This document shows, one piece after another, positions 1-64,000 of a stretch of 64,000 nucleotides of DNA. The position numbers and the translations under genes were made by a program. Location of the stretch: positions 29,134 through 93,133 of the IMG/VR virus record IMGVR_UViG_3300014208_001433; one strand, written 5' to 3'. Numbering within the stretch: the stretch's first letter is position 1; each line of letters begins with the position of its first letter. The stretch is from a virus. The notes beneath the pieces were generated by a model. It ran no database searches. It had not been told where the DNA came from and worked only from the letters and a program-made list of their open reading frames with translations.

Positions 1-770
1 AGGATAGGTTTATTATCGGTTTGGGGTACGGTGAAACGATTGACGCGAAGAGGATGGAGTTGTTTATCGATTCAGAGATTGAGGTTATTCTTACGAACAA
101 AAAGCCGGTAATTGATGTACTTGTAATAATCGAACCAACGCCAGGTTGTCCGGTTGATTATCTTAAAATAGGCGATATCCTTTCAATCTTCTTAAAAGCA
201 TTCCCGAACATAAAATCCGCAAACAGTGATCACTTCCAGAACGAAAAATTAAGGCAGGAGATAATTGCCAAGGGGATTGATGCACAGACTTACAACTTCA
301 GCAATAAGCAGCAAGTGAAGCTTTACGAAATGGTAAGGTGGAATACTTGGAATAACAACATTGCTATTTGTGGAGATGATGAAGAGACGCACAAAGTACA
401 AATTCTTTTAGTTAAAATTTCTCCCTCCGGACTTTGGGTATTGGAAGGGGAAAAGCTTATGAACTTAGGAAATAAAATCGATCACCCGGCGGGATACAGC
501 AAGGATGTGCAGGACGTTGTAGCAATATTAAACCACGATATTATGGCGCTTGAGACGCAAGGAGTAGCAGGCATGGCAGATGGAATAGACGGACTGAGTG
601 AAAGCAAGTTGCGGGAACTTGCAGAGCGGTTTATGGATATTAAGAGCGACTTATTAAGGGAAGAAGTTGAACCGGACAAGATGCTGAAGATGATAGCGGA
701 AAAGATGAATCTTGACTTGCGGCGCACAGTAAAGTTAGCCGAATATGTAAGGGAAATTTATGATTATTGA
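1..770 (+). CDS. Terminase large subunit, C-terminal nuclease region (5'-truncated by window)
   Basis: Frame is open from position 3. Motifs DHFQNEKLRQEIIAKGI and KIDHPAGYSKDVQDVVA resemble the 'KxDHPxxxSKDxxDAV' end of myovirus TerL nuclease domains. Lies upstream of the portal. Confidence 0.65.
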   Translation, partial: DRFIIGLGYGETIDAKRMELFIDSEIEVILTNKKPVIDVLVIIEPTPGCPVDYLKIGDILSIFLKAFPNIKSANSDHFQNEKLRQEIIAKGIDAQTYNFSNKQQVKLYEMVRWNTWNNNIAICGDDEETHKVQILLVKISPSGLWVLEGEKLMNLGNKIDHPAGYSKDVQDVVAILNHDIMALETQGVAGMADGIDGLSESKLRELAERFMDIKSDLLREEVEPDKMLKMIAEKMNLDLRRTVKLAEYVREIYDY

Positions 771-1098
771 TGGACAAGTTAAAATGAGAGAGAAGCGGAT
801 TTGTGAATATCCGCCGTGTAATAACGAGGTAACATCTCCAAACAAAGCGGTAACACATTGCTGTTGTGAATGCGGGTGTGCTCACCGATTGTTGAAGGTG
901 AAGAACTGTAAACAATGCGGAGGGGAAATTGATAGGAAGGGATTTATCTGTAAAAAGTGTTTTAGGGAAAATGACGAAGCGCAGCATAAAAAGGATAATG
1001 CAAAAAGAGGGGGGAGAAAGAAATCTGATTTTGAAAAGAAGTATGAAATCCCCTTACGGCATGACATAGTTGCGCGAGCGTATGGATGGGTGAGCTAA
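760..1098 (+). CDS. Cys-rich putative zinc-finger protein
   Basis: CxxxxC, CCCECGC and two CxxC motifs; overlaps the upstream stop. Confidence 0.55.
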   Translation: MIIDGQVKMREKRICEYPPCNNEVTSPNKAVTHCCCECGCAHRLLKVKNCKQCGGEIDRKGFICKKCFRENDEAQHKKDNAKRGGRKKSDFEKKYEIPLRHDIVARAYGWVS

Positions 1099-1277
1099 GA
1101 AGAAAATTATAAATGTTAATATATGATTTATCTTATATAATAACTTTGAGGAAAATATATGTTAAGTTTGAAACTGAAATATAAAATTAAATACTACTAC
1201 ACAAAGGTTTGCCATTTGTTAGGCTTTTGCCCAAAGTGTTTTACGAATGTTAATTATACGCAAAGCGGCAAAGCTAT

Positions 1278-3182
1278 TTGTCCCAAAGGATGCAAGTATT
1301 GAGAAATATAATATTACAAGGGAATGTACTCGAAAGGTTGAAAGATATGGAAGCCGGAAGGGTACACTGCATGATAACTTCACCACCTTATTATGGAGTT
1401 AGAAATTACGGAACACAGCCGCAGATATGGAAGCCGGAAGGGTACACTGCATGCGGCGAACATGAATTTTATGAAGGGGAAAAGAAACATAATTTAGGCG
1501 GATGCAGCAGCAAAAGCACATTAAGGGATACCCCCGGACAAAAGGCAAAAGAGAATTGGGCAAAAGGTGTTAGTTGTGAGCATGAGTTTGATAATAGTAT
1601 TTCTGTAAAAGACAAAGCGCAGAAAGATTTTTCAAAAAGCGGATTGAAGAATGACGGAAGACCGGAAGAAAAGAGAATAGCCACACTAATAAATTCCAAA
1701 TATCATACTTGTGAACATGAGTTTGAAGAGAAAACAAATCAATTAGCTGAAGGGAAAATTGGGGCGAAGACTACTTTAGATTATGGCAACGCTAAAAACA
1801 ACAATAATTCTTACGCGACTAAAAAGAAAGAATATGTTTCCGGTTTCTGTTTAAAGTGCGGTGCATGGAAAGGGGAACTTGGACTTGAACCAACGCCGGA
1901 GCTTTACATAGAACATGTTGTACAAATCTTCCGTGAGATAAAAAGAGTATTGAGAAAGGACGGTACGGCATGGTTGAACCTTGGCGATAGTTATTGGGGA
2001 AGCGGAAATGCAAGCGGGCACACAGAAGAAACTGAAAACTTTGGACTGAAAACCGATAGTTACGGCACAACCAAAGGGCATACCACAAAGAAACATACCA
2101 TTTTAAAACCAAAAGATCTGATAGGAATACCCTGGAGAGTTGCAATAGCTTTACAGCAAGACGGCTGGTGGTTAAGGAGCGATATAATTTGGAGCAAAAA
2201 GAACCCGATGCCGGAGAGTGTAACGGATAGACCAACAAAAGCGCATGAGTACATATTCTTGCTTACGAAAAGTCAAAAGTATTATTACGACGCAGAAGCG
2301 ATAAGAGAAGAACCGGCGAGTGGTCCAAGTGATTTGAAAAAGATGTATGAGCAGAAAGATAGGATTGGAGGGAAGACGCTTAATGCTGATGACCCGTTGT
2401 ATAAAGCAAATATGTCAACCAATATAGGACAGAAACGTGGAGTTGGTGATCCTTCGGGAAGGAATAAGCGGAGTGTTTGGGAGGTAACCACAACGCCGTT
2501 TGCGGAGGCGCACTTTGCTACATTTCCTCAAAAGCTGATTGAACCTTGCATACTTGCCGGAACGAGTGAACGCGGAGTTTGTGCGGAATGCGGGAAGCCG
2601 TATGAAAGGATTTTGGAGAAAGTTTCTAAAAGAGATTTCTTGAAAGATGCAGACAAACAATACCGAAGCAGAGCAACCGAGCATCAAATAACGCCGAAAG
2701 ATCAACCGAACCGAGGTTCGGTTGATAGGGTGACAAGTGTTAATGAGGATACAGAACAAAAAATGCGGATGTATAACAGCAAGTACAATGAAGCGGAGAC
2801 GGGGCAGCAGCTTAACGCATTTATGAGGGAACAAACCATAGTTGCAGAAAGAGATGAGAGCAGAATTGAAGCGGAGGAGTTGTACCCGGGTGATCCTTTA
2901 ATGCAGAAAAAGTACATAAATTATATTCACGAACACGGGCAGCTAAGAAAAACCAAAACAATAGGCTGGAAGAAAACTTGCAAGTGTGAGACGGACAAAG
3001 TAAAACCGGCGATAGTGCTTGATCCTTTCTTTGGTGCCGGAACAACCGGTTTAGTTGCGCTGAGGAGCGGAAGAAATTTCATAGGGATAGAGTTGAACGA
3101 AAATTACATAAAGATTGCTGAGAAAAGGTTAGCTCCATTTATGCTAAACTTGTTCGATCAACCGGAAGAGGAGGCAGCGTAA
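1278..3182 (+). CDS. Orphan beta-class DNA methyltransferase (probably N4-cytosine) with Cys/His-rich insertions
   Basis: Catalytic TSPPY near the N-terminus, IIWSKKNPMPESVTDRPTKAHEYIFLL, HFATFP and SAM motif VLDPFFGAGTTG near the C-terminus. True start may be a few codons downstream. Confidence 0.9.
   Translation: MSQRMQVLRNIILQGNVLERLKDMEAGRVHCMITSPPYYGVRNYGTQPQIWKPEGYTACGEHEFYEGEKKHNLGGCSSKSTLRDTPGQKAKENWAKGVSCEHEFDNSISVKDKAQKDFSKSGLKNDGRPEEKRIATLINSKYHTCEHEFEEKTNQLAEGKIGAKTTLDYGNAKNNNNSYATKKKEYVSGFCLKCGAWKGELGLEPTPELYIEHVVQIFREIKRVLRKDGTAWLNLGDSYWGSGNASGHTEETENFGLKTDSYGTTKGHTTKKHTILKPKDLIGIPWRVAIALQQDGWWLRSDIIWSKKNPMPESVTDRPTKAHEYIFLLTKSQKYYYDAEAIREEPASGPSDLKKMYEQKDRIGGKTLNADDPLYKANMSTNIGQKRGVGDPSGRNKRSVWEVTTTPFAEAHFATFPQKLIEPCILAGTSERGVCAECGKPYERILEKVSKRDFLKDADKQYRSRATEHQITPKDQPNRGSVDRVTSVNEDTEQKMRMYNSKYNEAETGQQLNAFMREQTIVAERDESRIEAEELYPGDPLMQKKYINYIHEHGQLRKTKTIGWKKTCKCETDKVKPAIVLDPFFGAGTTGLVALRSGRNFIGIELNENYIKIAEKRLAPFMLNLFDQPEEEAA
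1343..1453 (+). repeat. 31-bp perfect direct repeat (1343-1373, 1423-1453) flanking the SPPY codons
   Basis: agatatggaagccggaagggtacactgcatg occurs twice, 80 nt apart. Confidence 0.95.
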
Positions 3183-3616
3183 TGGGAAGGTTTAGCGGAT
3201 GGACAGCGGGAGCAGTTGCAAAATTGCAAAATAACAAGATTGAAAGATTTGATGATAAAGAGAGTACGATTAAGATTAGGATTAAGAAAAAGGATGAGGA
3301 GGATGTTATCGGGAAAATTGTTTCGGCTTTGAGCGCAATTGGATTTAAGGCAACAAGGGAATATAAGTTTTTGAGGGACAGAAGGTTTCGCTTCGACATG
3401 GCATTACCGGCACATAAAATTGCATTTGAATTTGAAGGAGGCGTATATAGCCAAGGAAGACATGTAAGAGGAAAAGGATACACCAATGATTGCAAAAAAT
3501 ATACCTTAGCCGCGATGGAAGGATGGACATTGTTAAGATATACGGTTGATGTTACCAAGGAAAAGAATTATGAGTACCGGATAGCTGATGATATTAGGAG
3601 GCTGATTGAAAAGTGA
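3182..3616 (+). CDS. PD-(D/E)xK endonuclease, Vsr/DUF559-like
   Basis: EYKF..RRFRFDMA...KIAFEFEGG..GRH..G..DCKKY..A...GWTLLRYT; TAATG coupling to the methylase. Confidence 0.8.
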   Translation: MGRFSGWTAGAVAKLQNNKIERFDDKESTIKIRIKKKDEEDVIGKIVSALSAIGFKATREYKFLRDRRFRFDMALPAHKIAFEFEGGVYSQGRHVRGKGYTNDCKKYTLAAMEGWTLLRYTVDVTKEKNYEYRIADDIRRLIEK

Positions 3617-3947
3617 CGGCGACATACTGTTTTTGCGGATAAAAAATGTTGCTTTGCAGAATCCGCAACGGGATGAGGAGTTTAAGGATTTGGTTAGAGA
3701 GCAAATACCGGGGAGTGAATTTCATCATGTATTTACAAGTACGGTAGGGATGAAGAGCACGGATTTATTGGGTGTAGCGGTAAGACCGGAAGATCACAAT
3801 GAAAACCAAACGAACCGGGATTGGTTAATTGAGAAGATCCCGGGAGCAATAAGAAATTTAATAATGTATGTAATTAAGCTGAAGAAGGAAATTATTCAAT
3901 TTAAAAAGGAGCTGAGAGATGAGCGAAATAAAAAATCCGTTGGGTGA
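3606..3947 (+). CDS. Hypothetical protein, possibly degenerate HNH-like
   Basis: ORF in a coupled operon; EFHHV...D...H pattern, weak. Confidence 0.45.
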   Translation: MKSDGDILFLRIKNVALQNPQRDEEFKDLVREQIPGSEFHHVFTSTVGMKSTDLLGVAVRPEDHNENQTNRDWLIEKIPGAIRNLIMYVIKLKKEIIQFKKELRDERNKKSVG

Positions 3948-4149
3948 AATAATAAGTGATGAGCAGTTTGAGCAATTGCAAAAGAAAGGAGTGCTTGATT
4001 TTATTGCGATAAGAAATATCGGAATAAGAAAAGAGTATTTCCGGTTACGTGAGTTAAGAATAAACTCAAATGCATGCATTGAGTTATTGATGGATGAATA
4101 CAAGTCGTTAGCCTTTGAAACGATAAGAAAGATCGTGATGAACAAATGA
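3919..4149 (+). CDS. Hypothetical small protein
   Basis: AGGAG SD; coupled to neighbours. Confidence 0.55.
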   Translation: MSEIKNPLGEIISDEQFEQLQKKGVLDFIAIRNIGIRKEYFRLRELRINSNACIELLMDEYKSLAFETIRKIVMNK

Positions 4150-4625
4150 AAGAAAGATTAGACATAAACGCGGAAAAGATTTTAGAGGAAGCCATAGAGA
4201 TAGCTGAGGGCTTGGCTTGCGGTTATAGCAACGAGAGCGGCGATGCTATGAGCACTTATCTTAGTGTGTTGGTTACTTACCTTGCCCGTTTGCCGAAGAT
4301 GGAAGCAGACGCGGAGTACTTAATGAATTACAGCAAGGGAGATTATGGAGATACGGAAGCGAAGAAGCCGAAAAAAGATCAGTTGATGGCTACACATTTT
4401 AAGGAAGTAATGGGGAGAGAGGTAGCTGTTTATGCAAGGGTTTACAAATTTATTTATAGACTAAATAAAAACATAATTGAGATACAGAAATCTGTAATAA
4501 CGCAGCTTAGTTACTTAAAATCAACGATGCCAAGGAATATTAATGAAAGTGAGTTGATAAAGAAGATAGAGGGCTTAACTCGGGAAGTTTCGGCGCTGAA
4601 GAAGTGGAAAGAAGAAATACTTTAG
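4146..4625 (+). CDS. Hypothetical helical protein
   Basis: ATGA overlap with the upstream ORF. Confidence 0.6.
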   Translation: MKERLDINAEKILEEAIEIAEGLACGYSNESGDAMSTYLSVLVTYLARLPKMEADAEYLMNYSKGDYGDTEAKKPKKDQLMATHFKEVMGREVAVYARVYKFIYRLNKNIIEIQKSVITQLSYLKSTMPRNINESELIKKIEGLTREVSALKKWKEEIL

Positions 4626-4892
4626 TTGAAAGTAGAAAGTAGAAAGGAAAGCAAGATGTGTGTAATGGTTTACAAGGGAGAGGAAGTGATTGGAACGGTG
4701 GGAGAGTTGAAAAAGGAGTTCCCGGATGTGCCGTTAATTCTTTGCAACGGTTATGAGAATAGTGAGGTGAGGGATGAGTATTGTTTGTGTCCGATTGACC
4801 TGGACAAAATGTTTAAGGGCGCGGGGATAAGTTTTAAATACGATTATGATTATGATTATACCATTTTAAATAAAGTAGAAGAAATAAAATGA
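4626..4892 (+). CDS. Hypothetical protein
   Basis: ORF in operon; start may be the ATG at 4656. Confidence 0.5.
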   Translation: MKVESRKESKMCVMVYKGEEVIGTVGELKKEFPDVPLILCNGYENSEVRDEYCLCPIDLDKMFKGAGISFKYDYDYDYTILNKVEEIK

Positions 4893-5287
4893 AATTTGGT
4901 ATTGAGATAGTTTTAAGCATTACACATAAGAAATTAATAACAAGTATGGACAATGTTTACAAGATATTGAACTATATGCTTGATGATAATCTATTTACAC
5001 ACCAATTACCAAGAGCCGCGCGTTTTTGCAAAAGTTTTGTTATTGCCGAGCATCCACAATTAGACGAATGGAATGATTTTAACGAACAGATAACTTCTGA
5101 AAATTATAAAGAGTATGTTGAAAAAGCCGAAACAATGTTTGGTAAGGAATTAGAAATATCAAAAGTGCCAGGAGGTGTTTGGACTTTAAAAGATGCGGTT
5201 GAAGAACTTGAGGGAATGGTCCCCAAAGAAAAAATTATAAGTATAAAGATTGAAGATAAGTCCAATAATAATATTTGCTTAAACTAA
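4889..5287 (+). CDS. Hypothetical phage protein
   Basis: ATGA overlap; 132 aa. Confidence 0.6.
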   Translation: MKFGIEIVLSITHKKLITSMDNVYKILNYMLDDNLFTHQLPRAARFCKSFVIAEHPQLDEWNDFNEQITSENYKEYVEKAETMFGKELEISKVPGGVWTLKDAVEELEGMVPKEKIISIKIEDKSNNNICLN

Positions 5288-5302
5288 AAATGAAAGTGAA
5301 CA

Positions 5303-5497
5303 ATGAAGAAAAAAGAAGATCCGGTTTATTTGTTGCAGGAGGCAAGAAACGGGCTTTATGTAGCAGAGTTAGGGCATACAACGCAAGCAGTTTATGGTAG
5401 AAGGTTTACGGAAAAGGAAGCGGAGAAGTATTTGAGAAAGCATCCTGAGGGTTATGAAAAGATATTGGTGCGGGAATGGGAAGAGGGGCATCTTTAG
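5303..5497 (+). CDS. Hypothetical protein
   Basis: Short ORF in the operon direction. Confidence 0.45.
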   Translation: MKKKEDPVYLLQEARNGLYVAELGHTTQAVYGRRFTEKEAEKYLRKHPEGYEKILVREWEEGHL

Positions 5498-5683
5498 ACA
5501 ATGGGTAAGGCGGTAAGAAAAAGAATGTGTACCGGGAAAAAAGTTTATAAAACTTTCTTTCAGGCTTTTGTGTATGCATGTAAATATAGTCAACGTATTT
5601 ATCGATGTCCATTTTGCAAAAAATATCATTTGTCGTCAAAAGATACATGGATACCGAAAGTAAAAAAATAGAAGGACTAACAA

Positions 5684-5986
5684 ATGAAAATCAATGGAGA
5701 AGAGATAAATGTTTTGGAGGAGGGGAAGGAAAGTTTGTTGGATGAGACGGTGAATAAGTTTTTTGTGATCAAGAAGTTTCTACAGGAAAACAAACTACCG
5801 CCGCATGAGAGTAATTATGTCAAATACTTTAGGGAAAATTATAAGTTAGAGTTTGATGTTGAGGAAATGATTGAATTCCGTTCTTTTTGTGAAGAGGATT
5901 ACGCGGGTTGGAAACAGTCGCAGATAGCAGATGAATTTGCGCGGGGAGGATCGTTTGTGGACTTAAAAGGTATGGGGCTTGAGTAA
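5684..5986 (+). CDS. Hypothetical protein
   Basis: AAGGA SD upstream. Confidence 0.55.
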   Translation: MKINGEEINVLEEGKESLLDETVNKFFVIKKFLQENKLPPHESNYVKYFRENYKLEFDVEEMIEFRSFCEEDYAGWKQSQIADEFARGGSFVDLKGMGLE

Positions 5987-6054
5987 TTCCGCCAGAGGCG
6001 GACAAGTAGGAATTGTCAATTAGGAATTAGGAATTAAAACCAAAGGAGAACAAT

Positions 6055-6351
6055 ATGGAAAATCTATTATGGCAAAAAGAAAAACCAAATTACGCTTGCG
6101 TATTCTTAACAAGATACAACGGCGAATATAATCTTTGGAAGTTCGTTTGGGAACCCGGAGAACCTCCCGAAACTGAACACGATGAAGAAAGTAGATATTA
6201 TTATTTAGCGTGGACAGATAAAGACGGCGATACTTGGGATGACATTGAAGAATGCACTTATGATGAATATCTCGTTTTAGAAAAACTTCCAACGATGGAA
6301 CAAGTGCACGAACAGTACATTGAATCTTTAAAACAAAATATTGATTACTGA
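6055..6351 (+). CDS. Hypothetical acidic protein
   Basis: AAGGAG SD upstream. Confidence 0.6.
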   Translation: MENLLWQKEKPNYACVFLTRYNGEYNLWKFVWEPGEPPETEHDEESRYYYLAWTDKDGDTWDDIEECTYDEYLVLEKLPTMEQVHEQYIESLKQNIDY

Positions 6352-6363
6352 GAAGGAAGGATT

Positions 6364-6579
6364 ATGAAAGAAAATGGCAAATATTATCCTATAGAAAACG
6401 GATTAATCCCGTTAAAAGGTGGAAAGTGTTTTGAATATAACTTACAAACCGAACTAACAAGAGAAAAATACCAACGTACTTTAGCAGCTACCATTATTTC
6501 GTCTTGCGAAATTATTTGCGAGAGAGACAATCCCATCCCTACCCTTCCCCTTATCAAGGGGAAGGAGAATGAAAGTTGA
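6364..6579 (+). CDS. Hypothetical protein whose 3' end runs through a REP-like hairpin
   Basis: GGAAGG SD; C-terminal PIPTLPLIKGKE is encoded by the hairpin. Confidence 0.4.
   Translation: MKENGKYYPIENGLIPLKGGKCFEYNLQTELTREKYQRTLAATIISSCEIICERDNPIPTLPLIKGKENES
6531..6565. repeat. REP-like GC hairpin, copy 1
   Basis: ccttcccctt-atc-aaggggaagg preceded by cccatccctac. Confidence 0.75.
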
Positions 6580-6581
6580 AT

Positions 6582-6617
6582 TTTCAACCCTTCGGAGAAT
6601 AAATAAATAACTAAATC
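6582..6617 (+). promoter_or_regulatory. Putative phage late promoter, copy 1 (portal)
   Basis: TTTCAACCCTTCGGAGA-N13-TAAATC. Confidence 0.75.
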
Positions 6618-6654
6618 GGATTGTTAGTTTGTTAATATATAGGAACTCATCACA

Positions 6655-8454
6655 ATGAACATATTTTTAGACGAAAGCGCAAAAAATCCCAAAGATACCG
6701 AAGAACATGTACAAAGTACGGAGGAATTGTTAGACGGTATGATGATGGATGAAGCGTTGCAAAAACGTTTGAACGAGCAAGGAAAATCGGGGGGAATAGT
6801 TTTACCGCTTGCGGAGGAGATGAATTCCGTATTACAAGAGATTGAAGGTTTTAATTTTGAATATTCCGGACAGCAAAGGATCATCAATTGGGAGAACATG
6901 GATGTGCCGTACCGTGTATTAAGACGGGCAGGCAATACTGAAGCGGGAAGATTGGTGAAGAACCATCGGCGGCTTGGTTTGTCGCAATATGGAAGAGTCC
7001 CAAAGGCGGACGGGATACAAAGAGGCGGCAGGCTTATCTTTTGTGATCCAGATTATTCACCCACGAAAGATGAAAAGTTAAGGTTAAGAATTTGGGAAGA
7101 TAAGATTTTTAAGAATTTCTTTTTCCCGGCAAACGATAGATGGGCGAACTTTGCAAAGTTTATTGGGAACGCTTATGAGGATTGGTTTGATTATGATGAC
7201 ATAACTTGTGAGATTAGGCGTGACGGATTAGGCGACCCGATAGCGATGCATTTGCAAGACCCGATTATTTATAAACCGGTTTTGAAGAAGAGCAGGGTTT
7301 ATCCTAATTGGCGAGGCGAGGAAGACTATATGACACCTTATCTTGAAGATTGGGAAACAATGGTAACAGGTAAACGGGCTTTTATTGGTGAGGATGAATT
7401 ACCGGTAGAACCGGATTTTGTATTGCATTACAATAACATGCGATTAGGAGCAACAACGGATTATAACGTAAGAAAGTTCCACTTTTTTACCAGGAGCGAT
7501 TTTAGGTTTACACAAAGAGGTTACGGGATAGTTGAACAATCTATTAACATTCTAACTTACATTATTAACGCGCTGAAGATGAACGCAAGTAATTTTATGA
7601 ACAACAAATTACCCAAAGGATTCGTGCTATTCACCGGCGGCGGAATTGGAGCGCTTCAGCTAGAGAAATTGAAAAAGGTAATGAGCGCGTACATGGGCGG
7701 AACCGCGCCAAACCGTTTTCCGATAATGGGATTGAACAGCGAGAAAGGGGATGGGAAATGGGTAGGGATAGGCGGGAATAGTCGTGAGATGGAATATCAT
7801 TTATGGATAACATTATTGTTTTCTATTTTTTGCCGGTTGAGTGGAACAGATCCGCGCGAAGTTAGTTTAGGCGCACACAGTGATGCAATTCGACCACAGA
7901 GTATAGGGGAAAAAAGCGCGGACGGAGTTGTAAACGAGAATAGGGATATGGGTGAAAGAACTTTTCTTACGCATCTGAAAGATTCACTTAACGTTACGGA
8001 TAAATACGGATTGAATTTATTTCAGCAGATCACTCAGATGAAAGTTGAGTTGGATTTTGCCGGGTTTGAAATTGAAGATAAGAAACTAAAGCAAGAAATA
8101 ACAAAGTTGAATTTACAGACTTTCAAAAGCTTTAATGATGTTTTGGCAGAAGAGGACAAAGAGAAATACACGTTAATGATTGATGAGGAGACGAATCTTT
8201 TTGACATCCCCGGAGTAAATAGTGAAGTAATAAGATCTGCGGTTCAGTTTAAGATGCAATCTTTTTCAAATAAGCAAGCGGCAGAACAGCAGCAGCAGGC
8301 AGTTGGCAGTGATCAGTCGGCAGTAGGCAATGGTGAACAAGGACAGCCAGGAGGAGAGGAAGGGAGTGACGGATTAACTGAGGATGATAAGGCGCTAATT
8401 GAAAAATACAAAGGAGCTAGTAATGTTGAGATTGATAAGGAGTTGCAGCAATGA
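6655..8454 (+). CDS. Portal protein
   Basis: 599 aa. Portal-like segments EIRRDGLGDPIAMHLQDP, GYGIVEQSINIL..IINA..NASNF.NNKLPKG and EMEYHLW...IFCRLSGTDPREV; acidic Gln-rich tail. Confidence 0.85.
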   Translation: MNIFLDESAKNPKDTEEHVQSTEELLDGMMMDEALQKRLNEQGKSGGIVLPLAEEMNSVLQEIEGFNFEYSGQQRIINWENMDVPYRVLRRAGNTEAGRLVKNHRRLGLSQYGRVPKADGIQRGGRLIFCDPDYSPTKDEKLRLRIWEDKIFKNFFFPANDRWANFAKFIGNAYEDWFDYDDITCEIRRDGLGDPIAMHLQDPIIYKPVLKKSRVYPNWRGEEDYMTPYLEDWETMVTGKRAFIGEDELPVEPDFVLHYNNMRLGATTDYNVRKFHFFTRSDFRFTQRGYGIVEQSINILTYIINALKMNASNFMNNKLPKGFVLFTGGGIGALQLEKLKKVMSAYMGGTAPNRFPIMGLNSEKGDGKWVGIGGNSREMEYHLWITLLFSIFCRLSGTDPREVSLGAHSDAIRPQSIGEKSADGVVNENRDMGERTFLTHLKDSLNVTDKYGLNLFQQITQMKVELDFAGFEIEDKKLKQEITKLNLQTFKSFNDVLAEEDKEKYTLMIDEETNLFDIPGVNSEVIRSAVQFKMQSFSNKQAAEQQQQAVGSDQSAVGNGEQGQPGGEEGSDGLTEDDKALIEKYKGASNVEIDKELQQ

Positions 8455-8738
8455 TAATTATTAAAATTTGGGGGCAGAAAGTTTTAGAAGTTGAAGGAAT
8501 TGAAACAAAGGGAACGGTAAATAATTTTCATTATGCTAATTGCGTGTTTGGGCAGCCTATTGTTGCAACAATGAAGAGTGAGGGGGCAACGGCACAGCGA
8601 GAGGTTAAGAGAGAAACAATATCCGAAGAAAAATATCTTGAAATGGTTAAGAAAGTTTCGGATAAAACCGGTTTTAATGCAAGTGAAATAGAATGGATTT
8701 TACGTACAGCCGAAGGATATTTGGGAGGAGTTGAATAG
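8451..8738 (+). CDS. Hypothetical protein
   Basis: Coupled to the portal and the next gene. Confidence 0.55.
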   Translation: MIIIKIWGQKVLEVEGIETKGTVNNFHYANCVFGQPIVATMKSEGATAQREVKRETISEEKYLEMVKKVSDKTGFNASEIEWILRTAEGYLGGVE

Positions 8739-9790
8739 TGTTAATCTCACCGCTTGACGGAAAAATTCTGCATTTAAAAGAATTAGGAATGATTGAACAA
8801 ATCCTTTTTGAAGAGGTTATTTCTCCCGAAGATTTTTACAAGGAACTAACATCATTTCTAAAGAAGAATTACGACCTTGATAGTAGGGCGATGTTTACCA
8901 CACAGGAACTTGAGCAGGTTGATTCCTTTATTAAAAATTACTTTACTACAAAAATAAACGAAGCGAAGGTTTGGCTTTTACGCGCGTATGTAATGGGGCG
9001 ATATTTAGCGCATACCGATCTAACCGGGAACATCTTCAGACTTGGGAATTTAAGCAGCTTACCAAAATATGTAACGGACGCGGCAAAGCAGTACGGACTT
9101 AGCATTGAGGAGGCAATGGCATTACAGCAGGCAGTAGAAGAAAGCGCCGTGCTGATGACTAACACAACGCAGAGCACCATCCAGACAGTACGTGAGGCAC
9201 TTGTTGAAAACGTTAAGACACGAGGGGACGGGAAAAAGTTAATTGGCAAGTTGCGGGAACTTTGCAAGGATGACGTGGGCGAAATTAATAGGAATTGGAA
9301 AAGGACAGCAATTACTGAAGCCAATTATATTTTTAATAACGGTTTTATATCAATGCAGGAAGAAGGCGCTTATGTTGTTGGACTAAGCATGCCGGATGCT
9401 TGCGGATTTTGTGCCGCTGAGATTAACGGGCAAGTTTTTAAAGTAAGAAAAGATATTCCGCCGGATTACACAACTATGAAGGGAGCGGAATATGAGAAGT
9501 GGGCGAAGGTTTGGGAAACTGAAATTTGGGTAGGTAAAAATAATTACGGCAGAAGTACAAGCAATCGTAAACGGATTGATAAGCACAGAGGGAATAAGGA
9601 AGATAATTTGCGGGAGAAAGAACATCATGAACATTCGATGCCCGTTTGCCCGGCACACCCAGAATGTCATTGCAGATGGGTTGGTATTAAACCGGAGTTT
9701 ATGTGGATTGACGAACATGGACAAATGAGGGCACGGGTTGAAGATGAAGATAAATGGCAAGAATGGTACGAGAATACAATTACGAATTAG
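8738..9790 (+). CDS. MuF/SPP1 gp7-like head morphogenesis protein
   Basis: RNWKRTAITE, DACGFC and PAHPECHCRW motifs; follows the portal. Confidence 0.75.
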   Translation: MLISPLDGKILHLKELGMIEQILFEEVISPEDFYKELTSFLKKNYDLDSRAMFTTQELEQVDSFIKNYFTTKINEAKVWLLRAYVMGRYLAHTDLTGNIFRLGNLSSLPKYVTDAAKQYGLSIEEAMALQQAVEESAVLMTNTTQSTIQTVREALVENVKTRGDGKKLIGKLRELCKDDVGEINRNWKRTAITEANYIFNNGFISMQEEGAYVVGLSMPDACGFCAAEINGQVFKVRKDIPPDYTTMKGAEYEKWAKVWETEIWVGKNNYGRSTSNRKRIDKHRGNKEDNLREKEHHEHSMPVCPAHPECHCRWVGIKPEFMWIDEHGQMRARVEDEDKWQEWYENTITN

Positions 9791-9808
9791 GAATTAGGAG
9801 AAAACATT

Positions 9809-9994
9809 ATGAAAAATTTATTGAAGAAAGTTAAAGTGTTTTTTAAGGGGTTGTTCCCGAATATAGGGAAGGAAGTTAAACCGGTTGTGATTGAAGAGAT
9901 TGTACCGAAGCTTGGACCAAAGAAGCGAAAAAGAATTGTTAAAAAGGTAAAGAGCGGAGCGCAAACGATTAATGAAAAGGGAAAAAGGAAATGA
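9809..9994 (+). CDS. Small basic hypothetical protein
   Basis: AGGAG SD; Lys-rich. Confidence 0.5.
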   Translation: MKNLLKKVKVFFKGLFPNIGKEVKPVVIEEIVPKLGPKKRKRIVKKVKSGAQTINEKGKRK

Positions 9995-10722
9995 CTACGC
10001 CGCAACATGGCATACAGGCTGCATTAATACAGTACGTCATTTATCCTAAGTGGTATTTAATAATTGCAGCAGCTTTATTGGGGATGCGCCCCGACTTAAC
10101 GAGATTATTCCAAAAAAATCGGTCTGATTGGGCTGGATATAATAAACTCCATGCACTTACTTTTTTAAACTTGTCGATCCCTTATTCAAACATCCACATT
10201 CTTCTTGATTCGTTTATGCACGATAAGAAAACCGGTGAGTGGAAGGCTTGGGTAAAATACGCAGAGGGAGTTTTTTGGGTAGTAGAATGGTTTTTAATGT
10301 TAAAAATATTTTATAAAGGTAAGGGAATGTTAATAGTTATTACAGTTGGTTTATTATTTGTGACTTGTGCTGCGTTGGCAGAGAGCTATGAATATCGCGA
10401 AAGATATGTTGTTACGGATATTTTGCAGGACAGGTATTTGACTAAGTCTTGGCATTGGTTCCAATTGTTTGAGCGTGTATTTGCAATACTCTTTGGTTAT
10501 TGCTTGTCTTCCTATTTGATAAGCATAGGCGAGGCTGTTAAGGTGGTTTTCTTAATAGCCTCAGTTTTCTGGACAGCTTATGACGGGGCAATAAATATTG
10601 CGCGTAATAAGAATATTTTTTTTATAAGCGGGCAGAGCACAAGTACGTTTGATGTTTTTGCTCATCCTTGGTTAAAGATCGGTTTACTAATCACTTCACT
10701 TATTATTTTATTGTTTTTATGA
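9991..10722 (+). CDS. Multi-pass membrane protein
   Basis: Several hydrophobic segments. Confidence 0.6.
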   Translation: MTTPQHGIQAALIQYVIYPKWYLIIAAALLGMRPDLTRLFQKNRSDWAGYNKLHALTFLNLSIPYSNIHILLDSFMHDKKTGEWKAWVKYAEGVFWVVEWFLMLKIFYKGKGMLIVITVGLLFVTCAALAESYEYRERYVVTDILQDRYLTKSWHWFQLFERVFAILFGYCLSSYLISIGEAVKVVFLIASVFWTAYDGAINIARNKNIFFISGQSTSTFDVFAHPWLKIGLLITSLIILLFL

Positions 10723-10735
10723 AAGGAACAAAGCA

Positions 10736-11188
10736 ATGGCGGATGGAAAAGACGAACTTACAAGAGAATTTAACAATGAATTCTTTAAAGCAGATTATAA
10801 TGAGTTTAAGGAAGAGATTAGGAACAGTCATAATTTGATTATGAAAAAACTTGAATCGTTTGATCTTATCTATATTGTGAATGGTGGTAGTGACGGTAAG
10901 GAAGTAGGCTGGAAGAGAAAAGATTTATTTCAGGTGCTTTATGATAATGGAGTAAAAAAGACTAAAGCGATGGAAGAAAGTTTTAAGGCGGAAATAAAAA
11001 AAATAAGAGAAGAGCTTACAGACCATATGGATAGCGGGTTTAAGAGCGGGATAGGCAAGTTAAATTGGTGGAGTTCAAAGTTATTGCCGATAATAATTTT
11101 AGCTGGGGTGATCGTATCGATTATTCTTGTGCTGATAGGGCAGCATGAATTAGCGGAAAAAATACAGAGTATTACAAAAAGCAATTAG
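10736..11188 (+). CDS. Membrane-anchored hypothetical protein
   Basis: AAGGA SD; C-terminal hydrophobic helix LLPIIILAGVIVSIILVLIG. Confidence 0.6.
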   Translation: MADGKDELTREFNNEFFKADYNEFKEEIRNSHNLIMKKLESFDLIYIVNGGSDGKEVGWKRKDLFQVLYDNGVKKTKAMEESFKAEIKKIREELTDHMDSGFKSGIGKLNWWSSKLLPIIILAGVIVSIILVLIGQHELAEKIQSITKSN

Positions 11189-11198
11189 GAATTAAAAA

Positions 11199-14100
11199 AT
11201 GTTTTTATATAAGTTACCGGATTATGAAGGGGGATTTGTTACTAAATCTATTGAGTGCAATTGCATAGTAACAAGAGATGCAAACGGGCACTTGCTGGAC
11301 AGTAAACCGGTTAATTGTGTAAAGAAGGGAGTGAAAACAAATTTTGGAAAGGTTGTGGATTATTCGAAGAATTTTGTAATTCTGAAAAAAGGGACTGAGC
11401 TTAAAAGGGTGAAAAGGGAAGTTCTGAATAATATTTTGTTAAAGAGTTTGGAACAACCCGAGATAACTTTAGAAAAGATAAAGGTATCGGGAAAATTTAA
11501 TACACTTGCGGGGAAAGTGTTGGTAAAAAGTGAAAGTGAAATTGTTAGGGATGTATTAACTGATCCCGATAAAGTTTTGAGTAAGGGGAAAAGTGTTATT
11601 TTTTCTAAGACGATAAATGGGAAAGAGGTTGAGGCTAAGGTTGAGAAAACCTCAATGTTTATGAATACGTTTTTACATAAAAGTATAACCGTAAAGGAAA
11701 GTGTTGCGGCGAAAAGAATTTTAATAAAGGGAATTGCAACAACGCTTAGAGCGCCGAAGGTGTTTAATATTCAGTCGGCAGTCGGCAGTAGGCAATCGAC
11801 AATGGGTGGAACTGCATGGAACGCGAAAGGGGGAATGAAACCGAATCATAAGTACATTGAACGGAAACCGGCGAAAAGTGGAGACGGGTATATTTATCTG
11901 TATGAACTCCCTTCCGGTAAAAAGGAATGGAGAGATGAAGCGGGAAAAGCTGTTGAGGGGGGACAGACGAGCGCCGATTATCAGTTGGAAGATTTTAAGG
12001 TGGGCGACATTGTTAGGCAGGATAATAAACTCGGCCGGATAATGGAAGCATCAACAAATATGCTTGCGGTAAATTTCGGCGGGGAAATGAAGGTGATCAA
12101 CAAAAAAGAGCATGTTGAAAAGGTTAAGCAGCATCAACTAATGAAGGAAGGGGCCACGATGCAGTATGAGGGGAACGATGCAAAGATATTGAGGATAACC
12201 GGCAAAGCGGCATTGATAAACACGGCTGATAATAAGCTAAAGGTGATCAATCTTGAAAAGCAGTTGGAGAAATACGAACCGAAGAAAGAGGAGAAACGGT
12301 TAAATAAATACAGTGATGTTTACCAGGGTGAAGCGGAGCGAAGGATAGGGAGCGGGGGAGCGGATAATTACAACATCAGTTATGAAGAGCAGCCTAAGTA
12401 TAAAAATTTTGTTGACGCGGCGAAGAAAACGGGATTTGGGAGAAAGAACGATCTTGAAATGGTGAAGCGCGTTGAAACGGAAAACGGGCTTAGAACGGTA
12501 AGGTGGAACTATAACCCGGAGGATCAGAATATTAGTTTTATGGTTGACGGGAAAGAAGATTATACTATGAATTTTATGGGGAAGAAGTATAAAATAAGGG
12601 ATATTACGGAAGACGGTTACAGTTTGGAAGATGCAGAAACTAAGGAACGGGGATTGTTCCTTTCTCACAAAGATTATAATAATGATTTGAAACAACAAAG
12701 AGACGAGGAGAGAAAGAATGTTGTAGTTGAAAGAACGGGAGGGGTGAACGGATTTGAAACGGTTAAAGAACCGGCGCGAACTTTTAGGTTTAAACCGGAA
12801 TACAGTGATGAAGAAAAAGAAAGGTTTGAGAAACGAGGGGGAAGAAGACCGAGCCGATGGACGCGAAGAAAAGATGAACCTTTGCAAAGCGAAGAGGAGA
12901 AGAAACGATTAACTGAATTGCAGGACGAGAGGGATAAAAAGAATAAGGAAGTTTTGGGAACGAAGGATTTTGCAGACTTTGAGAAGTTACACAAAGAGAG
13001 AGGCTTTACAATTGGTGCAAATAGATTCCATGCAGCAAAAGAAATTGAGGCAGGCGGAAGAACATTCAGAATAAAGAGTGAGTTTAAGCCGGAGAAAATG
13101 AGCTGGCAGACTTCCATCGATGGACCTGTTAAGAAATTGCAGTTGGGAGAAAAACATTTACCGATAACGGATATTTCAAAAGATAAAGTTTTCTACCACG
13201 AAGGGGGGGATGAAAAAAGTATAACCTTTGATGAGTTGAAAACGATTAACGGCAAGAGTTTGTTTGAACCCACAAAAGAGAGTAAAGGAATTGTAAGTAA
13301 TTTAGATCCGGTGAAGATATATTTTGACGATAAAGATGTAACGAGCGGGACTTATGAAATTGTTGAAGCTAATGAAATAATTGCTTCCCACAAAACGGAT
13401 GGAACGCCAAACAGAGATTACACGATATCAGACGCGCAAAATAGAGACCGCAGCACTCCGCAAAGTATTGCACAAATAAACAAGATCGCAGCGAATCCGA
13501 ATTTTGACTTTTTAAGCGACAGTAAGACCGCGCAGGACGGCGCACCCATTGTTGATGAAGATTATAACGTAATTGCCGGGAACGGGCGGGGAATAGGCGT
13601 ACAGCTTCATTACAGCAACAAAGGGGAGAAGTATCGAAATGATCTGTTGAAAAAGGTTGAGAAGTACGGTTTTAGTCGAGACGATGTTGAGAAGATGAAA
13701 CAGCCTATTTTGGTAAGGCGAACGAATGTTGACGCAAAAGAGGCGCAACGATTGGGAGCAATTAGCAATACCTCACAGATGCTTGCAACAGAGGAACGGG
13801 AAGCGGCAAAAGGAAAGGCAACAAGAATTGATGACGCTACAATAAATAATTTAGCCGATATGTTCACAAAAGGGAACCATGAATCACTTAATCAATATTT
13901 GGATGAGATTGGACCGGATGTGGTAGGTGAGTTACTGAAGAAGAAAATTATCCCGGAGAATGAAGCGCACTTGTATATTGACCCGAAGAGCGGGAAAATG
14001 GATGCAGGGCACAAAGAAAAGGTTAAGCAAATATTAACGCAATCGGTTTTGGGAGAGAGCAGTAAGCATTTTGAGAAGATACCGGAAGCGGCGAGAGCGG

Positions 14101-16295
14101 GAACGGTTAAAAGTCTTGGAGATATTTTTGCGCTGAAGGGGAAAGCGGGTGATCTTGTTCCTCACTTACAGGAAGCGATAAAGGTTTTAGCAAAGTATGA
14201 AGCGGTTAAGAATAACTTTAAATCGCCGGATGATTTTGTTAAGCAGGCGGCAAATGACGCATTTGAACCGTTGAAAGGAAGTAAAGAAGGATTGGCTTTA
14301 TTTGATCTATTAGCAGACCCGATAAGAGAAGTAACGAAGGAAAACGGAAAGAAGGAAAAGAAAAACGTAATAAGTGATTTTATCCGTAAATATAAGTTAA
14401 GTTTAGAAGGGGATATGTTTGGCGAAGGCAAACCGGCGAAGGAAGCGTTTGATGAAGTGTTCAAGCCGAGGTACGAGAAGGGAGTGAATAAGAGTTTGTT
14501 TAGCAGATTGCGTATATTTGGTAAAAAAGTTTTTATGAAATCTGTTGATACGACAAAGAATATTTTAGCGCCGAGTAAAAAGAATCCGGGTGTAAAACGT
14601 TGGCAAAAGGTTGAGAGCGGAAAGTTGAAAGTTGCAAGTGGAAAGGTTGAGGATAAAACACAAGTGACAAGTGACAAAAAGCAAGGGGAAGAAAAGATAC
14701 GACTAAAAGATGTAACAAAATGGCATGAATACACAAAAGGAAGAATGATTGAAACAATTAGAAAAAATGCCGTAGAAGGATTAAATAAAGAAATAGATAA
14801 ACATCAAGCAGAAATCAAATCATATGTATATGTTCCCGATCCTTATGATTTTCGTGATACAGAGAACCCAATAGAAATTAGTTTCTCGGGAAAAGAAAAA
14901 ACAGGACAACCTATAATTATCAGGAATGGATTTGAATATAAATTTGCATATCAGAGCAATAAATACGATAGATATGATAGATCACTCACAGATAAAGAGA
15001 TGCAAGAAAAAACAGACAAGAAGAAAAAAGACATCCAATGGTTGATTGATTATAATAAAAAGAAAATTGACGATATTAATAATGGTTTGATAGATAATAA
15101 ATTGTTTGACGAAGAGCAGAAAAGAATTGCAAAAGAAAAAGACGACCGAGAAATTGAAATCGCAAATAAATTCTATCCAAGTAAAAGTCTTTCCCGATCT
15201 TTAAGGGATATAACAGGAAAGAAACTAGGTTTGTCTTTGCACGACTTTCATGATGCAAAGGGTAATTCGGCGTATATAATAACTGATAAATTTAAAATAC
15301 GATTTTCTGATCATGAGAGTAGAACTGAACAGGATTTCTATAGATTGGATGAAAAGGATAAACCTTTTCGTCCAGTTGAATATGAACCAGAGGACATTGA
15401 CATAATAATTTACAAAGACCGGAGAGGGGACGCTGTTGTTACAATCGATGGGAATAACTATGGAATTGCGGATTATAATATTGATTCAATTGAAGATTTA
15501 AGCGAGTTCATACTTGAAAAGATAAATAAAAAAGTCGTTGATTCCGTAGAACCAACGACTACAAATGAAAGCAAACCACAATCGCTTAAGACAGAGCCGA
15601 ACGCTAAAAGCGGAGCGGATGACTTAGGCAGTGATAAACGTGCCGAAGCACAGACGAAAAGTAGTGAAGAGAAAGGAGAAAAGCAAATACCGCAAACGGA
15701 GACGGAGAATTTTAAGAAGTGGTTTGGGGAGAGTAAGGTAGTGGATAGTGAGGGGAAGCCGTTGGTGGTTTATCATGGCAGCAAAACACAGTTTGAGGTA
15801 TTTGATAAAGTAAATGGCGAATCATCATCTTCCGGTAGATTTGAAGGGTTTCACTTTGGGACATTAGACCAAGCCAAAATGCGGAACGGTAAAATGGTTA
15901 TGGCTCTGTTTCTAAAAGCTGAAAAATTACAACGGAGTAAAGATGAAGGAGGTAGGTGGTGGAAGAAAATTCAATCTGCAAAAAGTAGAAATTATGATGG
16001 CATAATTTATTTGAACAGATATGAAGGCATCCCTCTTGAAGAATATGATGAAGCAGAAAAACGAGGAGTTAAAACAGATGCCGATTCGCTTGATCGAATG
16101 AGTGATGAGCAATTTAGAAAAAATTTCCCATCAGCAAAAGATAGCTATATCGTTTTTTCTCCAACTCAGATTAAATCCGCTATTGATAATGACGGAAGTT
16201 TTGATCCGGAGAATGCGGATATTACCAAGGGGACGAAAATAACGAGGCGGATAATATTTAAGAAAAAGAAGAAGGATGAAACTTTTTTATTGTAG
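11199..16295 (+). CDS. Large polyvalent protein (1698 aa): DdrB-like ParB domain plus C-terminal ART-PolyVal-like domain
   Basis: About 13350-13780: YEIVEA..IIASH...QNRDR...GAPIV...GNGR (DdrB-ParB type). About 15696-16220: TENFKKWFGESKVVDSEGKPLVVYHGS...SYIVFSPTQIKSAIDNDGSFDPENADI. Confidence 0.75.
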   Translation: MFLYKLPDYEGGFVTKSIECNCIVTRDANGHLLDSKPVNCVKKGVKTNFGKVVDYSKNFVILKKGTELKRVKREVLNNILLKSLEQPEITLEKIKVSGKFNTLAGKVLVKSESEIVRDVLTDPDKVLSKGKSVIFSKTINGKEVEAKVEKTSMFMNTFLHKSITVKESVAAKRILIKGIATTLRAPKVFNIQSAVGSRQSTMGGTAWNAKGGMKPNHKYIERKPAKSGDGYIYLYELPSGKKEWRDEAGKAVEGGQTSADYQLEDFKVGDIVRQDNKLGRIMEASTNMLAVNFGGEMKVINKKEHVEKVKQHQLMKEGATMQYEGNDAKILRITGKAALINTADNKLKVINLEKQLEKYEPKKEEKRLNKYSDVYQGEAERRIGSGGADNYNISYEEQPKYKNFVDAAKKTGFGRKNDLEMVKRVETENGLRTVRWNYNPEDQNISFMVDGKEDYTMNFMGKKYKIRDITEDGYSLEDAETKERGLFLSHKDYNNDLKQQRDEERKNVVVERTGGVNGFETVKEPARTFRFKPEYSDEEKERFEKRGGRRPSRWTRRKDEPLQSEEEKKRLTELQDERDKKNKEVLGTKDFADFEKLHKERGFTIGANRFHAAKEIEAGGRTFRIKSEFKPEKMSWQTSIDGPVKKLQLGEKHLPITDISKDKVFYHEGGDEKSITFDELKTINGKSLFEPTKESKGIVSNLDPVKIYFDDKDVTSGTYEIVEANEIIASHKTDGTPNRDYTISDAQNRDRSTPQSIAQINKIAANPNFDFLSDSKTAQDGAPIVDEDYNVIAGNGRGIGVQLHYSNKGEKYRNDLLKKVEKYGFSRDDVEKMKQPILVRRTNVDAKEAQRLGAISNTSQMLATEEREAAKGKATRIDDATINNLADMFTKGNHESLNQYLDEIGPDVVGELLKKKIIPENEAHLYIDPKSGKMDAGHKEKVKQILTQSVLGESSKHFEKIPEAARAGTVKSLGDIFALKGKAGDLVPHLQEAIKVLAKYEAVKNNFKSPDDFVKQAANDAFEPLKGSKEGLALFDLLADPIREVTKENGKKEKKNVISDFIRKYKLSLEGDMFGEGKPAKEAFDEVFKPRYEKGVNKSLFSRLRIFGKKVFMKSVDTTKNILAPSKKNPGVKRWQKVESGKLKVASGKVEDKTQVTSDKKQGEEKIRLKDVTKWHEYTKGRMIETIRKNAVEGLNKEIDKHQAEIKSYVYVPDPYDFRDTENPIEISFSGKEKTGQPIIIRNGFEYKFAYQSNKYDRYDRSLTDKEMQEKTDKKKKDIQWLIDYNKKKIDDINNGLIDNKLFDEEQKRIAKEKDDREIEIANKFYPSKSLSRSLRDITGKKLGLSLHDFHDAKGNSAYIITDKFKIRFSDHESRTEQDFYRLDEKDKPFRPVEYEPEDIDIIIYKDRRGDAVVTIDGNNYGIADYNIDSIEDLSEFILEKINKKVVDSVEPTTTNESKPQSLKTEPNAKSGADDLGSDKRAEAQTKSSEEKGEKQIPQTETENFKKWFGESKVVDSEGKPLVVYHGSKTQFEVFDKVNGESSSSGRFEGFHFGTLDQAKMRNGKMVMALFLKAEKLQRSKDEGGRWWKKIQSAKSRNYDGIIYLNRYEGIPLEEYDEAEKRGVKTDADSLDRMSDEQFRKNFPSAKDSYIVFSPTQIKSAIDNDGSFDPENADITKGTKITRRIIFKKKKKDETFLL

Positions 16296-16381
16296 GTGAA
16301 AAAAAGATTATTTAAGTTAACATATAACATTTTATATGAATTAACACAACAAACAACAATAACTCTAAAGGAGAAAAGACC

Positions 16382-16846
16382 ATGTTACAATTCCCATTAC
16401 TCACCGATGCCCAGGTTGCGGCAAAGGATTTTATGAATCAAGGAGATACTTTAAAAGCGTTAGACCTTTTGCAGAATCTTCCTTACGTAAACGTTTCCGC
16501 CGCATTAGCTGCGGGTGCAACGGGCGTAACTACAAATGAGCACATCTTTGTAGCGCCGTGCAAATTGGAAATTTTGGAAGCGAAGTTCATCACTACTGTA
16601 ATTAACACCGGTACAAGCAACGAACCGGAAGTAAAATTGCTTGCGGGCACCGACATTGTTGGTGTTAGCGGTGCAATTATCTTAGCAGGCGCAGCAGTTG
16701 GTGATGTTGCAACGTTAACGCTTGATGCAACAAAAGTTGTTGTAGCGGCAGGGACAAAACTTATTCTTAGAATAGTTAATCCTACTGCAACAATTACTAC
16801 TCCGTTAACCGGAAAGCTTCAGTTCATCTGGAAACCAACTGTTTAG
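16382..16846 (+). CDS. Putative virion decoration/structural protein
   Basis: Strong AAGGAG SD; Ala/Thr/Val-rich beta-type sequence; followed by a terminator. Confidence 0.5.
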   Translation: MLQFPLLTDAQVAAKDFMNQGDTLKALDLLQNLPYVNVSAALAAGATGVTTNEHIFVAPCKLEILEAKFITTVINTGTSNEPEVKLLAGTDIVGVSGAIILAGAAVGDVATLTLDATKVVVAAGTKLILRIVNPTATITTPLTGKLQFIWKPTV

Positions 16847-16863
16847 TTCATTAGTACGGTTGT

Positions 16864-16900
16864 AAGTGGTTAGTAGTAATGTGTGACTAACCACTTTTTT
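16864..16900 (+). terminator. Rho-independent terminator
   Basis: aagtggttagt...actaaccactt followed by a T run. Confidence 0.75.
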
Positions 16901-16932
16901 AATTACGAATTCTCAATTAGGAATGAGGAATT

Positions 16933-17565
16933 ATGCTTAGCGAAGCTTTTAATATTGATTGTATGGAAGGGATGAAACAGTTCCCCGATAAGTATTTTGA
17001 ATTAGCTGTGGTTGACCCGCCGTATGGTTTGCCCAAAGATGCTGTACACGGTAGAGGCAAGCTAAAGGCGAGAGCAATAAATGCAATGGATATGGGATGG
17101 GATGTTGCCCCAAACGAAGATTATTTTAAAGAATTGTTTAGAGTTTCTGAAAAACAAATTATTTGGGGTGGAAATTATTTTGCGCTTATGCCTACAAGGT
17201 GTTGGTTAATTTGGGATAAAGAACAGCCTTTTGAAAATTTTAGCGCGTTTGAAATGGCTTGGACTTCTTTCGAGTCTCCGTCGAAAATTTACAGGCAAAG
17301 GACGGTTGAACCCGATCCAGATGGGAAAATCCATCCGACACAAAAAACAATTAAACTTTACGATTGGATATTTATGAACTACGCAAAGCAAGGGGATAAG
17401 ATTTTAGACACGCATTTAGGGAGTGGAAGCAGTAGAATATCAGCACACAAAGCTGGGCTTGATTTTACAGCGTACGAATTAGATAAAGATTATTTCGACA
17501 AACAGGAGAAACGCTTCAACAACTTTATTTCGCAATTGCAATTAGATTTTGCGATTGCAATATAA
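16933..17565 (+). CDS. Orphan beta-class DNA methyltransferase (DPPY, probably N6-adenine)
   Basis: VDPPYG, IIWGGNYF, HPTQK and ILDTHLGSGS motifs. Confidence 0.9.
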   Translation: MLSEAFNIDCMEGMKQFPDKYFELAVVDPPYGLPKDAVHGRGKLKARAINAMDMGWDVAPNEDYFKELFRVSEKQIIWGGNYFALMPTRCWLIWDKEQPFENFSAFEMAWTSFESPSKIYRQRTVEPDPDGKIHPTQKTIKLYDWIFMNYAKQGDKILDTHLGSGSSRISAHKAGLDFTAYELDKDYFDKQEKRFNNFISQLQLDFAIAI

Positions 17566-17577
17566 TTAGGAATAGGA

Positions 17578-17697
17578 ATGAACGGCAGGATGAGAATAGG
17601 CGAAGCTAGGTTTAGTTACTGGACAAATAGAGAGAGAAAAGAAGTTGCCGGGAATGAAGATCAATTTAATTTATTCACCCAGACCGAGGCAGCGTAA
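17578..17697 (+). CDS. 39-aa ORF absent from the ORF track
   Basis: MNGRMRIGEARFSYWTNRERKEVAGNEDQFNLFTQTEAA*. TAATG-coupled to the next gene, with the same gaggcagcgtaatg junction as the end of the first methylase. Confidence 0.45.
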   Translation: MNGRMRIGEARFSYWTNRERKEVAGNEDQFNLFTQTEAA

Positions 17698-20600
17698 TGA
17701 AATTATTTGGAATGACAATAGCAAAGAGTAAAGATAAACCGAAATTGCTTAAAGCATTCGGGGTAATATTAAAAGCCTTCGGTACGCAGTTAGGAATGTT
17801 TAATGATGAAGTGATTGAAGGGCAGACGAAGCAGAAAGACGGGCACAGCTATGTAGTTAAGAGAAGTAACAAGAATCCTCTTGTAAAAAGATTATTCAGG
17901 GCGGATAAGGAGGAGAGTAAGCCGAAGGAACTGAGTTTGTTTGATAAGAAAGTTACAGTAGGCAGTCGGCAATCGGCAGTCGGCAATCGGGCAGAAAGTA
18001 AACCACCGAAAGCGGAACCAATAAGACACACAGAGCAACCGGAAGCAAAGGACGATCTCTTCAATCAACCAAAGGAAGAGAGAAAAGAGCCGAAGGCAGA
18101 AATTAAAGTTGTTAAGGGGAAGAAAAACCGTAAAGAGATTAACGCTAAGGTTGAGGAGTTATTAAAGACAAAGAAAAATGATGAGATGAGCGCTGAGGAT
18201 GTTGAATTATTAGCGCAGTACACCGGACGCGGCGGATTGTTAGGAGATACGCTTGAGGATATCTCGCTTAATGAATTTTACACACGTAAGGATGAAGCGG
18301 AATTTATTTGGGATATGATAGGGAAGTTAGGTTTTAAGGGAGGAAATGTTTTAGAGCCTTCGATGGGAACGGGAATTTTTGTTGAGACAGCACCGGAGAA
18401 AGCGCTTGTAACCGGAATTGAGATTGAGGAGACGAGTGGAAGAATCGGACAGATTTTACACGGCAATGAACACGATATCAGAATTCAGAGTTTTGAACAG
18501 TTTGTAAAAGACTATGATAATATGGGAGCGGATTTAGAAGGGGGAGAATATGACGCGATAGTTGGGAATTGTCCGTTTGGTAAAAGGGGATTGAGCGCAA
18601 TGGATGATAGGGAAAAGAGCGATATAAAATTCCATGAGCAATATTTTATTGATCGAGGTTTGGATATGTTGAAGCCGGGGGGGATAATGGCAATGATCGT
18701 TCCAACAAGTATAATGGATAACCAACTTAATCAATGGCGGGGAGAGGTAAACAAAAAAGGGGAATTTTTAGGAGCAATACGAGTACCAACCGGAGCATTC
18801 AAACACACAGACGCGCAAGTAACCACAGATATAGTTTTCTTTAAGAAAAGACCGCCGGAAGTAATTGATCACTTGAACAAACTTTCCAAGGAAGAACTTG
18901 GGGAAGCTTATGACGATATGGTAATGGATGCTGATTTTGTTTCGGGGAATTTCTTTAAGAATAATCCGGAGTATGCATTGGGCACGGAAACAAGCGGAAT
19001 GTTCGGAATGAAGATTTGGAAGGGAGATATTACAAAGGCTGATCTTGAAAAAGTCGGTGAGTTATTAAACCATGAGGCAAGAGATTACAGCAGTTTAGGA
19101 ATTGATGTTAGTAAATATGGTGAGTTAGAAAAAGAACTTGAACCGGGAGATGTAAAGATATTAAACGGAAGAACTTACATACTTAATAAAAACCATAGAT
19201 GGGAAAGATTGAAAGATCAGGAAGTAGTATTACAAAACTTACCGGAAGACATTAAAAAACTTGGTATTACGAGTTGGGATGAATGGAGAATTAAGAGTGA
19301 GGACACAGCTTATTTATACGGTTTGGATAAGGACCAACTTAAACTTTTCGGACAAACAAGAATAGTTAATGAGCTGGATGGATACAACGGCAAGAATGAT
19401 TTTCAGACGGAATATTTAACAAAGGGAGTTGTGTTAGGTTTAGCAGTAAAGGATTTCAGAAAAGAGTTGCAAGACGGAAGATTATCCGCTGAAGAGGCGC
19501 AAATGGAAGCGGGGAAACTGAAGATATTGCTAAAGGATTTTATTGAAAAGTATGGACACCCGATTGAGAATTTAAAGTTAAATAAATTTTTTAAGAACAG
19601 CGGAAACGCGCCACTTCTTAATTTGGCAGGTAGCTATGATAAGAACGGCAACACTATCAAGATGTTTGATGATCCGCTGTCTTTTTATAAAGTTTATCAA
19701 ACGAAGAGCGAAATAGGAACAGTTGATAGGAATAATATTGTTTCGGTAATCGGTTTTCTTTTTGCAAATAATTTTCCAACGGATTATCAAACGGTACGAG
19801 GCGAGTATGAGGGGGATGGAGATATTGAAAGAGAGCTTGCATATAGCGATGAAATTTATTTTGATGAAGAAGGAAATTATAAACCGAAAGAGGAAGTCCT
19901 TTACGGTTACATTTACGAAAAAATTGACGCTTGGGAAAAGCAACGAACCGAACTGAAGAAGGAATCCAAGAACGAAAAGTTAAGCGATAAAGAAAAAGAA
20001 CTTAACGCGCAAAAAATGCGAAAGCTCGAAGATCAGATAATTGAGGCGAAGACGAGAGCGAATATCAGGGAGATTAAGCAGCTACCAATAATGTTAAGCG
20101 ATGCAGGGAGTATTTACGATATTGGTATTTTAAACAAATATTTGGAAGAAAAGATAGGGGCGCATTTCTTAGGTGAATTACGCAAAGATGAAAAGAGTGG
20201 TTTCATTCTTCCGGTTGATGAGAGTTCGGCAAAATTATATTTAAGTTATGCAGATATTACGAAAGAGGGGAAATCAACAGATGTAAAACGGGAATTGCGG
20301 GATCTCTTTAATAAAGATGAGCATCCGTTGTTATTTATGATTTTAAATAAGATGAATGGATTAGGTTTACCGGCATTACGGACAGAGGAAGGGATTGCTA
20401 AGAAAGAACAAGTCTTACAACTTGAAACAGATTTTAAGCAGTATTTATCCGATAGTGAAGAAGCTGATAAAATTGCAGATACTTATAACAGGTTGTTTAA
20501 TTCTTACATACAAAAAACGTATGATGAAAAACCGATAGAGGGAATAAAGCATTTTGCTTATGATAGAGTAGTTGGAAAAGACGCAAGCGGAAAAGATATA

Positions 20601-23600
20601 ACCGGAAAAGATAAGGCGGGCGGGCATACTTGGGCAACGGTACGCAGAATGTATGAACAGGGTAAGGGGATGATTGCTCACGGAGTTGGATTAGGGAAAA
20701 CTTTGGAGGCATTAACTTTAACTTTATTAAGTAAAGAAACCGGAAGAGCAAATAAGCCTTGTATTGTTTCTCCGAAATCAGTTTTATTAAATTGGGTTGC
20801 AGAAATTGAGAAGTGGACACATGGAGTAAATTATTTATTAGTCGGTTATTCCAAAAAAAATGAAAGCGAAGGATGGACGGAAGAAAATACGATAGAAGAT
20901 AGCCGCGAAGTAAAAGAATTGAAGTTGCAACGTGCGGCGAACGAAGATTTTGACATGATTTTGATGAGTAGGGATTTATTCGGTACAATTGACTTTTCGC
21001 CGGAAACGAAAAAGAATATGCTTAATGAATTGATGGATAAGTATTACCCGGAGGGGAACCGGTTATCAACATTCTCTGATGGAGATAGTAAGTACGCGAA
21101 GAATGTGAAAAAGAAAAGAGATACGTTGTTAAGAAATCTTTCCGAAATGATGGACATACCGGAACCATTGGGAGGAGTTTATCTTGACAACATAGGAATA
21201 GATATGTTGGTAAGGGATGAAGCGCACGACACGAAGAACTTATTAGTACCGATGGAAAGTGAAATTAGCGGAGTGAACAGCAGTACATCCCAACGAGCGA
21301 TGCACAATTTATTTGCAAGCAAGATCATACGCGGACAAAATAATGATATGGGATATTTTGGGTTGACGGCAACACCGATAAGTAATTCACCGTTAGAAGT
21401 TTTTAATATGATGGTGCCGTTTGCAGAGAAGGAACTTGAAAAATTACAAGTCCAAAATATGGATGACTTTGTTAGCAGGTTTGCCGACATTGATAATATC
21501 CCAACCACAAGTGCAGACGGAAGAGTTATAGTAAAGAATAAATTCTCGGGCTGGAAGTCGGCCGAGGCATTAAGAAACACTTTCTTTAGATTTGTTGATT
21601 ATAAGACAAAAGATGATGTTGAAAGCGTAAAGGCAAATATAAAATTCCCAAAAGAGAAAGCGGCAAATGTGCTGAGTGATTTGAATGAAGGGCAAAAAGA
21701 AATAGTGAAGCATTGCAAGTTAAGGTTATGGATGTTAAGCAGCCGTGTATTTGATAAGGATAATAAGACATGGGATTTTAATGCTGACAAGTTACAAGAA
21801 AAAGTAGGTGAGGGATTAATTAGCCAGGACGAAGCAACGGAAGTTTTGAATTATTTTAATGATGAATATTTACCTAAATATGAAGCATTGAATGCGAGGC
21901 TTGGTCCGGACGATACACCGAATGACGATCACTTTTTTAAAGTGCAGCAGGATCTAATTAAAGCAACGAGTGATCTGCCCTGGTATAAAGATAAGCACAG
22001 CGAATATTCAAAAGAAGTTGATGATGATTTGGTTAAACAACATAGCGATTTAAAGAAGTTCGCGCAGTTGAATGAGAGCGCATTATCAATACATAAGAGC
22101 GGGGGGAAGCAAATTATCTTTGCCATCAACACGGCATTGCACGAAAAGATCAAAAATGATTTAGTGAAATCGGGAATACCGGAAAATGAAATAGTAATTG
22201 TAAACGGGAAAACGGTGAGCAGCTCGAGTAAAAGATTGCAGATAAGCAAAGCTTACAATGATGGGAAATATAAGGTAGTAATAGGCAATTACGCAACTAT
22301 GGGAGAGGGATTAAATTTTAACTATATGACAAGCGATATTCACCATTTGCAACCGGCTTGGAACCATTTACAGATAGAACAGGGGAACGGAAGAGGGATA
22401 CGGCAAGGGAATCCATTAGACAGTGTAAATACGCATTACTATTTAACGAAGGGGAGTATTGACGGATTTATGAATACCAAGATTATGGATAAGGCGGGAA
22501 TGGTTGATAAGTTCTTAAAGGGTGAAACGAGCCGTTGGGATGACGAGGTTCAGCTAGAGGCGGATGAAATGATGATTGAGTTAGCCGATAATCCGGAACA
22601 AGCAAAGGCATTATTAGCTTTCAGAAATAAAAAATTACAAGATGCACTTGCAGAGCAGCAACGGCAATCTAACTATAAACAGTTGGATAGATTGTATGAA
22701 GTGAAAAGAAAAAAATCGGGAATGGCAGAAAAAACTTCTAAACAATATCAGATGATGGAACAGGAAGAAAGAAGTTTAACGGAAAAACTTATTGAAGCTA
22801 ATTTTGAGCATAAAGGAAAACTTGATTATGATAGAACACCGGTAATACTACCAGGGATAAATAAAGTAATCCCGGTAGGTGGTATTTTAGAGGGGAAAAG
22901 CGGAGAGTTTTATGTTGTTGAAGATTATGCGCCATCGACCCAAAGAGTGAAGATAAGAACGTATAAAGCCGGAACGCAGGGTGATATGGTGGGAACCCGT
23001 GCGATAAGTGCAAAAGAACTAGACAAAGAATTTAACGCATTACATAAAGAAACCGACTTAGATTTGGGAGGGATGTTCAAAAAAATTATTGATGATAATG
23101 AAGAAGTTGGAATTAATTTTATTAGCAAAATCCCAAAGGAAATTTTGCAAATAAATAAAGTTAAACTGCTTGAGAAACTTAACAATACCGATGAAGTATT
23201 ATATCAGACCATGGACGGTGATTTCAAAGTTGCAGATTACGAAAGCGCAAAGGATGAAATTGCAACCGAAGGAGGGAAGATAATTTTTCCGCAAGAGAAA
23301 CCGGAATTCCCGAAAATATTAAATGAATTGATAAAACTGCATAAACCAAAGCAAAATTGGGGAGAGGGTTATTATCAATTTAGAAAATATAAGAATTTTG
23401 CAACTTCTATTTATGGTGAGAACTATGAGAACGCAATTAAGAAAGAGATCAAACGGTTAAACGGTGAAGCAACTGAAACAAGTTTTGCCATCCATACAAC
23501 CGGCGCGAAATATAAAAAGACATTGAAGGATTTAGCCGATAATGGATATATGAATGATTACACTTATAAAAGGATAATGCAAGGTAAAGCTTATGATGAA

Positions 23601-23813
23601 TTATCAGAATTTAGTAACGCGCTTAGGGCGGAGTTTTTTGATAATTATAATATAAGACAACAAGATAAACACGGCGATTATTGGCTTGAATCCGGGAAGA
23701 TAACACCCGAGATGTTAGATAGGGCGCGGGCAATTGATGAGATAAAGAGTGATGACAACAAAGATTTATTAGAGGATATACTTACAAATAAACTAAGAGG
23801 AGAAGCGGCATAA
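17697..23813 (+). CDS. DarB-like methyltransferase + SF2/SNF2 helicase polyvalent protein (2038 aa)
   Basis: LAQYTGRGGL, NEFYT, VLEPSMGTGIF, VGNCPFG, HEQYFI, AHGVGLGKT (Walker A), DEAH, LTATPISNSPLE and EQGNGRGIRQGN; architecture of P1 DarB. Confidence 0.85.
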   Translation: MKLFGMTIAKSKDKPKLLKAFGVILKAFGTQLGMFNDEVIEGQTKQKDGHSYVVKRSNKNPLVKRLFRADKEESKPKELSLFDKKVTVGSRQSAVGNRAESKPPKAEPIRHTEQPEAKDDLFNQPKEERKEPKAEIKVVKGKKNRKEINAKVEELLKTKKNDEMSAEDVELLAQYTGRGGLLGDTLEDISLNEFYTRKDEAEFIWDMIGKLGFKGGNVLEPSMGTGIFVETAPEKALVTGIEIEETSGRIGQILHGNEHDIRIQSFEQFVKDYDNMGADLEGGEYDAIVGNCPFGKRGLSAMDDREKSDIKFHEQYFIDRGLDMLKPGGIMAMIVPTSIMDNQLNQWRGEVNKKGEFLGAIRVPTGAFKHTDAQVTTDIVFFKKRPPEVIDHLNKLSKEELGEAYDDMVMDADFVSGNFFKNNPEYALGTETSGMFGMKIWKGDITKADLEKVGELLNHEARDYSSLGIDVSKYGELEKELEPGDVKILNGRTYILNKNHRWERLKDQEVVLQNLPEDIKKLGITSWDEWRIKSEDTAYLYGLDKDQLKLFGQTRIVNELDGYNGKNDFQTEYLTKGVVLGLAVKDFRKELQDGRLSAEEAQMEAGKLKILLKDFIEKYGHPIENLKLNKFFKNSGNAPLLNLAGSYDKNGNTIKMFDDPLSFYKVYQTKSEIGTVDRNNIVSVIGFLFANNFPTDYQTVRGEYEGDGDIERELAYSDEIYFDEEGNYKPKEEVLYGYIYEKIDAWEKQRTELKKESKNEKLSDKEKELNAQKMRKLEDQIIEAKTRANIREIKQLPIMLSDAGSIYDIGILNKYLEEKIGAHFLGELRKDEKSGFILPVDESSAKLYLSYADITKEGKSTDVKRELRDLFNKDEHPLLFMILNKMNGLGLPALRTEEGIAKKEQVLQLETDFKQYLSDSEEADKIADTYNRLFNSYIQKTYDEKPIEGIKHFAYDRVVGKDASGKDITGKDKAGGHTWATVRRMYEQGKGMIAHGVGLGKTLEALTLTLLSKETGRANKPCIVSPKSVLLNWVAEIEKWTHGVNYLLVGYSKKNESEGWTEENTIEDSREVKELKLQRAANEDFDMILMSRDLFGTIDFSPETKKNMLNELMDKYYPEGNRLSTFSDGDSKYAKNVKKKRDTLLRNLSEMMDIPEPLGGVYLDNIGIDMLVRDEAHDTKNLLVPMESEISGVNSSTSQRAMHNLFASKIIRGQNNDMGYFGLTATPISNSPLEVFNMMVPFAEKELEKLQVQNMDDFVSRFADIDNIPTTSADGRVIVKNKFSGWKSAEALRNTFFRFVDYKTKDDVESVKANIKFPKEKAANVLSDLNEGQKEIVKHCKLRLWMLSSRVFDKDNKTWDFNADKLQEKVGEGLISQDEATEVLNYFNDEYLPKYEALNARLGPDDTPNDDHFFKVQQDLIKATSDLPWYKDKHSEYSKEVDDDLVKQHSDLKKFAQLNESALSIHKSGGKQIIFAINTALHEKIKNDLVKSGIPENEIVIVNGKTVSSSSKRLQISKAYNDGKYKVVIGNYATMGEGLNFNYMTSDIHHLQPAWNHLQIEQGNGRGIRQGNPLDSVNTHYYLTKGSIDGFMNTKIMDKAGMVDKFLKGETSRWDDEVQLEADEMMIELADNPEQAKALLAFRNKKLQDALAEQQRQSNYKQLDRLYEVKRKKSGMAEKTSKQYQMMEQEERSLTEKLIEANFEHKGKLDYDRTPVILPGINKVIPVGGILEGKSGEFYVVEDYAPSTQRVKIRTYKAGTQGDMVGTRAISAKELDKEFNALHKETDLDLGGMFKKIIDDNEEVGINFISKIPKEILQINKVKLLEKLNNTDEVLYQTMDGDFKVADYESAKDEIATEGGKIIFPQEKPEFPKILNELIKLHKPKQNWGEGYYQFRKYKNFATSIYGENYENAIKKEIKRLNGEATETSFAIHTTGAKYKKTLKDLADNGYMNDYTYKRIMQGKAYDELSEFSNALRAEFFDNYNIRQQDKHGDYWLESGKITPEMLDRARAIDEIKSDDNKDLLEDILTNKLRGEAA

Positions 23814-24187
23814 TGGAACTAAAAGAAAAAACAATTGAGGATAGCAGCAAGTCATTTGTGGATAAATTCAAATGGGAGGGGATGAGTGAAGAAGGATATA
23901 AACAAGCGAATACCGCCCTAGCTGATTATAACAAAAAAATGTGTGACGAAATTGATTTCTCAGAAGCGGGGAATGGATTCCCAAGAATAATATTAGGTGA
24001 TATTGAGTTTATGGTTCTCCCCTACCACAGAATAAAGCATTTTGCAACTGACCATGGTACTGCCGGAACAATTGGTTTTGGTAGTGGGAAATATTTATTA
24101 AAAGAGTGTACACTGATGCCCGCAATTTGTGACCCGGAATGTAATTTTGCAATTGCTCCAGCACAAAAGAAAATAGAGGAGAAATAG
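23813..24187 (+). CDS. Hypothetical protein
   Basis: TAATG-coupled to the DarB-like gene. Confidence 0.6.
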   Translation: MELKEKTIEDSSKSFVDKFKWEGMSEEGYKQANTALADYNKKMCDEIDFSEAGNGFPRIILGDIEFMVLPYHRIKHFATDHGTAGTIGFGSGKYLLKECTLMPAICDPECNFAIAPAQKKIEEK

Positions 24188-24191
24188 CATA

Positions 24192-24569
24192 ATGGAACTA
24201 AGAGAGAAAGTTAAGCTATTGCTTAACACGTGGATACAAACGGAAGATGGAACGGGAACTTTTAAGTTGACCGGACCATATTGGGAAGTGCTTTACCCAA
24301 TACTGAAAAAGCACGAACCGGATTTGTTAAAGCAGTATGAAAATAAATTGCAAGAAGTGTTCGAAAACTTTAACGAAGAAATTAGAGAGAAAGTTTCTTC
24401 GGGAGATGAAGAGCAGGACTATGTTAATGCAATTAACTACATGAATGCGCGGGAGAAGCAGTACGCAAATAACGGCGATGTTCATTATGTAGATAATGAC
24501 GGAGATGATTACGCATACATTCCGAATGTAAGCATTGATCAGAATGAACATTTTGGAAGAGAAGTTTAG
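24192..24569 (+). CDS. P1 Ulx-like protein (putative DarB packaging helper)
   Basis: FKLTGPYWEVLYPIL and an acidic C-terminus resemble P1 Ulx as recalled (YGPYWPEIKKLL); downstream of the darB-like gene. Confidence 0.5.
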   Translation: MELREKVKLLLNTWIQTEDGTGTFKLTGPYWEVLYPILKKHEPDLLKQYENKLQEVFENFNEEIREKVSSGDEEQDYVNAINYMNAREKQYANNGDVHYVDNDGDDYAYIPNVSIDQNEHFGREV

Positions 24570-24641
24570 CGGCGTAAAATTACGCCGGAATTAAAAGGAG
24601 CTTGTTCACGGGATACACAAATCTAAAATGTAGGAATAGAG

Positions 24642-25124
24642 ATGGAAGTGTGTGACGTAGACGAGGAAGTGTTAGAAAAGTTAATAAAAGAATTTACTGA
24701 TGAATTTGGTGAAGAAGTGCTTAAGGAGGTTTACCGATTTCACCGGAAATTAGCTAATAAAATGTATGTGAAGAATTTTCCGGCAGCGGAAATTTATCAT
24801 AGACTTTTGATTAAAGATATCCGCAATGGTAAGTATGCAAATATGAGTGTACGTGCAATTGCGGCGATTGAAAAGGTTAGTGAAGGTACGATCTATAACA
24901 TTATCGGGAAAGCGTGTAGAGTTAAGAAACCGATTTATCAATACTCGGTTAGGGGTAAATTAATAAAGAAATGGAACAGCGGAACGGAAATAGAAAAAGA
25001 ATTGGGCTATAATGCAAGTCCAATACGGGCAAGCTGTAGAGAGGGGAACGATAGAGCGACTTATGGTTTTGTTTGGAGATACCAGGAGCTAACGGGAGAA
25101 GAACTTTTGGCAATTAGGAATTAG
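24642..25124 (+). CDS. DNA-binding protein: Mor-like HTH plus NUMOD1-like domain
   Basis: MSVRAIAAIEKVSEGTIYNII helix-turn-helix, then KPIYQYSVRGKLIKKWNS..E....G.....I..SC......YGFVWRY. Confidence 0.65.
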   Translation: MEVCDVDEEVLEKLIKEFTDEFGEEVLKEVYRFHRKLANKMYVKNFPAAEIYHRLLIKDIRNGKYANMSVRAIAAIEKVSEGTIYNIIGKACRVKKPIYQYSVRGKLIKKWNSGTEIEKELGYNASPIRASCREGNDRATYGFVWRYQELTGEELLAIRN

Positions 25125-25167
25125 GATAAAGTTTACATTATTTTTACAAGATAAAAAGGAGCTTCAA

Positions 25168-25455
25168 ATGAGTTATACTAAAATTTCACTATTTGGGGAA
25201 AGAAAAGGCGTTGGAACTTTTGAGACCTTTTTCAACACGGGCAAATACAAATCTATTGATGAGGCAATAAAAATAAATGATTATGTAATAGTAGACTTTG
25301 TAAAAGATGATAAGGGCATAATTTATTTTGAGATAAAACATTCACAACGCCAAAACGAAAGCATATATCACCGCCTTAATATACAGAGACCAATATGTGG
25401 AATTGATGTGTCTGATGATGTTGTTTGTTGTGAAATTGTGGAAACTTTATTATAA
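25168..25455 (+). CDS. Hypothetical protein
   Basis: AAGGAG SD. Confidence 0.6.
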   Translation: MSYTKISLFGERKGVGTFETFFNTGKYKSIDEAIKINDYVIVDFVKDDKGIIYFEIKHSQRQNESIYHRLNIQRPICGIDVSDDVVCCEIVETLL

Positions 25456-25523
25456 AAGTGTAAAGTTTTGGGGTTACATATTTTTCTTACATAATATTTT
25501 ACATATTCTGCATATGTTTTTGG

Positions 25524-25554
25524 AACCTCCGGAGTGAAAGCTTCGGGGGTTTTT
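25524..25554 (+). terminator. Rho-independent terminator
   Basis: aacctccggag-tgaaag-cttcgggggtt followed by a T run. Confidence 0.7.
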
Positions 25555-25566
25555 AGTTTTTAAAGC

Positions 25567-25604
25567 GACCTCATCCCATTTCCCTCTCCTTGCGAAGGAG
25601 AGGG
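25567..25604. repeat. REP-like GC hairpin, copy 2
   Basis: gacctcatccc...ccctctcctt-gcg-aaggagaggg. Confidence 0.75.
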
Positions 25605-25654
25605 TTGGATATTATTTAACACATAAAAGAACCAACCTATTAACAATCTTCAAA

Positions 25655-25690
25655 TTTCAACCCTTCGGAGAAAATCGCATTCCTTAAATA
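25655..25690 (+). promoter_or_regulatory. Putative phage late promoter, copy 2 (protease/capsid)
   Basis: TTTCAACCCTTCGGAGA-N13-TAAATA. Confidence 0.8.
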
Positions 25691-25715
25691 TGCAATAAAA
25701 AAAGAGTGAACAATT

Positions 25716-27092
25716 TTGAATAACACGTTTGAATTTTTTGCACCGGCTTATTTGGTTAAAAGCGGAAGTAAAACCGAACCTTACAAGGTTGGCGGAACAA
25801 TTTCTACAGAGAACCGGGATACTGATAATGAAATAATGAAGAGTATCGATTGGAGTTATTTCACTTCCGGTTTTGGCAAAATTAAATACGAACATAAGGA
25901 TATCCCAGAACCGCATTGTTTTATTGGCTTTCCGACAAAGTTAGGGAAGAGCGGGAAATCATGGAACTTTGAAGGAGAACTTGTTGCATACGATCCGGAA
26001 TTGCCGGATGAGAAATTAACACAACAGCAAAAACTTGCAAAAAGCACGGTTACTCTTTTACAGCACATGGATGAATTTAATAAACGTCATCCAAATGCGA
26101 TGCAAAAAGCGGGATGGAGTGTTGAGGGAGAATATTTGTCGAAAAGCAAGGACGGGGTTGTTTCGGCAAGAGTTGTAAATGTAGTATTTACAACTAAACC
26201 ACGGAACAGAGAAACGTTTGCAAAATTAGTTAAGAGTTTAGAAGTGGGGTATGGAATGACACCCGATACACAAACGGGATTTGGGGCGACAAGAAAAGAA
26301 TCAATTGATCATAACATTAAACTAAATGGAGTTACAAAAATGGAAACGAAAAATGATGTGTACAAAAAATGCTTAGCCAAAGGGATGAAACCGGAAGAGG
26401 CTAAGAAAGCGGCTGATGAATTTGAAGCAAAGCAAAAAGGAGAGATGAACGAAAGTTTTGAGACCGCTGCAAAATCATTGGGCACGGCGAAATTATCTCT
26501 TCAAAAATCGCTTGATACAGCTAAATCAATCTCTGAAATAGAGTTTGAAGTTGATATTAAAGCGCAGGAAAAAAGTTTGCAAAAATCAATCGCGCTGATG
26601 AACAAAGGCGGAGAAGAAGCAGATATTTCCGATTACCTTGAAAAATCCTCTGAAATTTCTTTGAACGCATTGAAAGCGCTGGACGCAATTAATCAAAAAG
26701 TTGATCTGTTGGCAAAATCGATTGTTCTTTTAGCAGAAGGACAGTTGAATCAAGTCTCAGGTGATGAACATTTGGTAAAATCTCTTGATTTGGTGAATAA
26801 CCAAGTTGAAGATCAACGGATGGGACTTTTAACCTTGGTGAGCAAGCTTAGAAAAAGTACCGGCAATAATTTGTTGACCGACAATATCACTTTTGCTGAA
26901 AACAACAAGGATTTAGGGACAGGCGTAGAACTTAACAAAGCGCAAAAAGTAAAAGTGCTTGAAAAATTGGTTGCGGAAAAATCGGTTGACGAAATTGTTT
27001 TGGTTGACTTTAGCGCCGGTGGTACACAGGCAACTTTGCCGGAATCGGTTGAACAGTTGGTGAAATCAAAAGCTGTTGACATGTTCAAGTAA
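25716..27092 (+). CDS. Prohead protease fused to a scaffold-like domain
   Basis: ST.NRD.DNE, IKYEH, GWSVEG and VVFTTKPRN protease motifs; helical C-terminal half with many xxKS motifs; directly precedes the capsid gene. Confidence 0.85.
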   Translation: MNNTFEFFAPAYLVKSGSKTEPYKVGGTISTENRDTDNEIMKSIDWSYFTSGFGKIKYEHKDIPEPHCFIGFPTKLGKSGKSWNFEGELVAYDPELPDEKLTQQQKLAKSTVTLLQHMDEFNKRHPNAMQKAGWSVEGEYLSKSKDGVVSARVVNVVFTTKPRNRETFAKLVKSLEVGYGMTPDTQTGFGATRKESIDHNIKLNGVTKMETKNDVYKKCLAKGMKPEEAKKAADEFEAKQKGEMNESFETAAKSLGTAKLSLQKSLDTAKSISEIEFEVDIKAQEKSLQKSIALMNKGGEEADISDYLEKSSEISLNALKALDAINQKVDLLAKSIVLLAEGQLNQVSGDEHLVKSLDLVNNQVEDQRMGLLTLVSKLRKSTGNNLLTDNITFAENNKDLGTGVELNKAQKVKVLEKLVAEKSVDEIVLVDFSAGGTQATLPESVEQLVKSKAVDMFK

Positions 27093-27160
27093 GAAAATGT
27101 TAATACATAAGAAAAATTAACAAGTAACTTTTAATAATATAAAAAATTGGAGTAAATAAA

Positions 27161-28594
27161 ATGGACGATTTAATGTTTGGCGAACTTGCCGTAAACGGAT
27201 CAGCTTATGGCGGCGCATCAACAGTAAAAGAACTCCAGGACTTAGCCAAAGCTCTTGAGGTTGGTTATGCGATGGGGACAACGGACCAAACCGGATTTGG
27301 AGCCACAAGACTTGAAAGCCTTGACCCGGTTGTAAAATGGCTTACCCTAAACGAATCTTCCCCGGCATTCTTTAGAGCAATACGAAAAGGGAAGGCTTCC
27401 AGCACGGTTGAAGAATTTGTAACCATGAATGAGGTAGGAGATGCTAATTTTTATTCTGAAGGCGGATTACCGGACGAATATGATGAAGATATCCGAAGAG
27501 AATTTGAGCAGGTAAAATACATCGGAACCGTAGGTAAAATTCCTTTGCAGGCTTTAATGGTAAAAAGCAATACCAATAACGAAGCGCTTGTTACAAGAGC
27601 CAAAGCACTTGCGATAATGAAAACCGCAGATAGCAAAATAATCTATGGTGATGCTGCTCGTAATCCTTACGAATGGAATGGTTATTACAAACAATTTAAA
27701 ACAAAAGCAAAGAATGTAAGCCAAAACACAATTGATTTGCGCGGTAAACGTGTTAGACCGGAAACCTTAAATGAATCGGTACAAATTATTGCCGATAACT
27801 GGGGAAACGCAAATAACGTAAAATGCTGGATGAGCGCCAAAGATTTTCAATTTTATACCGATGAATTGTTAGCCGGTAGAAGATTTGTGGTAGGAAGTTC
27901 TGAAGCCCGTGATCTTATCGCTTCCGCGAAAAGATTTGAACTTGGGAACGGAAAAGGAAATATTGAAACCGATATTCTTTTGAAATACAAGGGTCAAAAT
28001 TATATAGGCGCAGAGTATCCTAAAACAAACACCGCGATGACAGTATTTGCAGCAACAAACAGCAAAGCACCAGCCACCCTTAACTCAAGCACTGCAACTA
28101 TTTCAGTTGATACTGATGCAGCTACCTTGCTTGACGCAGCAACTTACGATTACGCATTTGTACCGGTTAATAAATACGGTGCGGGCGCAGCATTTGAAGT
28201 TAAAACAAACGTTGTTGCAGCTTCTAAACGCTGTACTTTTACCTTAACTGATAACGGTTCACCTTCAGGACAAGAAGCAACAAGTTTTGATATTTACCGT
28301 AAACTTTCATCCGCAACTGCAATTACAAGTTATAGATATTTAACTTCGTTTACAGCAGCCGAAGCAAAGATCGATAACGGTGAATGGATACCGGGAGCGA
28401 CTAATATTTTCTTATGGGATTGGGACTTTGAACAAGTACTCGATTTCCGTCAATTACTGCCAATGACTAAGATGGGATTGGCTCAAATTGATGATTCCAA
28501 GAGATGGATGCAAAAATTATGGGCAGTGCCGATTCTTGTAGCACCAAACAAAATGGTGATGATAAAGAACGCGGGTTCTACTGCTTGGGCTTAA
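27161..28594 (+). CDS. Major capsid protein (SPO1/Twort-like)
   Basis: KALEVGY...QTGFGATRLESLD N-terminus, ASSTVEEF, IDLRGK, inserted beta domain (YDYAFVPVNKYG...FDIYRK), QLLPMTKMGLA and IKN C-terminus. Confidence 0.9.
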   Translation: MDDLMFGELAVNGSAYGGASTVKELQDLAKALEVGYAMGTTDQTGFGATRLESLDPVVKWLTLNESSPAFFRAIRKGKASSTVEEFVTMNEVGDANFYSEGGLPDEYDEDIRREFEQVKYIGTVGKIPLQALMVKSNTNNEALVTRAKALAIMKTADSKIIYGDAARNPYEWNGYYKQFKTKAKNVSQNTIDLRGKRVRPETLNESVQIIADNWGNANNVKCWMSAKDFQFYTDELLAGRRFVVGSSEARDLIASAKRFELGNGKGNIETDILLKYKGQNYIGAEYPKTNTAMTVFAATNSKAPATLNSSTATISVDTDAATLLDAATYDYAFVPVNKYGAGAAFEVKTNVVAASKRCTFTLTDNGSPSGQEATSFDIYRKLSSATAITSYRYLTSFTAAEAKIDNGEWIPGATNIFLWDWDFEQVLDFRQLLPMTKMGLAQIDDSKRWMQKLWAVPILVAPNKMVMIKNAGSTAWA

Positions 28595-28618
28595 CGGATT
28601 AACAAACAAACAAATTTC

Positions 28619-28653
28619 TATTCCCCTCTTCCGTTTATGCGGCGGAGGGGAAT
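28619..28653 (+). terminator. Hairpin after the capsid gene
   Basis: tattcccctc..ccg/cgg..gaggggaata; no strong U tract. Confidence 0.5.
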
Positions 28654-28680
28654 AAATTAAAACACATCAGAGGCTAAAAA

Positions 28681-29112
28681 ATGGTTAAGCATACATACCT
28701 TAAAAATTTAACGTTAAATGTACCAACTTCCGTTAACAGTACGGGCAAACTTCACTTGGATGAAGACGGTTGTATAGTTGAGGAATTGAGTTTTGAGCAA
28801 GAGAGCGAATTGATTGATCACCCGGATTTTGTTACAGTAGAAAGTGAAAAGTCGCAAGTAGAAAGCAAAGAGTTGCAATCCGCCGAAGGCGGAGAAAGTA
28901 ACGATCAAGAGAACAACCAAGAGCAAGAAGAAAAAACCGCAGAGCAAGAGAGCGGAGAAAATTCTGAAGGGAAAGCCGGGGAACAATCCGAAGACGAACT
29001 AAAAGAATTGGATACTAAAATTGTAAACGGGAAAGGGTTCATCTACAAGAAAAACGTGAAAGATGTTTTGATGTGGTTACGGCATCCAGAGCTTGATGAA
29101 AAGGGTAAATAA
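28681..29112 (+). CDS. Acidic hypothetical protein (head module)
   Basis: GAGG SD; Glu/Gln-rich linker. Confidence 0.6.
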   Translation: MVKHTYLKNLTLNVPTSVNSTGKLHLDEDGCIVEELSFEQESELIDHPDFVTVESEKSQVESKELQSAEGGESNDQENNQEQEEKTAEQESGENSEGKAGEQSEDELKELDTKIVNGKGFIYKKNVKDVLMWLRHPELDEKGK

Positions 29113-29472
29113 ATGTTGGTAATAGAAGTGTTGATTTATCTTGCCGCTGTTTTTTTGTTGACGGCGTTTGGAGCGTTACTTTATATTGTATTGACTAATC
29201 CGTACAGAGATAAATTATTAAAAAGATTAGATACAATGTTATGCGAGAAAGACGGTTTTTGGAGTAGTACCCGTTTCAGATTTCTCTTGGAAACACTTAT
29301 TGCTAACGCATCATTTTGGGGATTGGTAATTTATCTAACCATAAAGAACAGCAAATTTCCCAACATCCCGGAAAGCATTTTAATTGCTTACGGAGGCATA
29401 CAGATAATTTCAGCAGTATTAAAATTTAAACAGAAAACCGTTGAGACGGAAGAACCGGCAGAAGAGAAGTAG
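29113..29472 (+). CDS. Putative holin
   Basis: 119 aa with about 3 TM segments, a WSSTR motif and a charged C-terminus. Confidence 0.5.
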   Translation: MLVIEVLIYLAAVFLLTAFGALLYIVLTNPYRDKLLKRLDTMLCEKDGFWSSTRFRFLLETLIANASFWGLVIYLTIKNSKFPNIPESILIAYGGIQIISAVLKFKQKTVETEEPAEEK

Positions 29473-29481
29473 AGATGTGCA

Positions 29482-30558
29482 ATGAAGACAATAAAAAAAG
29501 GGATTTCACAACTTATAACCCTTGATCAGACATTATTAGGCAGCGGAAAACACGTTTACTTGACGATGATCGGTGAAGACGGTTCGGTGATTAAAAACTC
29601 TTCAGCGGCAGATATAAAAGATTTATCACTTTCCTACAACGCAACTTCATCTCTCTATGAAGCAGCCGTAACTGTAGCCTCGGATGAGCCGGAACAATAT
29701 GTCCGGCTCTTCTTTTATGCTACAGACGCGAACGTAGAGAATAAATATTATCCGGAAGATGCAAAATTGGAAGCAGTAGCCGGCATAATTACAACCGAGG
29801 CTGAAATTGTACCGGTACAGTTTTTTATTGATTATGTTCTGGCTTCTTCAAGCAGATTAGACCCGGCGTATGAAGCGGCGATAACGGCTTTTTCGGAGGA
29901 TAGAGCGGGATTAAGAAGTTACTTAAAGAGCGCACAAGATACTCTTGAAAAACAATGCGAGCTTTATTTTACCGAACGGACAAAGACCGAGAACCGTGAT
30001 AATTATTTTGAAAAATTCAGTATGAATCTTTGGCAAATACAAGTTTATAACCCACCAATAAATGATTTAACAAGTGTAAAGATAAAGTACGGCAATACCG
30101 AGTTAATGGGTATTGGTGTTGATCTTTTTACGTTTGACCGCATGACGGGAATAATTGAATTTTTACCTTTACCAACTGGTGGAACAGCAGGGCTTTATAC
30201 TTTGCTGTTAGGCAGTTTAAGCGCGTTGGGTTTATCTGTTTTAACCGGCGGAGCGCTGGAACGGATACCAAACTTTTTTGAGGTAACGTACAAAACGGGG
30301 TTAGTTTATGCAGGCGCAGACCCGTTTGAAGTTGAAGGGATAAGACAGGCTATTTGCCGCAGAGCATTCCTAAGTTTGGTCCATCATGTAGATCCCGCGG
30401 CAAGAGTAGTTAGCGAAAGTGAAAGCATTGACGGAGTTGCAAGCAGTATTAGTTCGGGAGTTGCTAAGGTAATTACCGAACTGAAACAGGACGAAGTAAG
30501 TTATTTAAACGGTTTGCGGCAGAAGTACGGGAAGAACTTTAATGTAGTTATCGGGTAA
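29482..30558 (+). CDS. Head-tail adaptor/connector
   Basis: Position; IPNFFEVTYKTG and SESESIDGVASS motifs typical of these adaptors. Confidence 0.6.
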   Translation: MKTIKKGISQLITLDQTLLGSGKHVYLTMIGEDGSVIKNSSAADIKDLSLSYNATSSLYEAAVTVASDEPEQYVRLFFYATDANVENKYYPEDAKLEAVAGIITTEAEIVPVQFFIDYVLASSSRLDPAYEAAITAFSEDRAGLRSYLKSAQDTLEKQCELYFTERTKTENRDNYFEKFSMNLWQIQVYNPPINDLTSVKIKYGNTELMGIGVDLFTFDRMTGIIEFLPLPTGGTAGLYTLLLGSLSALGLSVLTGGALERIPNFFEVTYKTGLVYAGADPFEVEGIRQAICRRAFLSLVHHVDPAARVVSESESIDGVASSISSGVAKVITELKQDEVSYLNGLRQKYGKNFNVVIG

Positions 30559-30709
30559 TTAGGAATTAGGAATTAGGAATAAACTTGGAACAATATTTTG
30601 AAGCCGTTAGAAAATTGCCGGTTGGGGATTGGAAAGTAATTGCGGAGTTCCATAGGATAATTATGAATTATAAAAAGATGAAGCGGTTAGCTGATAAGCA
30701 TAAAATAAA

Positions 30710-31501
30710 ATGTTAAAAATTATTGATGAAAATATTGTACGGAGTCTAAGACGGTTCGGGCAAACGGTAAAGCATTACCCGGGCACGTTGTGCAGTTGCA
30801 TTGGTGAAAATAACGGTGTGCCGTTATTAAACCATACTTGCAACCAGGGTTATTATTACGGAGCGCCGGAAACAATTATTGCAATACGCACGGCGATATC
30901 TTACAAATACCTAAACACGCCGCAAGGGGTAATTTATGACGGAGGCGCAACATTTACCATCCCAAGATTGAATTTAAGCGGAGCCGAACAGAGAGCTTAT
31001 TCTGTTATTACGCACGGAGATATTTTGGTTTGTGATAATAAGACCAGACGTGACACAGATATACTGAAGCGTGGAACCCGTGATTTTATTTACGCTTTTG
31101 ATATTACCGAAGTAATTGGCATATACCGTAACAACACAAAATATGATGCAACGGATTACACAATTATTGAGGATGATTATAAAACGTTACTTGGTGATGA
31201 CGGTTTACCGCTTACCGATGAGAACGGAGTACCAACGGGAGAAGTAAGAGACAAAGCGGATATTGTGGGTAAATTAATGGCGGTTGTTTGGGCAACCGGC
31301 AAAGGACCGGCAACGGGTGAAAGTTACACGGTGGAATTCATTTGTGCTCAACAGTTTAAAGTATGGGAAGATGCGGGAAGTGATAGGGGAACGGATGAAA
31401 ACAGACTACCGAAAAAGATGCTTACCGTATTAAGAAGATTTGTTACACCGGTGGAAAATAACCTTGACACCGTAGAAACGACACAGGAGTTGTACACATG
31501 A
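30710..31501 (+). CDS. Neck/head-closure protein
   Basis: CSC...HTCNQGYYY Cys motif and position, as in Herelleviridae-like neck genes. Confidence 0.55.
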   Translation: MLKIIDENIVRSLRRFGQTVKHYPGTLCSCIGENNGVPLLNHTCNQGYYYGAPETIIAIRTAISYKYLNTPQGVIYDGGATFTIPRLNLSGAEQRAYSVITHGDILVCDNKTRRDTDILKRGTRDFIYAFDITEVIGIYRNNTKYDATDYTIIEDDYKTLLGDDGLPLTDENGVPTGEVRDKADIVGKLMAVVWATGKGPATGESYTVEFICAQQFKVWEDAGSDRGTDENRLPKKMLTVLRRFVTPVENNLDTVETTQELYT

Positions 31502-34500
31502 TAATTACATTATTTGGAAAGTCAATAAAATTTGGGAAGAACCCGAACCAGATAGATATGTTTGCAACCGCCGGAGCGGAAAAGGAATTTGCGCCAGGGG
31601 ATAAACGCAGACTTGAACTTACAAGCGGCGGGAAGTTGCGTTGGAAGAATGCGGATGAGGAAGGGAGTGGAAAGTTGAAGGTTGAAAGTGGAAAGAATGC
31701 AACTCCGAACAATCAAAACATTAGAGAGGAAAAAGGTTTATTCAAAGAAGCGTATGAACAAACGCAAGATGAATATGCGCAAAAGATGTTCAGAGGACCA
31801 ATAGCTGAAGTTAAAAAATTTAAAGACCCGAATGATTTGGAAGATATTGCAATCTCTAACGAACAGCACAAAGTTATTATTAAACACGCTATTCGAGAAG
31901 GTAAAGAGATCCCGGATGCAGTAATTGAACCTTACAAAAATTCGCATTGGGCGAAGGAATATTTGAGTAAAAAAGTTGATTACTCACAAGAGCTTATAAA
32001 CACCGCGCAAACAAGTAAGACTTTCGATAAGTTTTTAACAAATGTTAGAATCCATGTATTCCCAAACGAGTTTCTTAAAAAAGAGTTGGGGTTAGGAGAT
32101 GACAACGTACAAAATAGAAAAAAACTTAATGACTATTACAACAGGCAAAAAGCAGAGCATAGAGAACAACGTAAAAAAGATAAAGAAGAAGGGGATAAGG
32201 CAATTGCCGAATTGCATGTAGATCAAATAGAAAAATTAGCACTTCAACAGTATGGCGGGAAAGTGGGGAAAGAAAAAAAGATTGATGATGATAAAATTGC
32301 AGAGTTGTATAGGAATAGCCCGATATCTATTCAAGTGGATAAGATGAGCAATAAAGCGCAAGAAATTTATAATAACGCCGGGAACCAGGCAGAAAAACAA
32401 ATTGCATTTGATCTTTGGAATTATGGGAATGGGATACAGGATGAGTTTGTAGAAAAGTACGTTAAAGGGGAAAAGATAAGTACTGAAGATGTTATGGAAG
32501 TAAAGAGAATTGCAAACATATTGATAAAAGGCGCTGATGAAGAATTTGAGAAAGTAAAAAATGGGAGTAAGGCAAAAATTACGATCAAGAAAAAGAAAGA
32601 AGAGCCGGTTAAAAAAGAACCTTGGGAGAGAACTTTATCGGATATGATACAAAATGAAATTACAAACCGTGAAATTTTTGGACCGGAAAGTTATCCTAAA
32701 TGGATAACGGATAATACTAAAGTGGAAATTGCAGACCGAAGAACCGGAATTGTTTATGATCATTTTACTCTTGCAAGCCCAACACAGGAAAGATTAAAAC
32801 ATTATGGGAAACTTGCACATTATGAAATTATAAAGCGAGCCTTAGTTGACGGCAAGCCCGTACCGCCGGAAGTGTTGAGGGATTATCCGGAGTTGGAAAA
32901 GGAAACTTCACTTATAAGTGAATTACCTTTTACTGCATCATTAAAAAAAGATTTAGAAAGTTACGGCGAAAAGACAAAAAATATTTTAGTTGAAGGGACG
33001 TATCAACCATTTGCTGATTGGTTTAAGAAACAATACCCGGATCAAGAATTTAAAATCGGTAAACATCAAGATGGAGGACCATTTATCGCTATAACTGGAG
33101 GAGGAGAAATTAGATATTCAGCTTATCAGAAAGATAATTCTGAAAACGAAATAAAATTATCAAAGTTAAAAAAACGGAAAGAAGTTCTTGGGGAAAAACT
33201 TTACTCCGAGAAACTTAAAAATCACAAGAAAGTATCTAATATTGGTTTTGGCACAAATATGAGGGGATATCAAAAAACGAAACAATTAAGTTTTAGAAGA
33301 GAAGATGAATTGCAACAAAAAATAAAAGAGATTAACGAAGAAATAAAAGATTTATTACCAAAGAATGTTAGTGAATCAAATAAAAGCATCTTCAAAAATT
33401 TATTTAAAGCCTTTGGGAAACAAATATCAATGTTTGGAGCGCAGCCATATCAAAAGGAAGGGCAGACGAAAGAGGGACGCGGAGGCACGTTGAAATTAAC
33501 GAGGGACAGCTCGGGAAAGGGAGCGCATTGGAAGTTAGTCGGCAAAGGGCAATCGGCAGTGGACGGTCAGCAGTCGGCAGTTGGCAGTGGGCAAGAAAAA
33601 CAAACTGGCGGAAAGATAATTACTCCGGCTAATGCTTTTGAATTGTTGCAGGATAAAATTGGTAATAGTGTGTTACTGCAGGACAATGAAGGAAACTTGT
33701 TAGGTGAGGGAGCGTTACAGCTTGTGAACGAAAACAGTGAAGGCAATTATTCTTTGTTCTTAAAAGAGGCAAATGGATTTGATTCTCTCGTATCGATACC
33801 AAAGAACCAGGCAGTTGTACAGAAGGAAGACGGGATAAGTTTTAAGTTTGCAGATAAGAATATTTTAATATCAACAATTGAGAAAAGCAAAATTCCCAAT
33901 AAGCCGGTTGAAATGGAAAAAGCCGAAGAGAACGCGAAACATGCGCGTAACTTAGAGAAGATGCGGAATTTTAACGAATGGCAAAAGAAAGCCGACAGTT
34001 ATGCAAGAACAGCGAACGGGCAAAAGGATTGGTTTTTTGGTGATATGGAAATTGCCGCCGACGCTGAAGGTTTAGAGTTTGGAGTGAAGAACCGCATCAT
34101 TAAAAAAGCCGATACACTGTTTAAGGAAATAAAGAGGAACGCAACAAGGGATGATAAGGCTGAGATATACAGCGCACTAATCGGAGCATTTGAAGTGAAA
34201 AGCGTTGCTAAGGCAAAAGCTGTTATTTCCAACTTAAAGAAGAAGGGGTATGAAATAGACGCTGATCAGTTGGACCAACCGAAGGATAAAGAAAACTTTT
34301 TTACAAGGATAAAAATAAGCAAAGGGGAAAACGATCCTTTGCCGAAGGAGTTGCAGTTTGCAACCGGTGAATATGCCTTGGCATTTGAAGAGTGCGCGAA
34401 GAAACCAAATCCTTTAAGAGAAACAGAAATGAGTTTGGGCTTAAAGATCAATGCTGAAGGGGTGCCGGAGTTTAACACAATTAAGAAACAATTGTTTAAC

Positions 34501-35526
34501 CTGGCCGGAGAAGGATTGGGACAATTATGGGTTACGGGTGGTTTACCGGGAAGCGGAAAGAGCAGCACACTTGGAGGTGAGTTTTATAAAAACAAAGTTT
34601 TGATAGATCCCGACAAAATAAAATATATGCTTGCTGAGGAAAGAGGAATATCGCAAGAAGAGGTAAATAAAAAGCCTTGGGAATTGCATGAGGAAAGTTC
34701 GAATATTGCCAAGCATTTGGTCCGTGAAGCAATACGCGAAAAGAAAGATGTAATTTATGATGTTACCATGAAGGGGACGGAAAATTTAAACGATCTTCTT
34801 TACATGGTGAACAGCGATACTTTTCAGGCGAATGCTGAGTTTATTCATCTCCCGATTGAAAAGGGAATTGAGCGCGACAAAGCAAGAGGAGAAAGCGGCG
34901 GAAGAAGCATAGGCGCTGATCTGTATAAGAAATTGTTTGGTGGTTATCCTACACACAAAGCTTTTTTTGAGTTGAAGGATAGTTTTGATAATTTTAGAGT
35001 ATATGATAACAGCGCACCGTTGGGAGAAGGGGCAAAACTATTTTATGTAAAAAATGACGGACAAGAAAAAATATTGCACCCGGGAATTCACGATGAATTC
35101 AAGAAATTTGGTTTGAAGCAAATGGGGAAATCACTATATTTGAGATACCAAAGGAGAAAATTAGTGAAAGCAATCGAACCCACACCCAAAACAAACGAAA
35201 CCCAATTACCGGAAAGCGAAAAGTTAAAACTTCTTTTAGGTTTTAAAGAGCAAGGGATAGACCGGGACATTGATCCGGAACAAGATTTCTTTGCTTTGGG
35301 AATGCTGAAGATGCACGGATTGATCGATGAGAATATGAATCTAACACCGGAAGGTGAGCAGAAATATCAATTTCAATTTGGCAGTAAGTTTAGCAACATG
35401 AACGGAGAAGAAAGCGATGTTGAACAGGTCGTGAATCCGAGAAAAAATATTGCTGAAGAAAATAAAGAGAAAAAACCAGCCATAAAAGCATTCGGGAAAG
35501 AATTCAATAAAAAGAAACCTGAGTAA
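31498..35526 (+). CDS. Large polyvalent protein (1342 aa) with a C-terminal zeta-toxin-like P-loop kinase
   Basis: GGLPGSGKSS, LIDPDKIK, LHEESS, DVIYDVT, R..RGESGGRSI and FRVYDNS at about 34525-35050. Confidence 0.75.
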   Translation: MIITLFGKSIKFGKNPNQIDMFATAGAEKEFAPGDKRRLELTSGGKLRWKNADEEGSGKLKVESGKNATPNNQNIREEKGLFKEAYEQTQDEYAQKMFRGPIAEVKKFKDPNDLEDIAISNEQHKVIIKHAIREGKEIPDAVIEPYKNSHWAKEYLSKKVDYSQELINTAQTSKTFDKFLTNVRIHVFPNEFLKKELGLGDDNVQNRKKLNDYYNRQKAEHREQRKKDKEEGDKAIAELHVDQIEKLALQQYGGKVGKEKKIDDDKIAELYRNSPISIQVDKMSNKAQEIYNNAGNQAEKQIAFDLWNYGNGIQDEFVEKYVKGEKISTEDVMEVKRIANILIKGADEEFEKVKNGSKAKITIKKKKEEPVKKEPWERTLSDMIQNEITNREIFGPESYPKWITDNTKVEIADRRTGIVYDHFTLASPTQERLKHYGKLAHYEIIKRALVDGKPVPPEVLRDYPELEKETSLISELPFTASLKKDLESYGEKTKNILVEGTYQPFADWFKKQYPDQEFKIGKHQDGGPFIAITGGGEIRYSAYQKDNSENEIKLSKLKKRKEVLGEKLYSEKLKNHKKVSNIGFGTNMRGYQKTKQLSFRREDELQQKIKEINEEIKDLLPKNVSESNKSIFKNLFKAFGKQISMFGAQPYQKEGQTKEGRGGTLKLTRDSSGKGAHWKLVGKGQSAVDGQQSAVGSGQEKQTGGKIITPANAFELLQDKIGNSVLLQDNEGNLLGEGALQLVNENSEGNYSLFLKEANGFDSLVSIPKNQAVVQKEDGISFKFADKNILISTIEKSKIPNKPVEMEKAEENAKHARNLEKMRNFNEWQKKADSYARTANGQKDWFFGDMEIAADAEGLEFGVKNRIIKKADTLFKEIKRNATRDDKAEIYSALIGAFEVKSVAKAKAVISNLKKKGYEIDADQLDQPKDKENFFTRIKISKGENDPLPKELQFATGEYALAFEECAKKPNPLRETEMSLGLKINAEGVPEFNTIKKQLFNLAGEGLGQLWVTGGLPGSGKSSTLGGEFYKNKVLIDPDKIKYMLAEERGISQEEVNKKPWELHEESSNIAKHLVREAIREKKDVIYDVTMKGTENLNDLLYMVNSDTFQANAEFIHLPIEKGIERDKARGESGGRSIGADLYKKLFGGYPTHKAFFELKDSFDNFRVYDNSAPLGEGAKLFYVKNDGQEKILHPGIHDEFKKFGLKQMGKSLYLRYQRRKLVKAIEPTPKTNETQLPESEKLKLLLGFKEQGIDRDIDPEQDFFALGMLKMHGLIDENMNLTPEGEQKYQFQFGSKFSNMNGEESDVEQVVNPRKNIAEENKEKKPAIKAFGKEFNKKKPE

Positions 35527-35584
35527 TACAGGACGAGAAACTTAATATAAGAGTTAACTTATAAGTTAAGTTTAAAGAAACAGC

Positions 35585-36634
35585 ATGAATTACCAAATTG
35601 TTTATGATATTGATTACAGCAAAGTCTATGAGCTGATAAACCACATTGAACAGCAATTAGGCAAAGAAGCTGAGTTACCGCAAGCGATTGAAGCGGCGGG
35701 AGATTTAGCAACACAGACATGGTTAAATGTTGCGGCAAGTAAGTTTAAGCATTCGCAAGGGGGATATGCAAACGGAATTGTATCGGGGGCGAAATATCCT
35801 TATCAGAGCGATAGACTTCATTATAAGATCATTCACACCAGCCCACATGCAAAAGCCCTGGAAGAAGGTTTTGAAAGTTTTGACATGAAGAAGGCGCTTG
35901 ATACTTCGCCAAAAGTAAGGATAGGAAAAGACGGTAAAAAATATTTAGTTATTCCTTTTCAACACGGTACACCGGGAACGACAAGTTTTAGGGCAATGCC
36001 TAAAGAAGTTTATGATAAAGCGCCGGTTTACCAGCGCGAAGTGCTAATGGGGAAAGTGAAATATTCTTTGGATGAAACGAGAACCGGAGCAAAAAACTTG
36101 CGGCATTCCGTTGCTGTAAAAATGTTTAACGAGGGAAGCATAAGGGGAGCGCGAGACCAAGCGGACGCAGAATTAATGAGAAGAAATAATCCTGAGCGTG
36201 TACAGCGAACAATGTATTCGTGGAGCGACAAAATTAAGAACACTGGACAACCGTTGCTTAGAGCGGAGCCAAAGGAATATACGATTAGCGATAAAGCAAC
36301 CGGTGAAAAGTTTAAGGTAACATCTCCTCCGCACAAAACTTCTATCTACGAAAATATGGTGAGATTTCAAACCAATCCCAATGTGAACAGGTTTAATTTC
36401 GGTAAGTTTATTTTTAAACCGCACAACCAGACGGAGAACATGAGGAACTCAAGCGCTTATTTTACTTTTAGAATTATGTCTGAAAATAGTCAAGGTTGGA
36501 TTCACCCGGGATTAAGCGGAATGTTTATTTTAAGGGAAACGAAAGAAAAAATAGAACAGCCGGTTATGATGATGTTGGGGGAAGCGGCGAAAAAAGATTT
36601 GAGTACCACAATTTCGGCATTTAACCAAAGTTAA
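35585..36634 (+). CDS. Neck/tail-completion protein
   Basis: FDMKKAL..SPKVR.GKDGKKYLVIPF and YFTFRIMSENSQGWIHPG motifs of SPO1/Twort-like neck proteins. Confidence 0.65.
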   Translation: MNYQIVYDIDYSKVYELINHIEQQLGKEAELPQAIEAAGDLATQTWLNVAASKFKHSQGGYANGIVSGAKYPYQSDRLHYKIIHTSPHAKALEEGFESFDMKKALDTSPKVRIGKDGKKYLVIPFQHGTPGTTSFRAMPKEVYDKAPVYQREVLMGKVKYSLDETRTGAKNLRHSVAVKMFNEGSIRGARDQADAELMRRNNPERVQRTMYSWSDKIKNTGQPLLRAEPKEYTISDKATGEKFKVTSPPHKTSIYENMVRFQTNPNVNRFNFGKFIFKPHNQTENMRNSSAYFTFRIMSENSQGWIHPGLSGMFILRETKEKIEQPVMMMLGEAAKKDLSTTISAFNQS

Positions 36635-36655
36635 AGAATTAGTAAGTTTGTACTG

Positions 36656-36735
36656 CAATATAAATCATACCCGTGATTTAGAAAGCTCCTTTGAATAGTT
36701 CCTGGAATCCCGCTGCAAAGAGCGGGATTTTTCAT
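36656..36735 (+). ncRNA. Candidate ~80-nt small RNA with an anti-SD seed
   Basis: TAAGTTTG at 36643-36650, 5' hairpin 36661-36680, unpaired gaaagctcctttgaatagtt, terminator 36706-36732. Confidence 0.45.
36706..36732 (+). terminator. Rho-independent terminator
   Basis: aatcccgct-gcaaag-agcgggatt-ttt. Confidence 0.8.
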
Positions 36736-36790
36736 TTTAAACGGTTTGCAAAAAAAAGTGAAAATAATTTAAACTTTTTTTGAAAAAGAC

Positions 36791-36822
36791 TTGACTTTAA
36801 TATACAAACGTTTGTATATTTG
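36791..36822 (+). promoter_or_regulatory. FCB-type promoter (TTG-N21-TAnnTTTG) overlapped by a 22-bp perfect palindrome
   Basis: ttg 36791-36793, tatatttg 36815-36822, aatatacaaac|gtttgtatatt 36799-36820. Confidence 0.75.
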
Positions 36823-36853
36823 TAGTGAAAGAAAAACAAAAAAGGAACCTCAA

Positions 36854-37369
36854 ATGAAAAGCGAAAACAAACCTAAATTTAACCCAACACCGGAAATGAT
36901 AACTGCAACAAAAGCTGTTCTTGCGGCGAAAGCATTAGTGCTAACTATTCGCCCGATAGTTGAAGGTTATGAAAAAGAAATCTTGGCAAAACATCGATTT
37001 ACAAACAAAGCAGAAGTAGCAATGCTTACAGAGCATGGACATGAAGCAAAGGAAAGAGTGATCTTAGATCCGAAAGAGAGCTACCAAATGGGTGATGAAG
37101 ACTTTAACGCTTATTGGAACGAGTGCAAAGCGGAAAGAGAAAGAAACGGATTAAAGGTTGAGCGTGATGATTTTTGTCCTTTGTTAGTAGCTGAAAATTT
37201 AGAGCGACAAGCAAATAGGGTTCTTTTAGAAGCGATGCAACCCATAACCGGTATTGACCCGGACGATCTTTGGAACATGGACCACCGAAAACAACTAATT
37301 GATTTGAGTATTAAATTAATTGCAGCTTATTGTAGAGAAAATAATATTGATCTAGAGGGAGGGTTCTAA
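36854..37369 (+). CDS. Hypothetical protein (start reassigned to ATG 36854)
   Basis: AAGGA SD precedes MKSENK; the track's TTG 36791 lies in the promoter. Confidence 0.65.
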   Translation: MKSENKPKFNPTPEMITATKAVLAAKALVLTIRPIVEGYEKEILAKHRFTNKAEVAMLTEHGHEAKERVILDPKESYQMGDEDFNAYWNECKAERERNGLKVERDDFCPLLVAENLERQANRVLLEAMQPITGIDPDDLWNMDHRKQLIDLSIKLIAAYCRENNIDLEGGF

Positions 37370-37370
37370 A

Positions 37371-37847
37371 ATGAAAACCGAAGCCGCATTAGTTTCAAAA
37401 AGAATAAAGAAAGAATTGAAAGAACTTTTTCCCAAGATAAAGTTTTCCGTAACCAGCAGTAACTATTCCGGCGGGAATTCTGTTCGTATTGAATATAATG
37501 ATTTTTTACCGACAAGTGTTTTGGAAGATCATTTTGAGAAATATGAAGATGGGAAATTTGATAGTTCCCAAGATTTGTATGAGTACAAAAAAAACGCACA
37601 TGAAGTAAATCCTAACGGTATTTTAGAAGCCCTCCCAAGAACAAAATATTTGTTTTTCGAGCGGAGAGTTTCGCCGGAAATGAGAGAAGAAGCGAAAAAA
37701 TATATTTTGAATACTTTTGATTGTGTCGAGAAACACGAAACGCAAATACACACAGCAGTACATCGGTTAACCGTAAATATGGATTTAAGTTTTGGTTTTG
37801 ACAAAAAGTATGCAGAAAATTTTCCTCACGGGTTATTTGATTATTAG
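37371..37847 (+). CDS. LPD29-like domain protein
   Basis: IKKELKELFPKIKFSVTSSNYSGGNSVRIEY...KYEDGKFDSSQDLYEY matches the LPD29 pattern as recalled. Confidence 0.7.
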   Translation: MKTEAALVSKRIKKELKELFPKIKFSVTSSNYSGGNSVRIEYNDFLPTSVLEDHFEKYEDGKFDSSQDLYEYKKNAHEVNPNGILEALPRTKYLFFERRVSPEMREEAKKYILNTFDCVEKHETQIHTAVHRLTVNMDLSFGFDKKYAENFPHGLFDY

Positions 37848-37877
37848 TTATTTTTCACTAAAGAAAAGGACAAAATA

Positions 37878-38069
37878 ATGATTTGCACTGAATGTAAGAA
37901 AGAAGCAAAAACAACTTATGCAGGATATTGGCATAATGATGGTAGCAAAGATGGCGTATGGGTGATCAAAGAAGGCGAGCATCTATGCGAAGATTGCGCG
38001 GAGAAAAGAACAGGGTTTAAAACACTTAGAGAGATTAATAATTCAAGAAAACTGAAAAAATTAAAATGA
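37878..38069 (+). CDS. Small zinc-ribbon protein
   Basis: CTEC...CEDC; AAGGA SD. Confidence 0.55.
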   Translation: MICTECKKEAKTTYAGYWHNDGSKDGVWVIKEGEHLCEDCAEKRTGFKTLREINNSRKLKKLK

Positions 38070-38308
38070 CAACCATACACGAAAAAATAGCAAAAACAAT
38101 TCCGGCGGAGTTTGTGCATAAAGACTTTGAGGTATTGGAACTAATTCACCAGCGGGGGAAATTACCGGCGGGGAAGTGGTATTCAATTCAAGAGTACATG
38201 AAGAAAGCCAATCTTAAAACACGGCGCAGTGTGTACCAAAGAATTGAAAGCGGGGAACTTGAGACAACGAAGATAGATAAATTCACTTTTGTAAAAGAGA
38301 CCAAGTAA
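38066..38308 (+). CDS. Excisionase-type HTH DNA-binding protein
   Basis: WYSIQEYMKKANLKTRRSVYQRIESGELETTKIDKFTFV. Confidence 0.65.
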   Translation: MTTIHEKIAKTIPAEFVHKDFEVLELIHQRGKLPAGKWYSIQEYMKKANLKTRRSVYQRIESGELETTKIDKFTFVKETK

Positions 38309-38327
38309 AAACGACCTCACTTTAATT

Positions 38328-38367
38328 CGACCTCACCCCTACCCCTCTCCTTTGTAAGGAGAGGGGT
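38328..38367. repeat. REP-like GC hairpin, copy 3 (may act as terminator)
   Basis: cgacctcacccct-acccctctcctt-tgt-aaggagaggggt-ttt. Confidence 0.75.
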
Positions 38368-38391
38368 TTTCCACTTTAAACAATCTTCAAA

Positions 38392-38450
38392 TTTCAACCC
38401 TTCGGAGAGAAACGCATTCCTTAAATAACGGCTGTATTTAACAAAGTATT
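38392..38450 (+). promoter_or_regulatory. Putative late promoter, copy 3, plus conserved leader
   Basis: TTTCAACCCTTCGGAGA-N13-TAAATA-N6-GTATTTAACAAAGTATT. Confidence 0.8.
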
Positions 38451-38471
38451 ATCTCTTAGTATAACATCAAC

Positions 38472-39362
38472 ATGATTACACCACTTGCATCATTAGAAGT
38501 TACTGTTTCACCGCTTGGAAGCGAACTCAATATTTTTTGGACTTTGCCTACAACATTGCCAACAAATTATAAAGTTTACATTTTCCAACGCAGTCAAACT
38601 GATGTTACGCAATTAGAGATAGACGAATACTTTTCTCACATCGCCGACCTTTCAGCCTTTACTTACAACGGATTATATGTTTTTGATAAGATTAAAAACG
38701 GTCAGGAAGGGATGGGCGTTTATGAGGTTATTAACGGTTTGGTTTATTATTACAAAGCTGTAATTAGAGACGAAACCACGGGCGAATATTCCGCAACAAT
38801 TTCAGCGAACGCAACACCTAACGCGGATGTACTTGTAGAAATACATGACGGAAAAGAGATCGTAGCGAAAACATTAAGGAAGATGTTGGACGGATTGAAA
38901 AACGCAACCGGGAAGAAAATACAAGTAAGCAGAGATATTGAAGTTGTGAAACAATTTACCATGGGCGAGCCAAGAAACGATCAGTTTATGGTTGAACGGG
39001 TAAACGGAGCTAGCTATCAAAACTATTGGGGCAACATATTATCAGCGCACGGGCAAGCTGTTATACTTGGCGACATGGATGCTGATGTAATTAGAGCAAC
39101 GTACATAACTATAAGCGGACCGGACAGAAGAGACTTAATGACCTCGATATGCAGAGGGCGCAAACCATTCTTAAAGATAATGGCAAAGAAATTAGGTGCG
39201 ACCGACTGCCAGGTTACTATTGAGGGGGATTATTATAATCCTTCCTTTCACGGAGCTAACGTAGTGGGTACAACAATGATATTTACACTATTAATTGAGA
39301 ACAAAACAAAAATAGATTACGCAGAAATTAATGAACATATAACCGATATGAAGGTGGTTTAA
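38472..39362 (+). CDS. Putative tail terminator with an N-terminal FN3-like domain
   Basis: Position before the sheath; LNIFWT...YYYKAV beta-sandwich pattern. Confidence 0.45.
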   Translation: MITPLASLEVTVSPLGSELNIFWTLPTTLPTNYKVYIFQRSQTDVTQLEIDEYFSHIADLSAFTYNGLYVFDKIKNGQEGMGVYEVINGLVYYYKAVIRDETTGEYSATISANATPNADVLVEIHDGKEIVAKTLRKMLDGLKNATGKKIQVSRDIEVVKQFTMGEPRNDQFMVERVNGASYQNYWGNILSAHGQAVILGDMDADVIRATYITISGPDRRDLMTSICRGRKPFLKIMAKKLGATDCQVTIEGDYYNPSFHGANVVGTTMIFTLLIENKTKIDYAEINEHITDMKVV

Positions 39363-39363
39363 A

Positions 39364-39588
39364 ATGGCAAAAAAAATAAACGATGAAGAAAACTTTAGTA
39401 TGGCCGAAGAACAAGTGAAAGCGTATGAAGGTAAAGAAGAAATTGAGGTAAACCTCAATACTTTTATTCATTTGAAAAGTCTTCCAAGTTGGGCGAAGAC
39501 CCGCTTAGAACATTATTTGGCACTTAATCCAAAAGCAAAAACAGAAAATACGGTAGAGCAATGGGAAAAGATTTTAGCAAAACTTTAA
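39364..39588 (+). CDS. Small tail-associated hypothetical protein
   Basis: AAGGTGG SD; position. Confidence 0.55.
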   Translation: MAKKINDEENFSMAEEQVKAYEGKEEIEVNLNTFIHLKSLPSWAKTRLEHYLALNPKAKTENTVEQWEKILAKL

Positions 39589-40334
39589 AGCTTTGGTCAA
39601 CCGGCGCTGAGGTAGAGCTTTGGCAGAAACTTCTTAAGCAGAAGGGATATTTTGCTGAAGAAGTTGACGGCGTATTTGGTGATAAGTTAAACGCGGCGAC
39701 AAAGAAATACCAGGCAGCAAACGGACTTCTTAACGATGGAGTGGTAGGTAAAATTACATGGGGCTTTGCTTTTGCCAACGTTAAGGAAGTAAAAGACGAG
39801 CATATAAAAACCGAAGTTAATTTGCTGGCGTGGATAAAAAGAGATTTAGGTCCATACATAAAAAAGGCTATTGCCGGATCAATATTTACGGAAGATTGGC
39901 TTGGGGCAATCGCAGCTCGAGAAACTGGTTTTCTCATCATTAGGTATGTGAATAAAGGTTATGATCTAGACACAATAACTAAATTGATGAAAGGTGATTT
40001 CAATAACGGCATCTACCACGGATTTAGTTTTTGGCAGATCGATATTAGATCGTTTCCGGAGTTTATTAATTCCGGTAAATGGTTAGACATTCAGGCGAGC
40101 GCAAATAAAGCGGTTGATGTTTTAACCGGTAAAATGAAATATTTGAAAAAGCATGAAGAGAAACTTGGAGAGTATTGGTTTAGCCGTGCGATAACCGCGG
40201 CTTACAATTGCGGAGAAGGCAACGTAGAAAAAGCGATCTTAGCCGGGAAGGATATTGATTCACGGACTTTTAATAAAGATTATTCAAAAGAAGTATTTCG
40301 AATGAAAGAGGTTTATAAAAGTGTTAATATATAA
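39561..40334 (+). CDS. Endolysin: peptidoglycan-binding domain plus lysozyme/SLT-like domain
   Basis: VDGVFG...TKKYQAANGLLNDGVVGKITW; AIAARET, GFSFWQID, AAYNCGEGNV and DYSKEV. Confidence 0.85.
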   Translation: MGKDFSKTLKLWSTGAEVELWQKLLKQKGYFAEEVDGVFGDKLNAATKKYQAANGLLNDGVVGKITWGFAFANVKEVKDEHIKTEVNLLAWIKRDLGPYIKKAIAGSIFTEDWLGAIAARETGFLIIRYVNKGYDLDTITKLMKGDFNNGIYHGFSFWQIDIRSFPEFINSGKWLDIQASANKAVDVLTGKMKYLKKHEEKLGEYWFSRAITAAYNCGEGNVEKAILAGKDIDSRTFNKDYSKEVFRMKEVYKSVNI

Positions 40335-40372
40335 GAAATTCAATAAAACAACTAATTTAGGAGAATAAGACC

Positions 40373-42094
40373 ATGCCATTGACATTAGAAGGAAAAACCT
40401 ATACCGTGCCCGGAGTTTACGGAACGGTGGAGATTATAAATCTTGGCAGTACAGCATTACCGGTTTTTAATACGCTGCTAATTGTAGCGGGAGCGAAAAA
40501 GGGTGTGCCGTATAATGCAACGGGGAAGAAAGGGTACGAAGTAATTCTACCGTTTTCATCCTTAAACACAGTGAAGGAATATTACGGAGTAAGTGATATT
40601 TCCCGCGCATTTGAGTATGCGAAAAAAGGAGGCGCTGGTGTTGTGTACTGCATTAACGCAGCATCTTTAACAAGAGCGAACGCAACAATACTTGATAACG
40701 CCGGAATACCGGTAAACGCTTTTGATGTTTATCCGCGAGATAATTTTTACGGAGCGGCTGGGAATGACATTTCGATAACAATGTCAACCGCAACCAGCTT
40801 GTTAACTCTAACCATTATTCCGCCGAAGTTGACGAAGTTTTTAACAGCAAACGCAAGCACTTCATCCCCATTTATTACTCTTGGAGATGTTGAAGGACTT
40901 GCAGTTGGTATGGCTGTGAAAGTTTACAGCAACGCAATTACAAGCGCACCGGATGCAGTAACTATTGTTAGTATTGATACCGTAAACAACCAGGTAGAAC
41001 TTAGCGCAAACCCAACGGCGGCTTTTGCTACTTCGGCTTGGGCGCGTTTATTTGTGGAAGATACCGACAAACAAGCAACAACAACCTTTACCGCAACCGC
41101 AACAGTTACGGATGTGATCAACTGGATCAACTCCGGGAATATTTTAACTGCGGATAGAAAAACTTACGCGGGAATAAAACCAACAACTTTAGCTAAAGTT
41201 TATTTGCAGAACATTACAAGTGCAACAAAAGGAACTTCTCCGGCAGCGACAGAAACCGGCGGCGGAGATTTTGATCTTCTTGCAGGTTTAGCGCCGCAAT
41301 TATTTGAAGAGTTGACCAACTACACCAAACAAAGAATAAGATTAGTGAACGTTGTAAGCAGCTCATCTTCAGTACATGCAGTTTATAAAACACTTGCGGT
41401 AACTGAGAGGGCGGCAAATAAATCGATACAGCTTATTCTTGGTTGTGCAACGGGAGACATTCTTCTTGCCGCAGATAACGCCGCGCACCCCAAAGCACGT
41501 GCAAAAGTATTAAATAGTGATGATTGTATTCTTGCCGGAATGGGTATGGATGGCAAAGCATCTTATTTAAGTTTTGCTCCTTTTGTCGGAGGATTGATAA
41601 GCGCAAATTCCGTTAAACGGAACTTTACAAATGATGCAGTTGACGCGCAAAGCGTTGAAAAAACTTTCGGTGAGTTTAACAAAGAAACTGATACCGCCGG
41701 ATACCTTGCAAACGGTGTATTGTTAATCGGTACGGGTAAGAACGGGTATTACATCATTCAAGGAATTAACACCTACCAGAACCAAGCCACTATTTGGAAT
41801 ACAGACGATAAGAAAACCTATTTAATTCAGCAACGGCAGATCGTGGACTACGTTTACGAAGGCTACAAGAACGAAATGGAACTTGGTGTAGGCGCTGATG
41901 GATATGGACCAAGCGTAGCATCGGTACAAGGCGGAAGAATATTAAAGAAATATCAGGATGATGGATTTATTTCTGATTGGAAGATTGTAAACGCATACCA
42001 GGAAGGTAATGCAGTAATAACCGAGCCGCAGATCAATCCTATTGATGCTGTTGATTTTGTCGGGTTTAAATTAAAAGTAATTGTTGACGCATAA
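40373..42094 (+). CDS. Tail sheath protein
   Basis: PGVY N-terminus, YIIQGINTY, C-terminal PIDAVDFV; 573 aa; precedes the tube. Confidence 0.85.
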   Translation: MPLTLEGKTYTVPGVYGTVEIINLGSTALPVFNTLLIVAGAKKGVPYNATGKKGYEVILPFSSLNTVKEYYGVSDISRAFEYAKKGGAGVVYCINAASLTRANATILDNAGIPVNAFDVYPRDNFYGAAGNDISITMSTATSLLTLTIIPPKLTKFLTANASTSSPFITLGDVEGLAVGMAVKVYSNAITSAPDAVTIVSIDTVNNQVELSANPTAAFATSAWARLFVEDTDKQATTTFTATATVTDVINWINSGNILTADRKTYAGIKPTTLAKVYLQNITSATKGTSPAATETGGGDFDLLAGLAPQLFEELTNYTKQRIRLVNVVSSSSSVHAVYKTLAVTERAANKSIQLILGCATGDILLAADNAAHPKARAKVLNSDDCILAGMGMDGKASYLSFAPFVGGLISANSVKRNFTNDAVDAQSVEKTFGEFNKETDTAGYLANGVLLIGTGKNGYYIIQGINTYQNQATIWNTDDKKTYLIQQRQIVDYVYEGYKNEMELGVGADGYGPSVASVQGGRILKKYQDDGFISDWKIVNAYQEGNAVITEPQINPIDAVDFVGFKLKVIVDA

Positions 42095-42112
42095 ACATAA
42101 GGAATTAAAAAA

Positions 42113-42661
42113 ATGGGATTCGGAGAAATATTATCACCACGAATTAAAGTTGGGACGGTCGATAACCCGGAGCTTTATTACAAAGCATTGTCGGGTTCTC
42201 AACTTGTTCTTTCCGTCTTAGACGGTTCAAATAATTTAGTTGCAAGAGGAACCGGAATGAATTGGAATGAACAGTTTCAACAAACCGATTTAGCGGAATG
42301 GGGACAACGCCATTCCTTGGAAATTGTTACCGGCAGACAACCGATCGGACAATTAACGATCCAGACGTTTTTCTTTATGCACTTGAATGATTCATTGCCA
42401 ACTACTTCAGGATTAAAAGAATGGGCTGTTAGTGAACTGAGCGCAATTGTACAAATAGCAGAACATGAAGATCCGGCTATGGCAGGAACTATCATTGATG
42501 CCTTTGAAGGTGTAAAAATTGCCGGACAAAGCGGTAATTGGAACGCGCAAAGTCAGTACATGAAAAATATGTCATTGGTTTATCGAGTCCGTCTTAACGG
42601 ACTTGAATGGAAGCAAATCCATGCAGATGGAGTTGCATATCCGGCTAAGAAAGCATCTTAA
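42113..42661 (+). CDS. Tail tube protein
   Basis: Follows the sheath; EWG....EIVTG and FEGVKI motifs. Confidence 0.7.
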   Translation: MGFGEILSPRIKVGTVDNPELYYKALSGSQLVLSVLDGSNNLVARGTGMNWNEQFQQTDLAEWGQRHSLEIVTGRQPIGQLTIQTFFFMHLNDSLPTTSGLKEWAVSELSAIVQIAEHEDPAMAGTIIDAFEGVKIAGQSGNWNAQSQYMKNMSLVYRVRLNGLEWKQIHADGVAYPAKKAS

Positions 42662-42706
42662 TTAATTATTCACCATATCCTCCCGCCTTTTGTGTAAAAG
42701 CAAGGG

Positions 42707-43192
42707 GTGGGAGTAATTTTAGAGGCAAAAATGGACAGCAGCATTAGAGAAAAGATTTCGTTTACGATAGATGAAAAGACCTTTGAATTCTTTGCAGAAG
42801 CAACAGCAATAGAAAGCAGACAAATACGCAACGAGATGGCGGAACTTCTTGGAGGTATCGAGAATTTATTAAGTCTGGAAAATTTGATAAGTCGAGAGTA
42901 TAGTGCATACTATGACAAACTTGATAAGTTACCCGGGAGCAAAGAAGCGGAAGAAAAGAAGGATGAAGTTTTTGACGCAATGATAAAAGATCAGAAATTT
43001 TATTTAAAGCTCTTATCGGTAATCAATGAAAAGAAAAACTTACAGCAGCTTGCCTTCTTAAAGGTAATGTGCATTAAGCCTTATGGATATGATTTCTATT
43101 CGCAGAAGGAAGAGTACCTAAGAAAAATTGTTGTAGAGTTAGACAAGAAATTAGATGAAGTAAAAAAAAAGTTACCAGGCTTAGAGGCTTAA
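42707..43192 (+). CDS. Tail assembly chaperone (G-like)
   Basis: Follows the tube; ends at a slippery A9G run. Confidence 0.7.
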   Translation: MGVILEAKMDSSIREKISFTIDEKTFEFFAEATAIESRQIRNEMAELLGGIENLLSLENLISREYSAYYDKLDKLPGSKEAEEKKDEVFDAMIKDQKFYLKLLSVINEKKNLQQLAFLKVMCIKPYGYDFYSQKEEYLRKIVVELDKKLDEVKKKLPGLEA

Positions 43193-43503
43193 TAAATCTT
43201 GACGGAAATGAGTGTTTACTCTCTGATGATTTCGCAAAGGAAATAGAAGATCGTTCTACTTTCAGGCAATTCTGGAAAGACCACTATGGATACAGCAGTA
43301 ACGATGAACGGTATCTAACAGCTACTGATTCTCAGATATTAAGCGACTACCTTGATCTTAAAATAAAGGGCTTTAAAGAAAAATATCCGGACGCATTTAT
43401 CTTAAAGACGGCGAAGAATAGAGCCTTGGATCCACGGTATGATGAAAAAACAAATTTGGCATTCAAGGAAGCTTTAAAAAATATTGAGATAGTGCATATA
43501 TAA
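43171..43503 (+). CDS. -1 frameshift extension of the tail chaperone (T-like); not in the ORF track
   Basis: A-AAA-AAG at 43165-43171; the -1 frame is open for 110 codons to TAA 43501-43503 (..FRQFWKDHYGYSSNDERYLTATDSQILSDY..) and contains no ATG. Confidence 0.8.
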   Translation, partial: VTRLRGLINLDGNECLLSDDFAKEIEDRSTFRQFWKDHYGYSSNDERYLTATDSQILSDYLDLKIKGFKEKYPDAFILKTAKNRALDPRYDEKTNLAFKEALKNIEIVHI

Positions 43504-43518
43504 AAGTTAATACAAGAC

Positions 43519-43549
43519 TTGTTTTATAAAATAACATTTTATAAGTTTG
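43519..43549 (+). promoter_or_regulatory. FCB-type promoter TTG-N20-TAAGTTTG
   Basis: ttg 43519-43521, taagtttg 43542-43549. Confidence 0.65.
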
Positions 43550-43586
43550 TATTGTCATTTAAAACAATTATTCAAAGGAAAAACAA

Positions 43587-44042
43587 ATGGACAAGGAAAT
43601 TAACCACGAAAGCAAAGATCAAGGACTCGAGGATTTCCTAAAATTCAGAGCAGATCTTTTTAACCAACGATTAAAATCTTTAGGTATAAACGCCAAGATA
43701 AGCGTAAACACCGACGAAGAAAAGATGACATTTCTTAATTGCTTAAGAGAAATTACGGATGAAGATCCTCTCAAAGAACAAAAAACCGATTTAGAAAAAT
43801 TTGTTGAGTTATATTTATCCTTTGGGGTACAGTGCATTGTTAAAGAGGGGATAGACGAGAAATCAAAACAAGAAGTTAAAACAATCCGGTTCCAAAACAC
43901 AAACGGATTGAATGAATATGGACTTGACAATCTACCAGAAGGTTTAACCACCTCAGAAAAGTTTGACGGATACGGTGATTCATTTACGCTGATAACCTTT
44001 TCTAAAGACGGGGAATTTTTATGCCAAGGATTTTGGGGATAA
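43587..44042 (+). CDS. Hypothetical protein (moron cassette)
   Basis: AAGGA SD; own promoter. Confidence 0.65.
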   Translation: MDKEINHESKDQGLEDFLKFRADLFNQRLKSLGINAKISVNTDEEKMTFLNCLREITDEDPLKEQKTDLEKFVELYLSFGVQCIVKEGIDEKSKQEVKTIRFQNTNGLNEYGLDNLPEGLTTSEKFDGYGDSFTLITFSKDGEFLCQGFWG

Positions 44043-44070
44043 ACCATAACAGGCTTAAAGGAGCAGAGAA

Positions 44071-44268
44071 ATGAGCAAAAGAATCATCAGTTTTATTAGA
44101 ATATTCTTCACTTTAATGTTGATTGATGCTGTTTATCTTGAGGCGGGGATATTCACAGCTATATCAATATCTTTAATTGCGATTGCATTAGAGATACAAG
44201 CAGAATTAAATAAGCATTATTTGAAAGAGGGAGATGACAAGCCACGGGCGGTGAAAAATGATATTTAA
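44071..44268 (+). CDS. Small membrane protein
   Basis: AAGGAG SD; hydrophobic N-terminal half. Confidence 0.55.
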   Translation: MSKRIISFIRIFFTLMLIDAVYLEAGIFTAISISLIAIALEIQAELNKHYLKEGDDKPRAVKNDI

Positions 44269-44491
44269 ACCGAAAGATATTCTGACAAAAAAGATAAAAT
44301 TAAAAGACTCCTTAAAAGAGAATTATGAAGATAACTTTGAGGAAGATGAATGCAAGAAAATGTTAAGTGGAAAATGTAAAATACTAGAAATAAACGAAAA
44401 TGGTGAATTTGCCATTGGCTATAGAGGTAAACTATTATTGGCATGGTTAGACTTAGAAGACTTTGAATTTGTAGTTGCAAATTCCATTTAA
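44258..44491 (+). CDS. Hypothetical protein
   Basis: Overlaps the upstream ORF; followed by a terminator. Confidence 0.55.
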   Translation: MIFKPKDILTKKIKLKDSLKENYEDNFEEDECKKMLSGKCKILEINENGEFAIGYRGKLLLAWLDLEDFEFVVANSI

Positions 44492-44521
44492 TCACCAACT
44501 AACCCGCAATTAAATAAAAAT

Positions 44522-44556
44522 AAACCTCCGAAGTTTTTAAAATTTCGGAGGTTTTT
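44522..44556 (+). terminator. Rho-independent terminator
   Basis: aaacctccgaag...tttcggaggttt-tt. Confidence 0.8.
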
Positions 44557-44578
44557 CATTTTAAAACCTTTCCTCAAA

Positions 44579-44637
44579 TTTCAACCCTTCGGAGAATAAG
44601 TAAATGATTAAATAAGCGTCGTATTTAACCAAGTATT
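44579..44637 (+). promoter_or_regulatory. Putative late promoter, copy 4, plus conserved leader
   Basis: TTTCAACCCTTCGGAGA-N13-TAAATA-N6-GTATTTAACCAAGTATT. Confidence 0.8.
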
Positions 44638-44662
44638 TACTCAGTATCATCTCTATAAATCT

Positions 44663-47600
44663 ATGAATAATGACAGCGAATTAGCTCTTTCCATAAGAGC
44701 AAAAATTTTACCGATGATTGAGGGAAGCAATGAATTTTTCTCCCAACTTGAACAAACCCCACAGCGTATTACCGCACCAATGCAACAGCTTACGCAAAAT
44801 CCAATATTTCAGCAAGGAATGTCTCCGAAGGCGATGCAGCAGGCAAATGCCCTTGCTAATGACTTTGAAGGACTTGAGGATTATGAGAAAAGAATAAGGG
44901 ATTTACGGAATGAAATTGCAACTACTATTAAAGCTTCAGAACTGAGTGAACAGCCGTTGACAAGACGCGATGTGTTTGGCGTGCATAAAAAGATGTTACA
45001 AGAACAAGCTGAATTAGAAGATTTTCAAAAAAAACAAATGGCGGCTATTGATGAAATGGATTTCTCGAAAGAAAAAAGAAGAAAACTGAAGAGCCTAGAC
45101 TATGATAAAGATCGGCAATTAAGCGATATAGACAGAGATAAAGGTTGGCAATTAAGCGAGTTAGACAAAGATAAGAAAAGAAGAGACATATTGCATAAAC
45201 CTCTCACAGAAGAAGAAATAAAAACGAAGCAGGAAAGCATAGAAGAAGAGACAAAAACGAAAAAGGAAAGCATATCTAAACAATACGATGAACAGCGTTT
45301 AGTTTTGCTTGACGAAATAAAATCTTTGGACATGAAAAAAGAGTTTATGAAGGAAGCTCTTGTAAGCGGAATAAAAGACGCATCCTCCGGGTTAGACGAG
45401 TTGAACCCGAAGTTGAAAGAAATGGTTGGGCAGATGAAAGAAGGGGGCGAGGCGGGAAAAGGCATCTATACAATGCTACAGCAAGGAGGTTATTTGGCTT
45501 TGATGGGAAACGCAACGCAGACGGCTATGAATTGGACATTAAGTGAAGCAAGAATAAGCGCGAAAGAACTTACATCATTTAACTTAACCTCTCCAATGGG
45601 AAGTTATGCAGCCGGAGAAGAAGCGAAGGTTTTTAAGGAAACAACTGAACGGACAAGAGAAAGTGAACTTATAGGCAAGCTTGTTGGCGCTGTTGCGGCT
45701 ATAGCATTAACCACGGTTACCGGAGGCGCGGGAGCGATACCAATTGCGGCGATGGCTGCGGGCGGTTCTATGTTCGGCGGAATGATAGGAGGACAATTTG
45801 CGGAAATAGAAAATACCGAGAGCAGGGCAAAGTTAGAGGCGGATATTAAATACAGATCAGAGGCTTATGCAGAGGCATCAAGATTAGTTCAATCTTCTAT
45901 GGCTTATGATATCAGCAAGTTTAAGGCAGGACAAAGATTTGGGAAAGAAGGTATTGGCGGAAGTGTGCTTGGTTATTCACCGGACGAGACTTTGGAGTTA
46001 CAGAAAAGTTTTGCCGAACAATACGGAAAGATGGATGAAGATTTGTTTAAGGAACAAACTTTATTTGCACGTAAAAGCGGACTTGATCCAAGGCAGATGT
46101 ATCAGTTTGGAGAAATGGAACGGTTGACGGGGAACAAACTTAGTTACGGTGAATTTTCGGAAGTGGAGAAGAAATCGCAACAGTTGTTTGGAACCGACGT
46201 TGATAAGGAGAGAGTAGTTGACATACTGAAGGATATTCGTGATGTATCAATGAAGCAACTTAAAGCTGGAATTGATACGCACGAGGCGATTAGGTTTGCG
46301 GTGGATTTGCCGAGAATGTTAATGGGGAACGCTTCTCCCTACGGAAGAGCGGGAGATTTAGGGGCGGAAACATCAAGCGCGTTTGAGAGATTTGGGAACC
46401 CGCAAAACTTGGCGCAAGAATCGGTGTTAATGAGAGCTTGGGGAGAAAACGGGATGTTTGGAGACGATGGATATTTGTCCCGAAGACGAGAAGGGATAAT
46501 GAACCCAAGAAACTTTAGATCGGCAATAGAAGAATACAGGCGAGAAGGCGGTTACACAGATAAAGGAGCGCAGGCAATAATGGAGGGGATTGATCCGGGA
46601 AGGACTATGGCTAAACCAATTTACGATAAATTTGTTGGTTTGTTTGGAGAAAAAGGTGAGGCGCAGTATGATGAATATAAACTTGATAAGAATGGGAAAA
46701 GAATAGCGATAAAGGGCGAAAAAGATGAGAAGGGGGAACAAAAATATGAGATGGAATCGAAGACGGTAAAGTTAGAAGAATTCTATAAAATGGTAGAAAG
46801 CGAAGGAAAGGCAATAGGTGAGGGAGGAAAAGAATTTCTTGAAACGCTGAAACAGGCAAACAGTTTTAGAAGTGCAGAGGAAGCGCAACAGGTGTTAATT
46901 AGGGAAAAGAATCTTGCATCCGCAGAAGCATTTAAGCAGACAATTTTTGACGGGCAAAAAGCGCAGGCGGGGTTTTGGGTAGATATGGGTAAGAACGCCG
47001 ATGTCCAAAAAGATATGATTGAAACGGTGCGGAAAGGGATTGATGCACAGTATGCATGGATGATAACGAGCGGGATTGAAAAGAATCCGGTTAAGATCAA
47101 AGATTTTCTTAACGAGCAAAAAGAAGAGGCTTATGAACGGGCGGGGATAAAAGACCCGAACAAACTTAGTATTGAGAAAAGACGTGAAATACTTGAAGAA
47201 CAAGGATACAAAGAAATAGAGCGAAGAGTTCAACAAGCCGGATCATTACCGGATGAAATGAAAGATTCAAGGTTTTCTGATGAAAAAAACAAAGCAGATA
47301 AAGGACATGGGTTTAAAGAAGATAGAGATGCAATAAAGGAATTAAAAAAACAAAAAGAGGGGGAACCGAATGAAGCAATAATAGATGTGTTAAAATACAT
47401 AGATCAGCCATCGGAACTTCCCGGCAAGGAGAAGGCAAAGAATTTAATGGAGATGCTAAATGAGATAAAGCAATCGATGAAGCTGGAACCTCAATCTTCC
47501 CTTTATGGTGAACCGCAAAGACAAACACCGGAGACAAAAGAATTAACCGCAAGATTAGAAGGATTAGAAACGCTAAATAGAACTATTGATGTTCTTATTA

Positions 47601-47731
47601 ACCGGTTCGATACTTTGGGGGATAAAATAGAGATTGCGTCCCTTCGGCAAGGCGGTGTAAGGGTTGAAGTTAAGAGCGCGGACAAAGATGTTTACGGACA
47701 GCAAACTGATTTTATTGAAGATAGAGCTTAA
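44663..47731 (+). CDS. Tape measure protein
   Basis: 1022 aa helical protein with a Gly/Ala hydrophobic stretch; lies after the chaperones and before the hub. Confidence 0.7.
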   Translation: MNNDSELALSIRAKILPMIEGSNEFFSQLEQTPQRITAPMQQLTQNPIFQQGMSPKAMQQANALANDFEGLEDYEKRIRDLRNEIATTIKASELSEQPLTRRDVFGVHKKMLQEQAELEDFQKKQMAAIDEMDFSKEKRRKLKSLDYDKDRQLSDIDRDKGWQLSELDKDKKRRDILHKPLTEEEIKTKQESIEEETKTKKESISKQYDEQRLVLLDEIKSLDMKKEFMKEALVSGIKDASSGLDELNPKLKEMVGQMKEGGEAGKGIYTMLQQGGYLALMGNATQTAMNWTLSEARISAKELTSFNLTSPMGSYAAGEEAKVFKETTERTRESELIGKLVGAVAAIALTTVTGGAGAIPIAAMAAGGSMFGGMIGGQFAEIENTESRAKLEADIKYRSEAYAEASRLVQSSMAYDISKFKAGQRFGKEGIGGSVLGYSPDETLELQKSFAEQYGKMDEDLFKEQTLFARKSGLDPRQMYQFGEMERLTGNKLSYGEFSEVEKKSQQLFGTDVDKERVVDILKDIRDVSMKQLKAGIDTHEAIRFAVDLPRMLMGNASPYGRAGDLGAETSSAFERFGNPQNLAQESVLMRAWGENGMFGDDGYLSRRREGIMNPRNFRSAIEEYRREGGYTDKGAQAIMEGIDPGRTMAKPIYDKFVGLFGEKGEAQYDEYKLDKNGKRIAIKGEKDEKGEQKYEMESKTVKLEEFYKMVESEGKAIGEGGKEFLETLKQANSFRSAEEAQQVLIREKNLASAEAFKQTIFDGQKAQAGFWVDMGKNADVQKDMIETVRKGIDAQYAWMITSGIEKNPVKIKDFLNEQKEEAYERAGIKDPNKLSIEKRREILEEQGYKEIERRVQQAGSLPDEMKDSRFSDEKNKADKGHGFKEDRDAIKELKKQKEGEPNEAIIDVLKYIDQPSELPGKEKAKNLMEMLNEIKQSMKLEPQSSLYGEPQRQTPETKELTARLEGLETLNRTIDVLINRFDTLGDKIEIASLRQGGVRVEVKSADKDVYGQQTDFIEDRA

Positions 47732-47733
47732 AC

Positions 47734-49383
47734 ATGGGGAGAATAATTGAGATAAAACAACCGAAGCAGCGGAAAGTTATTCCGGAGGTAATTGTTTACC
47801 GGAACCATGCAAAAAATCTTGCGGACTTACAATTTGACGCGAGTAGGTATGCATACTCAATTAATACTTTTAATGATGTTGACGGAATTCTTGCGACGGC
47901 AAGGTTAACATTCACCTCAGCAATAGCTCCGGCTGGATTGAACATTGGTCATAATCAATTTTATAATTTGATGAAAGTAAAAGTTGCAGTAGGGAGTATC
48001 ATCACTATTAAAATTGATGGACGAACCGATAAACCGGATTTTCTCGGGATGGTGGACCGGATTTATGAAGGCAAAGTTTCGGACGGAAGCAGTGTTGGCA
48101 GAACAGTAAATATTAATTGCAGCCTTCTTCTTCCAAAGTTGTTGATAAAAGATTCTATTCCAAACTCACCCGTGTTAAGCGCGGACAAAGAATATTTAGA
48201 ACCGAGACTTGGAAAGGAAAGATTAAAGTTTTGGACATACTTAAGGGGAGCGAATATTGATGCAGAGGATTACCCCTTTAACAAACCGCCGATAAACGGT
48301 ATAAAATGGGTGTTGGAAAACATGCCAGGTACGAATATCATAAACAGTCCATTGCAGAAAACGGTAAAAGAAATACTTGACGGTAATGTTACAGACGCGG
48401 ACGGAGTACCTATTTTTAATTTCGAAATGTTGAATAACGAAATAATGTTCGATCCTTCAAGTTCGGTATTTTTTGGAACGGTGTACGAGTACCTACGAAA
48501 ATTTTTAGATAATTATTTTTATGAATTGTTTTTCGATACGGTAAAGGGGAAAAACGGAGAGGCGTACAACCAGATGACGATAAGAACAAAACCTTACTCT
48601 TACAGTGATAGCAAGAAAAACGGCTGGAAAATTTGGAATGATCTTGACACGGTTGTTTTTAAATCGGAATACAGAATCCGTGAGGAATTAGGTACGGATG
48701 ATTTTGAGCTGAAGAATTTCTTTTCAACCACATATACAAGCAGCTTAATAGCAAACCAGGAATTAGCATTAGGGAAACTTGGAGTAATGTTTCCGATCAT
48801 AAACTTAGCGAGCATAAAAGAATATGGATTGAGGGAAATTGCAGTAAACTCAACAAATTTGAACATACGCGAACTGACCGATGAGATAAAGAAAAAATTA
48901 GAAAACGGCGAAACACCAACGGAAGAAGAAAAGGGAAAAGAGTTTGAATGGTTGTTAAACAAGCGAGATAAGGTTTTTGAATGGAATGTTTGTAATGAAC
49001 TTTTCGATAAGGGGACACTTACGGCATTGGGGAATAGTGGATACAGAATAGGAAGAAAACTTTTCTACCAGGACAAAGAGTATTGGTATCCTTATGATGA
49101 TATGGAAAATAAAACCCAAAAATTTACCGGAGTTGAATACTATATAAAGAACGTTGCTCAAAGTTGGACTTACGGCGCTGAATGGCATTCAACAATGCAA
49201 CTGACGCGCGGGCAAGCAAAGGGAGTAATTGAAAAACATATTAAGGCTTTAGAAGCGGCCGCAGATACTATTTACAAGAAAAACAATTTGGAAGGGAAAA
49301 CAACAGCCACAACGCCGATAGATACTTCAGAGAATAGAGATAATTATGAGAAAGACATTAACGGATTATTTAACATAGCATGA
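47734..49383 (+). CDS. Baseplate hub protein
   Basis: Position; YELFFD, YGLRE, GNSGYRIG, YYIKNVAQSW and LTRG motifs. Confidence 0.65.
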   Translation: MGRIIEIKQPKQRKVIPEVIVYRNHAKNLADLQFDASRYAYSINTFNDVDGILATARLTFTSAIAPAGLNIGHNQFYNLMKVKVAVGSIITIKIDGRTDKPDFLGMVDRIYEGKVSDGSSVGRTVNINCSLLLPKLLIKDSIPNSPVLSADKEYLEPRLGKERLKFWTYLRGANIDAEDYPFNKPPINGIKWVLENMPGTNIINSPLQKTVKEILDGNVTDADGVPIFNFEMLNNEIMFDPSSSVFFGTVYEYLRKFLDNYFYELFFDTVKGKNGEAYNQMTIRTKPYSYSDSKKNGWKIWNDLDTVVFKSEYRIREELGTDDFELKNFFSTTYTSSLIANQELALGKLGVMFPIINLASIKEYGLREIAVNSTNLNIRELTDEIKKKLENGETPTEEEKGKEFEWLLNKRDKVFEWNVCNELFDKGTLTALGNSGYRIGRKLFYQDKEYWYPYDDMENKTQKFTGVEYYIKNVAQSWTYGAEWHSTMQLTRGQAKGVIEKHIKALEAAADTIYKKNNLEGKTTATTPIDTSENRDNYEKDINGLFNIA

Positions 49384-50300
49384 AAAAGAAAAATGAAAAT
49401 ATTGTAGCAAAAGAGAAAGTATTTTTTCTCGGTAAATTAATTTTTGACCGGAAGCAGATGAATACTTTTTTCCGTGATCAAAACGGAGTGCTGCATGATT
49501 TACTGAAGATTAGTTTTTCTTCCAAAGAATTTAACAGCGAAGACGGCGATTTGATTTTACCGAAGCCGGAGATCATAGATGGGAACGGCGCTATTGAAGA
49601 ATCGGGTGATATGTTGCTTTACAGTTATATAAACGGGAACCCCGATGATATTGTAATAATATCTTCCATTTATAACATAAAACTTTCGCATGTAGATAAA
49701 CAGTTGAGGATGGGAACGGATGATATTGACGCGATAAGAAAGCGAATTGGGGTAAGAAATAACAAGAAACGCTATTTGGTGATAAATGATGACGGTGCCG
49801 GTAATTATTATTTTTATCTGAAGGGAAAGGACAAAAACGGGAATGTAGCGGTAAAAATAACCGGTGACGGCGAAGGGAACGGAAATTTTAAGTTTGAGTT
49901 GAACGGAAAATGTTTGCTTAAACAGGTTGACGACAAAGGGGAATTGATAAGTAAAATATTTATGGATAACACCAAGGACGCAGAAAAAACCATATTTGAG
50001 GATAAGCACCAAAACGTAATTACCATGAGCAAGGATGGAGTGACTATTACCGATCAGAATAAGAATTTGGTGGAACTGAACAAAAAAGGAATGATCGTTA
50101 AAGGGGAATGTATTGATGTAAAAGGGAGAGATTCAACGGGCACATTAACTCTTAAAAAAATATTAACTGATTTAGTGCAAGCAATACTAGCAATGACACA
50201 ACCAACAAACACCGGCGCTACCGTAGGTCCACCGGTTAATATGGCTGACTTTTTAAAAGTAAAACAAGACGCGGAAAAATTGTTAAAGGAGAATAGTTGA
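49380..50300 (+). CDS. Central spike (gp5/gp45-like)
   Basis: Position; beta-helix-like repeats (ITMSKDGVTITD); C-terminal TNTGATVGPPVNMADF. Confidence 0.55.
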   Translation: MKKKNENIVAKEKVFFLGKLIFDRKQMNTFFRDQNGVLHDLLKISFSSKEFNSEDGDLILPKPEIIDGNGAIEESGDMLLYSYINGNPDDIVIISSIYNIKLSHVDKQLRMGTDDIDAIRKRIGVRNNKKRYLVINDDGAGNYYFYLKGKDKNGNVAVKITGDGEGNGNFKFELNGKCLLKQVDDKGELISKIFMDNTKDAEKTIFEDKHQNVITMSKDGVTITDQNKNLVELNKKGMIVKGECIDVKGRDSTGTLTLKKILTDLVQAILAMTQPTNTGATVGPPVNMADFLKVKQDAEKLLKENS

Positions 50301-50301
50301 A

Positions 50302-50553
50302 ATGGCATTAGCGACAATGGCACTACAAACAGCATTAGAGGCAGCATTAACTGCGAACATCCCTTCAGCCGAAGGTACTGAAAAAGCAAAAGCCATGGCA
50401 AAAGCTTTGGCAACGGCAATGGCTACCGCAATGGAAACGTTTGTAAGAAGCGGCACGGTGGCATTTGCCCCGGGGACAGTGACCGGGATAGCAACTCCGG
50501 TAACCGGAGGACCAATAACGGCGGGAGCTGCAACCGGCGGGGCGATTACGTGA
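50302..50553 (+). CDS. Small spike-associated protein
   Basis: Ala-rich helix then Gly/Thr-rich tail; follows the spike. Confidence 0.5.
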   Translation: MALATMALQTALEAALTANIPSAEGTEKAKAMAKALATAMATAMETFVRSGTVAFAPGTVTGIATPVTGGPITAGAATGGAIT

Positions 50554-50562
50554 AAATTCAAA

Positions 50563-50621
50563 TTTCAACCCTTCGGAGAGAGAGAGAATACTTAAATAAC
50601 GAACGTATTAAACAAAGTATT
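50563..50621 (+). promoter_or_regulatory. Putative late promoter, copy 5, plus conserved leader
   Basis: TTTCAACCCTTCGGAGA-N13-TAAATA-N6-GTATTAAACAAAGTATT. Confidence 0.8.
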
Positions 50622-50635
50622 TACCCTAAGTATTA

Positions 50636-51400
50636 TTGCCAATGAAACTCTATTTCAACATACCACAAATGCCCTATATCGTTTTTGAACTTTTGAGGAT
50701 CAAGATAGATGATTACGTGGATGAAAACTATGTAGCTGAGAGTGTAGATACTATTTATTTGCAAACTTTCCCGGAACAGTATGATTTTAGGTTAAGGGCA
50801 AGAGACGCAATGACGCAAACCGATAGCGAAGTATTTATAAATAAATATGATTTTGCACCGGAACGATTGAGTTTTAATGGTACGTTTGGGGTAAAAGACC
50901 GGGGTATGATGAGCGGATACAACAGGTTAAAACAGTTCGAGAAAGAAATTATCAGAAGAAGTAAAACAGCAAGTTTACCTAACGCCGGAGACGGCGAACG
51001 GTTTATTTATGTAGTAAATTTTTATGGATTTGAATTCGGCAAGTTTGGGAATATAAATGTTTCTACGTGGAATACTCGCGGAAACGCTAGAGAAAATTCG
51101 GACTTAATAAAATATTCTTTTGAATTTGATATTATCGGTAAACTTGTAAAAACAAATTCGAAAGACCCTTTGCTTACGGCGCTGAATGAAGTTTTCGGGG
51201 AAGACGGACTTATTGCCGATGCACTTGATTACGTGAATAGTAATGAGACGGTGCAGAATGTTTACCAGGGTATGGGAACCATGAAGCAGCTTTCAACTTT
51301 ACCTCAGCAAGGATTAAGCTTTGTTGCTGATACCATAACAAACGCAATTAAAGATGTAGGGAAATTTGTTACTACAAGACCGGAAGGGGGAATATTCTAA
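50636..51400 (+). CDS. Baseplate/tube-initiator-like protein
   Basis: PEQY......R....QT and LSFNGTFG motifs; start may be ATG 50642. Confidence 0.5.
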   Translation: MPMKLYFNIPQMPYIVFELLRIKIDDYVDENYVAESVDTIYLQTFPEQYDFRLRARDAMTQTDSEVFINKYDFAPERLSFNGTFGVKDRGMMSGYNRLKQFEKEIIRRSKTASLPNAGDGERFIYVVNFYGFEFGKFGNINVSTWNTRGNARENSDLIKYSFEFDIIGKLVKTNSKDPLLTALNEVFGEDGLIADALDYVNSNETVQNVYQGMGTMKQLSTLPQQGLSFVADTITNAIKDVGKFVTTRPEGGIF

Positions 51401-52188
51401 TGACTTACAACCAATACAAAAGTGATCTTGAAACCTCCTTGATGGTAGTAAGTTATCTTATTGGCAATGTTGAGGCAAATGTAACAGATGAATTCGACAC
51501 AATTAATTACGCTGAGGTGTTATTAAATTTAAACATTCTCCAACAAAGGGTTAAAAGATTATTGTCAGCTCATAAATTTTTGAAAGTGAGTGAAGAAGAA
51601 TTTTCGATGATGTTTGAGGGGAAAACTAATAGATCGATTGAAATTATACACAATGTTACAGGTTATGATTCTTTGATGAGCATTGCAAAGAAATACAACA
51701 TTACCGAAGAGCAAATACTACAGAAGAACAATGTTTTAAGCAGTGAAATAATCGCCGGTATGCAGTTAGTAGTTGAAGTTGAGAGCAGCAAAGGTCTGAA
51801 CAAGATTTATGAGCAGATTGCAGTTTATGGAAGCCAAATAGGAACGGAAATTTTAGGAACGGATTTACCAAATGAACTTGTCGAAAACGGTGTTGGAGAT
51901 CTGAAAATATTAACGAATGAAGAAACCGTTAGCCAGGGAGTGCAGAACAGAATTTATACGAAGGCGGGCGATTATCCGTTGGAACCAAATTTTGGGATAG
52001 AGCTTGCGGGAAGTGAGATACCGGCGGATTTAATGAACGGAATGTTAATGCTAAAAATAGTTGATCAACTTGAAAATGATTTACGCATAAGTGATGTTGA
52101 AAGCTTAGAGATTGAAAAAGCCGGAAATGCTTTAATAATAACTGCGGCAGTGAGAACAATTAATAACCAAATATTGGAAATAAAATAA
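51400..52188 (+). CDS. LysM + gp25-like baseplate wedge protein
   Basis: DSLMSIAKKYNITEEQILQKN (LysM); GDYPLEPNFG...LENDLRISDV (gp25-like). Confidence 0.75.
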   Translation: MTYNQYKSDLETSLMVVSYLIGNVEANVTDEFDTINYAEVLLNLNILQQRVKRLLSAHKFLKVSEEEFSMMFEGKTNRSIEIIHNVTGYDSLMSIAKKYNITEEQILQKNNVLSSEIIAGMQLVVEVESSKGLNKIYEQIAVYGSQIGTEILGTDLPNELVENGVGDLKILTNEETVSQGVQNRIYTKAGDYPLEPNFGIELAGSEIPADLMNGMLMLKIVDQLENDLRISDVESLEIEKAGNALIITAAVRTINNQILEIK

Positions 52189-52517
52189 TGAATACGAAAG
52201 AATACACAGATTTAACTTTTGTCGGTACAGACAGTCCGGCAATATATTTAGCAAAACATATTCTAACGGCATTAGTTATACCGGTTGATACTGATTATGA
52301 CGGAAAGAGTTTAACCGTAAAAGCCGGGAACTCAACAACCGATCTTAAACAAGTTTACGATCAGGACGGCGATGCGGTGGTAATACAAATAGGAAGCAAT
52401 AGGTATATTTTTCTTGATCTGCAAAATTTTGCCGGAGCAACTTATTTACAATTTGTTGCAAGTGCATCTTTAGACGGAAAGACGATAAAAGCCGTAACAT
52501 TTAACACACAAGAATAA
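52188..52517 (+). CDS. Hypothetical structural protein
   Basis: TAATG coupling; beta-rich. Confidence 0.55.
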   Translation: MNTKEYTDLTFVGTDSPAIYLAKHILTALVIPVDTDYDGKSLTVKAGNSTTDLKQVYDQDGDAVVIQIGSNRYIFLDLQNFAGATYLQFVASASLDGKTIKAVTFNTQE

Positions 52518-52530
52518 CAGTGTATTAACA

Positions 52531-52644
52531 ATGAAAATCTTATTGCTAATAAACAGACTAAAACAATATTTAAAAAAATATCTCCTCGATGAAACTAAAA
52601 AATTCATCCGGGATGAGAACGGAAATCATATACAAGGAGATTAG
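52531..52644 (+). CDS. 37-aa ORF absent from the ORF track
   Basis: MKILLLINRLKQYLKKYLLDETKKFIRDENGNHIQGD*; fills the gap and contains the SD of the DGR target gene. Confidence 0.5.
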   Translation: MKILLLINRLKQYLKKYLLDETKKFIRDENGNHIQGD

Positions 52645-52646
52645 AA

Positions 52647-54290
52647 ATGCCTAAGATAAGTGAATATACAGAATTAGTAACCCCTACCGATGACGACCTA
52701 TTGATAACGGTAAGCGCAGGCGTTACAAAAAAAATAAAACGAGCAAATTTTTTAGGGAAAACATTGAATTACATTGGCATTGCCGGAACCACCGGTTTTG
52801 GTGTTGGTATTTGTCCGAATACTTTGCCCGCAGGGATGCTTCCTCTTGTTGGTTATGACGTTATTGGTCACGACCAATACGGAAACTACCAATACAGTGA
52901 CGGCAGTATAATGGTTTGGGTGCCGAAATTTTATTACAAAGTCTTGCATGACGGTTCAACGAATATTAACAAAGTGCTTATTGCCAGCGTTTATGATTAC
53001 GAGAACGAAACAGCCGCTAATGCAGCCGGATATGCTCTACACCGCGCTTTCATTGACGGCGGAGTAATTAAAGATGGCTTCTTTATTGATAAGTACAAAT
53101 GGAGCTTAACGGCTTTTGTTAACGGTAGCGCGGGCATAGCCTCGTCTATCAAGAATGGTAATCCCATAACAAGTTCAGCTGATGCAAATAGAGATGCAAG
53201 CAATTTGTATGCTGGTTCTTTTGCTGATTGTATTTCTAATTCCCAAACACCGGCTGAAAATTATGGCGGTGCTTGGGCGGCGGCAAAAAGTCGCGGAAAT
53301 GATTTTGCTAATAGCTCCATGTTTATTTGGTCAGCAATAAAATATTTGAATATTGCACATGGACAAGCAGCTACATCAACCACTAATTGCGCTTGGTATT
53401 TAACTAATAAGAATTACCCGAAAGGGAATAACAATTACGGTGCAGACATTGACGATGCAACTTGCACATTTGCCGCTTGTGATGACGGATATTGGGCGGC
53501 GCGAAACGAAGCACGTAAAAACGGAAGCGGAACATTATTTGCAAAAACTACCCACAACGGGCAAAATTGCGGAGTTGCAGATTTGCAAGGTGACCAATGG
53601 CAGATTTGCCAAGGATTAACAGCAATTGTTTCTGCTTTAACGATTGATAATGTAACCGGTGATGGTACTTATGTAACAATACAGACAACGGCGGTGCATG
53701 GATTGGTCGCAAATAATTGGGTGATGTTAACGTCCCTACAAGCTTCTTTAACCGACAAGATGTGGAAGGTGTATGATGTGCCGTCTACAACAACAATACG
53801 CATACAAAGCACCGAAGCATCTATTACCGACACTGCCGGTACTTTAACTAAAGGCAAATTTTATGCAATTAAAGAAAGTGTATCTATTAAAGATGTGACT
53901 GGTTCAAACACCGGCGCGACAGACCATTTTGGGGCAACCGGTGTTGCTGCGTTAATGGAAGAAGTAATCCCTAACTTCGCCAACGGCGGAGGTTTTGGGC
54001 AATTATTTGGGAATAGCACAAACCAAGTTTTACCATTTAATATCTCTCGCACAAACAATAGTTACAAGTTAGGTGGTCTAGCACTACCGGATGTAAGCGG
54101 TATGAGCGCGGGTGGAACAAATTTATTTGGCTTGGATTATTTTTACCAATATTTAATCAATGAAATGTGCCCTATTCTCGGCGGCTATTGGAATGATTCA
54201 GCGGGTGCCGGAGTTTGGTCTGTCTATTTGAATCTCATTCGTACTAGTTCATATAGGAGTGTTTCGGGGCGCGCGTGCCTTTATGTTTAA
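52647..54290 (+). CDS. DGR target: tail fibre/receptor-binding protein with C-terminal CLec-type variable region
   Basis: MVWVPKFYY, LHRAFIDGG, GFFIDKY, THNGQNCGVADLQGDQWQ, and GGYW...AGVW...GRA; 3' end is the VR. Confidence 0.9.
   Translation: MPKISEYTELVTPTDDDLLITVSAGVTKKIKRANFLGKTLNYIGIAGTTGFGVGICPNTLPAGMLPLVGYDVIGHDQYGNYQYSDGSIMVWVPKFYYKVLHDGSTNINKVLIASVYDYENETAANAAGYALHRAFIDGGVIKDGFFIDKYKWSLTAFVNGSAGIASSIKNGNPITSSADANRDASNLYAGSFADCISNSQTPAENYGGAWAAAKSRGNDFANSSMFIWSAIKYLNIAHGQAATSTTNCAWYLTNKNYPKGNNNYGADIDDATCTFAACDDGYWAARNEARKNGSGTLFAKTTHNGQNCGVADLQGDQWQICQGLTAIVSALTIDNVTGDGTYVTIQTTAVHGLVANNWVMLTSLQASLTDKMWKVYDVPSTTTIRIQSTEASITDTAGTLTKGKFYAIKESVSIKDVTGSNTGATDHFGATGVAALMEEVIPNFANGGGFGQLFGNSTNQVLPFNISRTNNSYKLGGLALPDVSGMSAGGTNLFGLDYFYQYLINEMCPILGGYWNDSAGAGVWSVYLNLIRTSSYRSVSGRACLYV
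54164..54277 (+). repeat. DGR variable repeat (VR)
   Basis: 114 nt; differs from TR at 16 positions, all TR adenines; ends in GC-rich tcggggcgcgcgtg. Confidence 0.95.
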
Positions 54291-54337
54291 TGCACAGCGA
54301 ACGATAGTGAGCGATAATTAAGAAGAAAGAAACGGAA

Positions 54338-54700
54338 ATGGCAGAATATCATTTAATAGTAAAAAAGATTAGAGACATGATTGTTTACAACAACATCATG
54401 CTGAAGCAATTTCCGAAACATGAAAAATATTTATTGGCAAATAAAATAAGGGAGACCGGATATGAAATATTTGAATCCGCCATAACGATCAACAAAAAGT
54501 TTTACAAGAAAACTACGTTTTCTGAGTTGAACATAAAACACGAATTGCTTAGGCAATTTGTAAATCTTGCGGCAGAACTAAAATACATTGATCTGCAAAA
54601 GCATAGAGTTTCTCAAACACACATAGACGAAGTTGGCAAGATGATAGGAGCATGGATAAAGAAAGAATTTGGAAACGATGAACAGAAGGGAAATGCTTAA
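54338..54700 (+). CDS. avd: DGR accessory variability determinant
   Basis: FPKHEKYLLANKIRE...EVGKMIGAWIK four-helix-bundle signature; between target and TR. Confidence 0.9.
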   Translation: MAEYHLIVKKIRDMIVYNNIMLKQFPKHEKYLLANKIRETGYEIFESAITINKKFYKKTTFSELNIKHELLRQFVNLAAELKYIDLQKHRVSQTHIDEVGKMIGAWIKKEFGNDEQKGNA

Positions 54701-54701
54701 T

Positions 54702-54815
54702 AATGTGCCCTATTCTCGGCGGCAATTGGAATAATTCAACGAATGCCGGAGTTTGGAATGTCAATTTGAATAACAATCGAACTAATTCAAATAGAAATGT
54801 TTCGGGGCGCGCGTG
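54702..54815 (+). ncRNA. DGR template repeat (TR)
   Basis: Intergenic copy of VR with 12 AAY codons in the VR frame. Confidence 0.95.
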
Positions 54816-54975
54816 ACTCTGATAATTATATTGAAAGCTATTACGTTAAGGCGTAGCAGATGCAATCTATCAAAGGGAGCGTTTTCCTTGTCCACAGTTG
54901 GCAAAAATGCAACTGAATAATAATTAAAGTAGTAAGTGCGAAATTCTGATTATTTAGGAACTTATAAGAAATAAA

Positions 54976-56010
54976 ATGAAGCGAATAGGAAATTTGAAAA
55001 CGAGTTGGTGCAATTATGAAGCGTTGCACAAAGCATTTTTTGAAGTGAAGAAAAGCAAAAGCTATTATCATTCAATAATTGAATTTGAAAGCAATTTAGT
55101 GAGCAACTTAAACAGAATATTAATATCACTTGAAGACGGCACTTATAAAGTTAAGCCGACACGGGATTTCTATATTACCGATCCGAAGCGGCGTTTGATA
55201 CAAGCTCCGCAATTTGAGGATAGAATTGTACAGCATGCGGTTTTAAATTCAATTAGAGAAACGGTTGAAAATAAATTTATTGATCATACCTATGCATGTA
55301 TTAAGGGACGCGGAACACATGGGGCAAGTGATCTATTAAAAAGATATTTGGTTAATTATAAAAATGAAGGATATTACTTAAAAGTTGATATCAAGAAATT
55401 TTTCTACACCATTAACCACAAAGTTTTAGAATATCAATTAAGCAGAATAATAAAGTGCAAACCCACACTTGAGCTGCTAAAAAAGTTTTATAAAGATGGG
55501 ACGGGCAAAGGGTTGCCTTTGGGAAATGTAACATCACAGCTATTTGCCAATCTTGCGCTTAATCCGATAGATCATTTGTTAAAAAGAGCATTAAAATGTG
55601 TGCATTATGTTCGCTATATGGATGACTTCATAATCCTTTCGAAAAGTAAAGCATTTTTGCATCGAGTTCTCGCGAGCTTAAAACAATTACTTGTAAAACT
55701 AAAATTAGTAACAAATGAAAAAACTCAAATTGGTTTGATTGCCGATGGAGTTGATTTTGTTGGTTATAGAACATGGTTTAACAATAGATTGATACGAAAA
55801 CGATCATTGTATAAAGTTAAACGAGTGCTAAAAAAGAACCCGGATATAAATAGAATTGCTTCTTATTTGGCACATTCGAAACGAACAAACTCATTAAAAT
55901 ATGTAGTAGAGCAAATAACAAAAATTGCAAATCCGTTTATTTGGTTTGTAAAAATATGGTTAATTAAGAATAATAAGAAAGAGGTATATCATGCGATATT
56001 TCAAGGCTAA
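54976..56010 (+). CDS. DGR reverse transcriptase
   Basis: KRRLIQAP.FEDRIVQHA, YACIKGRGTH, LKVDIKKFF, GLPLGNVTSQ, YVRYMDDF and DFVGY motifs. Confidence 0.95.
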   Translation: MKRIGNLKTSWCNYEALHKAFFEVKKSKSYYHSIIEFESNLVSNLNRILISLEDGTYKVKPTRDFYITDPKRRLIQAPQFEDRIVQHAVLNSIRETVENKFIDHTYACIKGRGTHGASDLLKRYLVNYKNEGYYLKVDIKKFFYTINHKVLEYQLSRIIKCKPTLELLKKFYKDGTGKGLPLGNVTSQLFANLALNPIDHLLKRALKCVHYVRYMDDFIILSKSKAFLHRVLASLKQLLVKLKLVTNEKTQIGLIADGVDFVGYRTWFNNRLIRKRSLYKVKRVLKKNPDINRIASYLAHSKRTNSLKYVVEQITKIANPFIWFVKIWLIKNNKKEVYHAIFQG

Positions 56011-56398
56011 AAAAGTAGTAACAGAACACACAACGCTAAGCTTTAACAGCACAAACCAAGAAGATAAGATAGTCCATTACGATGAGATAGATGGGGTTGA
56101 ATTTCTTGGTGTAGAAAGTGCAGATGTAGAAGGATTATTAGCAAAACAACCAGCAGAAATAGAAGCGGTTGAAATAACCTTTGCAGAGGCAAAGCCAACA
56201 CTTGACAACTGCCGGTTAATGAAAGATTATAACGAGATCATAGATAAAAAGGTTGCGGAGAAATATTCCATACCAAAAGAAATTGGATTATTGAAACTAA
56301 TAAAAACTGATCCGGTACGAGTAGTTTATCAACAATATGTTGATAGCTGCAAAGCAGAAGTTCGCCCGATGAAACTTGAAAAAGGATTAGTTGAATAA
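55991..56398 (+). CDS. Hypothetical protein, possibly fibre chaperone
   Basis: GAGG SD; overlaps the RT end and is coupled to the baseplate J gene. Confidence 0.6.
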   Translation: MRYFKAKKVVTEHTTLSFNSTNQEDKIVHYDEIDGVEFLGVESADVEGLLAKQPAEIEAVEITFAEAKPTLDNCRLMKDYNEIIDKKVAEKYSIPKEIGLLKLIKTDPVRVVYQQYVDSCKAEVRPMKLEKGLVE

Positions 56399-57546
56399 TG
56401 AAAACCCCCAACGAGATATTAAAAGATTTAAGCGGTGATTTTATTACAGAACAAAGTAAGGTAACTTATTTAGGGCAAGAATCCGTTGTGAGAGGAATTT
56501 TATCCGCTGTAAAAAATGTTTTGTTTGAGTTATGGAACGATCTGTTGCAGCAGAAGCGAAAAATATTTCTCGATACTTCGAAATCAAGTGATCTCGATAC
56601 TTTTGGCACAAAAAGAGGATTAACGCGCGGAATTGCAACAAAAAGCAGTAATATCCTACTCTTTAATGGACCAACAGGCACAGTTATAGTTTCTGGCACC
56701 GCGGTAAAAAGTGTAGTTAGCGGCGAGCAATGCACAACTCTTTCACAAATTATTTTAGGTGAAAATAACATTTTAGCCGGGGATGTTATTTCAAACAGTA
56801 TAGGCAATGCTGTCTTAGCCGAAAGCGTAAACACAGGAAAGAAAACCCGCGTTGGTGTTAAAGAATTAATCCAATTTGTAACTCCAATAAGCGGGGTAAC
56901 GGTAACAAATTTAGTACCTTCAGTTGGTGGAGAAGATGCTGAAAGTGATGAAGTATTTAGAGAAAGAATAAGAAATTATATAAAAACGCTTAATCAAGGG
57001 ACGAGAGATTTTTATTCGGCTTTGGCAAAAACGGCTGAGAGTAGCATTAACAAAGTGAAGGTAAAATCAGATCCGGCGAATATGGGAGTAAAATTGTATT
57101 TACTTAAAAATTCATTTGCACAATATACAAGTACAGAATTACTTGCAATTGCAGCGAGTGTTTATGATAGCCAAAGAGCTTGTAACAATGTAAGATGTTT
57201 GAACGTATCTATAAAATCAATTAGCGTTGTATTTGATTATGAAGGCGATGGGACAACAAGCCAAGACACGGTATTTAGTTCAGCCGCAGCCGGAATAGCA
57301 AATTACATTGAAACGAAAATAGACTTTGCGGCTACAATTCTTTATAACGATATCCTCAATATAATTTTAGATACAACCGGGATTAAGAAATTGAATTTAA
57401 GATCATTGCTTGTAAACAATTACCAGGCGGATATTCTTTGTTCGGAAATCGAAGTGCCGAGATTTACATATTTAAAAATTACCGATACGACCACTACAAC
57501 GATTGTAATTAAAGACTTAAACCAAAAACTGATATTGCCACAATGA
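56398..57546 (+). CDS. Baseplate J/gp47-like wedge protein
   Basis: FLDT....LD..G..RGLTR and VTN....GGEDAESDEVFRERI motifs. Confidence 0.85.
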   Translation: MKTPNEILKDLSGDFITEQSKVTYLGQESVVRGILSAVKNVLFELWNDLLQQKRKIFLDTSKSSDLDTFGTKRGLTRGIATKSSNILLFNGPTGTVIVSGTAVKSVVSGEQCTTLSQIILGENNILAGDVISNSIGNAVLAESVNTGKKTRVGVKELIQFVTPISGVTVTNLVPSVGGEDAESDEVFRERIRNYIKTLNQGTRDFYSALAKTAESSINKVKVKSDPANMGVKLYLLKNSFAQYTSTELLAIAASVYDSQRACNNVRCLNVSIKSISVVFDYEGDGTTSQDTVFSSAAAGIANYIETKIDFAATILYNDILNIILDTTGIKKLNLRSLLVNNYQADILCSEIEVPRFTYLKITDTTTTTIVIKDLNQKLILPQ

Positions 57547-58130
57547 CAATAGATCAACTAAAAGACAAAATCTTAAAGTTTACTCCAACGTTTGTGCGGA
57601 TAAACGAAATATTAACCGGATTGTATATTTCTATTGCAACATCAATTAGTTATGCTTTAACAGAAATTGAAGGTTTACCGAACGCGGATTGGACCGGGAA
57701 AGGGTTGATAAAGAATTGTGAAGAGAACGGAATTATTAACACAAAGCGAAGCGAAGCAAGTCTTAGAACTGATTTAGCAAATAGATTTCCGATTAATCTA
57801 AAACGAGGAACGGAAGACGGAATTATAGATGATGTGAGTAAACTCTTAAATATTAATAATGCGGTTGATCTTGATATACAGTTTTACAAATTTGATGAAA
57901 GCGGGATAATAGTTGGCAGCACTATTGTTTCAGAAGCGAATTCAATTGTAGGAAGTAATAAAGTAATTGTTGCTGAATACATCCCCAAAATATTGGATGA
58001 AACCGCAAGCCCTATTTTGGATGAAGACCAAGGAATGATGGGGCAGGATGATAAAGATATATTTAATTTTTACAGAAATGAGATTGAAGAACTAATACCA
58101 ATCGACACAGAATTAATAATGGTGGACTAA
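57543..58130 (+). CDS. Baseplate wedge protein (gpI/gp48-like)
   Basis: Follows J; KRGTEDGI motif; C-terminal IEELIP. Confidence 0.55.
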   Translation: MTIDQLKDKILKFTPTFVRINEILTGLYISIATSISYALTEIEGLPNADWTGKGLIKNCEENGIINTKRSEASLRTDLANRFPINLKRGTEDGIIDDVSKLLNINNAVDLDIQFYKFDESGIIVGSTIVSEANSIVGSNKVIVAEYIPKILDETASPILDEDQGMMGQDDKDIFNFYRNEIEELIPIDTELIMVD

Positions 58131-60547
58131 TGAAAACAAATATAAAAACCGGTTTAAAATTAAACGATATTGAATATTTACGATTCCAAGAACTGATAAA
58201 TCGTAACCATTACTATGGATTAGATACTCTTGTAGAAACTTATGGATTGTTAGTTAGCAAAACCGATACGAGCACGTATGGAACGGAATGGTTGGTCACA
58301 CAACTAAGCACATGGATAATACAAGTTAATGTTGGTAAAGGGATTGCAAAGGGGGTTGACGGGAATCCGCATAAAATAGCATTAACAACTCCATTACAAA
58401 TAGATTTAACAGCTTATAGTGCTGGAACGTACAAACTTTTAGCAAGCCATACGACTACGAATTACGAAGAAGGGACTGTTTCTTTAACGAATGCGAGTGC
58501 AACCGTTTACGGGGTATCGACAAAGTTTACAGAAATTTTTGGAGTGAACAGAAAAATTATTGTTAGCGGAGTAGCTTACAATATTCTATCAGTGCAATCA
58601 AACACAGAATTAACATTAGAAACGGCGTACGTAGGGACAGATATTACTACATCTCAATTCAAAGTTGGAGGTTGGATAATCCCCGATCCAGGTGTAGCCG
58701 ATAGCATTATTTATGAATACGACATTCTTGCTTTTAGATTAACAACCGGCGCAGCAACGGCAACGGAATATCAACTTGCAACCGTTGTAGTAGAAGCGGG
58801 CGGAGTAACAAGTATTACCGATGCAAGATCAACAAACATTTTCAAATTATTTTTGAATGCACCAACAATTTTAGGAACACCGGCAAGCACATTCCAGGTG
58901 GGGGGGAGATATGTGAAATTGGAGGAAGATATCCCCCAACCGATTAAAAATATAAGGATTGTTGACATTACCGGGATAAAATTAAAATATGTTGAAGATG
59001 TTGATAATATTAAAGCAAAAATAAGTGATGAAGCCTATTCTTATTCTACAAATAAACTTAGGGTTTATTTCAAATGGGGATATGATGATGTAGTTGGAAC
59101 AGGCGCAGTGAACACTTTTACTCTTACCGGAAAAACTTTTACGCTGAATGAATTAGCAAATTATTTCATCTACATTCCTTCTTTATCAAAAAATCTTCTC
59201 ATCGAATCCAATTTAGCAACGGCTAGCGGAAATACTGTTTTAACTGTTAAGGAAATTGGTGGAGGAGATTGGGACGGAACCGGAGTTGTAGTTACTTCAG
59301 AAAATCCGGCAATAATTCATAACGGCGCGGATGAGTATGATTTTATTGCAGTTCCGCAATATGCTAGTGCTTATGATTATAATGGAATGTATGAAAAATT
59401 TGTGAAATATGCTTCCAGCCCAACAGCACAAAGTATTGCATTAGACCTTGAACTTGGGTGCAAATATCTTGTTAAGGTTCGAGCCGGAGCAAAAGGGGAA
59501 TTTAATAGTTTTGTAGAAATGAGTTCGGGAAGTTTTACCAAGTATTCTGCAAGTCAAGCCTATGCGAAACCTTTTTTAGTAAAACATCCGGATATTCCAA
59601 CTGCAGGAGCTATTGGATCTGTGGCGACAAGGAATGGTTTTCGTGTAGATGTTTCGGGATGGACCGAAGCAGAACAATTTGAAATAGTTTATACAACAAA
59701 GAACAGCGGCGCAAGTTTTACAGATGTTGAACAAGAGCATAAAACAATTTATAACAGCAAATATGCCGGGCACATGTATTTAGATATCCCGACCTCTATA
59801 AGCGCAAATTATAATATTGCCGTAAGACCTTTAATAGCCGGTCAGCAAGTATCAGCGCCATTAACCACGAGTGTTGTTAGCGGTAGCGCTGGTAATTTGC
59901 CGGGTGATCAAGTTATAGCTTCCGTTTATATTAACCACAGAACATTTAGCGGATCATTGAGTTGGAACAATACGCTTGGCATTGGTACTTTATCAACTGT
60001 AGTTACACCGGCATCGGGCACACAGTCTGTTACAAGTTTACCGGAATTAGAAGGCTGCATATTATCGGTTGTATGCACAGACGGCGCCGTGCATGATTTT
60101 ATTATTTCAAGCGTACTTAGTAGTCTATCTATTGAATTAACAAATTTGACCGGAGCGAGTTATATACCGGCGGATGGAGCGTTTACAATTGGAGTAAGTG
60201 AAAGGGGAAGATTAGCATTCCAGAGCAATAAGGCTACAGTCGATTATGAAATTGTCCGTGTAGATACTGATTGCGATGTGAAAAGAGGCGAGAACTTAAC
60301 GCTTAGGGTTTATCAAATTGCAAATAAAGCGAGTTATGATTCGATTATAATTACCACTGGCGATACACCATTTACTATGGATTGCGATGTATTGCTGTTA
60401 GGAGTATTTGGGGACCGAAATTGGGCGATAGATTTTTTTGACCCCGCAACAAGCGGAGCGTTAAACAAAGGATGTTTCTCCGGGCAAATTACAGTTTTCG
60501 CTCGACCATACAGCCGGGATACGAGAAAGACAGTTGAGGCGGTATAA
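58130..60547 (+). CDS. Baseplate/tail fibre structural protein
   Basis: LATVVV....TSITDARS motif; beta-rich with FN3-like segments. Confidence 0.6.
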   Translation: MKTNIKTGLKLNDIEYLRFQELINRNHYYGLDTLVETYGLLVSKTDTSTYGTEWLVTQLSTWIIQVNVGKGIAKGVDGNPHKIALTTPLQIDLTAYSAGTYKLLASHTTTNYEEGTVSLTNASATVYGVSTKFTEIFGVNRKIIVSGVAYNILSVQSNTELTLETAYVGTDITTSQFKVGGWIIPDPGVADSIIYEYDILAFRLTTGAATATEYQLATVVVEAGGVTSITDARSTNIFKLFLNAPTILGTPASTFQVGGRYVKLEEDIPQPIKNIRIVDITGIKLKYVEDVDNIKAKISDEAYSYSTNKLRVYFKWGYDDVVGTGAVNTFTLTGKTFTLNELANYFIYIPSLSKNLLIESNLATASGNTVLTVKEIGGGDWDGTGVVVTSENPAIIHNGADEYDFIAVPQYASAYDYNGMYEKFVKYASSPTAQSIALDLELGCKYLVKVRAGAKGEFNSFVEMSSGSFTKYSASQAYAKPFLVKHPDIPTAGAIGSVATRNGFRVDVSGWTEAEQFEIVYTTKNSGASFTDVEQEHKTIYNSKYAGHMYLDIPTSISANYNIAVRPLIAGQQVSAPLTTSVVSGSAGNLPGDQVIASVYINHRTFSGSLSWNNTLGIGTLSTVVTPASGTQSVTSLPELEGCILSVVCTDGAVHDFIISSVLSSLSIELTNLTGASYIPADGAFTIGVSERGRLAFQSNKATVDYEIVRVDTDCDVKRGENLTLRVYQIANKASYDSIIITTGDTPFTMDCDVLLLGVFGDRNWAIDFFDPATSGALNKGCFSGQITVFARPYSRDTRKTVEAV

Positions 60548-61669
60548 ATGATTACACAATTTAATATAGCGGATACAACGGTTAAGATTTTCGGGACCAA
60601 AAGTTACGCAAACGGTTCCCCAAATCTTGCTTGCTTAGTTATTCTAATTTGCGAAATTACCGGGTTAGAAGCGGCAAGAACCACGACAAATAAATATGGC
60701 TATTACGAGTTTGTGTTTAATCTTTCCGGTTTTGTTTTTGGTAATTACCAGGTAAAGTTTTATGGCAGCGATACAAGACCGAAATTTGCACCATTAGGTG
60801 ATTGGGAAGTAATCCCAATTGGCGACCCAAAGGAAGCGACATTACTTTTTAACCAACTCCCAACGGTGGGCATAAGTGAAAGCGCGACCGAGGGGGACAA
60901 GACTGTGGATGTAAATCAATACGAGATGACAACTGCAAAAATTGATCTAAGCGGCATTGATATAAAGAGCGGTGAAATAGCAATGTTGGCGGTTTTTTAC
61001 ATGGAACATACTACAGGAATAACCGAAGAGCAGAGAGTTGAAAAACTGAGATTATTTAGAAGTTTCAAGGTCCAGGTGATTGATGGAGTTACCACGTACA
61101 CTTTTAAAAACGAAATTAAACTTTATGAAAAGCCTTGTTATTATGATTTTAGAATTCAATTTATAGGTAGGAATTTATTGTATAGCCCGGACGCAGAAGG
61201 GAATCCGGCGAAGATAGATATTAATAATATTGCCTTTGATGGGTTAGAAGACTTAAAGGAATATTACGGTGTTTATGATGCAGTTATAAAAAACGGAACC
61301 GTAGGGGGCGAGGTACAAAGTCTATTTGTTAAACTTGGTTGGACGGAGTTTAGGGATAAACCTAAAACGTATTTCGGTACGGGAATAGAAGTTAGAAGCG
61401 GATACGATGATAGCGTAAAAACATTAACATATGGACAGGCAAAGTTAATTACGTCATATGTGGTATATATGTATGTTAGCGATACCGAGACATTACCGGC
61501 GAACCTCTATCCCGGGAACGGAAGTTTATGGAATTACTGCGGGGAGTTTCCAATCAATTCGGCAGAGATAAGAAGCCCGGCTTTCAAGTGGTGTGGATAT
61601 TGGATTGGTTTTAGAATGAGAGAACTTAAAGAACAAAGCGTAATACAAAAAATTGTTTTAGCTAATTAG
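60548..61669 (+). CDS. Putative tail structural protein
   Basis: TTTNKYGYYEF...GNYQVKF transthyretin/Ig-like start; position. Confidence 0.5.
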   Translation: MITQFNIADTTVKIFGTKSYANGSPNLACLVILICEITGLEAARTTTNKYGYYEFVFNLSGFVFGNYQVKFYGSDTRPKFAPLGDWEVIPIGDPKEATLLFNQLPTVGISESATEGDKTVDVNQYEMTTAKIDLSGIDIKSGEIAMLAVFYMEHTTGITEEQRVEKLRLFRSFKVQVIDGVTTYTFKNEIKLYEKPCYYDFRIQFIGRNLLYSPDAEGNPAKIDINNIAFDGLEDLKEYYGVYDAVIKNGTVGGEVQSLFVKLGWTEFRDKPKTYFGTGIEVRSGYDDSVKTLTYGQAKLITSYVVYMYVSDTETLPANLYPGNGSLWNYCGEFPINSAEIRSPAFKWCGYWIGFRMRELKEQSVIQKIVLAN

Positions 61670-61678
61670 GAATAAAAA

Positions 61679-63364
61679 ATGTCAGCTTTTGTTGGAATGG
61701 TTAAGATAATTGATTTTGCTTGGGCAGATGCTGCCGTTGCTCTCTCTAAACTTGCCGATATTGCTTCAGACGCCAAGATAACGCCGGTAGAAAAATTAAT
61801 TGTTAAACCTATGTGGGATGTTATTGTAGTAGAAGGCATCCCCGTAACCGGAACACTTATAGTGCTTGCAGATTCTTTCTCTATCCCCCATGTTGATTAT
61901 TCAGCCGCTTATGCTGCTCTTGATACTTACCTTAATACAACGTTAACCGTATTTGCCGATATGACGGCAACCACAGACATAACAAGAGCCGATTGGAATA
62001 CGGCTTGGAAAAATTATTATGATGAAAGGACTAAACTTCTAAATCTTATTGCCACTACAACTAAAGGTTTAGCCGATACCGCACAATCAACGGCAAATGG
62101 AAAAAATAAAATAACATACTCTCTAACAGTACCGGGGACAACCGCCAATGCTGCGGGGGATATATGGTTTCAAAAAAATGCCTCTGAAATAATTATCGGA
62201 CAGTGGGAGGGTTTAGGCGGAACAGCGTGGGCTGCAAAGACGTTGGATAACGCTGTAATAGCTAACCTTGATGTAGGAAAACTAACAGCCGGAATTATAT
62301 CCGTTGCAATTAGATTGCTTTCGGCGATTGTTACAAGCGGGAGACTTGAGACTTCTCCATCTTCAGAAGTAACAACTGCGGTTACTATCCCAACTTCGGG
62401 GACAGTTGATATAACAATAAATGATACGTATGGTTTTGCAGCAAGCGGAACAGCTTATGCAGAAATTGAAACCGGGTTACAAGCCTTCTCATATACAAGC
62501 AAAAGTACTACTCAATTAATTGGATGTTCTACTACTGTAACGGCTATACCGTTAGCGATAGGTGATACCGTAACCAATGCTGATTCTCTTGGATTGTTGT
62601 CTCCATCGGGGTTGAAAGTTCTGAACGGGATAATAAAGGGAACAGTAATATTTGGCTCAACAATAGACGGAGGAGTGATAACTGGCAGTAAATTTCAAAC
62701 TGCCCCGACTGGGAAAAGAATTATAATAAACGGAGATGATAGATTAAATGAAATAGAAATTTATGGCGCAGGTGGCATTGGGGGAATTGGTGTTCCTGCT
62801 GGTTATATCTATGCAAGTGGCGGAGATCTATATGTTATTGGTGTTGATAATTTGTTTTTTAGTACAGGAGGAGATGTTGACATTACGGCTGGAAGTGGGA
62901 AAGTGATTCGTACTCAAAATATAATTAGTGCAATATATGGATTAGAAATAGACACATGCTTTGCTTTAAATTCTTCTGGACAAATTACAAAAGTAAACAA
63001 TGTTGTCCCAACAGCTAAATATGTTTTGATAGGAGACGGAACAAGTTTTACGCCAAGATTATTAGCTCTTGCAGATTTACCGGCAGTAACGGCTAATAAA
63101 GTTTTAATTTCCGATGCAAGCGGGTATGTTACTACTTCAACCATTAGTAATGTTGCTCTTAGTTATTTAGATGCAACGAGCAGCATACAGACACAGTTGG
63201 ACGGGAAGGCTCCGGTTGGGACGGCAAGTGCATCGTATAATATAGTTGTGGGTCTAAGATGGAACGGGGCAACCCTTGAACAAAAAACAAGAGCAATTAC
63301 TATTACAAACGGTTCGGTAACAGTAGGAGCTGAAAGCGGATGGACGGCTGTAGGTGTAGTTTAA
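61679..63364 (+). CDS. Tail fibre protein
   Basis: IASDAKITPVEK, AQSTANGKNKI..GDIWF, IANLDVGKLTAG, ITGSKFQTA and TSSIQTQLDGK motifs; Thr/Gly-rich. Confidence 0.7.
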   Translation: MSAFVGMVKIIDFAWADAAVALSKLADIASDAKITPVEKLIVKPMWDVIVVEGIPVTGTLIVLADSFSIPHVDYSAAYAALDTYLNTTLTVFADMTATTDITRADWNTAWKNYYDERTKLLNLIATTTKGLADTAQSTANGKNKITYSLTVPGTTANAAGDIWFQKNASEIIIGQWEGLGGTAWAAKTLDNAVIANLDVGKLTAGIISVAIRLLSAIVTSGRLETSPSSEVTTAVTIPTSGTVDITINDTYGFAASGTAYAEIETGLQAFSYTSKSTTQLIGCSTTVTAIPLAIGDTVTNADSLGLLSPSGLKVLNGIIKGTVIFGSTIDGGVITGSKFQTAPTGKRIIINGDDRLNEIEIYGAGGIGGIGVPAGYIYASGGDLYVIGVDNLFFSTGGDVDITAGSGKVIRTQNIISAIYGLEIDTCFALNSSGQITKVNNVVPTAKYVLIGDGTSFTPRLLALADLPAVTANKVLISDASGYVTTSTISNVALSYLDATSSIQTQLDGKAPVGTASASYNIVVGLRWNGATLEQKTRAITITNGSVTVGAESGWTAVGVV

Positions 63365-63388
63365 TAGAAAAATTTCACAAGGAGTTTT

Positions 63389-64000
63389 ATGAAAAATGCA
63401 ATATGGATAGGTTTTGTTTTAGTAGTGATAGGACTTGGAATTCTCGGATATTTGAATTTCAAGAAAAATTTTCTGATCGATCAAAAAAACGCAAAAATTG
63501 AAACTCAGTTGGAAGAAAATAAAAAGTTAGTTGCAAAAGTTGATTCTTTGACAAAAGCAAGAAAAGATAGCATTGTTACAATAGATAACTATATTTACGT
63601 TGAAGAAAAAAAGAAGGAAGATGCAAAGGTTGAGGTTGAGAACACTACGAACGTTGATAGTGTGATTGCCAATTATGAGGCGTACCGACCCGGCAAAAGC
63701 GGGATGATAGCAATTGACAGCAACAATATAAACGTAGGAAAAGATGAAGTAAAGTTTATAACCGGCAAGTTTATTGATCTGAATTTTCTTAACAATATAA
63801 AAGTACCGGGCTTAGAAGAACAGATAGGGATATTAAAAAGGATTTGCACGGATAGAGACGCGGTAATATCCTTAAAGGAGAATTCGATTAACTTGTTAAT
63901 GGATGAGGTTGAAAATTTAACTCCAACGTTTTGGGATAAGGTCCTTAAGTGGTTAATCATAATAGGTTCTTTTGGTGTAGGATATTTACTTGGTGCATAA
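63389..64000 (+). CDS. Membrane-anchored coiled-coil protein, possible spanin component
   Basis: N-terminal TM, coiled coil and C-terminal hydrophobic helix; AAGGAG SD. Confidence 0.5.
   Translation: MKNAIWIGFVLVVIGLGILGYLNFKKNFLIDQKNAKIETQLEENKKLVAKVDSLTKARKDSIVTIDNYIYVEEKKKEDAKVEVENTTNVDSVIANYEAYRPGKSGMIAIDSNNINVGKDEVKFITGKFIDLNFLNNIKVPGLEEQIGILKRICTDRDAVISLKENSINLLMDEVENLTPTFWDKVLKWLIIIGSFGVGYLLGA

Follow-up and report, generated by a model that had tools for sequence, protein, structure and literature searches.

Junction Tags Starting With Lys-Ser/Ala Suggest Possible Cleavage of Predicted Injected Giant Proteins by a Phage Head Protease

Introduction

The polyvalent proteins of phages and conjugative elements are giants that string together effector domains such as ddrB-ParB, ART-PolyVal, the DarB-type methylase-helicase dyad and InPase, and their genes lie among the head genes; packaging and injection have been predicted for them (Iyer, Burroughs, Anand, de Souza and Aravind, 2017; PMC5512222). 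On their entry into the capsid and the separation of their many enzymes, the only published proposal is processing by an embedded zincin metallopeptidase (MPTase) or, rarely, by a C-terminal assemblin-like peptidase (PMC5512222). The three giants described here resemble this class in domain content and gene setting. They differ from it in that no zincin motif is present, while the junctions carry the putative site of a separate prohead protease within a portable cassette. Such a junction cassette of about 60 residues would be a concrete alternative to the metallopeptidase and would explain the shuffling of modules (InPase, ART, kinase) between related phages. The cassette may also prove useful as a portable handle by which foreign proteins could be packaged in phage heads.

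In T4, a short N-terminal peptide, the capsid targeting sequence (CTS), is followed by a prohead-protease site (Mullaney and Black, 1996, cited in PMC9024508 and PMC10052503). The tags of this phage follow the same order of a putative address and a putative cleavage site, but they have no sequence similarity to the CTS and lack its Phi-x-E site pattern (Phi, hydrophobic residue), their motif ending in Lys. The T4 protease gp21 cuts after Glu. Furthermore, the T4 tag is exclusively N-terminal and is removed, whereas the present cassette is found again at internal positions of polyproteins and would for the most part remain on the downstream product.

The first 30 residues of P1 DarB suffice to load a reporter into the head, and no consensus among the Dar proteins was found by the authors (PMC9024508). 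One of the giants here (B) is likewise a DarB-like methylase-helicase, but in this phage three cargo proteins have a recognizable common tag with associated candidate cleavage sites. The ejection proteins of the giant phages SPN3US and phiKZ-like relatives begin with propeptides of 111-254 aa in which the protease motif occurs repeatedly and which are cut to pieces; the SPN3US substrates lose nothing but their N-terminal propeptides, and a division into modules by internal cuts is not reported (PMC10052503). The first 190 residues of giant A look similar to these propeptides, although the protease sites there end in Glu. The last comparison concerns the bacterial beta-clamp-binding motif QLxLF (PMC4549789), a five-residue pattern that resembles the tag core in its invariant Gln and Phe. 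Here the pattern lies within a conserved helix-plus-beta cassette of predicted virion cargo, and the match adds an idea on the destination of the released enzymes in the host.

Three Polyvalent Proteins in the Head-Gene Block

The phage has a genome of about 119 kb, its record derives from metagenomes only, and no DNA-level match to any deposited phage was found. All positions below refer to the window, the whole 64,000-nt stretch of this genome that was analyzed, and all features lie on its plus strand. Giant A (1698 aa; 11199..16295) is a polyvalent protein with a ddrB-ParB domain at aa 716-842 (Pfam E 1e-26) and an ART-PolyVal domain at aa 1516-1668 (E 6e-15). Giant B (2038 aa; 17697..23813) combines a DarB-like adenine methylase with an SNF2 helicase (Pfam Eco57I and SNF2); it matches the PHROG DarB-like antirestriction family at E 8e-105, and this match begins at aa 119, i.e., after the N-terminal tag. 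Giant C (1342 aa; 31498..35526) is a polyvalent protein with a Zeta-toxin/P-loop kinase at aa 1012-1172 (Pfam E 2e-11). By Pfam and PHROG, each polypeptide holds at least two unrelated effector domains, and the family-specific domains counted for the polyvalent class were ddrB-ParB, ART-PolyVal and the methylase-SNF2 dyad. [quoted passage not shown]

The three genes sit in the head-gene block that runs from the portal to the tail genes, a late-gene setting as in the polyvalent class. The landmarks are the portal protein (6655..8454; PHROG portal), the protease from 25716, the capsid from 27161 and the tail genes further downstream. No HExxH or HExxxH zincin motif was found in A, B or C by motif search, nor any peptidase family in them by Pfam or PHROGs. 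The lack of a zincin motif makes the self-processing route proposed for polyvalent proteins unavailable here.

We consider it slightly better than an even chance (probability about 0.55) that the giants are cut at their junction tags by the phage's own prohead protease and that the parts are released as separate enzymes. The giants, as strings of unrelated effector enzymes, would most likely be incorporated into the prohead and travel into the host along with the DNA. The strings appear to be assembled from modules by means of a portable cassette. It opens with a short hydrophobic peptide whose last residues are Phi-x-K↓S/A (the arrow marks the putative cut), continues with an amphipathic helix ending in Q-Phi-x-Phi-F that leads into a small three-stranded beta unit, and closes with a floppy linker. 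Lys↓Ser/Ala would be the recognition site of the prohead protease, which would cut the capsid at LAK↓A and itself at LVK↓S and break up the scaffold tail at its numerous K↓S sites. Within the prohead, the junctions of the giants would be further targets of this enzyme and aa 1-190 of A would be degraded, leaving separate enzymes with the helix/beta unit on each new N-terminus. We infer virion presence, cleavage and a binding partner of the retained tag; domain content, tag homology, module-boundary position, motif statistics and conservation across distant relatives were observed directly.

The Tag Cassette

The tag peptides listed in the original prediction were all found again in the three giants. 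B and C have a cassette of about 60 aa in common and A carries a degenerate copy. The cassette runs from a K↓S-helix (..KAFGxQIxMF) through a beta meander of three strands (EGQTK..RW) to a disordered linker, and Phi-x-K↓S/A stands at the start of every tag. The N-terminal tag of B (aa 1-101; 17697..17999; tag HMM E 1e-35) comprises MKLFGMTIAK↓SK..LLK↓AFGVILK↓AFGTQLGMF, EGQTK..KNPLVKR and an SRQSAVG linker, the span of aa 16-101 being LLKAFGVILKAFGTQLGMF..EGQTK..KNPLVKR. The N-terminal tag of C (aa 1-75; 31498..31722; E 1e-24) consists of MIITLFGK↓SIKFGKNPNQIDMF, GDKRRLEL..GKLRWK and GKLKVESGK and holds LFGKSIKFG..QIDMF; its counterpart is internal (aa 130) in the homologue P0006. The internal tag of C (aa 627-714; 33376..33639; E 1e-37), with NKSIFKNLFKAFGKQISMF..EGQTK, shows NK↓SIFKNLFK↓AFGKQISMF, EGQTK..GGTLKLTRD..GKGAHWK and a QSAVG linker. 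Near the end of C, LVKA occurs at aa 1222 and AIKAFGK at aa 1328, and the protein closes with a half-tag (35473..35526), ..PAIK↓AFGKEFNKKKPE-stop, that is retained in close relatives. The internal tag of A (aa 1096-1155; 14484..14663; E 6e-17) is NK↓SLFSRLRIFGKKVFMK↓S..KKNPGVKRW..GKLKVASGK and contains NKSLF..IFGKKVFMKS..KKNPGVKRW. A also has a hairpin motif, HKYIERKP..GDGYIYLY (aa 215-245; 11841..11933), a form widespread in related phages according to a regex survey over loci.

The sharing of tags goes beyond chance. Leave-one-out HMMs searched against the phage's own proteome retrieved the B tag and the C-internal tag reciprocally (E 6e-5 and 3e-4); the A tag resembles the C tag by BLAST (E 0.02) and the B tag through KKNPxVKR. 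The cassette matches no Pfam family and is not among the described LPD domains. The tag alignment is highly variable and unsuited to a pattern scan. The tag is rare, with 21 tag-bearing clusters at E<=1e-3 among 1.84 billion (1.84e9) proteins, with tags at N-termini or between modules and 1-3 copies per protein. The other domains in these clusters are InPase, ddrB-ParB, ART-PolyVal, HD, LPD1 and SNF2. Gene context was taken where tag-bearing homologues occurred among the retrieved related loci; P0021 and P0035 have no entry in IMG/VR. Searches of 400 genomes sampled from the host phylum, of the rest of the MAG and of 57 metagenomic loci of distant relatives did not detect the tag.

Comparison of homologues agrees with the predicted location of the tags, which adjoin the boundaries of swappable modules. 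Across 15 homologues, the sequence upstream of the C-internal tag is unrelated, K↓S is invariant and conservation starts exactly at K-S. Modules are gained or lost beside the tag among relatives, e.g., an InPase module is inserted between AKSK and DKPK in relatives of B.

In the AlphaFold2 (AF2) model of the C-internal tag, a helix (5-22) is followed by strands (33-57; pLDDT about 75-79) and a linker below 50, and Q-Phi-x-Phi-F lies at the helix end with pLDDT of about 55. The conserved K-S might also be read as the first residues of the folded unit, which would count against cleavage.

Q-Phi-x-Phi-F, where conservation within the tag is strongest, fits the host beta-clamp consensus at least as well as a capsid address. 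It may be a sliding-clamp-binding motif, an address used after injection rather than in the prohead, by which effectors would be tethered to the host clamp on DNA or would compete with host polymerases; we hold this to be possible but rather unlikely. QIDMF, QLGMF and QISMF of this phage fit the Q-L-x-L-F consensus (PMC4549789), as do all B- and C-type tags of relatives (QISLF, QINLF, QLNLF, QMDLF, QLDMF), Gln and Phe being the invariant positions. In a GC-rich distant clade, MLILLRK↓SQMGLF and MLVFFTK↓SQLALF stand at the equivalent place. The cargo enzymes act on DNA, and K↓S/A cleavage may still happen on this account, a cut at K↓AFG leaving the motif 5-12 residues from the new end. However, A-type tags lack Gln and Phe while the remaining tag is kept, and the pattern is neither enriched in the giants of other clades (7 vs 4.3 expected) nor strongly enriched in this proteome (8 vs 4.2 expected). 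In the AF2 model, moreover, the motif ends a low-confidence helix and is not a free coil.

The Prohead Protease and Its Putative Sites

The prohead protease is fused to the scaffold (25716..27092; PHROG head maturation protease), and the fusion contains 18 K-S dipeptides, in line with the more than 15 originally counted. A duplicate of the capsid N-arm follows KLVK↓S in it (aa 170-200). Compared with L005, a relative with 30% identity, 5/11 K-S dipeptides are kept vs 1/10 other Ser residues. His60 and Ser135 are invariant in eight diverse homologues; a Pfam search of the protease gave no match, and the AF2 model of its domain (pLDDT 46) is too low in confidence for a fold search of the catalytic domain.

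The major capsid protein (27161..28594; PHROG E 2e-65; matches to PDB 9vel and 5lii) has Phi-x-K[S/A] directly before its conserved start, as had been predicted, and the maturation cut is predicted at K30↓A31 (codons at 27248-27253). Nothing usable was found in the literature on where mature capsid proteins of the A511 or SPO1 type begin, so the start of a PDB chain was taken instead: the 9row chain, a Twort-like capsid protein of mature length, begins (residue 1) at the residue aligned with the predicted cut. An 'xMF' motif, present where the scaffold ends (..AVDMFK) and where the capsid begins (MDDLMFGE), was also considered as a connection of both to the tags, but it does not hold up as a firm one. 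The proteome contains 54 MF dipeptides vs 43 expected, relatives differ in how the scaffold ends (DLYK in L005, other residues in other relatives), and at the start of the capsid propeptide only hydrophobic-Phe-Asp/Gly is conserved.

The expected enrichment of the Lys motif was borne out in part once composition was controlled. For [LIVFM]xK[SAG], the protease/scaffold has 17 sites vs about 3.3 expected, and aa 1-190 of A (11199..11768) have 8 vs 1.7 (p=1e-4), while the rest of A has 5 vs 8.4. This scaffold-like N-terminal region, a candidate propeptide, is dense in Phi-x-K[S/G] (FVTK↓S, ILLK↓S, VLVK↓S, FLHK↓S, ILIK↓G), and K16↓S, K82↓S, K110↓S and K177↓G are invariant in five homologues of 75-81% identity. 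No significant enrichment was found over the whole lengths of A, B and C; in the giants it is local, confined to the tags and the N-terminus of A. It also counts against the cleavage reading that the motif is short and frequent in Lys-rich helices, the proteome-wide count being 69 sites vs 47 expected.

In the supergroup of 57 loci, Phi-x-K↓ALxxGYG is kept in all capsid proteins. The nine most motif-enriched of 364 ORFs are the protease/scaffold ORFs just upstream of the capsid gene, followed by polyvalent, post-portal and portal ORFs. Phi-x-K↓S precedes internal InPase modules in about 12 unrelated upstream contexts, at the position where free-standing InPase ORFs begin, Phi-x-K↓S/A precedes the KYIRR hairpin in 12 lineages, and a site lies within the first 26 aa in 27/49 giants vs 71/340 other ORFs, counts that overstate the support because related sequences are not independent. 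The extra ART-like insert of L002 is one of several module boundaries without the Lys motif. The match of the tag-start Lys↓Ser/Ala to the capsid site, to the scaffold sites and to module junctions in distant relatives is supported by sequence comparison. The cleaving half of the 'address and cleave' proposal has good comparative support in this site match, in the boundary position and in the lack of a zincin peptidase; for the address half, a conjecture, the clamp consensus is a rival.

Possible Fusion Seams, DNA Escort and Host Targeting

The tags may instead be inherited linkers or seams of gene fusion, left where cargo genes that were once separate and had N-terminal peptides of their own became joined head to tail, with the giants acting uncut. 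The N-terminal peptide may still be a packaging or ejection signal in that case. Precedents are the N4 virion RNA polymerase, which is packaged unprocessed (PMC5512222), and P1 DarB, a 250 kDa virion protein with an N-terminal loading signal and no reported cleavage (PMC9024508). In keeping with this, the place of the tag varies between proteins from N-terminal to internal, and free-standing InPase ORFs begin at the same position as the internal InPase modules. A fusion scar, however, does not predict that the Lys and the hydrophobic P3 before the seam are conserved even though they are part of an unrelated upstream module, nor that the seam motif is the one enriched in scaffolds, and we regard uncut giants as improbable.

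A far more remote suggestion, that a small unit for nucleic-acid binding or portal/DNA escort is formed by the beta meander (EGQTK..RW, KNPxVKRW, HKYIxR..Y.Y), includes K-S in its fold and holds each module on the packaged DNA so that both exit the head together, draws on the unit being basic, moderately well predicted, the sole part common to all tag types, widespread in related phages and present again inside B (aa 484-505), but the unit matches no known DNA-binding family and the scaffold-like site density of A aa 1-190 would be left unexplained.

Cleavage by the head protease can be combined with clamp binding in a speculative extension, which we think doubtful. The head protease would then dispense a modular arsenal, each Lys↓Ser/Ala cut exposing an N-terminal beta-clamp-binding peptide, so that the enzymes dock on the host sliding clamp as the phage DNA enters. 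The methylase-helicase, ParB-like protein, kinase and ART would all be covered as injected enzymes. If true, a cassette that combines loading, cutting and host targeting would let phages exchange modules freely.

Repeat-Encoded Linkers

The linker peptides QSAVG and GKLKVxSGK, shared among the tags, are translated 7-nt tandem DNA repeats and form variable linkers. In A, a repeat search located (CAGTCGG)n at 11772..11806, which encodes the QSAVGSRQ linker. The C-terminal tail of the portal protein (aa 546-560; nt 8290-8334) bears a QAVGSDQSAVG repeat too.

Gene order and nature of the giant proteins

The window covers G000:C1:29135-93134. Contig C1 (119.4 kb, 38% GC) belongs to a MAG bin of 307 contigs and carries nearly all of its genes on the same strand. 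Deposited phages gave no DNA match to it, and its capsid protein shares only ~27% identity with capsids of the SPO1/Twort type. The portal gene (6655-8454) comes first in the gene order, followed by giant A (1698 aa; 11199-16295), a small methylase gene, giant B (2038 aa; 17697-23813), the protease/scaffold gene (25716-27092), the capsid gene (27161-28594) and giant C (1342 aa; 31498-35526), after which the tail genes are found. Genes A, B and C sum to 15.2 kb, matching the ~15 kb of cargo coding proposed in the original prediction. The domains are ddrB-ParB and ART-PolyVal in A, an Eco57I-type adenine methylase and a SNF2 helicase in B (PHROG match "DarB-like antirestriction", E 8e-105), and a Zeta-toxin/P-loop kinase in C. 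All three belong to the "polyvalent proteins" described by Iyer and colleagues in 2017 (PMC5512222), where the phage-only domains include ddrB-ParB and InPase. In the A family, the C-terminal tail ..KKKKDETFLL-stop (16230-16295) is conserved even where the middles of the homologues differ, and it may be another terminal signal.

A shared tag in the three giants

The sharing of peptides among the giants is confirmed, and every peptide quoted originally was found in the translations of A, B and C. The aligned tags (cassettes of ~60 aa) have four parts: a K|S start, in which the bar marks the candidate cut; next, a hydrophobic segment ..[IL]F.....KAFGxQ[ILV]x[MLI]F; third, a unit EGQTK / GDKR ...G..L.L......[RH]W, alternatively KNPxVKRW; and a linker of low complexity. 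For the internal tag of C, AF2 gives a helix at residues 5-22, a three-strand meander at 33-57 (pLDDT ~75-79) and a disordered linker. Within the phage's own proteome, this tag and the B tag recover each other through leave-one-out HMMs (E 6e-5 and 3e-4). The copy in A is more degenerate, without the Gln and Phe, and is tied to C by BLAST (E 0.02) and to B via KKNPxVKR. The tag matched no Pfam family, and just 21 clusters carried it at E<=1e-3 when 1.84 billion representatives were searched with its profile; one of them (P0033) resembles an unrelated repeat protein. Some proteins of these clusters have the tag at the N-terminus, others internally in 1-3 copies, and its companion domains are InPase, ddrB-ParB, ART-PolyVal, HD, LPD1 and SNF2. 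Searches of 400 genomes sampled from the host phylum and of the rest of the MAG found no further tag. A very basic 61-aa ORF 3' of the post-portal gene (9809-9994) has a loosely tag-like start, MKNLLKKVKVFFKGLFPNIGKEV, and is not picked up by the tag HMM.

By analogy, the tag is plausible as a signal for loading into the prohead, the "address" of the original prediction; N-terminal loading signals have precedents in the T4 CTS and in residues 1-30 of phage P1 DarB (PMC9024508). A serious rival is that Q-Phi-x-Phi-F in the tag (Phi, hydrophobic) is a putative beta-clamp-binding motif, the bacterial consensus being Q-L-x-L-F (PMC4549789). The motif is invariant (QIDMF, QLGMF and QISMF here; QISLF, QLNLF and QMDLF in relatives), the corresponding position in a distant GC-rich clade is occupied by K|SQMGLF and K|SQLALF, and the conserved K|AFG cut, if made, would put the motif within a few residues of the new N-terminus; however, it is missing from A-type tags and not enriched in other clades. 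Upstream of the window (G000:C1:9776-9922), a very basic 48-aa ORF ends in ..KKDKQQLEMF-stop, a C-terminal match to the clamp consensus, and could encode a small clamp-directed early protein.

Tags at module boundaries

Comparison with homologues bears out the proposal that the tags lie at boundaries between modules. The close relatives L001 and L004 have an InPase module inserted in B exactly between MKIFGITIAKSK and DKPKLLKAFG. Set against L001:502-1000, B of the window (17697-17760) is without this 150-aa module between AKSK and DKPKLLKAFG, a clean module indel at a tag, the module having been lost or never there. The "N-terminal" tag of C sits internally, after another module, in the homologue P0006; and across 15 homologues, K-S of the C-internal tag and everything downstream are conserved, while the 30 residues upstream of the tag are unrelated. 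B of L002 has an additional insert 3' of the linker, and that of L003 has different modules at its N-terminus, while its methylase carries an intein. This intein (L003:~650-1900; a Hint domain with a LAGLIDADG homing endonuclease, Pfam E between 9e-10 and 4e-5) splits motif I of the DarB-like methylase domain; the window copy is intein-free.

The Lys|Ser/Ala motif and candidate cleavage

Capsid cleavage after a Lys, given in the original prediction for A511/K-type capsids, agrees with the start of the PDB 9row chain (439 aa). 9row and 5lii (463 aa) represent one and the same Twort-like capsid protein, and the first residue of 9row is the Ser of VVK|SFQTGYG, which aligns with A31 of this capsid. 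The protease/scaffold has 17 [LIVFM]xK[SAG] sites against ~3.3 expected. Compared with its 47%-identical homologue in the related locus L005, 5/11 K-S dipeptides are kept in the 30%-identical scaffold half against 1/10 of the other Ser residues. Its KLVK|SLEVGYGMTPDTQTGFGATR duplicates DLAK|ALEVGYAMGTTDQTGFGATR of the capsid protein. This N-arm copy (K|SLEVGYG..TGFGATR; 26223-26315, aa 170-200) lies directly after a predicted cut site, with its capsid counterpart at 27239-27310 (aa 27-50); it is kept, as K|ALSAGYNTDS or a similar sequence, in every distant relative examined, and may be a mimic building the protease into the shell. The capsid propeptide (27161-27185) has a conserved start M..(hydrophobic)-F-(D/G), for example MDDLMFGE, MGLFDG, MAGFFDN and MDFFDN, present in the major capsid proteins of L005, L011, L024, L025, L043 and L059, the capsids being only 24-46% identical.

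Residues 1-190 of A hold 8 motif sites against 1.7 expected (p=1e-4); the remainder of A is slightly depleted. The region resembles the propeptides of ejection proteins in SPN3US, which are cut at several places (PMC10052503). Over entire giant proteins no enrichment was found, and the proteome-wide enrichment test proposed in the original prediction therefore succeeds only locally.

A metagenome scan gave 57 loci of the same layout, with capsid proteins 24-29% identical. This exact tag occurs in none of the 57, and Phi-x-K|ALxxGYG is retained by every capsid protein of the group. When 364 distinct ORFs are ranked by enrichment of [LIVMF]xK[SA], the top nine (z 6-8.8) coincide exactly with the ORFs that immediately precede the capsid gene, followed by polyvalent, post-portal and portal ORFs (z 3.3-5.4). 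Phi-x-K|S precedes internal InPase modules in 12 upstream contexts, with a hydrophobic residue at P3 (third before the cut) in 11, and free-standing InPase ORFs start at the same position as the internal modules do after it. The hairpin KY[IL][RK]R..G.[WY].Y.Y, found in A at aa 215-235, has Phi-x-K|S/A immediately before it in 12 lineages. Sites fall within the first 26 residues in 27/49 giants against 71/340 other ORFs (Fisher p 1.6e-6, overstated because the sequences are related). One recurrent type of N-terminus is M-x-K-Phi-Phi-Phi-x-K|S (MAKLVILK|S, MGKLVIKK|S, MLILLRK|S), to which MIITLFGK|S of C and MKLFGMTIAK|S of B belong.

Judged by sequence, comparative support for the predicted cleavage is good. 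The conserved Lys at P1 (directly before the cut) and hydrophobic residue at P3 both lie in the upstream, unrelated module and so are what a protease site predicts; a fusion scar would not predict their conservation. Neither an HExxH-type motif nor a peptidase family match was found in A, B or C, so the processing route that PMC5512222 proposes for such proteins is absent here. C-terminal assemblin-like peptidase fusions occur, rarely, in polyvalent proteins (PMC5512222) and in principle tie head proteases to them; junction sites are not described there.

Heptanucleotide repeats and linker peptides

The peptide QSAVG(S/N)xQ is common to all three giants and the C-terminus of the portal protein. 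A and C share GKLKVxSGK, which ORF 28681 has in a similar form. Both peptides are translations of in-gene tandem 7-nt DNA repeats, three units making 7 codons and the peptide period being 7 aa (QSAVGSR, GKLKVxS). These repeats lie at 8290-8334, 11772-11806, 17956-17990 and 33537-33605, with further tandem repeats at 14610-14650, 31666-31695, 28836-28878 and 4624-4646. The units are (CAGTCGG)n and, at 14620-14650, (GAAAGTT)n; the array at 31666 is in a shifted register, AGTTGAA, and TRF gives other consensus units for the remaining arrays. The pattern MAGTNGNMAGTNG is counted 36 times against 8.8 expected. In relatives the repeat peptides differ by 21 nt (copy number) or are replaced, so they are linkers and not signals. 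Since a one-unit slip would shift the frame, the repeats could act through slippage as an off-switch for downstream modules. Arrays of another heptamer, AATTAGG, lie in short gaps just 5' of gene starts, at 6003-6036, 9778-9799, 25112-25126 and 30557-30580.

Follow-up and report, generated by a model that had tools for sequence, protein, structure and literature searches.

The DNA analysed here (the window, 64,000 nucleotides in length) corresponds to G000:C1:29135-93134, part of a 119 kb contig, C1, on which nearly all genes lie on the plus strand. Products encoded on C1 include portal, protease, major head and tail proteins, together with giant polyvalent proteins containing DarB-like, ART and Zeta-kinase domains, and C1 represents a prophage integrated into an uncultured, Ignavibacteria-like bacterium. 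The left end of the contig, outside the window, carries a lysogeny module (G000:C1:1-4300, locus L388) in which tRNA-Leu and tRNA-Val are followed on the minus strand by genes for a tyrosine integrase (C1 417-1463), a recombinase-like protein (C1 1450-2430), a 451-aa protein and an HTH protein. The recombinase-like protein has Pfam Recombinase and Zn ribbon domains with the catalytic N-terminal half absent and corresponds to the DNA-binding half only of a large serine recombinase; the end of its gene and the start of the integrase gene overlap by 14 nt. As a simple rule, each gene was taken to start at its first ATG.

The MAG containing C1 is bacterial, with 14 sigma-70 hits and none to TBP; the best sigma-70 hit, possibly the primary sigma factor, has an open frame of only 292 aa. 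The sole 16S rRNA gene of the MAG (G000:C203, locus L001), with the 5' end TTCCCGTTGATCCTGCGGGGGA and a score of 1066 bits against the bacterial model, was judged to be a binning contaminant, since the gene is archaeal yet the MAG has these sigma-70 hits and lacks TBP, and it was not used as host 16S. One homologue of the gene that adjoins the element described below carries the label Melioribacteraceae, and no SusD was found in the host MAG. The motif TAnnTTTG was 2-3 fold enriched at -50 to -30 of ORF starts in the host MAG, indicating that the host uses Bacteroidota-type promoters and that a TAAGTTTG box is the right kind of signal in this DNA. By a crude count, approximately 25% of starts in the host and 36% in the phage carry an SD-like motif; the ribosomes of Bacteroidia are reported to disregard SD sequences (PMC7797042, PMC13000453).

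Layout and predicted fold of the element at 36643-36735

The region 36635-36853 is intergenic and directly follows ORF 35585-36634, hereafter the neighbour gene. Nine nucleotides past the stop of this ORF, on the plus strand, lies a Bacteroidota-type -7 promoter box, TAAGTTTG (36643-36650), with a weak -33 element, TTTA, at 36620-36623. The box is followed by a 5' hairpin (36661-36680) consisting of a 7-bp stem, taaatca (36661-36667) with tgattta (36674-36680), and the loop tacccg, then by a single-stranded seed region (36681-36703) with the core AGCUCCUUUGAAUAGUU at 36684-36700, and finally by an intrinsic terminator (36704-36735) whose stem, GGAATCCCGC with GCGGGATTTT, spans 36704-36731 and is followed by a T tail. 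A first-pass annotation had described a box with a weak -33 element, a 5' hairpin, an unpaired stretch and a terminator, and this description proved exact in both letters and coordinates. The 81-nt RNA from 36655 to 36735 had a folding energy of -24.2 kcal/mol (z = -3.64), with none of 200 shuffled sequences folding as well, and its predicted fold consists of the 5' hairpin, approximately 20 unpaired nucleotides and the terminator, the unpaired probability of the seed in the ensemble being approximately 0.7-0.9. An intrinsic terminator and an accessible seed are thus both present, as in generic trans-encoded base-pairing sRNAs, and the element shares the terminator of the upstream coding transcript, a trait of 3'UTR-derived sRNAs. 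In favour of a promoter is the -7 box, conserved in several lineages at the right distance from the 5' hairpin, and against it the weakness of the -33 element; the window contains 73 copies of TAnnTTTG where 79.7 would be expected, so the motif as such is not enriched.

No Rfam family was matched anywhere in the window at gathering thresholds, and a search of 36560-36800 with E values up to 10 gave chance-level hits only, of at most 19 bits against thresholds of 41-90, with C4 absent. The locus gave no match to GenBank phages by blastn, and no conserved ORF was found on either strand of the element. A minus-strand gene was considered and rejected, there being an RBS-like motif on that strand but with the nearest ATG 17 nt away, and no ATG in the relatives. 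A 34-aa minus-strand ORF, which runs through the terminator, was also rejected, as was a plus-strand 30-aa peptide (a TTG ORF, 36691-36783), which in the relative G003 meets a stop after four codons.

Some further repeats were noted around this locus. The sequence TAAGTTTGTA is exact in the window at 36643 and 43542 only, and the terminators after the element (36727-36742) and after the cassette containing ORF 43587 (44553-44568) have an identical tail, TTTTTCATTTTAAA. Two accessory cassettes (36787-36822 and 43515-43549) have a common promoter layout, AGACTTG-N20/21-TAnnTTTG, and the -7 box of the 36787-36822 cassette is located inside a perfect 22-bp palindrome (36799-36820).

The late head operon as a possible second source of the seed

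The 17-mer TTTCAACCCTTCGGAGA, in the arrangement TTTCAACCCTTCGGAGA-N13-TAAATA, is exact at window positions 6582, 25655, 38392, 44579 and 50563, with TAAATC in place of TAAATA at 6582. Copies stand ahead of the blocks for portal, head, tail and baseplate, and the motif resembles a late promoter specific to the phage. The operon starting from the copy at 25655 ends at the terminator of the element (36704-36735), the first strong one after this late head operon, and because the terminator ends the operon as well, the seed is also present at the 3' end of the long late mRNA. Two sources of the seed can therefore be envisaged, one being its own promoter via the host-type box and the other the late head operon mRNA, so that it may be carried by a stand-alone sRNA, by a processed 3'UTR fragment or by both. 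Given these two possible sources, the RNA could be active towards the end of lytic growth, in the lysogenic state, or in both.

The same arrangement can be read more simply, as nothing more than the late head operon's 3' untranslated end and intrinsic terminator, with the CU-rich stretch and the TAAGTTTG box incidental and with CUCCUUU fitting many SD sites. The upstream operon needs a terminator at this position in any case, and the lack of overall enrichment of TAnnTTTG also fits this simpler reading, which is set against the comparative data below.

Conservation in close relatives

In three relatives from IMG/VR (G001, G002 and G003) the neighbour protein is 89-93% identical and the element lies directly after the same gene. 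The TAAGTTTG box is invariant in all clade-A copies, with flanks that differ, and the 16-nt seed AAAGCTCCTTTGAATA is invariant in G001-G003 between variable flanks. The hairpin stem is kept with changed letters: it reads TAAATCA/TGATTTA here, TAAATA/TATTTA in G001 and G002, where one C-G pair has been lost from both sides, and ATTAC/GTAAT in G003, and the loop ACCCG is kept in the relatives. The G003 terminator retains the CCCGC/GCGGG stem with a different loop, and the G003 DNA downstream of the terminator is unrelated, indicating that the element travels with the upstream gene. Exact and gapped scans of IMG/VR and metagenome contigs with the seed, and with box plus seed, recovered the same three relatives only, the other approximately 200 hits being due to chance; a pattern scan with the clade-B seed plus terminator gave chance hits only, and comparison of the neighbour protein with 400 genomes of the host's class yielded no further copy.

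Complementarity to RBSs of accessory genes within the window

The element had initially been proposed to encode a trans-acting sRNA that mainly silences the moron gene 43587, together with 25168 and 44071, perhaps as an antitoxin. The underlying pairings were verified. UCCUUUGAAUAGUU (36687-36700) pairs with AAUUAUUCAAAGGA in the plus-strand RBS of accessory ORF 43587 (43566-43579) over 14 contiguous nt including one G:U, the longest contiguous match obtained, and AAGCUCCUUU pairs over 10 nt with AAAGGAGCTT in the RBS of accessory ORF 25168 (25155-25164, plus strand). At the plus-strand RBS of ORF 44071 (44055-44064), which encodes a 65-aa hydrophobic protein, the pairing comprises 8 nt of Watson-Crick pairs, or 10 nt when one G:U is included. 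When 137 start regions were ranked by duplex energy, 25168 was fourth (-18.9 kcal/mol) and 44071 sixth, and 43587 (-16.8 kcal/mol) came only ninth. With the core CTCCTTT held fixed and the flanks randomized, a run of 14 nt or longer to some start region was obtained in 179 of 5000 trials (3.6%). Of the 5000 trials, 110 gave matches of 11 nt or more at five start regions, and 38 gave matches of 10 nt or more at ten; by these counts the single match to 43587 is only mildly unusual, and the set of matches more so.

The distribution of these accessory genes was also informative. No homologues of 43587, 25168 or 44071 were found in G002, G003 or the more distant relatives G012 and G014, apart from one piece of 43587 in G003 (52 aa, 50% identical) whose RBS, AAAGAAAAGGTG, is non-complementary; 43587 was likewise not found in G001, which reaches 10 kb past the element. 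These absences from relatives in which the seed is unchanged speak against silencing of the three genes as the main task of the RNA. An antitoxin-like role gained no support either: 44071, alone among small hydrophobic ORFs in matching the seed, is located approximately 7.3 kb from the element, neither adjacent nor overlapping, no toxin family was matched, and relatives that retain the RNA contain no homologue of 44071, such that the element lacks the adjacent or overlapping, co-conserved small toxic peptide gene of a type I toxin-antitoxin system. A silencer directed mainly at 43587 is consequently regarded as highly improbable.

A recurrent RBS motif complementary to the seed

A scan of all C1 start regions revealed that the seed AGCUCCUUUGAAU is complementary to an RBS motif that recurs on the contig, ATTCAAAGGAGTT, whose fuller form is (A)ATTCAAAGGAG(TT). 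The motif is located 7-10 nt before the ATG of six C1 genes and of their G002 and G003 orthologues. Contiguous seed matches on C1 were of 13 nt for the recombinase-like gene, with a second helix of 5-6 bp, 13 nt for a 117-aa gene, 12 nt for an SbcC-like gene, 11 nt for a 160-aa gene directly upstream of the large terminase and 10 nt for a 102-aa gene, in addition to the 14 nt for ORF 43587. By duplex energy the recombinase-like gene ranked first in C1 (-22.0 kcal/mol), in G003 (-23.9 kcal/mol) and in the distant prophage G012 (-21.6 kcal/mol, the next G012 target being at -15.8 kcal/mol). This best target is on the minus strand, opposite to the element and approximately 64 kb from it, and the conserved targets comprise the recombinase-like/integrase operon and several left-arm genes outside the window. 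A conserved secondary candidate target inside the window is the RBS AAAGGAGCT (3905-3913, plus strand) of the 76-aa ORF 3919, which was the best target with a 29-nt seed (-22.5 kcal/mol) and ranked fifth with a 25-nt seed. Its orthologues in G002 and G003 retain AAAGGAGCT. Pfam gave no support for ORF 3919 being Mor-like, and this identity was discarded.

Five copies of TTCAAAGGA are present on the C1 plus strand, four of them at an RBS, and almost all copies in G002 and G003 are followed by an ATG, in most cases that of an orthologous gene. On the plus strand of the part of C1 that is coded on the plus strand, the element is the only copy of the motif complement. The density of the extended motif TTCAAAGGAG in the prophage was approximately 12 times that in the remainder of the MAG; a scan of the whole MAG with the pattern GGAGTTAG was uninformative. 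In the host genus the 16S rRNA ends in CACCUCCUUUCUAAAG, leaving the TTC part of the motif unexplained by rRNA pairing, and the idea of an SD extended to fit the host tail was set aside, as the genus tail reads CCUCCUUUCUAAAG and not CCUCCUUUGAA.

Two further features of the start regions were noted. In the RBSs of two targets, at C1 8307 and C1 2430, both outside the window, GGAG lies within a direct repeat, TTCAAA-GGAG-TTCAAA, and the TTCAAA repeat gives the UUUGAA of the seed a second possible pairing register. Arrays of the heptamers AATTAGG/AATTACG are present at many gene junctions (window positions of approximately 25115, 6030, 9780, 11180, 16900 and 61660, and C1 9760 and 17610), often supplying AGGA just before the ATG.

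Within a single genome the excess of matches over the core-fixed null was moderate (p of approximately 0.008-0.07), and any stretch containing CUCC matches many SDs, both of which fit a mere 3' end of the late head operon. The element could also be a general anti-SD mimic that competes with 16S rRNA at many phage and host SDs and has no specific regulon. Its core CUCCUUU equals part of the 16S tail, and the observed sum of the top five energies was reached by 6, 0 and 3 of 300 dinucleotide shuffles in C1, G002 and G003, respectively. However, the conserved flanks, UUUGAAU in this clade and GAUACUAA in G012, exceed the rRNA tail and fit particular genes, and the enrichment of TTCAAAGGAG in the prophage likewise speaks against such a mimic. 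A general mimic is accordingly given very little credence.

Co-variation of seed and RBS in a distant syntenic prophage

An alignment-based search identified the neighbour gene in two Bacteroidetes MAGs, G012 and G013, at 53-54% identity, and directly after it in both are a box, a hairpin, an unpaired stretch and a terminator. The boxes at the equivalent place are TATGTTTA in G012, which ends in A and not G, and TAAATTTG in G013, with TAATTTTG also found among more distant syntenic loci, and the unpaired stretches of G012 and G013 have ACUAACUCC in common. Comparison of seed and RBSs was carried out on G012, the G013 contig being one that does not include the early region. Like C1, G012 is an integrated prophage, and its left end is arranged in the same way, next to a phosphofructokinase-like gene of the host.

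The exposed seed of G012, GAUACUAACUCCUAG (short form GAUACUAACUCC), differs from that of C1 and pairs with RBSs of the GGAGTTAGTAT type (GGAGUUAGUAU), unlike those of C1, at orthologous genes. Matches were of 12 nt for a 324-aa recombinase-like gene (29% identical to the C1 gene, E = 6e-44), 11 nt for a 401-aa SbcD-like gene whose C1 orthologue is a non-target, 10 nt for a 115-aa gene orthologous to the C1 117-aa gene (38% identical) and 8 nt for the orthologue of the C1 SbcC-like gene. The additional pairing is located 5' of GGAG in C1 and 3' of GGAG in G012, where it extends to the base before the AUG, and the differences between the seeds are matched by differences between the RBSs (CUCC[UUUGAA]UAGUU versus AACUA..[AUUCAAA]GGAG). 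A joint test asked for two orthologous pairs, each with a match of at least 10 nt in both C1 and G012. None of 4000 seed pairs in which the core CTCC was fixed and the flanks were random passed it; among pairs of natural stretches containing CTCC, 10 of 160000 did so. These data indicate that complementarity between seed and targets has been kept by co-variation between C1 and G012, in two independent lineages only, the third lineage, G014, being negative. In G014 and G015, where the neighbour gene is 48-49% identical, a hairpin with a (U)CCUCC loop and a terminator occupy the same place (L270:3416-3540 and L271:3416-3530), and these elements had no extended match to start regions, the recombinase-like gene ranking only 8th-28th. 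Relatives at 34-41% identity have no such element after the neighbour gene.

The comparison bears on two further readings. If the element were only the 3' end of the late head operon, the lack of a seed-RBS relation in G014 and G015 and of any element in the more distant relatives would be readily understood. That reading does not, however, account for a 16-nt invariant seed amid variable flanks, for a -7 box recurring at the same position, for the same gene being the top target in three lineages, or for a different seed in G012 that fits the different RBSs of the same orthologues to an extent seldom or never reached under the two nulls. It is thus considered unlikely, while being the foremost of the alternatives. 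Alternatively, ATTCAAAGGAGTT and its inverted copy might be a DNA-level motif bound by a phage protein, such as the recombinase-like protein or a repressor, and not RNA partners. The best match does lie upstream of a gene for a DNA-binding, recombinase-like protein, and the two sites do form an inverted repeat at the DNA level. Against this, the motif always has GGAG at SD distance from an ATG and is always on the coding strand, the inverted copy falls exactly within the unpaired stretch of a hairpin-terminator fold, and the move of the complementary part from 5' to 3' of GGAG in G012 suits pairing better than a fixed protein site. Protein binding at the DNA level is accordingly judged very unlikely.

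Across these genomes the architecture of the element, its conservation and the co-variation of seed and RBS are direct observations. Of the original reading as a phage sRNA, the part concerning a base-pairing RNA with an anti-RBS seed is strengthened by this conservation and co-variation, and the part concerning its proposed targets and role is not upheld.

Discussion

On the strength of these sequence comparisons we lean towards the view that 36643-36735 specifies an RNA that masks RBSs by base pairing, whether as an independent sRNA or as the 3' end of the late head operon mRNA. Such an RNA would probably restrain the phage recombinase/integrase operon together with a small number of early genes, as opposed to silencing 43587 specifically. 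In the proposed mechanism, a prophage RNA of approximately 80 nt, with a host-type -7 box, a 5' hairpin, the exposed seed and an intrinsic terminator, would pair with, and on either side of, the SD in a limited number of mRNAs of the phage itself. Foremost among its targets would be the recombinase-like gene; others would be the 117-aa gene, the SbcC-like gene, the 160-aa gene upstream of the large terminase and the 102-aa gene, with accessory ORF 43587 as an additional target in this strain. Pairing over the SD would most likely block 30S binding and lower translation, occlusion of the 30S subunit being the textbook mode of RBS-masking sRNAs. We infer that the RNA is made, that the direction of its effect is repression, and the timing of that repression, which would fall late in the lytic cycle or in the lysogen. 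Since the recombinase-like and integrase genes overlap by 14 nt, repression may also spread to Int by translational coupling. A more elaborate proposal is that in a temperate phage of Ignavibacteria-like hosts one RNA, produced from a host-type promoter and present as well at the 3' end of the late head operon mRNA, masks a private RBS tag common to the recombinase-like/integrase operon and the early genes, that seed and tags co-evolve, and that late or lysogenic transcription is coupled in this way to shut-off of these genes; for this we regard the case for and against as evenly balanced.

The element would be a new candidate within the known class of phage RBS-masking RNAs, to judge from its sequence features. 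Functionally, the closest known system appears by analogy to be c4 RNA of phages P1 and P7 (immI), which pairs around the RBS of a phage mRNA and blocks its translation in the control of lysogeny (PMC12197685). In both cases a short, structured, phage-encoded RNA is complementary to the RBS of the phage's own mRNAs. However, c4 and its target share an operon in which c4 is upstream, whereas here the best target is on the other strand at a distance of tens of kilobases, several genes share the site and the RNA lies where a structural operon ends. There are differences in host phylum and in promoter type as well, and the element matches no Rfam model. A second parallel is with the 3'UTR-type sRNAs of enterobacteria (the DapZ, MicL and CpxQ class), which share the terminator of the upstream mRNA and are produced with or without an internal promoter. 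The position directly past a stop codon, the use of the mRNA terminator, the exposed seed upstream of it and the possible own promoter are all alike. RNAs of the DapZ, MicL and CpxQ class are Hfq-dependent and chromosomal, whereas the element is phage-encoded and has no homology to them.

Trans-acting base-pairing RNAs are also described in Bacteroides, GibS being one example (PMC7366714). The element resembles GibS, and RsaE/RoxS of Bacillota, in having a pyrimidine-rich seed directed at the purine-rich initiation regions of several mRNAs, and resembles Bacteroides sRNAs in promoter type and in the use of intrinsic terminators. It differs from RsaE/RoxS and GibS in that its seed is a linear CUCCUUUGAAU and not UCCC loops, in being phage-encoded with phage targets, and in matching no Rfam family. 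A likeness to sib of phage lambda is also apparent. There, int is subject to retroregulation in cis through an RNase III site at the 3' end of the int transcript. Integrase would in both cases be controlled at the RNA level in a manner tied to the state of the phage, but the present RNA would work in trans and target the start of the gene that precedes int.

With seeds and RBS tags defined in two lineages, the prediction can be tested in concrete terms, and a possible use would be as orthogonal riboregulator pairs for Bacteroidota-like hosts. If it is true, phages of this phylum would gain their first described regulatory RNA, and the integrase/recombinase and early genes of these phages would be under post-transcriptional control by a phage RNA. 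A logic like that of c4 in P1 would then have been reached independently in a poorly studied lineage with Bacteroidota-type promoters.
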